Assembly (NCBI GenBank): GCA_000388065.2
Contig: KB932205.1
Length of the DNA stretch: 40,427 bases
DNA from: Fonticula alba ATCC 38817
Taxonomy: Eukaryota > Protista > Nucleariida
Strand: one strand, 5' to 3'
Shown: positions 1-40,427 of the stretch, in pieces
Layout: every line of letters starts with the position of its first letter
Position numbering within the stretch: position 1 is the first letter of the stretch
The notes under the pieces: model-generated
Database searches by the model: none
What the model was told of the DNA's origin: nothing
What the model saw: only the letters and a program-made list of their open reading frames with translations
Program-made: the position numbers and the translations under genes

Positions 1-559
1 CCAGCCGGAACCTCAGCACCGACCGGTCGTCGGTCCTCGTCAACACCCTGCCCGAGCTGAATGCCATGACCGTGCGGTACGCGGCGCCGGAGGTGATCGG
101 CGCCTTCCAGCGGGGCATTTCGCTGGACCGGGCGGCCCTGCTGCCGGCGGACATCTTCAGCGCGGCGGTCATGCTCTGGGAGTGCCTCGCACGCGACAGG
201 CCCTGGACAGGTACTGGCGCTTTGCCCTCGCGGGCACCTTTGGCCCATGGCTTGCGCGCGGCTCCATCCCCACCTTCTTTGGCACTGATCTGTTGCTCCC
301 TTCCCTTGCTCCCCGCGTGCGCTTCCTGTCGCACCCTCCAGACTTGGACTTCGGCGACATCCGGGCCTCCGTGCTGGCCGGCCATCGGCCCAGCATGGAG
401 GTCCTGGTGCTGCCCGGCCGGTGTTTCGCCAACGCGCCGGACCTGTTGGAGGCTGCTTGGCAGGCGGACTTCGAGCGCCGGCCCACCGCCGGGCTTTTCC
501 GCCAGCGGTGCGCCGCATTCTACTTGGCGGCTGGCGGGCTGGCCCGGCCAGTGCCCTAG
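1..559 (+). CDS. Gene A, 3' end of a receptor kinase paralog (kinase subdomains VII-XI); join(<1..210,342..559)
   Basis: The frame from base 3 reads SRNLSTDRSSVLVNTLPELNAMTVRYAAPE...PADIFSAAVMLWECLARDRPWT. After a GT..AG intron it continues DLDFGDIRASVLAGHRP...RPTAGLFRQRCAAFYLAAGG, with TAG at 557-559. The spliced product aligns without gaps to the intronless C-termini of genes B and C. Confidence 0.9.
   Translation, partial: QPEPQHRPVVGPRQHPARAECHDRAVRGAGGDRRLPAGHFAGPGGPAAGGHLQRGGHALGVPRTRQALDRYWRFALAGTFGPWLARGSIPTFFGTDLLLPSLAPRVRFLSHPPDLDFGDIRASVLAGHRPSMEVLVLPGRCFANAPDLLEAAWQADFERRPTAGLFRQRCAAFYLAAGGLARPVP
211..341 (+). other. Phase-1 intron in gene A kinase C-lobe
   Basis: Donor is GTACTG and acceptor is pyrimidine-rich ...CCCTCCAG. 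Splicing joins the two frames that the ORF track lists separately (66.. and 182..). Confidence 0.88.
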
Positions 560-800
560 ATGCATCGGGCCTGTCCCCTCTCGGGCGATGCGCGCCGGAC
601 GGCACGGCTGCACATGCGGCCGCGCCGGCGACCGGGGCACCCAGGGGCGGCCTGCTCGGGGGAGAAGAGCGCGCCCCGGCCAGAGGCAGGCATGCGGGCG
701 GGAAATCCCCGCATCACGCACAGGCAGGCAAGCAAGCAGGGCTCGCCCTGTCGGATCCCCACCCCCCGTTTCGGACGCTCCAATACCAAGCCATCCGCCA

Positions 801-802
<2 letters not shown>

Positions 803-843
<41 letters not shown>
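803..843. repeat. (CA)n microsatellite downstream of gene A
   Basis: Read directly from the sequence. Confidence 0.97.
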
Positions 844-845
<2 letters not shown>

Positions 846-2438
846 CAGATGCGAATGCATATTTACACCAATACACCCGCAGACACGCCAACATGCCGGA
901 CCGCGACCCATGTCCGCTCTGTTGCCCTCGCGCCCACGGGGGCATCTGTCGGCTGCCGGCGCCGCCGCAAAAGAGGCCTCTCAACAAGCGCGCCACGGCC
1001 CCCGCCGCTCACACGCTGCATGGCCACGCGCCCGCCCGGGACCGGCACGCTTCGGGACCCCGCCCTCGACCGGCTCTGCCACTGCTCCTGCTCGCGGATG
1101 GCCGACCATGCCGCCGCCTGCGCCCGGAACCAGGCCGCCCCGGCCGGCCCCCGGTCGGCATGGAGCACCCTTGAGCGCGTGGCCCGGCGCCGGTGGCCCC
1201 CTCCAACGACCGACGGTGGGCACCCCCCCCCCCCCCGGGGCGGCATCCGGCATCCGCCCGGGCAAGGGCCAGCACCGGCCGAGCCACGAGGGCCGGGAAG
1301 GTGCATCCGGTCCAAGCCCCGGGGGAAATGCCCCACATGCGTTGGAGACCACGCGATGTGCCCCTGCTGTTGTAGCAGGCTTCGCACGGGCCAAGCCCAA
1401 GCCCAGTGCGTGAAGTTGGACGAAGGGCTCCTGTGCGATCGGCCACCCAGTCAGTAAGTTCTTGGCATGGAGAGAGAGAGAGAGGGGGCGCATGCCAGCC
1501 AGTGGCCCATGGTCTCCTGCTTCCAGGTGAGTCGGCAACTCGGTCCGATGCGAGGCAGTGCCAAGCAAGAGGCAAAAGAACTCGGACGTCAAATGGGGCC
1601 CGAGAGGAAGCCCAAGAGCAGGCGCCCGCCGGCCTGGGCCGGTGCTGCGGCCATACTTTCGTACACCCTCCGACACACAGCCGCCGAGGTCTTCTCTCGC
1701 TCTCGGTGGAAGGGAGCCCTTGCCCTTTGACCTGCAGGCGCCGGTCGAGGGGCAAATCCGAGGACCCGCCCACTCGCACATCTCCCCCCTTCCCGCTTCG
1801 TCGAGCACCTTTTGCCGCCCGACCTCTCGCGGCCGCCTGGCCGCTGTCCTACCCCGCAATCCGTTCTTTGGAATGCTATTCCTTACGACGGCCATCCCCG
1901 TGACGCGTCACGCGTGGGAAGGCTCTCACATGCTGCTCATCCGTCGGCTACATGGAGCTTCCGCCACAATGCCCCGGAGCGGCGCGCCTTGCGCATGATC
2001 AGCTCGTGTGACGCTTGAAGTACCCCCGCCCGCCATTATCCACCAGTCCCGGGCGTTTCAGGGAGATTTCCCCCCCGCGCTCGGTGCGCCTCCCTCGGCC
2101 AATAAGCACCACATTTTTACTCACACAAATGATACAACAGTTTTCAGCCGCACACCTGCCACGGGCTTTCCCCCGCCGGCCTGGGGGGCGGGGGGGGGGG
2201 GTGCGCAACACGGCGCGGCCGTGTGGCGATCTACCCGCGCCTCGGGCTGGGAAGATCTACCGACGGGGCAGGGCGCCCCCCGGTCGGCCTGCTTTTTCCC
2301 AAGGCACACCCTTGGACGCGACCCCAGCCCATGGCCACCCCCCACTCCCCCCCCCCCCCCTCACTCGCTCGCAAGTGCCGCAGGTAGACTCGCTTTCTTG
2401 TGCTCCAGCCCCATCATCCCCCTGGATCGCCCTCTGCC

Positions 2439-4238
2439 ATGGAGCTGTCCGCCGGCCGGCGGCCCAGACACCAGCGGGCCCAGATGCCGCCGCCTGCTGG
2501 CCGACCACTGCCGCTGCCGCTGCCGCTGCCGCTGCCGCTGCTGCCGCTGCTACTGCTGGTGATGATGCTGCTGGCCGATGTTCCCGGATTGCTATCGGCC
2601 GAGCTTCCGCTCTATGCAGGCCACCATCCCCTGATGGACATCCAAAGGCCCATGTCGGCCTTCACCCCCGCCGGCATGCCCACCCACTGGATCGGCCCCG
2701 ACGGCAGCCGGTCCTACTCGCTCTATCAGCAGCAGCTGTGGCTGTCTATCAGCCGGGAAATTCGCACCGGCCTGTTCATCCCCCCGGAGCACTACCTCCA
2801 GGTGTCCAGCNNNNNNNNNNNNNNNNNNNNNNNNNNNNNNNNNNNNNNNNNNNNNNNNNNNNACTGGATCGGCCCCGACGGCAGCCGGTCCTACTCGCTC
2901 TATCAGCAGCAGCTGTGGCTGTCTATCAGCCGGGAAATTCGCACCGGCCTGTTCATCCCCCCGGAGCACTACCTCCAGGTGTCCAGCCCCCGGGGCGAGC
3001 TCGGCCCCATCGCCACGAAGGTCATCCTCCCGGCGGAGGGATATAACATCCCGGCCATCCTGGAGATGTCCTCCACCGAGGTGGGCCTCTTTCAGGCGAA
3101 CGAGGTGCACAGCCTCCCGGGGCCTCAGTTCCAGGAACTTTTGGCCTCGGCCGCGAGCTCTCCAAACCTGGTGGACATTCTCATCAGCACCCGTGGCATC
3201 AGCTCCGGGGTCCCGCACCTGGTGTTCTACAGATCGGAAGAGCGTCGTGATCCCGGCCATCCTGGAGATGTCCTCCACCGAGGTGGGCCTCTTTCAGGCG
3301 AACGAGGTGCACAGCCTCCCGGGGCCTCAGTTCCAGGAACTTTTGGCCTCGGCCGCGAGCTCTCCAAACCTGGTGGACATTCTCATCAGCACCCGTGGCA
3401 TCAGCTCCGGGGTCCCGCACCTGGTGTTCTACGTGGAGGTGGATGCCACCCTGGGCTTGACTTCGCACCAGGTACCCCGGACGCTGGATCCATCCTGGCC
3501 GGCCCTCGGCACCCCCGGCCCGGGGCGGTCCTTCTTCCTCGCCTCCGAAACGACTCTCAGCCATGTGACCCTGGACAGTGCGTCGCAGGTGCTCATCCAG
3601 GACTTCCCCCTCAGTCGGGCGGCTTTCGACATGGTGGCCACCCGGCTCCTGTCCCTGCCCGCGGCCTGCCCGGCTGGGGACCTGGTCTTCCTCTTTGACG
3701 ATGCCTCGGTCCGGGTGGAGGTCTGCTTTGACGCTGCCAATGGCCCGGTGGATACCATCACCGGGCGACTTCCCCCCGAGGCGTCAGCCAATGGCCGCTT
3801 CATCAATCCCGGGCTCAAGTCCATGAGGCAGCTTCTCCCCTTTCTCTACTACCTGGATGTTGATGGCCCGGAAAGCTCCCTCTGGCGGGCCGAGGTCAGC
3901 CTCCCCGGGGGGCTTGTTTGGCGCCGGGTTATTCCCCCCTCGCTGGCGGCCGGTCTACTTTCCAGCGCCTACTTGGCGCTCCTTGACACGACTCGCGGCC
4001 TGGAATGGACCTTGATCGTCAATGGTGCAGCTCTTTGGGATGAGGTGGCCTTCGGCTGCCATACCGATCCCACCATTCAGTGCGACCAGCCCTCTCTCAC
4101 CGACCGGACCACGTATGGCTGGTTGTGCAAGTTCGGCCGCGATACCAGCCCCTTCGTGGAGGATGACCGTCTTTGTGCTGGCTGCGCGGCTGGCCGCTAT
4201 CTCGACCGCGACTCCTGTGCGTGCCCCGGCCACATGTG

Positions 4239-4274
<36 letters not shown>

Positions 4275-7200
4275 TCTGCCTCTACCTCTGGCTGTGCCTC
4301 TGGCTCTGCATCTCTCTCTCTCTCTCTCTCTCTCTTCATCTCTCCCTCTCTCCCTCTCTCTCTTCCCATCTCCCCCCCTCTCTTCCCATCTCCCCCCCCT
4401 CTCTTCCCATCTCCCCCCCTCTCTTCCCATCTCCCCCCCTCTCTTCCCATCTCCCCCCCTCTCTTCCCATCTCCCCATTTTTACTTGCGCCCTTGCCCGC
4501 GTCCCCTAACCTTGGCGTGTGACCCCGTCCCGGGGCCCGGGCCTCCCTGGCTACCAGCCTCCCGGGAATGCATCCTCTGTATGCCCGGCTGTCAGACATG
4601 CCTGCCAGACGGCTGTCTTGTCTGCATGGATGGACTTCTGCCGCAGGCCAGCGGCCCGAATGGGCAAATCGAGTGTGTGGTCACCTGCTCGCCGGGTTTT
4701 CATGAATTGGCCGGGGCCTGTCACACAGCCCCGAGCCCGGAGCTCACGACATCCGGCAACCAGATGGAATCCTTCCCCGGCATTGCTCAGGTCATCACGG
4801 TAAGCGATACCCACCTTGTGGCTGGCAGTGTGGCTGGCTCGGCCATTCTCCTGCCCAGGGCCATGCAGAACCCGGGCTCCCCGCGCGCTGGACTCCTGCT
4901 CTTCAGCAAGGCGGGCCCCGTTCACCTGGCCCCAGGTGCCTCGAACGGCCAGCCCAAAGACCTGCCAGCCACCCCGGCGGTCGACTTCCTCACAAGCCCT
5001 GGCATCCAGAAGATCACTTTCTACGCGGAAATCGGCCCTGTCCTGTACAGCAAGCATGCCATCATGGGCGTGGCCTTTTGCAGCGACCACAATGGCGGGG
5101 GGTACTTCACCATCCACTGCCCAGTCGCCAACAATGGCAGCCCCTCGGACGCCTGCTTCATCAACAATGCGCGAGACATCCCCTCACTGATCGGCAATTG
5201 CCGGGCCGCCCGGCGTATGGGCCCTCGGCATATGGCATTGGAGGCGGCCACCGGCATGTCCTTCCTGCTTGAGCTCCTGGACGGTGGAGCTCTCAGTGTC
5301 CGTGAGGGACCAGCCGGCAGTCTGGCTCCGCTGCTCGCCGACATGCACTTCTCTATGGAGCCATCGATCGGCCCATTCAGATGGACCCTATGGATGGATC
5401 GGGATGGCATGGGAACCTTCTTCCCGACCGACATGCCGATGAATGATCCCCGACATGCGGCCCTCGAAAGCCAGGCCTGGCAGCCCATTGGCAGCCCCGG
5501 CACAGTGGTTCTCCTCCGCACGGGCACCGCCCCCGATGCCGGGTTCGAACTGGTGGTCACGGCCTTCCGCGGCCACAGCACCTGGGAGGCGGCCATCCTG
5601 CCACGCGGGCTGATCCCCGGGAACCGGAATCGCCAGATGCCGCTGGCGCCGCAGGTCCTCACCCGATGGACCACCCTGCCGGACTTGGTCTCGCTGTCCA
5701 TCCGGGCCATCGACCTCTTCACGCATCCGATGTACCCGTCCGCCTTGCTGCTGACGTCCAGCGACGTCTTTGCCGTGGCTCCCCTGCGGTGCCCCGGCGC
5801 CGGCGCCCCATGCGCCTTTGTCCCGGCCAGCGTCTACATCCAGCCCAACACCCTGCTTGCGCCGGGGTGGACCGGGGTCGTGGTGCGGCCCAGCCCGCCG
5901 ACCGACGACGACCCGCCGAACCTCATGCTGTCGTTGCTGATTTCCTCGAACGTGGACAGCTCCATCTCTCGGATGGACTTCCTGTCGGAATGCCCGCCCG
6001 GCACCTTTGGCCCGGGCTGCGACCCTTGTGACCCGGCTTGTCTCGAGTGCACGGGCCCCGGGCCGGCGGCCTGCACCTCCTGCCAGGCGGCCCTCGATTT
6101 CGACCCCTTCAACTGCCTGGCCGAGTGCCCCCTCGGCTTGACCCTTGACTCGAGTCGCATTTGCCGATGCCACGAAACTTGCACCACATGCTCCATCGAG
6201 ACGCCGGGCGGCGGATACGAGTGCATCCGCTGCAATAAGGGATACGCCCGCGCCTCGGATCCCGCCACGCCGGAGCGGTGCTACCCCTGCTCGTCCCAGT
6301 GCTACGAGTGCCTGGTGGCGCAGGACCCGACGGCCTGCACCCGGTGTCTCCCGGGATCCTTCCTCGATGAGGGGGCCTGCAGGACCGACTGTCAGCCGGG
6401 CTACTGGGGTGACATCCTTTCGAACGAGTGTGTCGCCTGCCCGGATGGCTGCACCACCTGCATCTCCGGCCGCATTTGCTCCACCTGCCAAACTGGCTTC
6501 TTCCTGCCCTCGAGTTCGGACGTGTGCCAAGGGTGCTCGCCCTCGTGCGGCTCCTGCGCCGAGTCCACCAGCTGCATGACCTGCGCTCCGGGGCTCGTCT
6601 TCCTGGATCCCGACCCGTTGGCCGCTTCTCTTTGTGGGAGTGCCTGTCCGCCGGGCCTCTTCGCCGGGGCCACGCGGTGCACCGAGTGCGATGAAAGCTG
6701 TGCTCTGTGTCAAGGGACCGAAGCGGCCTGCGAGCAGTGCAGCGAGGGCTTCCGCTGGGCGTCCGCCCCTCCGGGCCCTGGTGCCACGGCCCCATGCCTT
6801 CCCTGTGATGTGGGCTGTGCCTCTTGCACGATGGACATCTGTCTGACATGCGTTCCTGGGCACTTCCTGACCATCGACGAGCAGTGTGTTTCCGCCTGCC
6901 CGTCGGGCTTCTGGGCCGACACCTGGTCCGGCCGGTGCATCCCCTGCCCGGCTGGCTGCGCGTCCTGCTCCTCGGCCAACATGTGCTCCGCCTGCCAGCC
7001 GGGCCACTTCCTGCCCCCCGGCTCGGGCACATGCCTGCCCTGCGACGGCTCGTGCGGCACCTGTGCCGAGGCCGGCACCTGCGCCACCTGCCGGCCGGGG
7101 CTGGTGTTCCTGCAGCCCGACCCGCAGGTGGCCTCCCTGTGCGCGAGCACCTGCCCCCCGGGCGAGTATGTCGGGCCCAACCGATGCACCGAGTGCCACA

Positions 7201-10200
7201 TCTCCTGCGCCCTGTGCGTCGGTGCAGCCGACCGGTGCCAGGTGTGCGGCCCGGGACACCGGTGGGCTGGGACCCCGCCGGCAGCCGGCGCCACGGGCCA
7301 GTGTGTCCCCTGTGATCCGGGTTGCGCCTCGTGCACGGCCGACCGGTGCCTGGCCTGCGAGCCGGGGCTCTTCCTCGACTCACACGGTGACTGCGTGAGC
7401 ACCTGCCCGGATGGGACCTTCGCCGACGCCGAGTCGTGCCAGCCGTGCGACCTGAGTTGCGCCACCTGCGTCGGGGGCGCCGCCGACCAGTGCGCCAGCT
7501 GCGCGGCCGGGCTGGACTTCGTGCCGCCCAGCGCCTCGGCCGGCACATGTGTGTCGGGCTGCCCGGAGGGCCAGTACCGGGACCGTGTCTCCGGCGACTG
7601 CTTGCCATGCGACGCGGCGTGCGCCACGTGCAATGGCCCGTCGGACAAGGACTGCTGGCGCTGCGCCAGCGGCGTGCTGCAGGACGGCGACTGCGTGCAG
7701 CACTGCGCCGCGAAGCATGTGGCCCTGGCCGGGCGGTGCCTGCCCTGCCATGCGTCGTGCGACCAGTGCGCCGGGACCCGGAGCACCGAGTGCCTGCCGG
7801 CCTGCCCGAGCGAGCTGCTGGCCCTGCCGGCCGGCGAGTCGCCCATGCGCTGCGTGCCGGCCTGCCCGGCGGGCCACACCCGCACCGCGGCCGGGTGCGC
7901 CAAGTGCGGCGACCACTGCGCCAGCTGCCCGGCGAGCGCGGCCACCTGCGCCCTGTGCGAGCGCGGGTGGCTGCTGGACGTGCCGAGCTGCGTGGCCTCC
8001 TGCCCGGTCGGATCCTCGCCCCAGGGCGGACTGTGCACCACCTGCCATGGGACCTGCACCACCTGCTACGGTCCCGAGTCGGACCAATGTCTGTCTTGCA
8101 GTGCGAGCTCCCCGCTGCTTGTGAACAACAGCTGCCATGCCGTCTGCCCGGCGGGCATGTACCGGAGCGAGCAAATCTGCCTTCCATGCAGCACCGCCTG
8201 CGCCGCCTGCTCGGGGCCCAGCTCCACCCATTGCACCGCCTGCCACATGGGCCGCGTTCTCCACGATGGCACCTGCTTTGCGGCCTGTCCGGGCGGGTTC
8301 TTTGCCGACGAGGGCGCCTGCCGCCCCTGCCAGGCCACCTGCCTGACGTGCGACTCGCCGAGCATGTGCACCTCCTGTGCCCCGGGCAAGCTCCTGGACC
8401 CGGCCGGGGCCTGTGTGGACGTCTGTCCCCCGGGGACCCACGTATGCGTCGCCTCCGGCCGGTGCATCGCCTGCCCGGACCACTGTGCGGCGTGCGACTC
8501 GCGCCGCGACTCGTGCGAGCCCGACTGCACGGCCTGCCGCGGGGGCTTTGTCCTGTCGGCCGGCCGGTGCATGGGGTCCTGCCCGGCCGGGGAGTTCCTC
8601 CCCCCCGGGGACGCGCCGGCCTGCCTGGCCTGTCGCGCCCCCTGCCGCACGTGCGCCAGCGCCGAGGACACATGCACCTCCTGCACCGAGGGGCTCCTGC
8701 AGCCGGATGCCGGCCTATGCGTATCTTCCTGCCCCCCGGCCCATGCGCCGTCCGGCGGCATCTGCCTGGCCTGCCCGGACAAGTGCGATGCCTGCCAGGC
8801 CGGCTCACAGCAACAACAACAGCAACCGGACTGTGCCCCGGGCCCGGGCGGGCTGCTGGTCTGCGCGCCGCTCGGGTCCTGCGCCCGCTGTGTGCCGGGG
8901 CTGCTGCTGCTGGACGGCCAGTCATGCGTGCCGGCATGCCCGGTTGGCACATTCCCCGACGACCAGGCCCCGGTGCCGGTGTGTGCCCGCTGCGATGCCA
9001 AGTGCAAGGCCTGCAGCGGGCCGGGCCCGGGAGATTGCGAACGCGTGCCCGGGTCGAGCTCATCGCGCATCGGCCTGGCNNNNNNNNNNGCGCTGCGCCA
9101 GCGGCGTGCTGCAGGACGGCGACTGCGTGCAGCACTGCGCCGCGAAGCATGTGGCCCTGGCCGGGCGGTGCCTGCCCTGCCATGCGTCGTGCGACCAGTG
9201 CGCCGGGACCCGGAGCACCGAGTGCCTGCCGGCCTGCCCGAGCGAGCTGCTGGCCCTGCCGGCCGGCGAGTCGCCCATGCGCTGCGTGCCGGCCTGCCCG
9301 GCGGGCCACACCCGCACCGCGGCCGGGTGCGCCAAGTGCGGCGACCACTGCGCCAGCTGCCCGGCGAGCGCGGCCACCTGCGCCCTGTGCGAGCGCGGGT
9401 GGCTGCTGGACGTGCCGAGCTGCGTGGCCTCCTGCCCGGTCGGATCCTCGCCCCAGGGCGGACTGTGCACCACCTGCCATGGGACCTGCACCACCTGCTA
9501 CGGTCCCGAGTCGGACCAATGTCTGTCTTGCAGTGCGAGCTCCCCGCTGCTTGTGAACAACAGCTGCCATGCCGTCTGCCCGGCGGGCATGTACCGGAGC
9601 GAGCAAATCTGCCTTCCATGCAGCACCGCCTGCGCCGCCTGCTCGGGGCCCAGCTCCACCCATTGCACCGCCTGCCACATGGGCCGCGTTCTCCACGATG
9701 GCACCTGCTTTGCGGCCTGTCCGGGCGGGTTCTTTGCCGACGAGGGCGCCTGCCGCCCCTGCCAGGCCACCTGCCTGACGTGCGACTCGCCGAGCATGTG
9801 CACCTCCTGTGCCCCGGGCAAGCTCCTGGACCCGGCCGGGGCCTGTGTGGACGTCTGTCCCCCGGGGACCCACGTATGCGTCGCCTCCGGCCGGTGCATC
9901 GCCTGCCCGGACCACTGTGCGGCGTGCGACTCGCGCCGCGACTCGTGCGAGCCCGACTGCACGGCCTGCCGCGGGGGCTTTGTCCTGTCGGCCGGCCGGT
10001 GCATGGGGTCCTGCCCGGCCGGGGAGTTCCTCCCCCCCGGGGACGCGCCGGCCTGCCTGGCCTGTCGCGCCCCCTGCCGCACGTGCGCCAGCGCCGAGGA
10101 CACATGCACCTCCTGCACCGAGGGGCTCCTGCAGCCGGATGCCGGCCTATGCGTATCTTCCTGCCCCCCGGCCCATGCGCCGTCCGGCGGCATCTGCCTG

Positions 10201-11586
10201 GCCTGCCCGGACAAGTGCGATGCCTGCCAGGCCGGCTCACAGCAACAACAACAGCAACCGGACTGTGCCCCGGGCCCGGGCGGGCTGCTGGTCTGCGCGC
10301 CGCTCGGGTCCTGCGCCCGCTGTGTGCCGGGGCTGCTGCTGCTGGACGGCCAGTCATGCGTGCCGGCATGCCCGGTTGGCACATTCCCCGACGACCAGGC
10401 CCCGGTGCCGGTGTGTGCCCGCTGCGATGCCAAGTGCAAGGCCTGCAGCGGGCCGGGCCCGGGAGATTGCGAACGCGTGCCCGGGTCGAGCTCATCGCGC
10501 ATCGGCCTGGCCGTGGGCCTGTCGTTGGGCCTGCTGCTGCTGCTGATCCTGCTGATCCTCCTGGTGCTGTTCTGCGTTCGCCGGCGCGCCAAGGCCGGGC
10601 CCGCCGCCCTGAAGGAGCTGGACGCCGAGGACGCCACCATGCTGAACACCATCGTGGAGCTGGCCCTGCCGGGGACCATCCTGGTGGACATTGACTTGGA
10701 CTTCCGGCCGTTGGACGAGCAGCTGGGCGCCGGGACCCAGGCGTCGGTGTATGCGGCGCAGGCGATCGGCGCTGGCATCGCCGCGCGGCTGGGCACCCCG
10801 GAAGCCGTGGCCGTGAAGAAGATGCGGACCGAGGCCATGCAGCCGGTGCACTTCCTCATGTTCCAGAACGAGGTGGCGCTGATGTGGCTGCTGCGCGACG
10901 CGCCGAACATCGTCCGGCTGTTCGGGTACAGCGAGCAGCCGCCGGCCATCGTGATGGAACGCTACCAGACAGATCTGGACACGCTGCTGCACTCGGAGGT
11001 CCCCCTATCAAGCCTGCAGCTGGCGGACATCTGCCAGCAGTGGGCCACCGGGCTGGAGGCCATGCACGCGCACGGGATCGCCCACTGCGACCTGAAGCCG
11101 GGCAATGTGTTTGTGAGCCAGCGCCCGGACGGGGGCTGGCGCGCGGCCCTCGGCGACCTGGGCACCTCGCGGAACCTGAGCACCGACCGGTCGTCGGCCC
11201 TCATCAGCACCCTGCCCGAGCTGAATGCCATGACCGTGCGGTACGCCAGCCCGGAAGTGCTGACGGCCTTTGTGCGTGGGGTCCCTCTCGATCGGTCGCT
11301 CCTCCTGCCGGCGGACATCTTCAGCGCGGCGGTCATGCTTTGGGAGTGCCTCGCCCGGTCGACCCCGTGGCGGGGCATGGAGCTCTCTCATGTTGTGGAC
11401 GCCGTTCAAGCGGGCCGCCGGCTTCCCACCGACAGCCTGCCCACTGGCGGCTGCTTCGCCGGGTCGGTGGACCTGCTTGTCACCTCCTGGCAGGAAGATG
11501 CCTCCCGGCGTCCCAATGCCGGCACCTTCCGCCAGCGGTGCGCCATGCTCTTTGTGGCAGCCGGTGGCCTCGACGCCACGGCTTAG
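2439..11586 (+). CDS. Gene B: giant single-pass receptor Ser/Thr (TKL-like) kinase with furin-like Cys-rich stalk; corrected model join(2439..2810,2988..3230,3433..4216,4558..9079,10512..11586) = 2331 aa
   Basis: ATG 2439 is followed by a hydrophobic signal (LPLPLPLLPLLLLVMMLLA). The model has one intron (4217..4557), many CxxC-CxxC-CP(x)G repeats and a TM at 10501..10578. Kinase motifs are GAGTQASV, VAVK, FQNEV, HCDLKPGN, DLG and YASPE, with stop TAG at 11584-11586. Removing the three artifacts gives 6996 nt, an exact multiple of 3. Confidence 0.88.
2686..2987. other. Assembly artifact: 125-bp identical sequence on both sides of an N gap (2686..2810 = 2863..2987; N 2811..2862)
   Basis: Identical text flanks the gap. 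This is the pattern of an unmerged contig overlap. Confidence 0.85.
3231..3249 (+). other. Illumina TruSeq adapter fragment AGATCGGAAGAGCGTCGTG embedded in gene B
   Basis: It matches the start of the known adapter AGATCGGAAGAGCGTCGTGTAGGG exactly. It sits between two identical 183-bp copies (3048..3230 and 3250..3432) and translates as RSEERR. Confidence 0.95.
4217..4557 (+). other. Gene B intron 1 (phase 1)
   Basis: Donor GTGCGT, branch-like CTAAC at 4506-4510, acceptor CTACCAG. Splicing gives YLDRDSSSRECILC, and the position matches genes C, D and E. Confidence 0.85.
4242..4476. repeat. Intronic (CT)n plus about six copies of the 20-bp unit CTCTTCCCATCTCCCCCCCT
   Basis: (CT)n at 4242..4270 and the minisatellite at about 4360..4476 are read directly. 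Confidence 0.92.
6390..7403 (+). repeat. Diverged in-frame tandem duplication of a 507-nt (169-aa) multi-repeat cassette in the gene B stalk
   Basis: Landmarks recur at an exact 507-nt offset: Cys 6390/6897/7404 and GLVFL 6591/7098. The motif order GLVFLxPDPxxASLC..CPPG..RCTEC..SCALC..RWA..PP..GAT..C.PCD.GCASCT.D.CL occurs twice. Confidence 0.9.
7658..10511. other. Probable assembly artifact: 1422-bp apparently identical direct duplication (7658..9079 = 9090..10511) across a 10-N gap (9080..9089)
   Basis: The offset is a constant 1432 nt (ORF pairs 8137/9569 and 8377/9809). Removal fuses the two ORF-track frames and restores an intact TM helix. Confidence 0.85.
10501..10578 (+). other. Gene B transmembrane helix (IGLAVGLSLGLLLLLILLILLVLFCV), followed by RRR
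   Basis: Hydrophobic 26-mer followed by a basic stop-transfer segment. Confidence 0.92.
10702..11560 (+). other. Gene B protein kinase domain, non-RD, intronless
   Basis: HCDLKPGN at 11083..11106 and DLG at 11155..11163. VAVK Lys, alphaC Glu and the SPE motif are present. Confidence 0.93.
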
Positions 11587-11742
11587 GCTGGGCCGGCTCT
11601 CCCCCTCCAAGCAGCGCCAAATGTAGACTAGATTTCCCCCCTGATCCAGTGGAGCAGGCAGCAGGAGCAGGAAAGGATCCGACAAAGGGCGGGCCGATGG
11701 ATTGCGGGGGATTTGCGCCGGGCCCTGCCCGAGGGGAAGACG

Positions 11743-11743
<1 letters not shown>

Positions 11744-11775
<32 letters not shown>
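11744..11775. repeat. Poly-G tract (32 nt) downstream of gene B
   Basis: Read directly from the sequence. Confidence 0.9.
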
Positions 11776-11777
<2 letters not shown>

Positions 11778-11856
11778 AACTGGCGCAGGGCAGCCCAAAC
11801 TCCCAACGCAAGCCCACGCGCAAGAGATGCCAGCGGGCTGGGATATGTTTGAGGGT

Positions 11857-11862
11857 AATAAA
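11857..11862 (+). terminator. Possible polyadenylation signal AATAAA about 270 nt after the gene B stop
   Basis: The hexamer lies in an AT-richer patch of otherwise GC-rich DNA. There is no transcript evidence. Confidence 0.3.
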
Positions 11863-14670
11863 AATGAAGCTGCGCATCGGGTTTTCCGATGTCCGGGCGC
11901 CCTCGCCGCCAGAGGGGCCCGTGTCAAAGAACTGGCTGGTCCCCCCCCTCGGAGGCGGGAATACCTGCGTCAGTTTGAACTCCTGTATATCGTGCACCCT
12001 GCTTCCCCGGCCATGGTGGCGGCTCGTGTGTCTGTGTTCCCTTTCGATGGGGGACTGTGGCAAACCAGCGGGTGGGAGGAACCCGGGGGGGGGGGGGGGG
12101 GGGCACCCCTTTTTCAATGCTCCGAGCAGATGGTCCGCGCCTGCCTCTCACCTGCGGGGGAGGCCGCCACCGGATGTTCCCCGGCGGGAGGACTCACCGC
12201 CATGGCAGGCGAGAAACAACGCCGGATATCCCCCCCTCCCCCGGCTATCGGCTTGTGGGGGACCGGGCTATGGCAGGGCTCTAGTTTTGGCCCCTTTCGC
12301 GGACCCCCCCCCCCCCCCCCCCGTGTCCGGGCCGGCCTTCGTCTCGCCGCTGGGCCTGCCTCTCAGCGGGCTGGCCTTGTGCTGGCCGTGTCTGCTGCTG
12401 AGGGATTCAGACGCCGGGAGCCAATCGAGCCTGGACCACCATCGCCAAGGCCAGCGGCACATCCCCTGCCCTTGTGGAGAAGGACGGCGCCAGAGTCCGG
12501 GCGAGGCGCGTGCGTGACGCTCCAGGGCCGGTCCCGAGCATGCCAAAGGGCGGCATGGAAAAAGCTGGGCCAGGCCCTCCTCCCAGGAGGTCAGCAGGCA
12601 TGGGCCGGGCGTGCGGCGGAGGGTGGGCACGGAGCCCGGCCTCGGAAGGGGGAGTGACATGTTGAGGAGGGGCACCCGCGGAGAGCGCCGCCGTCGAGCG
12701 AGGCAAACCGCCCCACATCAGGGCCCAAGGGGGCGTCTCTGTAGCTGGGTAGGCCGCACATGCGAAGGCCCGGGTGGAGGATCCTTCTCGGTGTGGATGT
12801 GTGGATGTGTGCGTGTGGACGCGGATGTGTGGATGTTGCCCTCCGGACACAAGCTCCCGCGGCGCCCGAGCCCCGCACCGATGGATGGGGCGTGGCAATT
12901 CCACAGGCCGAAAGGCCGGACACATCGCGCATTGGTGCCGGGCCCGCCGCCGTTCTCGCTTCCCGCCGGGCGCGGAGCTAACTCCGGCGCCGGGCAAGCG
13001 CACACCCTCTGCCCGGGCAGGGCGTGGGGCCGCCCAAATGCGCGCATCCACCGGGTCAGAATCAAGTGCAGTCTGGCAGATCCCTGGCGAGGGTCCCCCG
13101 CCCCCCTCGCCGGCCTTTCTCCCGGGCCCCCGGAAGCCCATGCATCGGCCCAAGCCCGCGGAGATGGCCGGCACCTGGCCGGCGCCACTGCCTCGGCTCC
13201 GGCCCCTGTGCGCGCTTGACCGGCCAAGTCCCAATGACCGGCCTGTTTCCCGTGGATGCAGACTTGCGCCGAGGCAGGGCCGGCCGTCCGCCGCCCCGAG
13301 GGAAGCCCGATCGCGCACCGTGCCGATGCCAAAGACGCAGGGGACATGAGCCGCCCCGGCGCGGGGCCACCGCCCGCGGGGTGTGGGGCCTGGCCGGGGC
13401 GAATGTCACATGCCTGGTCACGTCCACCGACGGAGAGGGCACACATGGCACGCCCGGTCGGCGAGTGCCACCATATGACGCATGCGAGCGTTCAGCTGAC
13501 TGTCGGAGGCGACCGGCCCTCGCCGCACGCCACACTGCAGGTGACCAGTGCGTGGCATGCGTCCGGGCCCCCTTCCCGGTTTCATGCGTCCACGGAGCCT
13601 GGCGATGCCTCGGCGACGAGGCCCCACCGGGCGGCGCTTCGATGTTTTTCGGTCCCTCTCCCGCGCGCACGCGCACGGGGGACGCGCGCGCCGCAGCCAG
13701 CCGCCCTGCCGGTGGACCTCCAGTCCCAAGGCCGCGGGGCCACGCATTTCGATGCCGGCACCGGAATCCCCCCTTCGCGGCGCCCGCGCCAGGGCGACTA
13801 CACGATGCGCGACTTTCCCCCCCCCCCCCCCCCATGTGGCTGGCCTGGCGCGCACGCCCACCATATTCACGCATGCCAGCTGCTTCCCGTTTGCATGTTC
13901 CCTCCGCCCTGCGAATGGGGTTTTTGGCTGCCCTGCCTTCCACGCTCGCGTTGGGTTTCGGGCGTGGTGACGCCCGGCGCCTCCGGGGGAGCCCGGTCCG
14001 GAGACCGCACCCGCCCCCGCCCGCCCCTCAGCACCACCCCCCGTCAGGTGCTGCCCCAGGCGTGGTGGGATTTTTTTTTCATGCGCTGACACCGGGAGGA
14101 TTGTCTATTTCCCCCGGTCCTCGCTTGCCTCGCAAAGCATGCCCGCCCCGCCCCCCCCCCCGCTCTCCCTTTTTGCCCTCCCCGCCTCCCGATGGCCCGA
14201 ACTGTCGCTGTACCGGACCCCCCAGGGTCGGGGGGGGCCTTTTTTCATTGCACGTTAGAGGGGGGGGGGGGGGGGAGGCGGAGAGCACCCAACTGCCTGC
14301 GTGGGCGGCCGCGGGACCGGGAAAGCGCGGCGTAGACCCGAGCCAAGCGGCATCGACCCCTCCTGAACAAGGATGGGACCTGAAACAGCGGGCGCACAGG
14401 GGGTCAGGCGCGTCACGCGCACATCCTGCGCGATGCTGTGGCTCCTGCCCCGCCGAGGGGGAACTCTCCACCCGCTTGGGCGCCCATAAATGCCGTCTGA
14501 TCGGGGCCAATGCGCGCGAGCCGATACCACCATCTCTCTGCCCCACCCCCGCCCCCCGCCCCCCGCCCCCCTCGCCCCAGCCCCGCCCCCGCCCCGACGC
14601 CCTCCGCCTCGGCAGTCCCGCTCGCCCCATCTCCCCGCGTCCTCCCGGGCTCCGCCCCTGCTGGAGCATC

Positions 14671-17600
14671 ATGTCCTGGCCAACCGGAGCCGGACCCGGG
14701 GCCGGGCGGTTTAGATCCCGGGGCCGCCGGCTCGCCCCTCGGCTGATGCTCCTGCCGGGGCTGATGCTGTTGCCGCTGCTGCTGCTGCTGCTCCTGGCAG
14801 CGGCCACGCCCTCCAGCCAGTCGCTCGGCACGCAGGCCATCTACTTCTACGCGGCCCCCCAGCCGCTGGGCCTGATGCCGGGTTTCCTGGGCTTCGCCAC
14901 CCCGGTCGGCGCACCAACACTTGCCCTCACCATGGGCACCGATCACTATGTGTACGTGTATCAGCAGGCCCCCTTGCTAAGCCTGCCGCATGAATCCCGC
15001 TGGGGGGCCTTCTTTCCCAGTGTCTCGCGCAATGGCATGCTCTGCATGCAGCATTCCTCCGAACCGACGCACGCCCTGGATATGTGGGTCCTCGACTCGT
15101 CGCCCTCCGCCACCCCCATGGTCCTGGAGGTGAGCCCGACGCATGTCAGCCCCTGCGGCGGGGACACCGTCTTCGCCCTGCCGGACCCCGACACCGAACT
15201 CCTGGCTGCCCTGCCAACCAGCTACTTCGACGCATGCATCCTGGCCATGCTCGGGTCGCCGAATGGCCCGCGCACCGCGGCCATCTTGCAGATGACCATG
15301 GGCGAGACGCACCTCCTGGTGCAGGACCTCGACCTGGTCCCGCTGACCGGCAAGGTCCTGGCCGCCAGCGTCTCCCAGCTGACTTTCTACCTGGCCGCCG
15401 AGTCGCGTCTGTTTGTCGTGCGCAGCTCCCCCCACGCGGGCCCCGAGGTCGCGGAGCTCAACGTCCCGGCGGTGCCCGCTCGAGCCATGGTCGCGACCCG
15501 ACTATTGGACGATGGAAATGCCTGCCCGGCCGGGGACCTGATCCTTCTGCTGGACGACCGCCGGCTCCTGGTGTTCTCCTGCCTGGACGACCGTCCTACC
15601 GAGGCCACTTTTAGCGCCACCCTGCCGGCCACGGCCGTCGGCTCCGGGGGCCGCTTTGTCGCCCTCCGTACCGATGCCCTGCTCAACATGCTGTCGTATC
15701 TCCTGTATGTGGACGAGCCCCCGGCCGGGGGCGGTCGCCCGGGAGTCTGGCGCATGGTCCCGACCCCGGACAAGCTCGCTGTCACCTGGCAGCAGGTGGT
15801 GCTCCCGCCCGCGGTGGACCCCACCCGCCTGGAGGCCGTCACCCTGCTCATGGGGCCCGGATCCTACCTGCAGGCTCTTGTCGCCGACGGTGTGGCCCTC
15901 TTCGGGGGAAGCACCCTCGGCTGTTCGACCGACCCCACCATCCAGTGCGACACGCCCTCCGAGAGCACGCTCTCGCCCCTGGGCTGGCAGTGTGTCCCCA
16001 CCCGCGCCGAGTCTCCCTTCGCCGTGGTCGGCCAGCTGTGCGGCGGATGCGCCCAGGGGCACTTTCTGAATCGTCACGGTCGTGCCCGCCCCCCCNNNNN
16101 NNNNNCCCCCCCCGCCCTCCTTCGTCGCCCTCCCTCTCCTTTCAGCCCTTCCTTCTGCGCGTGCCCTTCCGCTGACTGGCATGCCCTTCCGGCCCTTCTC
16201 ATTCGCCTCCCCCTCGTCTTTTTTTCCTTTTGCCCGCCCGGCCTGGCAGTCAATGCTTGCGACCCCTGCCCGCTCGGGGCCCTGGCCTGCAACCCCTCCG
16301 AGCCGCTGGTCTGCCAGGAGCCCCTGCTGCTGACTCCCGGCTCGCCGGGGGCCATGTCCACCTGCACCGCGGCGTGCGCCGAGGGCTTTTCGGAGCTCGC
16401 CGGCGTGTGCCTCCCGCACCTCAACACGCCTGCCACCTCGCACGCCCTCCTGGAGGACTCCTTCTCCGATATGAACCTCGCCCCGGGGCTGGCGGTGACC
16501 ACGGTGGCTGACACGCATTTGGCCCCGGGCGATGGGTCGACCTACTTGATCCCGGGCTCGGTGATAGCCAACCCGCAGTCCCCTCGAAGTGGCGTCCTGC
16601 TGTTGGTGTCCGATGGGTCGGTGGCCATCATGCCGAGCTCGGCCATTGGCACCATGCACGCGCGTAGCCCGCCGGTGGCCAGGCCGCTGTCGGCCGGCTT
16701 GGTCCTGCCCCCGGCCAAGGCCTATGCGGAAGTTGGGCCCCATGTGAAGGGCGACATGGCCAGCCTGGGCTTTGCCCTCTGCCTGGAGGATGGCCAAGTC
16801 CTGACTGGGACATTGACCTGCCCGTTGGACACCTCCGGGCCGGCCCCCTACCAGGGCATTTGTTCGACCGACGGCCCTGTGTTCCTTATTCCCTTTTTCG
16901 GCGGCTGCACCACCCTGCGGCGCATCGGCCAGCATCAGATCCTCGTGCACACCCACGAGCCGGCCCGAATGCTGCTGATCTTCAACGGGAATTGGCACTG
17001 GCAGATGCTGCATCCCTCCATTGAGAGCATGGTCCACCTGCCGGCAATGGATCCGCCCCGGTCGGCCCCGGTCACCGGCAACCCCAGGATCGATGACTGG
17101 TATGTGCTCACCCAGCCGACGGGCCTGGCGACCGGGGTTCCCGAGGGCCTCGTCGATCTGGACCCCCGGTCCCAGGCCCTTGTCGGTGGTTTGTTGGCCG
17201 GCCCGGGCCCGGGCCCGGTGGTCGCCTCGGCGCCGGTGCTCTTGCTCACCTCCGGCGCCATCAGCCCCGGTCGCCCGGCCTGGCAATTGGCCATCACGCA
17301 CTTGACCACGGCCGGGGCCTGGGAGGCTGTCCTGCCGCCGGGGGATGTCATCCCCAGCGGGCGGACGGTCCAGCTGCCGGGGCTTCGCCAGCCGCTGGGG
17401 CTGGTGCCGGGCGGCGCGCCCGGCCCCGGGTCGCCACTGCACTTTCTATCCGTCAGCCTGACCGCCAACGCGGAGTACCCCTCGGCGCTGGTGCTTCTGA
17501 CCGAGCGCCTTGTCGGTGTCTCGCTCTTTTGGTGCCCGGTGTCCAGCGGCCCGTGCGTCCTGCTGCCGGCCTCCTTCACCACCTTCGCCGCGCCGATTCC

Positions 17601-20600
17601 GGACATCGGCCGCCAGGGCGTGGTCCAATGTTCGAGGGCCATTCTCACCCCCGGCCCCGGGCACCTGGTCTCGCTGCTGGCCATGTCCGATGTGGGCAAT
17701 CCGCTGCCGGTGCACCTGGACATCGTGGTCGACTGCCCGGCCGGCACCTTCGGCAAGGGCTGCACCTCCTGCCATGAATCCTGCCTTGTGTGCTCCGGGC
17801 CGCGGGCCGACCAGTGCACCCGCTGCCAGGCCTCGATGCCAGGCAGCCCGGGCACCTGTCTGGAAGCCTGCCCGACGGGCCTCTATCTCGATGCCTTTGG
17901 CGTCTGCCACTGTCACGAAACGTGTCGGAGCTGCGCCCCGGCCCTGCCCACCCCGGGGGCCGCCTACGAGTGCCAAGTATGCCAAGCGACCGACCATGCG
18001 CCGGTCCCCCTGGACCAAGGCCACAGCCCGGGCCAATGCCAGGCCTGTGACGACTCGTGCTCCGTGTGCTCGGTCCCGGCCGATGCCGAGGCATGCACCG
18101 TCTGCCCGCCCGGTCGGTGGGCATTGCTCCATCGCTGCGTGGAGGCCTGCCCGGAGGATCACTGGCCCGACGTGCCGGCCCAAGCCTGCAGGCCCTGCCT
18201 GGGCGACTGCGCCACCTGCCACACCGGCAGCACATGCGCCACCTGTCCGGCTCAGCACTTCCTCGGCGCCGACCTGCGATGCCATGCGTGCGATGGGTCG
18301 TGCGCCGGATGTGCCCAGGCCGGCAGTTGCACCGACTGTCGAGCCGGCCTGGTCTTCCTGTCGGTGGACCCGCAGCAGGCGTCCCTGTGCGGGAGCATCT
18401 GCCCCCCTGGCGAGTATGTCGGGCCCGGCCGATGCGCCACGTGCCACCCCTCCTGCCACTTGTGCGCCGGGTCCGGCACCGCCTGCCAGGTGTGCGCGCC
18501 GGGCTTCCGCTGGGCCGCCCCGGCGGCCCCGGGCCCCCATGGCACCGGGCTGTGCGTGCCCTGCCCGGCCGGGTGCGCCTCCTGCACGGCCACCAGGTGC
18601 CTGTCCTGCGAGGCGGGGCTCCTGCTGGGCCAGGACAACGGCTGCCTGGCGGCCTGCCCGGCCGGCGCCTATGGCACCGATGAATCCCGCCAGCCATGTG
18701 ATGTCACCTGTGGCACCTGCACCGGGGGCTCGCCGGACCAGTGCACCACCTGTGCCGGGGGGCTGGACTTTGTGGACGCCGGCTCCGGCGTCGGGGCCTG
18801 CACCTCCACCTGCCCCGAGGGGCAGTACCGGGAGGAGGGCTCCGGCACGTGTGTCGCCTGCGATGCCGCGTGCGCCGCATGCAACGGCCCCTCGGACACG
18901 GATTGCTGGCGGTGCCATGGGACCGTGCTGCAGGATGGCCAGTGCGTGCAGGAGTGCTCGCCCGGGCATGTGGCCGCCGGCGGCCGGTGCCTTCGGTGCC
19001 ATGTCTCCTGCGACCAGTGCGCCGGGGTCCGGTCCACCGAGTGCCTGCCAGCCTGCCCGGATGACCTGCTGGCCCTGCCAGCCGGGCAGTCGCCCGTGCG
19101 CTGTGTCCCCGCCTGCCCGGCTGGCCACCGGACCACCCCCTCCGGCTGCTCCAAGTGCACGGACCACTGTGCCAGCTGCCCGACGGATGAGTCGGTGTGC
19201 GCCCTGTGCGAGCGCGGCTGGCTCCTGGACAGCCCGGCGTGCGTGGACTCGTGCCCGGCCAACTCCCTACCCATGGGGGGCTTGTGCTCCACCTGCCACG
19301 CGAGCTGCTCCTCCTGCTATGGCCCGGGCCCGGAGCACTGCCTCGCATGCGAGCCGGGGGCCCCGTTGCTGGTGGCCGGCCGGTGCTATGCCGCCTGCCC
19401 GCCAGGGACCTTCCGCAGCGGCTCGGCCTGCCTCCCCTGCCATGGGACCTGCGCCGAGTGTGCCGACGGCCCGGGGCTCGATCAGTGCACGGCCTGCCCG
19501 GCGGGCCGGGCCCTGGTGCAGGCCACCGGCCGCTGTGCGGCCCAGTGCCCGGCCGGGTGGTTTGCCTCCGAAGCCCGGGTGTGCGTCGCGTGCCATCCCA
19601 CCTGCCAAACGTGCGAGCAGGCCGCCGCCTGCCTCACCTGCCGGCCGGGGGACCTCCTCCAGCCGGATGGGGCCTGCAGGGGCGCCTGCCCGGTCGGCTG
19701 GTTTGCGTGCCATGCCTCGGCCATGTGCACCCGCTGCCCGGGTGGCTGTGTCGAGTGCGAGCCGGTCGGCGCCACCTGCACGGCCGCCTGCACCGCCTGC
19801 GAAGAGGGTCGCCATTGGTCCGGTGGTGAATGTGTGACGCGCTGTCCGGCCGGGCAATTTGCGCCGGGCGATTCGCCCGCCTGCGCCCCGTGCCAAGGCC
19901 CCTGCAAGACGTGCGTCGGCCAGGGGACCTTCTGCACGTCATGCCATTCGGGCCTGCTCGAGTACGAGTCCGGCCGGTGTGTCAGCGCCTGCGAGGCGTC
20001 CGGCTTTGCCCCGGCGGCCGGGGTGTGCCTCGCCTGCTTGCCGGGGTGCGACCGTTGCACCGCCGGCCCCGGGCAGCCGGGCTGCGCCACCCGGCCGGAT
20101 GGGACCCTCGACTGCCCGAGCATCGTCGGGTGTTCCCGCTGTGTGGTCGGGCAATTCCTGGCCGACGGGGCCGTGTGCCTGGCCGAATGCCCGGCCGGGT
20201 ACTTCGGCAATTGGGACCCGGAGCATGGGCCAAGTGGCTCCTGCCTGGCGTGCCACCAGCAATGCGCCACCTGCAGCGGCCCCGGCCCGGAGCACTGCGA
20301 TCGCACGCCCGGCCCGGCCGGCTCACGCTTGGGCCTGGCCCTTGGCCTGTCCTTGGGCCTGCTCCTTTTGCTGGTCCTCATCATGCTGCTGGTGCTGTGT
20401 ATTGTCCGCCGCCGGGCCCAGGCCGGCCTCCGGGCCAAGGAGGCCGGCGATGCCGAAGATGCCACCATGCTGAACACCATCCTCGAGATGGCCCTGCCGG
20501 GGGCCATTCTGGTGGACGTCGGCATGGACTTCCGCCCACTGGACGAGAGCCTCGGCTCCGGCGCACAGGCCAGCGTCCACGCGGCCCAGTCGGTGGGCGC

Positions 20601-21411
20601 CGGCATCATGGGGCGCCTGGGCTGCCCGGCCACCGTGGCCATCAAGCAGCTGAACCCCGGCACCATGGACCAGGCCCGGGTGGCCCTGTTCCAGAACGAG
20701 GTGGCGCTGATGTGGCTGCTGCGCGACGCGCCGAACATCGTCCGGCTGTTCGGCTACAGCGACCAGCCGCCGGCCATCGTGATGGAACGCTACCAGACGG
20801 ATCTGGGCACGCTGCTGCACTCGGAGGTCCCGCTGTCGGACCTGCAGCTGGCGACCATCTGCCAGCAGTGGGCCACCGGGCTGGAGGCCATGCATGCCAA
20901 TGGCATTGCCCATGGGGACCTGAAGCCGGCCAATGTGTTTGCCCGACAGGAGGGCCCCGGCCACTGGCATGTGGCCCTCGGCGACCTCGGCACCAGCCGG
21001 AACCTCAACTCCGCCCGGGCGTCGGCCCTGACCAGCGCCTTCCCGGAGCTGAATGCCATGTCCGCGCGGTACGCCGCCCCGGAGCTGATTGATGCCTTCC
21101 AACGGTGTGTCCCCCTGGACCGGGGGCACTGCCTGCCGGCTGACATCTACGCCGCCGGGACCATGCTCAATCAGTGTCTGTCCCGGCGGCCCCCCTGGCA
21201 TGGCATGGGCCTGGAGCAGGTCTTGGCCGCGGTGAGGGGGGGCCAGCGCCCCGACACCGCCGGCCTCCCGGCAAGCGGGCCCTTCGCCAATGCCGGGGGG
21301 CTCATCTCGGTTGCCTGGCGGGCGGATCCCCTGCTGCGCCCCGGTGCCGGGACCTTCCGCCAGCAATGCGCCACATTCGTCGTTGCTGCTGGCGGCCTTG
21401 ACCTGCGGTAA
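14671..21411 (+). CDS. Gene C: giant receptor Ser/Thr kinase paralog; join(14671..~16078,16250..21411), about 2189 aa
   Basis: ATG 14671 MSWPTG... leads into the signal LMLLPGLMLLPLLLLLLLAAA. Domains A and B, the Cys-rich stalk and a TM at 20329..20406 follow. Kinase motifs are GSGAQASV, VAIK, HGDLKPAN (20911..20934), DLG and YAAPE, with TAA at 21409-21411. The ORF-track start at 13024 is upstream stop-free GC-rich sequence. Confidence 0.88.
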   Translation: MSWPTGAGPGAGRFRSRGRRLAPRLMLLPGLMLLPLLLLLLLAAATPSSQSLGTQAIYFYAAPQPLGLMPGFLGFATPVGAPTLALTMGTDHYVYVYQQAPLLSLPHESRWGAFFPSVSRNGMLCMQHSSEPTHALDMWVLDSSPSATPMVLEVSPTHVSPCGGDTVFALPDPDTELLAALPTSYFDACILAMLGSPNGPRTAAILQMTMGETHLLVQDLDLVPLTGKVLAASVSQLTFYLAAESRLFVVRSSPHAGPEVAELNVPAVPARAMVATRLLDDGNACPAGDLILLLDDRRLLVFSCLDDRPTEATFSATLPATAVGSGGRFVALRTDALLNMLSYLLYVDEPPAGGGRPGVWRMVPTPDKLAVTWQQVVLPPAVDPTRLEAVTLLMGPGSYLQALVADGVALFGGSTLGCSTDPTIQCDTPSESTLSPLGWQCVPTRAESPFAVVGQLCGGCAQGHFLNRHGRARPPXXXXPPALLRRPPSPFSPSFCACPSADWHALPALLIRLPLVFFSFCPPGLAVNACDPCPLGALACNPSEPLVCQEPLLLTPGSPGAMSTCTAACAEGFSELAGVCLPHLNTPATSHALLEDSFSDMNLAPGLAVTTVADTHLAPGDGSTYLIPGSVIANPQSPRSGVLLLVSDGSVAIMPSSAIGTMHARSPPVARPLSAGLVLPPAKAYAEVGPHVKGDMASLGFALCLEDGQVLTGTLTCPLDTSGPAPYQGICSTDGPVFLIPFFGGCTTLRRIGQHQILVHTHEPARMLLIFNGNWHWQMLHPSIESMVHLPAMDPPRSAPVTGNPRIDDWYVLTQPTGLATGVPEGLVDLDPRSQALVGGLLAGPGPGPVVASAPVLLLTSGAISPGRPAWQLAITHLTTAGAWEAVLPPGDVIPSGRTVQLPGLRQPLGLVPGGAPGPGSPLHFLSVSLTANAEYPSALVLLTERLVGVSLFWCPVSSGPCVLLPASFTTFAAPIPDIGRQGVVQCSRAILTPGPGHLVSLLAMSDVGNPLPVHLDIVVDCPAGTFGKGCTSCHESCLVCSGPRADQCTRCQASMPGSPGTCLEACPTGLYLDAFGVCHCHETCRSCAPALPTPGAAYECQVCQATDHAPVPLDQGHSPGQCQACDDSCSVCSVPADAEACTVCPPGRWALLHRCVEACPEDHWPDVPAQACRPCLGDCATCHTGSTCATCPAQHFLGADLRCHACDGSCAGCAQAGSCTDCRAGLVFLSVDPQQASLCGSICPPGEYVGPGRCATCHPSCHLCAGSGTACQVCAPGFRWAAPAAPGPHGTGLCVPCPAGCASCTATRCLSCEAGLLLGQDNGCLAACPAGAYGTDESRQPCDVTCGTCTGGSPDQCTTCAGGLDFVDAGSGVGACTSTCPEGQYREEGSGTCVACDAACAACNGPSDTDCWRCHGTVLQDGQCVQECSPGHVAAGGRCLRCHVSCDQCAGVRSTECLPACPDDLLALPAGQSPVRCVPACPAGHRTTPSGCSKCTDHCASCPTDESVCALCERGWLLDSPACVDSCPANSLPMGGLCSTCHASCSSCYGPGPEHCLACEPGAPLLVAGRCYAACPPGTFRSGSACLPCHGTCAECADGPGLDQCTACPAGRALVQATGRCAAQCPAGWFASEARVCVACHPTCQTCEQAAACLTCRPGDLLQPDGACRGACPVGWFACHASAMCTRCPGGCVECEPVGATCTAACTACEEGRHWSGGECVTRCPAGQFAPGDSPACAPCQGPCKTCVGQGTFCTSCHSGLLEYESGRCVSACEASGFAPAAGVCLACLPGCDRCTAGPGQPGCATRPDGTLDCPSIVGCSRCVVGQFLADGAVCLAECPAGYFGNWDPEHGPSGSCLACHQQCATCSGPGPEHCDRTPGPAGSRLGLALGLSLGLLLLLVLIMLLVLCIVRRRAQAGLRAKEAGDAEDATMLNTILEMALPGAILVDVGMDFRPLDESLGSGAQASVHAAQSVGAGIMGRLGCPATVAIKQLNPGTMDQARVALFQNEVALMWLLRDAPNIVRLFGYSDQPPAIVMERYQTDLGTLLHSEVPLSDLQLATICQQWATGLEAMHANGIAHGDLKPANVFARQEGPGHWHVALGDLGTSRNLNSARASALTSAFPELNAMSARYAAPELIDAFQRCVPLDRGHCLPADIYAAGTMLNQCLSRRPPWHGMGLEQVLAAVRGGQRPDTAGLPASGPFANAGGLISVAWRADPLLRPGAGTFRQQCATFVVAAGGLDLR
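16079..16249 (+). other. Gene C intron 1 (phase 1; donor uncertain among 16073, 16079 and 16082; contains N gap 16096..16105)
   Basis: It has a pyrimidine-rich tract, a CTGAC branch-like site and acceptor CTGGCAG|TCAATGCTTGC. The position matches the paralogs. Confidence 0.7.
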
Positions 21412-21534
21412 TCCTTCCCGTGGCCGGCCCCGCCTGTGGGGCCCAGGCCCGGCCGTCGGCAGCAGGCCCGCGGTGCGATGAGACCACCCTGACGTCCCAC
21501 AGGCCCGGGGTGTCTTTCTATTGCCACTTTTCAG

Positions 21535-21605
<71 letters not shown>

Positions 21606-21632
21606 GCACGCACACACGCACACACGCACACA
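21535..21632. repeat. (CA)30 core (21541..21600) within a ~98-nt alternating purine-pyrimidine tract downstream of gene C
   Basis: Read directly from the sequence. Confidence 0.96.
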
Positions 21633-22760
21633 AATGCTGAGCCTTGGCAGGGGGCGGGGGTACACCGGCCGGGGCGCCATGCCATGCGTCAAATGCCCTG
21701 TGCCGCGGCATGGCCAAACACCGGCAGATGGACATCTCGCACACCGCCGCATGTGCGCCTCGAGGCAGAGGGGGCCGCCTGTTGCTCGGAAATGGGCTGG
21801 ATATCGATCAAACATGTGGCGCCCTGTGCCTCCGGGGCCCCTGGCGCGGTGTCATCGCCCGTGCTTTCCGGCCCTGACCCGGCACCTGGCCATCATCCCT
21901 CCACCAGAGGGCCCGGGCGACATCCCTCCGCCGGGCCACACCCGAGCGTCGCCATGCACCATTGCCCCCGCACGCCGGTGGTCCCCAGCCGCCCGGCGGG
22001 CAGGGCCATTCTGGCGCGGATCTGGCGCGTGCCTGTCCCACGTGATATCCACAAGCGCGTCCGGCTGACTCGATCGCCATTTGGCGCTCCCAGCGGCTGG
22101 GACAGAAGTTGGCACGCACGCGCGCACACGCGCGCGCGCGGACAATGGCCACAGCGCGGGGCACGCCGGCCGGGCGAAGGTGTGCCCCGGTCCCACACGG
22201 GCAGGTCGTTTATTTTTTTGTTTTTTTTTTTTTTTTCGCGCACGGCACAACTCCGGACCCGGGACCCATTTTGCCAGCAGGGAGGGCCCCTGCACAGGGG
22301 GCGGCCGGGCGAACTCCGCGAATGATGCGATCTGGTCTGTTGGCCGTTTTCCGCCTGGCCTGCCCGGGGGACGGCCCTACCCGGCTGCGGGCCCTGCCGG
22401 GGTTTGCTCGTCGCGGCGTGCTGGTGTCCGTGTCGGTGTGCATTGTGTCGGCCAGGCGGGCAGGGAGGGTCTTCGAGTGGGGGCCGGCCCCGCCATCTGC
22501 ATGCGCCCGCGGCAGGCCTCGGCTCAGTGCCGAGCACCCGGCGCCGCGCGGAGAGCACGGCCGACGGGGCAGGCGAGCTGGCAGGCTGCTTCGAGGGGCA
22601 GCGGGCGATCGGCCGGTCGGGGTGGGCGATTGGCCCGGGGGGGGAGGGGGGGGGGGCCCTGCCTCGCTGACAAGTCTCAGCCAGGTCGCCATGCCATTAA
22701 AGCCGCCCGCCCCGCTGGATGGCTCTTTCGCAAGTTGCCACTGCTGCCCCGTGCCCGCCC

Positions 22761-22879
22761 CCGCTGCCTCTCGCTGCCTCTCGCTGCCTCTCGCTGCCTC
22801 TCGCTGCCTCTCGCTGCCTCTCGCTGCCTCTCGCTGCCTCTCGCTCCCTCTCGCTCCCTCTCGCTGCCTCGCGCTGCCC
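22761..22879. repeat. 10-bp minisatellite (TCGCTGCCTC), about 12 copies, ending ~70 nt upstream of the gene D start
   Basis: Seven consecutive perfect units at 22771..22840, with variant units on both sides. Confidence 0.95.
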
Positions 22880-22947
22880 GTCGCTCGCTCGGGTCTCGTG
22901 GCCCTGCGCCCCCCGGAGCCTCTCCCCCTGAGGCGGGCTCCCCACCA

Positions 22948-24491
22948 ATGCACCACCAACAGGGCGGGGCCGCCGGCCAGCCGCCCCCATCACAACCCGC
23001 ACGGCCCATCCTCTCGCTCATGCTGTGGCTCCTGCTGCTGCTGCTCGGCTCCGGCGCCCTGGCCATGGACGTGGACCAGCAGGTCGGCGGGGAGCTGCTG
23101 CTGATTGCTTCGGGCACGCCCTTCGGCTGCACTGACATGCTCGGCCGGCTCTTCGCCGGGGATGATGCGGTTTGCTACCGGGTTTTCAACCGGTCCACCT
23201 GGCTCTCCTACCGGCAGCCAAGCAGCCGGCCAACCGGCTGGGACTTCCGAAGGGACAGCTTCTTCACAAATGACCCCTCGCTCAGCGGCCCCCTGGTCGG
23301 GATGCCACAGGCGCTGGACTTCGGCCCATTGGGCTTGCCATCGACCCGCACCGACCCGCTGTTCCTCTGGCAGAGCGGCTCCCAAGTGGGCCTGTCCGTG
23401 GCGGGGCAGAGCCACACCCACGCCCTGCCGGCCGGCCAGCCGGCCGCCCTGCTGGCCGGCCATGCCAATGGCCCGGACGAGGTGACTGCCCTGGTCCTGG
23501 TCGAGGGGGCCGACGCCTCCCTGAACAGGGCCCACACCCTGCGCTGGCGCAATCAGGCCTGGCTGGCGACCGATGCGCAGGTCCCCCATCCTCGGGCCCC
23601 GGGGGCCACCGGCCTGCCGGGGAACTTCTTCCTGGCCACGGCCGACGGGTGGGCCTGGATCCGCCCCGGCAGCCCGACACTCAGCTTCCCCCTCGGCCGG
23701 CCGGTGGTGGCCCTGGCGGCCACGCGCTTCCTCACCCCCCACCTCCAGGCCATGGATCTGGTGGTCACCACGGCCGATCGCCTGTATGTCTACCTGGGGC
23801 TGGACCCCGGCACCGGCACATGGGCCGAGCTGCTGGAGGCTGGCCAGCTGCCGGAAGAGCGCCAGGCACTGACCACGCGGCTGGTGCCCCCGGTGCAGGA
23901 CGCCACCCTCCCCACGAGGTTCCTGCTGCTGGTGTCTGGGACCCGGCAAATGTGGCGCCTGGTCCGCCTTTCGACCGGGGGACATGGCGGCGATGCCGGC
24001 CCGGCCGGCGGCCAGCTTCTCTGGCAGGCCATCCGCCTGCCGGCCACCTTCGCCACCTGGCCGGATGTGGTCCGGATGGCACCGGTGAACCTCGGCCCGG
24101 CGCGGCCCGAATACTGGGTCCTCTTCCAGGACAACCAGGCCTACCACCTGGCCGATGACATGGGCTGTGACTCTGACCCCTCGATCAGGTGCGATCGGCT
24201 TGCCGCGACCTGGGCATGTGCCCCCGGGCGCCTGGAGGCCCCGCATCTGGTCCATGGCCAGCTGTGCGGCGCCTGCGGGGATGGCTTCTTCCGCTCGCCT
24301 GCGCCCCGTGGCTCCTGTGCGTTTGGCAGCACGCCCGTCTTCGGCCGGGGCCGGGCCCGGAGGGGGGGGGGGGGCGATCCCCGGGACCGGTGCCTCGACC
24401 ACCGGCGAGGCACCTCCACCCGTCGATGTCCTGCCGCTGCACGCAGTGCCGGTATTGTCCCGGGGGGGGGGGGCGGGGGGTGGCGCTGGCG

Positions 24492-24534
<43 letters not shown>

Positions 24535-24701
24535 CGGGGGGAGGGGGGGGGGGGGTGGGGGCGGGGGGTGCGGCGGGGGGGGGGGGGGATCTAAGCCGCC
24601 GGCCCTGGCCCCTTGGAGCGTTGCACCTGTCGCCCTTCTGCCGCGGCCAAAATGCTCACCCACCTGCTCGCGGCACTGCCACTCCCACGCTGAAATCCAA
24701 T

Positions 24702-24735
<34 letters not shown>

Positions 24736-27700
24736 CACATATGTGCATTTGATTGGGCTTTTTTTCTCGCACTTGCATGCGCTCATGACCTCGGACGCGC
24801 CTCCCCAACCGCCGCCCATCCCGTCCCCNNNNNNNNNNNNNNNNNNNNNNNNNNNNNNNNNNNNNNNNNNNNNNNNNNNCCCCCCCCCCCGCCGCCCCGG
24901 GCCTGAATACTACTGGCACATGGACACATGCGCCCACGCGCACGGCCCCTCCATCTCGTCGGCTGGGCGCGGAAAAAAAATCCCCCCATCCCTGAACACA
25001 GACGAGTGCCGGCCCTGCCTGGTCGCTGGCTGCCAGGTGTGCTCGGATGCCGGCGAATCCTGCTCCACCTGCCAGGGCGACCTGCTGCTGGTGCGCGGCC
25101 CGCCCGGCCAGCCGGACAGCTGCGTCGAGACGTGCCCCGGCGGGCTGACGGCCCTCGGCCGGGTGTGCGGGCCGTCCCTCCATCCCCAGCCCGACCTGCA
25201 TGTGGCGACCTTGGACAACCGCATCGCCGGGGGGACCGGTGTGTCCACGTTTTGCGCCTCCCGTACATATCTCAAGGCCGGCCGGCTCCATGTGTCCAAT
25301 GCCTCGCTGGCGGCCCGGGAACCGGAGTCCCTCCTGGCCAGCCTGGCCAGCAGCTCCCTCGGGATGCTGGATGTCCAGCAAATGCGCCAGGATCCCCTGG
25401 CCCCGGTGGTGGTGACCCCGGTCCAGGGCATGCCGCTGGTGCCCGGCGTGGAGCACATCCTCGAGATGGGCCCCTTCATCAGCGACCGCAGGGTGAGCCT
25501 GCTTTTGCTGGTCGACTGCGGCCCGGGCTGCATGTCGGTCATCCGCCTGGCGTGCACGCTGCCGGGCACGGCCCCGGCCGACGAGTGCCAGCTCCAGGCC
25601 CGGGCGTGGGCGCTGGACCGCCACCTCCTGCAGCGCCAGCCCGTGCAGAAGCTCACCCCGTCGGTGGTGTCCTTTGGCCACCATGTGGCCGAGTTCCAGG
25701 CCGATGGGTCGCTGATTTTGACCGGGCCCGGTGCCCCGGCCGCGCCAAGCTCCCTGGCCATGGGCTTCCACCGGGACGTGGCAACTGGCCGGCCGGGGCA
25801 AATGCTTTACACCCATGCAAAGTCCAGCACACAGGTGCACGCCATCTCCTGGGACATTCGTCGCCGGATGGGCCTCACGACGCAGGCCCTGGCGGCGGCG
25901 TGGGCCACGCCCGACCCGGCCCCCCAGGCAGCACTCCTTCGGCCTGAAGCCCCGGCGAGCCCATGTGGCCGGGCCACCGCCGCCGCCACCGCTGGCCCGG
26001 GCCAGGGCCAGCCCCCGGGCCAGGCCCAGCCGGCCATCGGCACCGCCAGCAGCATGGTCAGCGACTTGTGGGTCCTTGTCAGCCTGGCGACCCGGCCGTC
26101 GGGCACCCCGCCGGCCTCTCGCTCGGAGGACATCGTCCACACCGGCCTCCTGACATCCGGCGGCCAGGTGCACTGGGGTGCTGTGCATCGGCCGCTCGGG
26201 GCCCATGCGCAAGGCCGCGTCAATGACATCCCCGGCGGCTGGGAGGCGCTGGCCCCGGTGGCCGGCATCACCGACCGCAGCCCCTTCTTCGCGACCGGGG
26301 TGGCCCTGCGCGGGTCCGGCGAATTCCCCAGCGCCCTGGTCATGGTCAGCCAGATGCACCTGGGCGTGGTGCTGCTCCACTGCCCGGCCGGGGTGGCCAC
26401 ATGCCGCCTCGGGCCGCGCCGAGTGGTGGCACTTCCCCCGAGCCAGCGCCTTCTGCCCGCCTCGGGTGGGGCCATTGCCACGCCGCTGCCCGGGGCCTGG
26501 CCGCCGGTCGGCGAGCATGCCCCCGGCCCGGCGGCCGCCCTGCTCCTTTCCCCGGTGGCGCCATACACGCAGCCGGTCCTGCTGGTGCGGGTGTCGGTGG
26601 CCGATTGCCCGGCCCGCACCTTCGGCCCGGGCTGCCAGCCATGCGACGCCTCCTGCCAAGGCTGCACCGGCCCGGGCCCCGGCGAGTGCACCGGGCCCCG
26701 GTGCGCCTTCTTCCGGCCCTCGCAGCCGGATGCCTGCCTGGATGCCTGCCCGGCCGGGCTGCACCCGGATGCCGAGGGGGCCTGCGGCTGCCACGCCGAC
26801 TGCGCGGCCTGCCACCTGTCGCCCGGCCGGGGGCAGTACATTTGCACGGCCTGCCGGCCGGGCATGGCCTTGGACCCGGCGGCCCAGCCGCCGGACCGGT
26901 GCCGCCCCTGCCATGCGTCCTGCTCCGAGTGCCATGCCCCGGCAAGCGCCACCGCATGCCAAGCCTGCCCGAGCGGCGGCCTCCTCGGCCCGGCCGGCGT
27001 GTGTGCCGCGGCCTGCCCGGCCGGCACCTGGCCCGACCATGCCGCCGGCACATGTGTCCCCTGCCCGGGCAATTGCGCCGCCTGCACCGGGCCGGACTTC
27101 TGCACCGCCTGCCAGCCCTCCCCGCTGCCGGACCCGGCGTCCGGCTGGTGCGTGGCCTGCTTCGAGCAGTGCGCCCAATGCCAGGGCAGCCTGGACGCGT
27201 GCCTCGCCTGCCGGCCGGGCTTCCGCTGGGCGGCCGGCGCCCCGCCCGCCGGGCCCGACCAGACGGCCCCCTGCGTGCCCTGCCCCGAGGGCTGTGCCGA
27301 GTGCGCGGACGATGGGGGCTGCCTGTCCTGCCGGCCGGGCTTCCTGATCGGCATGGACCCGGGCACGTGCGTCAGCCGGTGCCCGGACGGCACCGCGGCC
27401 CACTCGCCATCGCGGGCCTGCCGGCCCTGCCACCAGGACTGCGGCACATGCTTCCAACCGGGCGACGGGAAGGCCTGCAACGCCTGTGCCCCGGGGAAGT
27501 TCCTCCAGCCGACCAGCTTCAGCTGCCTGGACACCTGCCCGCAAAGGTACTACCCCGGCAGCGGGGCCTGCATTCGCTGCGGCCCCCTTTGCCAGGCCTG
27601 CTCCGGCCCGGGCAAGTGCGACCGGTGCGAGCCCGGGCGCTTTGACCCCGGCGACGGGTCCTGCGCCCTGTGCCCGGACTCCTGTGCCACCTGCTCCGGG

Positions 27701-30700
27701 CCCGCGGCCTGCGACGCCTGCCAGGGGGGCCTGGTGTTCCTGTCGCCGGACCCGGCCGTCGGGTCGCTGTGTGGCGATGCCTGCCCGGCCGGGAGCTACC
27801 CCGGCCCCGACCGGTGCCTGGCCTGTGGCACGGCCTGCGCCCGATGCGCCGGCGATGCGCACCTGTGCGAGGCCTGCGCGCCGGGGCACCGGTGGGCCGG
27901 CCACCCGCCGGCCGCCGGGTCCGGCCTCACCGGCTCCTGTGTGCCCTGCCCGGCGCACTGCGACGTGTGCACCGCCGATGACGAGTGCCTCGCGTGCGAT
28001 GCCGGCTTCTTCCGCCGGGCCCAGAACGGCGCCTGCGTGGCTGCCTGCCCGCCGGGGGAGTACCCGGAGCCGGGCTCGGCCGTGTGCCGCGCGTGCGACG
28101 CCACCTGCGGCCGCTGTGCCGGGCCGGCCGGCGACCAGTGCACCGGCTGTGCCCCGGGGAGCGTCCTCTCGCGCGAGGGCCGATGCATCGAAAGCTGCCC
28201 GGCCGGCCAGTACCCGGGCCAGGCGGCCGGCGGTGCTGCCGGCCCGGCCGCCCCGCCGGAGCTCCAATGCCTCGCCTGCTCCCCGGCTTGCGACAGGTGC
28301 GATGGCCCGGGCGAGGGGGCCTGCACCGCGTGCCCGGCCCCCCGGCTGCTGGAGGCCGGCCGCTGCGTCGACCAGTGCGGCCCGGGCCACTTTGCATGCG
28401 CCCCGGCGGGCCGGTGCGCCCCCTGCCCGGATGGCTGTGCCGCATGCCAGCCGGCGGAACAGGCGCCGACCGCCTGCCGGGCCACCTGCACCGGGTGCCA
28501 TGCCGGCATGGTGCTTTCCCCTGGCACCGGCCGGTGCGGGGCGTTCTGCCCCCCGGGGGAGTTCCTTCCCCGGGCGGATGCCCTCGAGTGTGCCCCCTGC
28601 GGGCCGAGCTGCGCGGCCTGCCACGGCCAGGCGGACCGGTGCACCGTGTGCGCCGACGCGGCTGCCTGGCTTCGCCCCGACACCGGCCACTGCCTGGAGT
28701 CCTGCCCCGAGGCCGGCTTTGCCGTGTCCCCCGCCGAGAGCGTGTGCCTGGCATGTGCATCGAACTGCGACCGGTGCACGGCCCCCCCGGACACCCGCGC
28801 ATGCACCCTCGCGCCGGATGGGCGCCTCGATTGCCCGGCCATGTCGGCGTGCGACCGCTGTGCCCCGGGCTACCTCCTTCTGGCCGGGGGCTCCTGCGTG
28901 GCCGACTGCCCGGCCGGGCACTTCCCCCGGTGGGATGCCTCGCCGGGCGTGTGTGCGCCCTGCCATCCGAAGTGCGCCGGCGGGTGCACCGGCCCGGAGG
29001 AGTCACACTGCGACCGGCCTGCCGGCCATTCGCCAGCCAGCCAGCGTCTGGGTATGTAGCCTCCTGCCCGCGGCTTCCTGCCAGATGCCCCCCCGCCGCA
29101 CATGCCCCGGCAGCGGTCGCCGGTCTCGCCGTCTCGCCCTGCTCTCTGACCATGTCCCGCTGACCCCGGAACGCCTGCCCCNNNNNNNNNNNNNNNNNNN
29201 NNNNNNNNNNNNNNNNNNNNNNNNNNNNNNNNNNNNNNNNNNNNNNNNNNNNNNNNNNNNNNNNNNNNNNNNNNNNNNNNNNNNNNNNNNNNNNNNNNNN
29301 NNNNNNNNNNNNNNNNNNNNNNNNNNNNNNNNNNNNNNNNNNNNNNNNNNNNNNNNNNNNNNNNNNNNNNNNNNNNNNNNNNNNNNNNNNNNNNNNNNNN
29401 NNNNNNNNNNNNNNNNNNNNNNNNNNNNNNNNNNNNNNNNNNNNNNNNNNNNNNNNNNNNNNNNNNNNNNNNNNNNNNNNNNNNNNNNNNNNNNNNNNNN
29501 NNNNNNNNNNNNNNNNNNNNNNNNNNNNNNNNNNNNNNNNCCCCCCCCCCCCCCCCCCCGCCCTCCGCCGAACGCGCGGCCCAGCCATCGGCCTGGGCAT
29601 CGGCTTCGGGCTGCTGTTCCTGCTGATGTTCCTGGCCCTGATCCTGTTTTTGATGCTGCGCTTGCGTCGGGACCAGGGCCTCAAGGAATTGGTACGGGCC
29701 GGCCTCTGGCGCTGCCACGCCCCGTTGGATCTGCTTGCGCCCCACTGACACGCCCCCCGACGCCGCCGTGACACCCTGCAGGTGGATGAGCTGGATGAGG
29801 GTGCGTGGCTGGACACCGCCGCCGTCGACACACACCCACGCGCACACATCGCACAGGACATCGCCCTAACTGACGACCCCCTTGGCGGCACAGTGTCCCC
29901 GGATCTGGGCCCGATCAGCGGTTCGTTGACCGGCCTTCTGCCTGACCATGCCCCAGCCCCCGCACTGACCACGGCTGCCCCTCGCCGGCGCTCGCCAGAC
30001 CCCACGCCCCCCGGGACGCTGCGGGTGGACCTGGCCGCGGACTTCACCCCGCTGCGGACGCCCCTCGGCACCGGCCGCCACTCGACCATCTTCGCGGCGC
30101 GTGCCGTCGGTGGGGGCACCACCACGCGCCTCGGCTGCCCGGACATCGTGGCCATCAAGCTCATGAAGGGTTCGTGCTTGGCCCACCGGCCGCCATCACC
30201 AGCACCACCACCACCATCACCACCCCTTGGCCCCCGACTAAGAGGCACGCTTGCNNNNNNNNNNNNNNNNNNNNNNNNNNNNNNNNNNNNNNNNNNNNNN
30301 NNNNNNNNNNNNNNNNNNNNNNNNNNNNNNNNNNNNNNNNNNNNNNNNNNNNNNNNNNNNNNNNNNNNNNNNNNNCCCCCCCCGCGGCACCTTGCCCTCC
30401 TGCCAGCCGACGCCCCGGATGCCGATGTGGCGCGGCGCCTGCAAAATGAAATCGCCCTCATGTGGTGCGTACCTGCTGCCGGCCGGCACCCCATGCGCCT
30501 GGCCACTTTGTGGCCGGGGTTGCTTTTTTTTCCGCCCGCCCGCCCCCGGGCTCACTCCCGCCCCCGGGGGCATCGGTCGGTCGCGCTGACATGGCTGCCC
30601 GCCTGCTTGCCCCTTGACCCAGGCTGCTCCGCGATCAGGACAACATCGTGCGGATGTACGGCTACAGCGACAGCCCGCCGGCCCTGGTCATGCAGCAATA

Positions 30701-31436
30701 CCAGACGGACCTGGGGAGGCTCGTCCACTCGCGGGCCGATGTGCCCCTGGGCGACATGCTGCACATTTGCCACCAGTGGGCCGCCGGGCTGGACGCCATG
30801 CACAATGCCGGGGTGGCGCACTGCCACTTCGGGCCGGACAAGATCCTGGTGGCCCCCGCGGGCCCGGGGTCCTGGCTGGTGGCGGTCGGCGACCTGGCCG
30901 CATCGAGGAACCTCCGCCACCCGCCGGCCGAGGTGGCCCCCCCCGCGCCGGGCCCCCGGCGGGCGGCCTACACCGCGCCGGAGGTGCTGCTTGCCGCCGA
31001 GCGCCAGCGCCCGCTCAAAGCCGCCTTCCACCTGCCGGCCGATGTCTTTGCCGCGGCCGTGGTCCTATGGGAGTGCCTGACCCGCGCCATCCCCTGGGAG
31101 GGTAAGCAACCATCCGCCCTTTGCCTCTTCCTCCCCCCGCCGCACCCTGTCCAGGCACACAGCGCACTCCCCCCCCTCGCCCGGCCCTTACTGACTGCCC
31201 TGCTTGCGCACGCCCGCCCGCCAGGCTCCGACGCGGACACCATCAAGGCGGACGTGCGGTCTGGCCGGCGGCCGGACATGGCCGCGGCCGTGGCGCCCCT
31301 TCGCCAGCAGGCCCCGACCTTCGTCCAAGCCACCACCAACCTCCTCAACCAGGCATGGGACGAGGACCCCCTCGACCGGCCGTCAGCCATGGCCATCCAC
31401 CAGCTGTGCGCCGCTATCCTGGCCGCCCTGCCGTGA
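22948..31436 (+). CDS. Gene D: receptor pseudokinase paralog; join(22948..24316,25002..29051,29585..29691,29782..30169,30407..30464,30623..31101,31225..31436) = 2220 aa
   Basis: The signal is ILSLMLWLLLLLLGSGALA. All six introns have GT..AG ends with matching phases, and the total is 6663 nt. The spliced junctions reproduce paralog sequence: KLMKADAPDADVARRLQNEIALMW-LLRDQDNIVRMYGYS versus KKMRTEAMQPVHFLMFQNEVALMWLLRDAPNIVRLFGYS. The catalytic loop reads HCHFGPDK. Confidence 0.85.
24317..25001 (+). other. Gene D intron 1 (phase 1), containing poly-G 24493..24534, (CA)n 24702..24729 and N gap 24829..24879
   Basis: Donor GTGCGT, acceptor AACACAG. Splicing gives GFFRSPAPRGSYECRPC. Confidence 0.8.
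29052..29584 (+). other. Gene D intron 2 (phase 1) immediately before the TM exon; contains N gap 29182..29540
   Basis: Donor GTATGT, acceptor GGCCCAG. Splicing gives SQRLAIGLGIGFGLL. Confidence 0.8.
29585..29691 (+). other. Gene D transmembrane exon (AIGLGIGFGLLFLLMFLALILFLMLRLRRDQGLKEL), absent from the ORF track
   Basis: Hydrophobic helix followed by RLRR. LKEL matches gene B ALKEL. Confidence 0.88.
29692..29781 (+). other. Gene D intron 3 (phase 0)
   Basis: Donor GTACGG, CTGAC branch-like site, acceptor CCTGCAG. It contains an in-frame TGA. Confidence 0.82.
30170..30406 (+). other. Gene D intron 4 (phase 1; N gap 30255..30375)
   Basis: Donor GTTCGT, acceptor CTGCCAG. Splicing gives the same Lys-to-alphaC-Glu spacing as gene B. 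Confidence 0.85.
30465..30622 (+). other. Gene D intron 5 (phase 2, splits the Trp codon of ALMW-LLRD)
   Basis: Donor GTGCGT, acceptor GACCCAG. Confidence 0.88.
31102..31224 (+). other. Gene D intron 6 (phase 1, 123 nt, stop-free)
   Basis: Donor GTAAGC, acceptor CCGCCAG. It lies at the same PWx position as the gene A and gene E introns. Confidence 0.85.
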
Positions 31437-33805
31437 CCATGGCCGCCCCCATGCGCCGGGCGTCTCCTCGTGTCTATGCGATAAATCTTCACATCCCTCC
31501 GTCGTGTGGCCCCTCCGGGCCGGGGCGGGGGGGTCTTCTTTTTTCTTTTTTCTTTTTCATGGGCGCCCGCTTCTCCACATCGGCACAGGGCGCCCTGCCG
31601 GGCACGCGACCCAGCGGTGAATCGCCGCGGCGGCGCCCCGTGCGGGGCTGGCTGCCCTGCTCTGGAAGGGGACCACAGGGGGGGGGGGGGGGGGGGGGCG
31701 CACAGGATGCTCGGCCCTGCCCGCTGGCAAAGGCCACGCCCCGGGCGGCGCGCGCCGCTCCCGCACGCGAAGAGCACCCTCCCCGGGCCGGAGACCCGTC
31801 GCCGGGGCAGGCACCCGGGCAGGATCCAGGCACTGAGGGACCCCCAGCAGGGCATACTCGGGACTGTGCCGCCCTCGGCCCCCCGGGGTCGAACGAGCAG
31901 CACCGCCCACACCGGCCCCGGGAGAGCCGCCGCCGGATGCGCCCCGGGCCCCGGGGGCACGGATCGGGCCCCGGAGGCGGGCATGGTAGGCGTGTAATTT
32001 TTACTTTCGATCGCGCACAGCCACCCGCCCAACACGGGCAATCCGGAAGGGGGCCGAGCAAGCGGCCCGGGCGCAGGCCAAGGACGGGGAGGAACCAGCG
32101 CGCGCACGGCTGGCGGCAACACATGATGGAGCTCCTTCGCCCGGGCCGGCTCCCGACCTCCCGCGGAGCTTTGCGCCGGTTGGCCGCCGGACCGGAAAGT
32201 GCCCCGGGCGAGTGGGCGCCCCATGAAGCGAGGCCCCCCGGCAAGGTGGCCCAGTGCCTGGGCCAGGGCCGACGCGGCGAAGCGGCACGCAGGCTGGCTG
32301 GCCATCCCGCCGCCGGGCGCACAACACCGCCGCCTGCCCGTGGTGGCTACCCGGGGCCTGGGTAGCCCCCACGCACGGGCCGGTCTACTGGCGGGGATTT
32401 TGGCAGAACCCCGCCAGAATGCAAGTGCTGAAGGCCGTTAACTGGCCTGGGCGGGACTTAACCCAGGCCCGTGCCGCCCTCGGCCAGCGCCGGGCGCTGG
32501 CGCGCGAGCTTGGGGGTCCTCATGCCAAATATTTTGATTTAAAAACCCCATCCTCATTGGGATGCACTTTCCCAACCCGTCGATTTGATCCGTGATCCGG
32601 GGCCGGCGGGCCCGCAGGATCGGCCGGCCCATCGGCGCTCGTTGCATGCGCCTGCTCGGCTTGCTGCGGCTGGGGCGGCCCGCAGGCGCGCCGAGCGCCC
32701 GGAGCACCCCCACGACCGGGCCCGTTGTGGCGGACCACATTCCCAGTCTGGCGCACCTCTCCGGTCGTCCGCCGGCCGCTCCGTCCCTGCCTTGGTGCTC
32801 TTCTCGCCCCCGCTCGCCCCCTCCCTCATCTCCCCAGCTGCTGCCCACAGGGGCCGCTTCGTGCCCCCGGAGGAGGTGCTCCCACCTCCGGGACGGCACT
32901 TTCGCGGTTCGGGACCGCGTGTTCCTTTGTGTGCGGCCGCGGAGCTGGCTTTTTTCTTTTTTTTTTTCTCTCGGCCCACCCTCGTCCTGCAACGGGCTCA
33001 GCCCCCCCGATGGCGGCGCGCCGCCCCTCTCTCCCGGGCCCCAACACCGCCGGGCTCGCGCCACAAGGGACCGGCCGCTCGCTCCCGCGGGCGTCGGGAT
33101 CGCACCGACCAACTGCCGACGAATGCACGGGCCCGCCCCGGGAATGCCCCGCCGGCGCCGGGAAAAGATCCCGCCCCCTCCGAGCGCAGGGGCTTCCTGC
33201 TTGCATCCACGACCCAAGGACCCCGGGGCGGGAGCTTGTGGGATGCTCTTGCTGGCCGGCTCCTTGCGCGACACGCACCCGGCAGATGGCGACCGCGGGC
33301 CGTGGAACCGGGAGGAATGGCGGTCCCGCCGGGATCCCCATGCGGGGCTTGCTGGCCCGCCGCGCCAGACGCCCGGCCCTGGGGCGCCTGCTGGGGGGCC
33401 CCGGCGTGCCGAGCAGGGGTGGCGCGCATGCCCCGCTCTGTCACGCCCCTCCCGGGGGCAGGGCGCCCGGCGCGCCGGCGCGGCCGAGCTGCCCGTGGTC
33501 TGGCGCCCCGGCTTCGTGGGGGACCCGCGCGCGCGCGAAGACCACCCTTCACGCCGGCCGCGCCCTTGACCGGGGGTGTGTGCCCTGCGGTGGGTGGTCG
33601 TTCCCTTCCCGCTTGGCCCCTCATTCCCTCGGCCTCTTCAGGGGCCGGATGATTGCCGGCCCGCTGCACGCCGGGCCCGGGGGCATCCCACCTCAAAGCA
33701 TGCCCCGCGCCGGCCTCTTGCCTCCCCCCCNNNNNNNNNNNNNNNNNNNNNNNNNNNNNNNNNNNCCCCCCCGGACCCCTCGCACACCCCCCTCTTTCGC
33801 GCTTC

Positions 33806-36800
33806 ATGGTTGGCCCCGAGGGCCCGGCGACCGGGCGACGTGCTCGGCGGTGCCGCCACGGGCCACACCCCCGGTTGCCTCCCCTCCGCCCGATGGTCCT
33901 GTGCCTGGTGCTGTTTCTCCTCGGCCAGGCCCCGGCCCTGCTGGCCACCGGCGTCTACCTCCATGCGACCGCGAATCCCCTACTGTCGGCCTCTGGCCCG
34001 ACCACCCTGCTCACCCCGGGTGGCCGCGCCACAGTGGCCTACACACGCATTGACAGCAGCACATTCCATGTGCACATGCAGCACGACGCGATCGGTGGGA
34101 TTTCCGAAATGCGCTGGGGCGGTTTCCTGGACCCCACACGCACTGATGTAGTTGGATCTCCCCGGCCGGCCAGGCTCCCGGACGGCGAGATCATGTTCCT
34201 CCCCCGGCAGGACAACTTTGCTCCTCTCTTGGTGGAACACAATTCCGCCCATGTTGCCCTCTTCACCGGTGACGACGTCGTGGACTTCTCCCCGCCGGAA
34301 GTCCGGCTGCTGACCGGGGCGGCGTACTCCGAGTCGGAGGCCGGACTCCTGGGGCTGATAGGTGAGCCAGGTCAGACCCAGACACTATATGTGGCTCTAT
34401 TTTCCGGGGCCGCCCTTTCTTCGAAGATGTCTTTGCTATCGCCCTTCACCATGCCCGTGCATGCGGCCCCATGTCCTGGGAGGCGCTTTTTCTTGGCCTC
34501 CGGCAGTTGCTTCTACTCGATCATCCTTTCCGATGACCCGTTTCTCGCCATCGAATCAGATCCCCTTTCCGAAGACGTCTTGCAGGTGGTTGCAACACGC
34601 GTCCTCTCCTCGCAAGATGACTGCCCCCAGTCCGGAGATGTCATCCTCCTTCTGGCCGGGGGCACCGTGCGACTGTACAAGTGTGTTGCCACCAACCTGG
34701 AGGCGTCGCTATCATGGGGGGCGCCTTTGCCGGGCGAGTTGTCGGCCGCCAATGCCCGCGTCCTTGCGCCGCCAGCCGTCTCCATGGATGCGCCACTCGG
34801 GCACTTCTATGTCCTCTCCGACGGTCAGGCCCCGCCGGTGGCCTTTCGCGTGGATGTACAAAACAATGTCCTGCATTGGCGCAGGCTGGTTCTCCCACCG
34901 CTGGTTGACAGTGTGGCCGGGCTGCAGCTGGCTCGGCTGCGCACCAGCGCCTCGGCCAGCACCTGGGCCCTGACCACCGGCACTCTGCAGGTTCTCTTCG
35001 ATTCGGAGTCCTTCCTGTGCCCCGGCGATGGGACCATCATGTGCAATGGGCCCAACATGGAGACGCCCTTTCCGCTGGGATGGGGCTGCGTCGAGGGCCA
35101 AGTTGGCTCGCCCTTCCTGGTGGCCGACAAGCTTTGCGTCGGCTGCGGGGCCGGGCACCACCTCCAGCGGCCGGACGGTGCGTCATACCCGCCTCTCCCA
35201 TGTGTTCGGGGGTTTCCTTCGGTCGCTCTCTCTCCTTGTCGCGGGTTCATTGCCACTCCCCCGGTGGCCCGCGCCGCGGGGCCCCCCTCCTCGGCCTGGC
35301 CATGCCATGGGCATGCCAGGCAATGCCCCCGGGACAGCGCTGGCCCAAGCGGCGCCCGCACTAACACCCCTCCCCCCGCCGGCTGCCAGACGAGCTGCCC
35401 TTCCTCGGGACGGACCACGAATGCCAGCCCTGCCCGATGGCGCACTGCCTCACTTGCGACTCGGCCAATTGCCTCGTCTGCCAGGAGGGCTACCTATTGG
35501 AGGTCGATTCGTCCAGCCATCGCACCATCTGCGTCAGTCAATGCTCGGCGGGCTTCCTCCAAGAGGGGCTGGCCACCTGTCAGCCAAGCTGGTCGGCGCC
35601 ACCCCCGGCCAAGCTCCACATGCCCCAGGTGGAGGTCTTCCCCTCGCCACTTGACACCATGACCGTCATTGGAATGGGCTCGACCCTCCTTCAGCCCTCG
35701 AGCAGCTGGCCCTTCGCCCTGATTCCCTCCATGACGCCCGACCCCCATGCCGGTGTGCTGCTCTTCACCGGTGCGGGCAAAACCTTCCTCATGCCAGCCG
35801 CCGACATTGGCAACCCCCAAAAGGCCTCCCCGTCTCCGGTTGACCTCTTTGACTTCACGGACCTACCGGCCATGGCCGCCTTCGCCGAGGCTGGCCCCTT
35901 TGAATCGGCCGGGGCAAGCATCATGGCCATGGTCCTGTGTGACAGCATGGGCAAGGTGTATCACGCGTGGCTGGGCTGCTCAAGCATGGCGGCCTGTCCG
36001 GTGGACCAGCGGCTCCTCGAGCCGACCTTTCTCCTTCAGGAGGGCTGCTTGGGGCTTTGGCGCATGAGTGCCGAGCATATCCTCCTGCAGGCGGGCGATC
36101 AGTCGTACCGGGTTCTCCAGGCCATTGCCTCAAGCAGGGAGTTTGTTGTCCACCACTTCCCCGACGCCACAGGCCTGGCATACCTCCCGACCGTCGGGAC
36201 CTTTCGTTCCAGTCCAAGCTTCGGCGACTGGCTCGTGCTCGCCCAATCGCAGAAGAGACCGACCGCCGGGCCGATGGGCCTGGTTCTGGGGGATCCCGCT
36301 CGTTTGGCCACCCTCCGGGAGGACTTCCTGCAAGATGTCAACACGGCTGGCTTCAACCTCGCGCCGGTGCTCCTCCGCCGGGCCGACGCGCCCTGGAGCC
36401 AGGAGCTGGTGCTGGCGGCCCTTCACGACAGCCAGTGGGTGATCTTCCAGGTCCCGAAGGACATGCACCCGGCCGGGCGATCAACCGGCCTGCCCAGCAC
36501 CAAGCAGGTTTTGGGCACCCTGCCGGCGGGACTGCCAGCCCCGCCAGGTGCCGCCATGCTGCAGGCCCGCTTCCAGGCCGTTCCCCTGTACGAGCACCCG
36601 GCCTTCCCGTCGGCCCTGGTGCTGCTGGGGCGCTCCTTTGTGGGCATCTCGCTGTTCCACTGCCCCCACGGCGTGGCCGGCACTTGCTCCCTGCGGCCGG
36701 CCACCTTCACACAATGGCCCACGGCCCATGCGCTGCCGGGGAGCGTGGGCTTCTGGTGGCCGGTCATCGCCCGGCGCCCGGCGCTCGTCACCCCGGGCCC

Positions 36801-39460
36801 CTCCCTGGCCATGCTACTCCTGGCGCCTGGGCAGACGCTGTCGTCCGTCTCCCTGGATGCCCATTGCCCTGCCGGCTTCTTCGGGCTTGATTGCCAGCCC
36901 TGCGATGCTTTGTGTGCCGAGTGCACCGGGCCACTGCCGACCGATTGCACGGCATGCGCCATCTGGCTGCCCGGCGAGCAGGAGGCCTGCCTGGAGGCCT
37001 GTCCCAGCGGTCTGTATCCCGAGCTGGGCCACGCCGGTGCCTGTGTGTGCCATGAGCACTGCGACAATTGCCAGCCCAACAGCGATGGCCACCACACATG
37101 CATATCCTGCAAGAGTGGCCATGCTCCCAGCCTGACGGCGCCCGGCCAATGTGACGCCTGTGCTTCCGACTGCCTGGACTGCTCGGTCCCCGGGGCCCCG
37201 GATGCCTGTAGCGCCTGTGGCACGGGCACTTGGCTGGATGGCGGGGCCTGCGTGCCGGACTGCCCTCCCGGCACCTGGCCGCAGAGCCAGCCTCGCGAGT
37301 GCGTCCCCTGCCCGGCGGCCTGCGTCAGCTGCACCTCGTCGACTAGCTGCACCGGCTGCAAGGCTCGGCACTTCCTGGATGGAAACGGCCAATGCCGGGC
37401 TTGCGACGCCTCGTGCGCCGCGTGCGCCGGCCCCACCTCCTGTACAGCGTGCATGGGCGGCCTGGTCTTCCTGGCGACCGATGCGAACTTGGATTCGTTG
37501 TGCACGGCCACCTGCCCGCCCGGCGAATTGGCCGGGCCCCAGCGGTGTGCGGCGTGCGACCGGTCGTGCGCCCTGTGCGCCGGCCAGGAGGGCGCCTGCC
37601 AGGTGTGCGCCGTGGGCTTTCACTGGACCGCCGGGCCGCCGGTGGCCCCGGCCACCACGGCCAGCTGCTCGGCCTGCCCGGCCGGCTGCGCCGCGTGCAA
37701 TGCCTCTGGCAGGTGCTTCGCCTGCGACGCCGGGCTCTTCCTGCAGAGCAGCGGGTCGTGCGTGGCAGCCTGCCCGGGGCCGACCTTCGGCGACAGCGAC
37801 TCGCTCACGTGCCAGCCGTGCGACGTGAGCTGCGCCGCCTGCGCCGGGCCGGGCCCGGACGAGTGCACCGGCTGCGCGGCCGGGCTCGAGTTCCTCGACA
37901 CCGGCCCGGGCACGGGCAGCTGCCTGTCCGGCTGCCCGGAGGGCCAGCATCGCGACGCGGCCTCCGGCCTTTGCGTCGCCTGCCACCCGGCCTGCGCCAC
38001 GTGCAACGGCCCGACCGACCAGGACTGCTGGCGATGCCATGGCGCCGTGCTCCAGGGCGGCCAGTGCCTGCAGGCCTGCGCCGCCAGGCATGTGCCCCTG
38101 GCCGGCCGGTGCCTCCCGTGCCACGCATCCTGCGACCGGTGCGCCGGCGTGCGGTCGGTCGACTGCCTGCCGGACTGCGCACCCGACTTGCTGGCCCTGC
38201 CGGCCGGGGCGTCGCCCATGCGCTGCGTGCCGGCCTGCCCGGTGGGGTACCACACCTCGGGCGCCGGGTGCGCCCCCTGCGAGGCGCACTGCGCCAGCTG
38301 CCCGGCGAGCGCGGCCACCTGCGCCCTGTGCGAGCGCGGGTGGCTGCTGGATGCGCCGAGCTGCGTGGCCGAGTGCCCCGGCTCGTCGGTGGCCCTGGGC
38401 GGGCTGTGTGCCACCTGCCACGAGTCCTGCGCCACGTGCTACGGGCCGGAGCCGGAGCACTGCCTCACCTGCGGCCCGTCCGCCCCGCTGCACCTCGACG
38501 GTGCTTGCCTTGACGCCTGCCCGGATGGGACCTTCCGGTCGGGGTCCACTTGCCTCCCCTGCGGGGGCGCATGTGCCACATGCACCGGGCCCGGGCCCCA
38601 GGACTGTGTCACATGCGCCGGCGGCCGGCTGCTGCTGGATGGCGTCTGCCTGCCGGAGTGCCCGGCCGGGCGCTTTGCCGAGGCCGGCGTGTGCCAAGCC
38701 TGCCACGGGTCCTGCCACACGTGCGAGCAGGCCGCCGCCTGTGCCACCTGCCTGCCCGGGGCCCTGCTCCAGCCGAGCGGCCAGTGCGGGCCCGGCTGCC
38801 CGGCCGGCTGGGCTGCCTGCCCCTCGGCCGGCCAGTGCCAGGCCTGCCCGGCGCACTGCACCCAGTGCGCGGCCTTCGGGCCCGAGTGCGCGGCCGGCTG
38901 CACCGCCTGCGAGGCCGGCTTCGTCCTGTCCGGCGGCCGGTGCGCGGCCGGCTGCCAGCCCGGCGAGTATGCCCCGGCCGGGTCTGCCACCTGTGCCCAG
39001 TGCCATGGCGGCTGCGCCGCCTGCTTCGGCCAGGCCACCCACTGCACGGCCTGCGCCCTGGGGCTGCTCCATTGGGAGCTCGGCCAGTGTGTCGGGGCCT
39101 GCCCGGCCGGCCATGCCCCCTGGCAGGGCGTCTGCCTGGGCTGCCCGGCCGGCTGCGAGCAGTGCACCGCCGGCGCCGGGCAGCCCGCCTGCCAGGGCCA
39201 CCCGGACGGGTCGGTCACCTGTCCGGAGGTGGCCGCCTGCGACCGGTGCGCCGGTGGGCTGCTCCTGCACCTGGGCCGGGCGTGTGTGTCGGAATGCCCG
39301 GCCGGGTTCTTCGCCGATCTGGCCGCCATGCCGCCGGCCTGCGGCCCCTGCCATGCGACCTGCGCGGCCTGCGTCGGGCCGGCCGTCGCCGAGTGCCTGA
39401 CGCCACCGAGGAAGGCCGGCGGCCGGCTGGGGCTGATCCTCGGCCTGGCGCTGGGCCTGG

Positions 39461-39504
<44 letters not shown>

Positions 39505-40427
39505 GTGCGCCGGCGGGCCCGCATGAAGCCCCCCCCCGCGGACCCGGCCGATGGGGATGCCACCATGCTGAACACCATCATGGAGCTGGCCCTGCCCGGG
39601 GCCATCCTGGTGGACCTGGCCGCGGACTTCCACCCGCTGGCCGAGTCGGCCCTCGGGGCCGGGGCCCAGGCGTCGGTGTACGCGGCGCAGGCCGTCGGGG
39701 CCGGCATCTCCGGCCGACTGGGCTGCCCGGACGTGGTGGCCATCAAGCGCATGAAGGTGCAAGCCATGAAGCCGGTGCACCATGCCATGTTCCAAAATGA
39801 GGTGGCCCTCATGTGGCTCCTGCGCGAGCATGCCCATGTGGTCCGGCTGTTTGGCTACTCGCAAGCCCCGCCGGGCCTGGTGATGGAGTGCTTCCAGACG
39901 GACCTCGGCACGCTGCTGCACTCGGACATCCCGCTGACCTCCTGCCAGGTGCTGGACATCTGCCAGCAGTGGGCCTCCGGGCTGGAGGCCATGCACGCGC
40001 ACGGCATCGCCCACTGCGACCTGAAGCCGGGCAACGTGTTTGCCAGCCGGCGCCCGGACGGCGGCTGGCGCGCGGCCCTCGGCGACCTGGGCACCAGTCG
40101 CAATCTCAATACCGACCGGTCGTCGGTCCTCGTCAACCAGGCGCCGGAGTTGAATGCCCTGACCGCGCGCTACGCCTCGCCCGAGATCTTCGTCACCCTG
40201 CAGCGCGCGGTGGCCCTCGACCGGGAGGCCTTCCTCCCGGCGGACATCTACGCCGCGGGGGTCCTCCTGTGGGAGTGCCTGGCCCGGTCGGTCCCCTGGT
40301 CCGGTTCGTTGCTCCCCCGGGCCCGGTGCCCAGCCGCGCGGCCGCCGATGCGCCCGCACACACACACACACACACACACGCGCATGCACGCATTTCCGCC
40401 TGCTCGCCCCCCGCGCCGCCCGCCCCC
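33806..40427 (+). CDS. Gene E: giant receptor Ser/Thr kinase paralog, 3'-truncated; join(33806..35177,35390..40303,...), more than 2095 aa
   Basis: MVGPEG...RPMVLCLVLFLLGQAPALLA is the signal. I translated exon 2 in parts by hand (frame 1); it contains domain B, the Cys-rich stalk and the TM GRLGLILGLALGLG(L)14V. Kinase motifs are GAGAQASV, VAIK, HCDLKPGN (40012..40035), DLG and YASPE. The exact start codon is less certain because of the gap at 33731..33765. Confidence 0.85.
35178..35389 (+). other. Gene E intron 1 (phase 1)
   Basis: Donor GTGCGT, branch CTAAC at 35361-35365, acceptor CTGCCAG. Splicing gives HHLQRPDDELPFLGTDHECQPC. Confidence 0.87.
39463..39501 (+). repeat. (CTG)13 microsatellite encoding the poly-Leu core of the gene E TM helix
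   Basis: Thirteen uninterrupted CTG codons followed by CTT. Confidence 0.93.
40304..40427 (+). other. Start of the gene E terminal intron (phase 1), running off the window; (CA)n at 40357..40379
   Basis: Donor GTTCGT follows ...VPWS-G, the same position as the introns in genes A and D. Kinase similarity stops here. Confidence 0.8.

What the first reader, a model, noticed from the sequence alone, without database searches (positions are those of the whole stretch)
1..40427. Tandem array of giant receptor kinases with variable tips and conserved signalling ends, including one catalytically dead member
Seen in sequence: five co-oriented paralogs 1.5-3.1 kb apart fill the window and run off both edges. 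Domains A and B share only short motifs between neighbours, while stalk and kinase stretches are near-identical in patches. Established: single-pass receptor kinases are a hallmark of animals and plants and are essentially absent from yeasts and filamentous fungi, and clustered non-RD receptor kinases are associated with pathogen recognition in plants. Inference: this is an independently evolved recognition locus for prey, pathogen or kin discrimination, with long stalks presenting diversified sensor domains. If the organism is Fonticula, a role in aggregation is an obvious hypothesis. The individual genes probably exist in databases only as generic 'TKL kinase' entries.
Basis: partly seen in the sequence, partly recalled or inferred. 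Interest (0 to 1): 0.82.

Follow-up and report, generated by a model that had tools for sequence, protein, structure and literature searches.

The report
Fonticula double-propeller receptor kinase array
This stretch of the slime-mould-like amoeba Fonticula alba holds five neighbours from a head-to-tail run of at least 17 large surface-receptor genes, each with two very different sensor heads on a long rod and a similar signalling end, one of them catalytically dead but still used; the family seems unique to this organism and undescribed, and what it senses is unknown.

Summary
The window is Fonticula alba scaffold KB932205.1. It carries five co-oriented paralogues 1.5-3.1 kb apart, part of an array spanning at least 196 kb.

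Each gene encodes a signal peptide, two seven-bladed beta-propellers (A and B) joined by a Cys-rich linker, an 810-1020 aa furin-like repeat stalk, one TM helix and a divergent Ser/Thr-type kinase.

Heads are 13-40% identical between neighbours, kinases 63-75%. Elsewhere in the family, kinases reach 91% identity over heads of about 30%.

Part of this gradient is not selection on the heads. Synonymous differences are saturated in the heads (pS 0.5-0.63) but only 0.21-0.38 in stalk and kinase patches, which fits gene conversion of the 3' ends.

G3 is a predicted pseudokinase (HCHFGPDK in place of H[CRG]DLKPxN). RNA contigs show it spliced into an intact 2163-aa ORF.

Assembly gaps:
- Both G3 3'-end gaps lie in RNA-proven introns.
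- The gaps at 16096 and 24829 lie in modelled introns.
- The unlisted gap at 33731 lies upstream of G4's ATG.
- The two G1 gaps are flanked by exact duplicates that look like assembly artefacts.

About 80 Fonticula gene models carry the propellers. All 20 checked hits are Fonticula alba, and no paper describing the family turned up. The recognition role is untested. Neighbouring windows of this scan noted the same array, without follow-up.

The parts
1..559 (+). G0: the 3' end of the upstream paralogue (deposited product P0070, 1691 aa). It covers the kinase C-lobe, with a small intron at about 215-335 after 'PWTG', and the stop codon at 557-559.
2484..11586 (+). G1 receptor kinase (HCD). Exon 1 is 2484-4216, the CT-rich intron 4217-4557, and exon 2 4558-11586. 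After collapsing the duplicates the product is 2316 aa: propeller A 2592-4047, propeller B 4746-5990, stalk 5991-10488, TM 10501-10587, kinase 10696-11553.
2686..2987 (.). Exact 125-nt duplicate (2686-2810 = 2863-2987) on both sides of the N gap at 2811-2862. It is probably an unmerged contig overlap. Its period of 177 nt keeps the reading frame.
3048..3432 (.). Exact tandem duplication of 202-nt period with no gap. If real, it frameshifts G1 inside propeller A. Removing one unit restores the ORF.
7658..10511 (.). Exact 1422-nt duplicate (7658-9079 = 9090-10511) on both sides of the N gap at 9080-9089. It causes the apparent frame change and the overlong stalk of G1.
14671..21411 (+). G2 receptor kinase (HGD), identical to deposited P0001, 2189 aa. 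Exon 1 is 14671-16078, the intron 16079-16249 (it contains gap 16096-16105), and exon 2 16250-21411. Domains: propeller A 14827-15912, linker 15913-16434, propeller B 16435-17733, stalk 17734-20316, TM 20329-20415, kinase 20524-21381.
22948..31436 (+). G3 receptor pseudokinase, identical to deposited P0085, 2163 aa, in nine exons: 22948-24316, 25002-29051, 29585-29691, 29782-29800, 29894-29920, 29999-30169, 30407-30464, 30623-31101 and 31225-31436. The gaps at 24829-24879, 29182-29540 and 30255-30375 all lie in introns.
30819..30842 (+). G3 degenerate catalytic loop, HCHFGPDK. The catalytic Asp is replaced by His, the loop Lys by Gly and the Mg-binding Asn by Lys. The beta3 Lys (VAIK), the alphaC Glu and the DxG Asp are kept. 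Coordinates are approximate: they were set's translation and were not computed separately.
33893..40427 (+). G4 receptor kinase (HCD). Exon 1 is 33893-35177, the intron 35178-35389, and exon 2 runs from 35390 to about 40301. A kinase-domain intron after 'PWSG' then runs off the window. Domains: propeller A 33941-35008, propeller B 35611-36864, stalk 36865-39414, TM 39427-39516, kinase from 39622.
33731..33765 (.). Assembly gap that is missing from the program's list. It lies upstream of G4's start codon.

Best explanation
The window is a segment of a large head-to-tail array of type I receptor kinases that appears specific to Fonticula alba.

Shown:
- Each gene encodes a signal peptide and two unrelated seven-bladed beta-propellers joined by a Cys-rich linker.
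- These sit on a rod of furin-like (CxxC) repeats 810-1020 aa long, followed by one TM helix and a very divergent Ser/Thr-type kinase.
- The heads of all members are about 30% identical, with synonymous sites saturated.
- Stalk and kinase patches have two- to three-fold fewer synonymous differences.
- G3 has lost the catalytic Asp, Lys and Asn, sits on a four-fold longer branch in the kinase tree, and is transcribed and correctly spliced.

Inferred:
- The propellers bind extracellular ligands and the rod holds them far from the membrane.
- Ligand-driven pairing of receptors activates the kinase by trans-phosphorylation.
- The signalling ends are kept alike by gene conversion between array members, while the heads escape it. 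The result is many different sensors on one common signalling chassis.
- G3 acts as a non-catalytic partner or scaffold of active paralogues, in the manner of ErbB3.
- The most likely ligands are cues from bacterial prey or from other Fonticula cells, but nothing here tests that.
For: - Identity and array: the G2 product is 100% identical to a deposited Fonticula alba protein.
- Architecture: Pfam Pkinase scores 85.6 bits against a cut-off of 31.7. VSP (43.2 vs 31.4) and Furin-like_2 (30.5 vs 28) also pass. The signal peptide and TM come from hydropathy.
- Heads: the AF2 model of the head has pLDDT 80.5 and pTM 0.79 and is all-beta. Each half aligns to about 300-aa seven-bladed propellers at Z about 16 and to double-propeller proteins.
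- Divergence gradient.
- Synonymous differences: pS is 0.51-0.63 in the heads against 0.31-0.38 in the kinase among G1, G2 and G4. In a neighbouring pair on another scaffold, two 150-codon blocks (one stalk, one kinase) have pS 0.21-0.22.
- A 181-nt kinase stretch is 95% identical between two adjacent array genes whose stalks are 67% identical.
- No pair of heads exceeds 57% identity.
- G3: motif census, long branch of 1.54 against a median of 0.37, spliced RNA contigs with zero RNA depth over the adjacent intergenic DNA, and an intact 2163-aa ORF.
- Lineage restriction.
Against: - No ligand, localisation, kinase activity or phenotype is known. The function is argued from architecture alone.
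- Lower pS in the kinase could partly reflect stronger codon or GC constraints rather than gene conversion. With GC3 of 0.85-0.90, NG86 estimates are crude, and no formal conversion-tract test was run.
- Expression was seen clearly only for G3. In the four small 2012 RNA libraries that held G3's exon 2, only one showed up for G2's exon 2, with 10% of its sampled words. G4's head had almost no RNA depth.
- G1 is intact only if three exact duplications are artefacts, which was not checked with reads.
- Only 20 of the propeller-bearing hits were checked for organism, so relatives in other nucleariids cannot be excluded.
Confidence: 0.6

Rival explanations
1. Kin or self recognition locus. The heads would be polymorphic between strains and mediate allorecognition during collective invasion or sorocarp formation, as TgrB1/TgrC1 do in Dictyostelium.
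For: DNA contigs of an about 98% identical wild relative (run X9) differ from G4's propeller A at 11 of 624 bases, the same rate as the intergenic DNA (14 of 783). Of the 9 listed coding changes, 6 are non-synonymous and 3 synonymous, and six cluster within 33 nt. Toret et al. 2022 (PMC9097593) state that the link between cells in collectives is unknown and that obvious cadherins and integrins are lacking.
Against: The sample is only nine substitutions from 2-4x contigs of unknown origin. Diversity here lies among about 80 ancient paralogues rather than among alleles. No partner-ligand gene pair is evident.
Confidence: 0.12
2. Mainly a structural or adhesive surface coat. The Cys-rich rods and propellers would form a glycocalyx-like or adhesive layer, VSP-like. 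The heads would diverge because they are weakly constrained, and the kinase would give only generic contact signalling.
For: There is a Pfam match to Giardia VSP repeats. About a dozen family members have the A-B heads without a kinase. Head dN and dS are both saturated, so no positive selection can be shown.
Against: More than 50 members keep an intact kinase with all catalytic motifs. The four full genes here keep uninterrupted ORFs of more than 2000 codons. Both propellers remain confidently foldable with conserved Cys and core positions.
Confidence: 0.15
3. Largely decaying duplicates or an assembly illusion. The array would be inflated by misassembly and many members would be pseudogenes.
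For: G1 carries three exact internal duplications, two of them at gaps. Many deposited models are fragments. Large N gaps sit in neighbouring genes.
Against: The five genes differ by about 70% in their heads, so they cannot be copies of one locus. G2, G3 and G4 have complete ORFs, and G3's nine-exon structure is confirmed by RNA.
Confidence: 0.05

Closest known systems
Entamoeba histolytica transmembrane kinases (EhTMKs, e.g. PATMK/TMK96)
   Same: Both are large amoebal families of type I proteins with a signal peptide, a CXXC-rich VSP-like ectodomain, one TM helix and a cytosolic kinase. Some members of each are possible pseudokinases. PATMK takes part in phagocytosis, and one B1 member is selectively expressed (PMC2211552; PMC2880585).
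   Different: PATMK's ectodomain is described as 25 CXXC repeats without propeller heads. The Fonticula proteins carry two N-terminal seven-bladed propellers and are about twice as long. No kinase homology to EhTMKs was tested or seen here, and the organisms are unrelated, so this is an analogue and not a family assignment.
ErbB/EGFR family, with ErbB3 as the pseudokinase partner
   Same: Both have furin-like Cys-rich modules in the ectodomain (Furin-like_2 above its cut-off; GF_recep_IV is a weak hit) and are single-pass. In both, a catalytically impaired paralogue sits among active ones (recalled knowledge for ErbB3).
   Different: The Fonticula proteins have no receptor L domains. The kinase has a Ser/Thr-type catalytic loop (DLKPxN) and is not a tyrosine kinase. 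The stalk is far longer, and GF_recep_IV scores below its curated cut-off.
Met/RON receptor kinases and plexins (Sema propeller + PSI + stalk)
   Same: Both present a seven-bladed extracellular propeller, followed by a small Cys-rich module, on a stalk (recalled knowledge).
   Different: There is no Pfam Sema or PSI match, and no semaphorin-type chain appears among the top fold matches. Fonticula has two propellers, not one, and FU repeats in place of IPT domains.
Plant RLK/RLP clusters (non-RD pattern-recognition receptors)
   Same: Both are large lineage-specific expansions in tandem arrays, with variable ectodomains, conserved kinases, kinase-less relatives, pseudokinase co-receptors and non-RD members.
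   Different: The kinase is not of the IRAK/Pelle type: the nearest solved structure is B-Raf at only E 4e-14. The ectodomains are propellers plus FU repeats, not LRR, LysM or lectin domains. The family mixes RD and non-RD members.

Membership tests
Eukaryotic protein kinase superfamily (active) | A Pkinase profile match plus the beta3 Lys (VAIK), alphaC Glu, HxD catalytic Asp with the downstream Lys/Asn, DxG Asp and APE. | tested here: met
   G2 scores 85.6 bits on Pkinase against a cut-off of 31.7. All motifs are present in G1, G2 and G4. G0 could not be assessed because only its C-lobe lies in the window.
Eukaryotic protein kinase superfamily (active), applied to G3 | Catalytic-loop Asp, Lys and Asn. 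| tested here: not met
   G3 reads HCHFGPDK, so all three residues are replaced, while VAIK, the alphaC Glu and the DxG Asp are kept. It is a predicted pseudokinase; no activity assay was done.
TKL group (the deposited label) | Kinase domain groups with the Raf, MLK, LISK, IRAK or STKR families. | tested here: inconclusive
   The best solved relative is B-Raf, but only at E 4e-14, followed by MNK2 and ULK1. The protein atlas returns generic kinases. Nothing outside Fonticula scores better than E 4e-10. No kinase-group classifier was available.
Receptor tyrosine kinases | Tyrosine-kinase catalytic loop HRDLAARN. | tested here: not met
   The loop is H[CRG]DLKPxN, which is the Ser/Thr type. The motif rule itself is recalled knowledge.
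Plant RLK/Pelle-IRAK | Kinase belongs to the IRAK/Pelle clade. | tested here: not met
   No IRAK, Pelle or plant RLK chain appears among the 60 best solved-structure matches. This is similarity only; no joint tree was built.
Entamoeba TMK family | Signal peptide, CXXC-repeat ectodomain, single TM and cytosolic kinase. | tested here: met
   VSP scores 43.2 bits against 31.4. The stalks hold 47-63 CxxC motifs each, and the SP and TM are present.
Entamoeba TMK family | Common descent of the kinase and ectodomain with EhTMKs. | not tested
   No EhTMK sequence was retrieved, and none appeared among the hits. The extra double-propeller head is absent from the PATMK description.
EGFR/insulin-receptor ectodomain | Receptor L domains flanking a furin-like domain, plus GF_recep_IV. 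| tested here: not met
   There is no Recep_L_domain hit. GF_recep_IV scores 16.7-20.8 bits against a cut-off of 29.5. Only Furin-like_2 passes, at 30.5 against 28.
WD40 / Sema / YWTD / NHL propeller families (heads A and B) | A sequence-profile match to the family. | tested here: not met
   There is no Pfam hit in residues 1-1000. Profiles of A and of B find nothing in the PDB at E<=0.1. A against B gives an hhalign probability of 0.2%. Only the generic seven-blade fold is shared.

The most novel reading that the evidence does not exclude
Fonticula, the amoeboid sister lineage of fungi, has independently built a large recognition-receptor repertoire on a cassette principle. About 80 genes (more than 1% of its gene models) sit in arrays spanning about 200 kb or more. 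In them, gene conversion keeps one signalling chassis (rod, TM, kinase) uniform, while two orphan propeller heads are held apart as a library of sensors. Members are differentially or selectively expressed, and an expressed pseudokinase serves as a shared co-receptor. The system would underlie bacterial-prey sensing and/or the density- and bacteria-dependent collective behaviour whose signalling is unknown.
Probability: 0.3. Interest if true: 0.85.

Novelty: new variant of a known kind. Interest (0 to 1): 0.62.

Why it matters
Single-pass receptor kinases are regarded as hallmarks of animals and plants, and a 72-genome survey found no receptor-kinase architectures in fungi (PMC6733946). Fonticula is the aggregative amoeba on the fungal side of the opisthokonts. 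Its collective invasion depends on bacteria and cell density, and the authors state that its signalling is unknown and that obvious cadherins and integrins are lacking (PMC9097593).

A family of about 80 surface receptor kinases with orphan double-propeller heads is therefore an obvious candidate set for prey and cell-cell sensing. It is also another independent case of receptor-kinase expansion linked to a social lifestyle.

The pattern of saturated heads and homogenised signalling ends gives a tractable system for studying how receptor repertoires are kept diverse at one end and uniform at the other.

Tried and rejected
- **Bacterial genome collection:** The search for related loci on genome contigs returned nothing, as expected, because that collection holds only bacteria and archaea. 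It was a wasted scan.
- **Internal duplication of the heads:** propeller A and B profiles show no similarity (hhalign probability 0.2%), so this idea was rejected.
- **A named propeller family for the heads:** Pfam, PDB profile searches, Foldseek (PDB, AFDB, Atlas) and VIA-align give only a flat list of generic seven-bladed propellers.
- **dN/dS on the heads:** pS and pN are both at saturation, and no pair of heads exceeds 57% identity. Positive selection can therefore be neither shown nor excluded from the paralogues.
- **Shared promoter element:** no 9-12-mer is shared by three or more of the four 800-nt upstream regions.
- **RNA genes:** there are no tRNA or Rfam matches in the window.
- **G3 as a dead pseudogene:** the in-frame stop near 29746 and the frame changes suggested this, but RNA contigs place them all in introns, so it was rejected.
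- **Literature:** seven full-text searches found no description of the family.


Full report
**Identity and layout**

The window is about 70% G+C. The long ORF at 13024-21411 carries a protein kinase domain (Pkinase 85.6 bits, cut-off 31.7) behind weak furin-like (GF_recep_IV) and VSP-type Cys-rich repeat matches.

A tblastn of its product against the window finds five co-oriented copies. Their kinase segments lie at 3-541, 10573-11574, 20374-21408, 30010-31427 and 39505-40305. No family match falls on the minus strand.

A database search shows that the G2 product is 100% identical to a 2189-aa 'TKL protein kinase [Fonticula alba]'. It also returns 45 Fonticula alba relatives, 41 of them with a recorded kinase domain. 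The window corresponds to about 117,450-157,876 of scaffold KB932205.1, assembly GCA_000388065.2.

**Gaps, tested first**

There are seven N runs, one more than listed: 33731-33765 is the extra one.

- *G1 gaps.* The gaps at 2811-2862 and 9080-9089 are each flanked by exact duplicates that end at the gap edge: 2686-2810 = 2863-2987, and 7658-9079 = 9090-10511. A third exact duplication, of 202-nt period, lies at 3048-3432 and has no gap.
- As assembled, the 202-nt and 1432-nt periods shift the reading frame. Collapsing all three gives one uninterrupted 2316-aa ORF with a signal peptide. I read them as assembly artefacts, but this was not checked with reads. The deposited G1 model of 2578 aa therefore probably includes duplicated sequence.
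- *G2 gap.* 16096-16105 lies in the annotated 171-nt intron. My two-exon model reproduces the deposited protein exactly.
- *G3 gaps.* RNA contigs from two libraries show a spliced transcript. Its introns at 29052-29584 and 30170-30406 contain the gaps at 29182-29540 and 30255-30375.
- The same contigs define further introns at 29692-29781, 29801-29893, 29921-29998, 30465-30622 and 31102-31224, all with GT..AG ends. They also define two micro-exons of 19 and 27 nt.
- RNA depth is zero across the adjacent intergenic DNA (31,750-32,949 and 33,350-34,149, with only traces between), while DNA depth there is 110-185. The RNA signal is therefore not DNA carry-over.
- The spliced CDS is 2163 codons with no stop and equals deposited P0085. 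The gap at 24829-24879 lies in G3's first intron, which is inferred.
- *G4 gap.* 33731-33765 lies upstream of the ATG.
- Several of the gaps sit in or beside low-complexity intron sequence, such as a poly-G run and CA repeats.

**Protein anatomy**

All four full genes encode the following:
- an N-terminal hydrophobic signal sequence;
- about 360 aa of domain A;
- a Cys-rich linker of about 115 aa, which is where the conserved phase-1 intron falls;
- about 430 aa of domain B;
- 810-1020 aa of CxxC-rich repeats, with 47-63 CxxC motifs and 128-168 Cys;
- one TM helix followed by RRR;
- a kinase.

An AlphaFold2 model of P0001:30-1010, built on 22 paralogues, is confident (pLDDT 80.5, pTM 0.79) and all-beta. 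Domains A and B each superpose on about 300-aa seven-bladed propellers at Z about 16. The list of matches is flat: LGI1 EPTP, Sec12, RbBP5, UTP18 and others. The pair as a whole matches double-propeller proteins such as DDB1, SF3B3, WDR6 and coronin-7, but only at TM about 0.2.

The only high-TM matches in the AlphaFold DB cluster library are two rows whose organism is masked. One, A0A058Z171 (TM 0.77), is the Fonticula paralogue P0059.

A and B have no Pfam match and no sequence relative in the PDB. They show no detectable similarity to each other.

**The kinase**

The catalytic loop is H[C/R/G]DLKPxN, which is the Ser/Thr type. DLG stands in place of DFG, and VAIK, the alphaC Glu and APE are present. 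Across the 43 kinases with an intact catalytic loop, 25 are HCD, 14 HRD and 4 HGD. G1, G2 and G4 here are non-RD.

The nearest solved structure is B-Raf at only E 4e-14. Searching with the kinase alone finds nothing outside Fonticula better than E 4e-10. 'TKL' is therefore a nominal label.

G3 reads HCHFGPDK and VGDLAAS. Its catalytic Asp, loop Lys and Asn are all replaced, which is unique in the census. P0023 is a second degenerate member.

In a kinase tree, G3's terminal branch is 1.54 against a median of 0.37. G1, G2 and G4 fall in a well-supported subclade of 13 that includes genes from other scaffolds, and G1's nearest relative lies on another scaffold. Neighbours are thus not each other's closest kin.

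**Divergence gradient and its cause**

| Comparison | Heads A/B | Stalk | Kinase |
|---|---|---|---|
| Among G1-G4 | 13-40% | 35-72% | 63-75% |
| 36 pairs across the family (means) | 33% (A), 35% (B) | – | 65% |
| Members on the 619-kb scaffold | 29-34% | – | 85-91% |

- Kinase identity is nearly uncorrelated with head identity, r about 0.2.
- No two heads in about 80 gene models exceed 57% identity.
- Among G1, G2 and G4, synonymous differences are at saturation for this GC3 (0.85-0.90) in the heads, with pS 0.51-0.63. They are 0.31-0.45 in one stalk patch and 0.32-0.38 in the kinase.
- In an adjacent pair on another scaffold, pS drops to 0.21-0.22 in two 150-codon blocks, one in the stalk and one in the kinase.
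- Two adjacent genes just upstream of the window share 181 nt of kinase at 95% identity, while their stalks are 67% identical.

The simplest reading is gene conversion, or unequal exchange, that homogenises the 3' chassis while the heads stay outside it. Because the heads are saturated, paralogue dN/dS says nothing about positive selection.

One small population-type datum exists. Low-depth contigs of an about 98% identical relative in an unrelated organism's DNA run differ from G4's propeller A at the intergenic rate. Six changes are non-synonymous and three synonymous. This is incompatible with strong purifying selection, but the sample is far too small to show diversifying selection.

**Family size and distribution**

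A profile of the A-B head searched against 1.84 billion representative proteins gives 97 hits at E<=1e-30. Those that cover the propellers number about 80 gene models. Roughly 55 of them have a kinase, and about a dozen have A-B without one. Many are fragments of a gappy assembly.

All 20 hits that I checked are Fonticula alba. Locus tags run to at least H696_06349, so the family makes up more than 1% of gene models.

On KB932205.1, family genes were found from 93,088 to 289,344, all on the + strand. Two stretches in between were not sampled. One further family gene (P0027) lies on the opposite strand about 2 Mb away on the same scaffold. A second array lies on KB932210.1.

**Expression**

The four small 2012 RNA libraries hold 92-96% of the sampled words of G3's exon 2. 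Only one of them was listed for G2's exon 2, holding 10% of its words. G4's head has almost no RNA depth. In these libraries the pseudokinase is therefore the best-represented member tested, and members differ in expression. The growth conditions of the libraries are unknown.

**Comparison with known systems**

By architecture, the nearest described system is the Entamoeba transmembrane kinase family: signal peptide, CXXC-repeat ectodomain, TM and kinase, with PATMK implicated in phagocytosis (PMC2211552). That family lacks propeller heads and is unrelated by descent as far as was tested here.

The furin-like modules and the dead paralogue recall ErbB receptors and ErbB3. The propeller-plus-Cys-module head recalls Met and the plexins. 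The clustered, partly non-RD expansion with kinase-less relatives recalls plant RLK/RLP loci. Defining features of each of these families were tested and not met; see the membership table.

No paper describing this Fonticula family was found. Kiss et al. 2019 report no receptor-kinase architectures in fungi. Toret et al. 2022 state that signalling in Fonticula's collectives is unknown.

First-stage notes on neighbouring windows of this scan describe the same array and the same gradient, without follow-up.

**Verdict**

The array is much larger than the window. G1's oddities are probably assembly artefacts.

The 'variable tips, conserved ends' pattern is real, but it owes much to homogenisation of the ends. 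The recognition function remains a reasonable but untested inference.

Noticed in passing
window 29585-29998: G3's juxtamembrane region is encoded with two micro-exons of 19 nt (29782-29800) and 27 nt (29894-29920), supported by RNA contigs. G3 has eight introns, whereas G2 has one.
   Followed up: yes
window 215-335, 31102-31224, 40302-40427: An intron just after the conserved 'PW.G' of the kinase C-lobe is present in G0, G3 and G4 but absent in G1 and G2. Intron presence therefore varies among the paralogues.
   Followed up: partly
window 24462-24588; also 11750-11773 and 31667-31690: There are very long poly-G tracts (127 nt in G3's first intron), as well as CT and CA microsatellites in introns and spacers. 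Several assembly gaps sit in or beside such low-complexity sequence.
   Followed up: partly
window 28950-34940 (run X9; also X8, X10-X14): DNA runs labelled as another, much-sequenced organism, plus soil and sediment metagenomes, hold 8-28% of the sampled words of G3's exon 2. Run X9, when laid on the window, gives 2-4x contigs 98-99% identical to it, so a wild Fonticula-like relative is present in at least that sample.
   Followed up: partly
window 34399-34431: Six of the nine listed differences between the reference and the wild relative in G4's propeller A fall within 33 nt, and four of the six change the amino acid. This may be a variable loop, a conversion tract or a mis-laid paralogue contig.
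   Followed up: no
Fonticula proteins P0059, P0061, P0062, P0071, P0072, P0075 (other scaffolds): Family members of 1100-1300 aa carry the A-B double propeller, little or no stalk and no detected kinase. They are receptor-like proteins without a signalling end, or truncated gene models.
   Followed up: partly
L003 10001-16556 vs 17947-25563 (just upstream of the window): Two adjacent array genes share a 181-nt kinase stretch at 95% identity, although the rest aligns at 67% or not at all. Large N gaps of 189 and 1950 nt hide the remainder of their kinase regions.
   Followed up: partly
window 30750-30949 and 31550-31749: DNA contig depth spikes (about 1240 and 2170 against about 150) at a conserved kinase patch and at a poly-G tract. 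Contigs of paralogues or repeats probably pile up there.
   Followed up: no

What the first reader, a model, noticed from the sequence alone, without database searches (positions are those of the whole stretch)
30819..30899. Intact, spliceable receptor pseudokinase embedded among active paralogs
The catalytic loop HCDLKPGN has become HCHFGPDK (30819..30842), so the catalytic Asp, Lys and Asn are all lost. DLG has become DLA (30891..30899) and the Gly loop reads GTGRHSTI. VAIK, the alphaC Glu, YTAPE, DVF and WECL are retained, and the 2220-codon model has no stop or frameshift. Multiple changes focused on catalytic residues with the fold preserved argue for a functional pseudokinase rather than decay. 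Established: dead receptor kinases act as co-receptors, allosteric activators or decoys (HER3, plant BIR2 and ZED1). Inference: this is a sensor/helper or decoy pairing within the cluster.
Basis: partly seen in the sequence, partly recalled or inferred. Interest (0 to 1): 0.76.

Follow-up and report, generated by a model that had tools for sequence, protein, structure and literature searches.

The report
Expressed receptor pseudokinase in Fonticula alba
One gene in a tandem row of giant surface-receptor kinases of the amoeba Fonticula alba has lost the residues needed for catalysis, yet it is transcribed, correctly spliced and kept intact by selection, so it is a working "dead" receptor of an already familiar kind.

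Summary
At 30819-30842 the catalytic loop reads HCHFGPDK, against HCDLKP(G/A)N in the paralogs. At 30891-30899 DLG has become DLA. VAIK Lys, the alphaC Glu, the DFG Asp, APE and the C-lobe motifs are kept.

The window is Fonticula alba. Gene D is the annotated 2163-aa "TKL protein kinase".

Spliced RNA contigs from four runs (two samples, one study) match D with no mismatch across seven GT..AG introns, including the dead motifs.

- **Selection on the kinase region:** a codon branch model gives omega 0.20-0.21 on the D branch (background 0.12). Neutrality is rejected at p about 2e-8.
- **Where the changes fall:** the kinase domain evolves about four times faster than in paralogs. Losses are concentrated in catalytic and regulatory segments (21/37 against 6/64 conserved columns).
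- **Ectodomain:** the head domains have the shortest branch of five paralogs, and the Cys-rich stalk is intact.
- **Uniqueness:** D is the only one of about 50 paralog kinase domains examined that has lost Asp, Lys and Asn. A second, milder case lies in another cluster. No ortholog exists in public data.

Verdict: a selectively maintained receptor pseudokinase, a new member of a known kind. The proposed partner or decoy role is untested. This scan had already noted two unrelated expressed pseudokinases in this genome.

The parts
22948..24316 (+). Gene D exon 1: start codon, signal-peptide-like N-terminus, first head domain
   Evidence: The annotated protein P0001 maps exactly here. The donor GTGCGT is at 24317. 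This exon was not covered by the stretch on which reads were laid.
24317..25001 (+). Intron 1 (685 nt, GT..AG), contains N run 24829-24879
25002..29051 (+). Exon 2: rest of head 1, head 2, and the Cys-rich furin-like repeat stalk
   Evidence: RNA contigs cover 28000-29050 with 0 mismatches and run on upstream of the laid stretch. The stalk has 125 Cys and 46 CxxC in 800 aa, as in paralogs.
29585..29691 (+). Exon 3: transmembrane helix and RLRRD stop-transfer
   Evidence: RNA joint 29050/29584, GT..AG. The TM segment lies at 29584-29658.
29782..29800 (+). Exon 4: 19-nt micro-exon (VDELDE)
   Evidence: The 16 letters found between the joint sides in all four runs match 29784-29799. Paralogs of the clade have the same 6-aa exon.
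29894..29920 (+).
29999..30169 (+). Exon 6: Gly loop (30067-30090) and VAIK (30148-30159)
30407..30464 (+). Exon 7: alphaC helix with retained Glu (QNEI, 30442-30453)
   Evidence: The preceding intron holds N run 30255-30375.
30623..31101 (+). Exon 8: C-lobe core with the degenerate catalytic loop and activation segment
   Evidence: RNA contigs cover it with 0 mismatches in 4 runs. Pfam Pkinase E = 1.1e-10 on this exon alone.
30819..30842 (+). Catalytic loop HCHFGPDK (family: HCDLKPxN)
30891..30899 (+). DLA in place of DLG (DFG equivalent; Asp kept)
31225..31497 (+). Exon 9: end of the kinase domain, stop codon at 31434-31436, 3' UTR to at least 31497
   Evidence: The RNA contigs end at 31493-31497. 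Searches give the coding end.

Best explanation
Gene D is the annotated 2163-aa 'TKL protein kinase' of Fonticula alba. It is a single-pass surface receptor with a signal peptide, two head domains, a disulfide-rich furin-like stalk and one transmembrane helix.

Its cytoplasmic kinase domain has lost phosphotransfer chemistry. The HxD Asp is now His, the catalytic-loop Lys is Gly and the Asn is Lys. The Gly of DLG is Ala, the activation segment has been rewritten and the juxtamembrane motif replaced.

Shown here: the gene is transcribed, correctly spliced, open throughout and under purifying selection. Its ectodomain evolves no faster than those of paralogs with intact motifs.

Inferred: it still senses something outside the cell with its own head domains and signals without catalysis. 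The kinase-shaped domain would serve as a docking or allosteric module for a catalytically competent family member, as KSR does for RAF and HER3 does for EGFR/HER2. It keeps VAIK Lys, the alphaC Glu and the DFG Asp, so it may still bind nucleotide. It also keeps the family-invariant Arg that aligns with the Arg of BRAF's RKTR dimer-interface motif.

Whether it activates, scaffolds or damps its partner is not resolved. I favour partner-dependent positive signalling or scaffolding. The confidence given is for the core claim, a selectively maintained and expressed receptor pseudokinase that acts without catalysis. The specific activator or scaffold role is perhaps 0.4.
For: **Identity.** One search gives a 100% match to the F. 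alba TKL protein kinase, 2163 aa. map its exons.

**Expression and splicing.** One search shows contigs of 3.3-3.7 kb in four runs (two samples, one study). They join seven GT..AG introns with 0 mismatches, including 30622-31100, which holds the dead motifs. Searches give the splice sites and reading phases.

**Dead by the sequence definition.** The HRD Asp is absent. The definition is from PMC13519141.

**Selection.**
- Omega on the D branch is 0.20-0.21, background 0.12, and omega = 1 is rejected at p = 1.5e-8 to 2.3e-8 on two topologies. The scaffold-only partition gives omega 0.25, with omega = 1 rejected at p = 2e-4.
- A neutral 2157-codon frame would gain about 159 stop codons per unit of neutral distance. 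P(no stop) falls below 0.05 from d = 0.019. The catalytic loop alone shows 10 changes in 30 nt.
- GC3 is 0.895, against 0.725 in D's own introns.

**Domain-specific rate shift.** The kinase end branch is 1.09-1.22 against a median of 0.26-0.31. The head-domain end branch is 0.69, the shortest of five. Stalk Cys and CxxC counts equal those of paralogs.

**Placement of losses.** 21/37 against 6/64 conserved columns, Fisher p = 7e-7.

**Fold.** AlphaFold2 gives pLDDT 92.6 and pTM 0.91, with best structural matches FES, BRAF and FGFR. The best PDB sequence matches are the MLKL pseudokinase and BRAF.

**Invariant Arg.** R1937 is invariant in 28 aligned domains and aligns to the Arg of BRAF's ...KTRH.
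Against: - No ortholog exists in any collection searched. Conservation of the dead state across species therefore cannot be shown.
- Omega is an average over the whole D branch, which includes time before inactivation. A simple two-phase mix allows up to about 10% of the branch to have been neutral.
- dS on the branch is 1.0-1.4, close to saturation. The active-site partition and the head-domain codon fits were saturated and unusable as omega estimates.
- Omega on D is not significantly above background (p = 0.08-0.10), so 'relaxed' rests more on the protein branch length than on omega.
- The functional segments for the Fisher test were partly chosen after seeing the losses.
- The AlphaFold2 confidence leans on the alignment of paralogs.
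- The RNA comes from one study and, presumably, the same strain as the genome.
- Transcription does not prove that protein is made.
- No partner, ligand or nucleotide binding was tested.
- D's neighbours belong to a different kinase clade, so nothing links it to them functionally.
Confidence: 0.75

Rival explanations
1. D is a decoy or ligand sink, that is a negative regulator. It is still a maintained pseudokinase, but it works by titrating a ligand or an active partner away from productive signalling, not by promoting it. This is a variant of the best explanation, not an exclusion of it.
For: - The ectodomain is fully conserved in architecture and rate.
- The kinase has lost both its catalytic and its regulatory segments, including the conserved activation-loop Ser/Thr positions and the juxtamembrane motif.
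- Dead receptors of this kind are known (reviewed in PMC13519141).
Against: A pure ligand sink would not need a folded kinase scaffold. Yet scaffold columns are kept 58/64 and scaffold omega is 0.25, with omega = 1 rejected.
Confidence: 0.2
2. D is an atypical enzyme. The domain still catalyses phosphotransfer or another nucleotide-dependent reaction with non-canonical residues, for example His at the Asp position or Lys replacing the Mg-binding Asn.
For: - VAIK Lys, the alphaC Glu and the DFG Asp are retained, so ATP binding is plausible.
- Precedents for residual or altered activity in sequence-defined pseudokinases (WNK, SelO, Bud32, HER3) are reviewed in PMC13519141.
Against: - Three catalytic-loop residues are lost together, along with the DFG Gly and the whole activation segment.
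- No relative shares this loop, so there is no sign of a conserved alternative active site.
Confidence: 0.1
3. D is a recently disabled gene on its way to decay: a transcribed unitary pseudogene whose frame has simply not been hit yet.
For: - D is one of only two degenerate members seen in a family of about 50, and it has no ortholog to show long-term retention.
- It has the longest kinase branch in the family.
- Pseudogenes can be transcribed.
Against: - Omega = 1 is rejected.
- There are at least 27 changes at family-conserved columns and 10 nucleotide changes in the catalytic loop. These imply far more elapsed divergence than the d of about 0.02 that an unselected 2157-codon frame survives.
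- All eight introns keep GT..AG, and the seven introns covered by RNA are spliced precisely, including those flanking a 19-nt micro-exon.
- The head domains have the shortest branch of five paralogs, and the stalk's Cys pattern is untouched.
- GC3 is 0.895 against 0.725 in introns.
Confidence: 0.07

Closest known systems
KSR1/2 with RAF (TKL-group pseudokinase pairing with an active paralog)
   Same: - D's family is TKL-like: its best PDB sequence matches are the MLKL pseudokinase and BRAF, and BRAF and CRAF are among the best fold matches.
- D is a degenerate paralog that sits alongside paralogs with intact motifs.
- The Arg that aligns with the last Arg of BRAF's RKTR motif is invariant in the family and kept in D.
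   Different: - KSR is cytoplasmic and keeps HRD and DFG but alters VAIK (PMC13519141). D is a transmembrane receptor that keeps VAIK and loses the HRD Asp.
- No dimer was modelled or tested.
- Identity to BRAF is only about 21%.
HER3/ErbB3 and the other human receptor tyrosine pseudokinases
   Same: - Single-pass receptor with a Cys-rich furin-like ectodomain element.
- Intact ectodomain, loss of the catalytic Asp, retained beta3 Lys.
- Active paralogs are available as partners (PMC13519141; the abstract of PMC13259870).
   Different: - D is not a tyrosine kinase: Fonticula has no TKs (PMC4342544).
- HER3 has HRN and lacks the alphaC Glu, whereas D has HCH and keeps the Glu.
- D's origin is independent and lineage-specific.
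- D's ectodomain heads have no Pfam match.
Plant receptor-like pseudokinases (e.g. BIR2; from my own knowledge)
   Same: A dead member arises inside a large, lineage-specific, tandemly expanded receptor Ser/Thr (TKL/IRAK-like) kinase family and acts as a co-receptor or regulator.
   Different: - Different ectodomains (LRR against furin-like stalk plus unknown heads).
- Unrelated expansion in a different eukaryotic supergroup.
- Not tested here.
MLKL pseudokinase
   Same: It is the best-scoring solved structure by sequence (6vbz_A, E = 1.6e-8). It is TKL-like with a degenerate catalytic loop.
   Different: MLKL is a cytoplasmic executioner with a four-helix bundle. It has no receptor architecture. 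The similarity is at the kinase-fold level only.

Membership tests
Eukaryotic protein kinase superfamily (Pfam PF00069 / PF07714) | Profile match above the curated gathering score | tested here: met
   P0001 scores Pkinase 69.1 bits (cut-off 31.7) and PK_Tyr_Ser-Thr 66.2 bits (cut-off 23.1). Exon 8 alone scores 41.8 bits.
Eukaryotic protein kinase superfamily (Pfam PF00069 / PF07714) | Bilobal kinase fold | tested here: met
   AlphaFold2 gives pLDDT 92.6 and pTM 0.91. Foldseek matches FES, BRAF and FGFR at TM 0.74-0.79. This is a prediction and it leans on the paralog alignment.
Pseudokinase (sequence-based definition, PMC13519141) | Absence of at least one of VAIK Lys, HRD Asp, DFG Asp | tested here: met
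   The HRD Asp is replaced by His (HCH). VAIK Lys and the DFG Asp are present.
Pseudokinase (biochemical sense) | No phosphotransfer activity; nucleotide-binding class | not testable with these tools
   Needs recombinant protein.
Fonticula alba furin-repeat TKL receptor kinase family | Shared architecture (heads, Cys-rich stalk, TM, C-terminal kinase) and kinase-domain clade membership | tested here: met
   Searches show homology in every domain, 31-51% identity. The exon pattern 36/6/9/57/20 aa is shared with P0004; P0014, P0017 and P0002 match it to within a residue or two, allowing for unmapped split codons.
Fonticula alba furin-repeat TKL receptor kinase family | Family-conserved juxtamembrane motif (..T.LNT..E..LPG) and activation-segment motifs | tested here: not met
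   D has lost T, N, T, E and L of the juxtamembrane motif and 8 conserved activation-segment positions. It is a divergent member by descent.
Non-functional pseudogene | Stop codons or frameshifts, broken splice sites | tested here: not met
   The frame is open through 2163 codons, and all eight introns are GT..AG.
Non-functional pseudogene | Neutral evolution (omega about 1) | tested here: not met
   Omega on the D branch is 0.20-0.21, and omega = 1 is rejected at p about 2e-8. The caveat is that this averages over the whole branch and dS is near saturation.
Non-functional pseudogene | No transcription | tested here: not met
   Spliced contigs are present in four runs.
HER3/KSR-type allosteric partner | Physical heterodimer with, and activation of, an active paralog | not testable with these tools
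   There is only a lead: the invariant Arg aligned with BRAF's RKTR Arg.
Metazoan-type receptor tyrosine kinase | Membership of the TK group | tested here: inconclusive
   The sources name it TKL. PDB sequence hits mix TKL (BRAF, MLKL, RIPK4, TAK1) with FGFR3. A published survey found no TK in Fonticula (PMC4342544). No group-level kinase classification was run here.

The most novel reading that the evidence does not exclude
The two clusters examined each hold one degenerate member, and in each case it is drawn from the other kinase clade. In the window, clade-II D sits among the clade-III genes at 11083, 20911 and 40012. On scaffold KB932210.1, clade-III P0050 (HGDLSPAN, DLG changed to HLG) sits next to clade-II P0014 and P0030.

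If this is not coincidence, Fonticula, a relative of fungi with no tyrosine kinases, has independently evolved obligate dead/live receptor pairs. That would be a HER3-like or KSR-like allosteric system, possibly used in its aggregative multicellular life.
Probability: 0.12. Interest if true: 0.7.

Novelty: new member of a known kind. Interest (0 to 1): 0.36.

Why it matters
Pseudokinases make up about a tenth of kinomes and receptor pseudokinases are well known, so a dead member in a family of about 50 receptors is expected, not surprising.

The modest value lies in the setting. Fonticula alba is an aggregatively multicellular relative of fungi with no tyrosine kinases. Its large family of giant TKL receptor kinases did not turn up in my literature searches. 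This gene is a clean, expression-backed case of a receptor whose sensing half is conserved while its signalling half has been repurposed. It gives a concrete entry point (D plus P0014 or its neighbours) for asking how this receptor family signals. It also shows that allosteric or scaffold use of kinase domains arose independently outside animals and plants.

Tried and rejected
1. **Ortholog search.** I looked for an ortholog carrying the same dead loop. Two word searches and the exhaustive representative search found only F. alba paralogs. The best kinase match is 51% (P0014) and the best head match 39-41%. The cross-species conservation test was therefore impossible.
2. **Omega for the active-site and regulatory partition alone.** dS ran to 16.9, saturated and partly an alignment problem in the rewritten activation segment, so I discarded it.
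3. **Codon model on the head domains.** dS hit the bounds (39-54), so omega values are meaningless. I kept only the ranking of dN and the protein branch lengths.
4. **Compensated frameshift.** I asked whether the odd activation segment comes from a compensated frameshift of the ancestral sequence. The other two frames show nothing like the family motif, so I rejected this.
5. **D and P0050 as one old dead lineage.** They fall in different clades, so I rejected this.
6. **First mapping attempts.** Mapping proteins to DNA with 100%-identity tblastn HSPs and with a greedy mapper lacking a start anchor both failed. They were replaced.
7. **Literature.** No paper holds both 'Fonticula alba' and 'pseudokinase'. 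Searches for Fonticula with receptor kinase, TKL or kinases returned nothing on this family.
8. **Expression ranking.** Ranking D against its neighbours was not attempted, because contig depth cannot rank genes.

Full report
**What is in the sequence**

Window 30819-30842 translates to HCHFGPDK, and 30891-30899 is the DLA of ...VAVGDLA. The same gene carries:
- GTGRHSTI at 30067-30090
- VAIK at 30148-30159
- the alphaC QNEI at 30442-30453
- YTAPE at 30969-30983
- ADVF at 31038-31049
- LWECL at 31065-31079

Three other kinase domains lie on the same strand in the window, near 11083, 20911 and 40012. They read HCDLKPGN, HGDLKPAN and HCDLKPGN, each followed by DLG. The tail of a fifth kinase sits at 3-218.

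**Identity and gene model**

The window is Fonticula alba. D is identical to the annotated 'TKL protein kinase' of 2163 aa (P0001) on scaffold KB932205.1 of GCA_000388065.2. The exact mapping gives nine exons:
- 22948-24316
- 25002-29051
- 29585-29691
- 29782-29800
- 29894-29920
- 29999-30169
- 30407-30464
- 30623-31101
- 31225 to the stop codon at 31434-31436

The extra codons are two short introns (93 and 78 nt) that happen to be in frame and open. The three runs of N inside D all fall in introns.

The protein has a signal-peptide-like N-terminus and two head domains without a Pfam match. It then has a stalk of about 800 aa of furin-like or VSP-like Cys repeats, one transmembrane helix followed by RLRRD, and the kinase domain.

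**Expression**

Four public runs of 2012 (two samples, one study; their type is not on record) hold the stretch. Their contigs of 3.3-3.7 kb lie on D with no mismatch. They skip 29051-29583, 30169-30405, 30464-30621 and 31101-31223 with GT..AG ends, and they join the 19-nt micro-exon and the 27-nt exon as well.

Spliced contigs can only come from RNA. D is therefore transcribed and spliced exactly as annotated, and the bases of the dead motifs are confirmed in cDNA. The contigs end at 31493-31497.

Exons were searched by reference. After that I used the database's own protein record P0001. In scripts, codons were taken exon by exon with split codons left out.

**The family, and how unusual D is**

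Word searches and the exhaustive profile-free search found only F. alba paralogs at E < 1e-30 (47 representatives). The next hits are distant kinases, among them a Pandoravirus protein at 29%. No ortholog exists in these collections.

About 50 family kinase domains were aligned to a family HMM. Every one except D has H-x-D, the catalytic-loop Asn and the DFG-position Gly. One other member, P0050, is milder: it reads HGDLSPAN, and DLG has become HLG. P0050 lies directly upstream of P0014, D's closest kinase relative, in another tandem cluster on KB932210.1. D and P0050 fall in different clades, so they are independent degenerations.

D's kinase groups with the clade that holds P0014, P0030, P0004, P0017, P0002 and others. 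Its window neighbours belong to another clade. Its head domains are closest to P0002 and P0039 on other scaffolds.

**Decay or maintained?**

*Codon model.* I wrote a GY94-type branch model with F3x4 frequencies and applied it to 301 codons of D, six clade members and two window neighbours.
- Omega is 0.20-0.21 on the D branch and 0.12 elsewhere.
- Omega = 1 is rejected at p = 1.5e-8 and 2.3e-8 on two topologies.
- Omega equal to background is not rejected (p = 0.08-0.10).
- Control tips range from 0.06 to 0.23.
- The scaffold partition alone gives omega 0.25, with omega = 1 rejected at p = 2e-4.

*Domain contrast.* At the protein level, D's kinase end branch is 1.09-1.22 against a median of 0.26-0.31. 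In the head domains D has the shortest end branch of five paralogs, 0.69 against 0.77-1.18. The stalk has 125 Cys and 46 CxxC in 800 residues, the same as paralogs with intact motifs.

*Where the losses fall.* Of 101 columns conserved in at least 23 of 24 paralogs, D has changed 27, the most in the family; the next highest counts are 15 and 13. Of these losses, 21 fall in the 37 conserved columns of the juxtamembrane motif, Gly loop, catalytic loop and activation segment. Only 6 fall in the 64 scaffold columns (odds ratio 12.7, p = 7e-7). The segment boundaries were partly set after seeing the data.

*Internal clock.* The catalytic loop differs from the clade's codons by 10 nucleotide changes in 30 nt, all amino-acid changing. 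If these accumulated once the first hit had removed constraint, the elapsed neutral distance is of the order of 0.1-0.4 per site. An unselected frame of D's codons would gain about 159 stops per unit distance. P(no stop) is 0.04 at d = 0.02 and 6e-7 at d = 0.09, before indels and splice sites are counted. So the rest of the gene has been kept by selection while the loop degenerated. The alternative, that the loop changes were themselves selected, also implies function.

*Codon bias.* GC3 is 0.895, against 0.725 in D's own introns.

**Fold**

AlphaFold2 on an alignment of 28 family domains gives pLDDT 92.6 and pTM 0.91. The dips are at the beta3-alphaC loop and the activation segment. The best structural matches are FES, BRAF, FGFR and RET. 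By sequence the best solved relatives are the MLKL pseudokinase and BRAF.

**Mechanism**

*Shown:* D is an expressed, intact, constrained receptor with a catalytically degenerate kinase domain.

*Inferred from established knowledge of pseudokinases* (PMC13519141): it acts without catalysis. The kinase scaffold is still constrained, VAIK Lys, the alphaC Glu and the DFG Asp are kept, and the Arg aligned with the Arg of BRAF's RKTR motif is invariant (the role of that BRAF residue is from my own knowledge). For these reasons I favour a partner-dependent role as allosteric activator or scaffold for an active family member. A decoy or damping role is the main variant.

The loss of the conserved juxtamembrane motif and of the activation-loop Ser/Thr positions fits a domain that is no longer regulated as an enzyme. 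Nothing here identifies the partner, and the neighbours are not favoured by phylogeny.

**Comparison with what is known, and novelty**

D meets the sequence definition of a pseudokinase because it lacks the HRD Asp. It is a member by descent of a lineage-specific TKL-like receptor family. It works like HER3, KSR or plant receptor pseudokinases only by analogy. The gene is already annotated, though as a kinase.

My searches found no paper linking Fonticula to pseudokinases or describing this receptor family. A published survey found no tyrosine kinases in Fonticula (PMC4342544). Earlier notes of this scan report two unrelated expressed pseudokinases in the same genome (STRAD-like and MAPK-derived) and the tandem receptor array itself. 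I did not test those.

**Verdict**

D is a new member of a known kind. It is well supported as a maintained pseudokinase, with modest interest.

Noticed in passing
L001:2859-9221 (KB932210.1), protein P0050: A second degenerate family member. Its catalytic loop reads HGDLSPAN (Lys changed to Ser), DLG has become HLG (the Mg-binding Asp is lost) and the Gly loop is altered. It has lost 11 of 98 conserved columns. It lies directly upstream of P0014 and P0030, D's closest kinase relatives, but belongs to the kinase clade of D's window neighbours.
   Followed up: partly
window 29585-30464; L002, L003, L006, L001: The juxtamembrane and N-lobe exon pattern (about 36, 6, 9, 57 and 20 aa, including a 19-nt micro-exon) is shared by D and its clade (P0004, P0017, P0002, P0014). 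The window neighbours at 10630-11580 and 20458-21405 have intronless kinase regions.
   Followed up: partly
window 29801-29893 and 29921-29998: Two short introns (93 and 78 nt) are in frame and free of stops. An intron-retaining mRNA would therefore still encode a full-length protein with 57 extra juxtamembrane residues. Only the spliced form was seen in the contigs.
   Followed up: partly
window 30622-31100 region, P0001 residue 1937: The Arg at the end of alphaC (LLRD) is invariant in all 28 aligned family domains. In the HMMER alignment it pairs with the Arg of BRAF's ...KTRH motif. This is a lead for RAF-like side-to-side dimerisation in the whole family.
   Followed up: no
window 22948-29051 against P0002 (L006) and P0039 (L007): The tandem cluster is phylogenetically mixed. 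D's head domains and kinase are closest to genes on other scaffolds, not to its neighbours. This suggests old duplications with relocation, not recent local duplication.
   Followed up: partly
P0035 (Pandoravirus belohorizontensis kinase): The only non-Fonticula protein in the word search is a Pandoravirus Ser/Thr kinase of 1725 aa (29% identity, E = 8.6e-13).
   Followed up: no
window 2811-2862, 9080-9089, 16096-16105, 24829-24879, 29182-29540, 30255-30375, 33731-33765: There are seven runs of N in the window. The three inside gene D fall in introns. (CA)n-type microsatellites that read as THTHTH occur in introns and intergenic DNA, for example near 24700 and 21540.
   Followed up: partly
window 3-218: The C-terminal end of a further family kinase (58% identical to the gene ending at 21411) lies at the very start of the window. 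The array therefore continues upstream.
   Followed up: no
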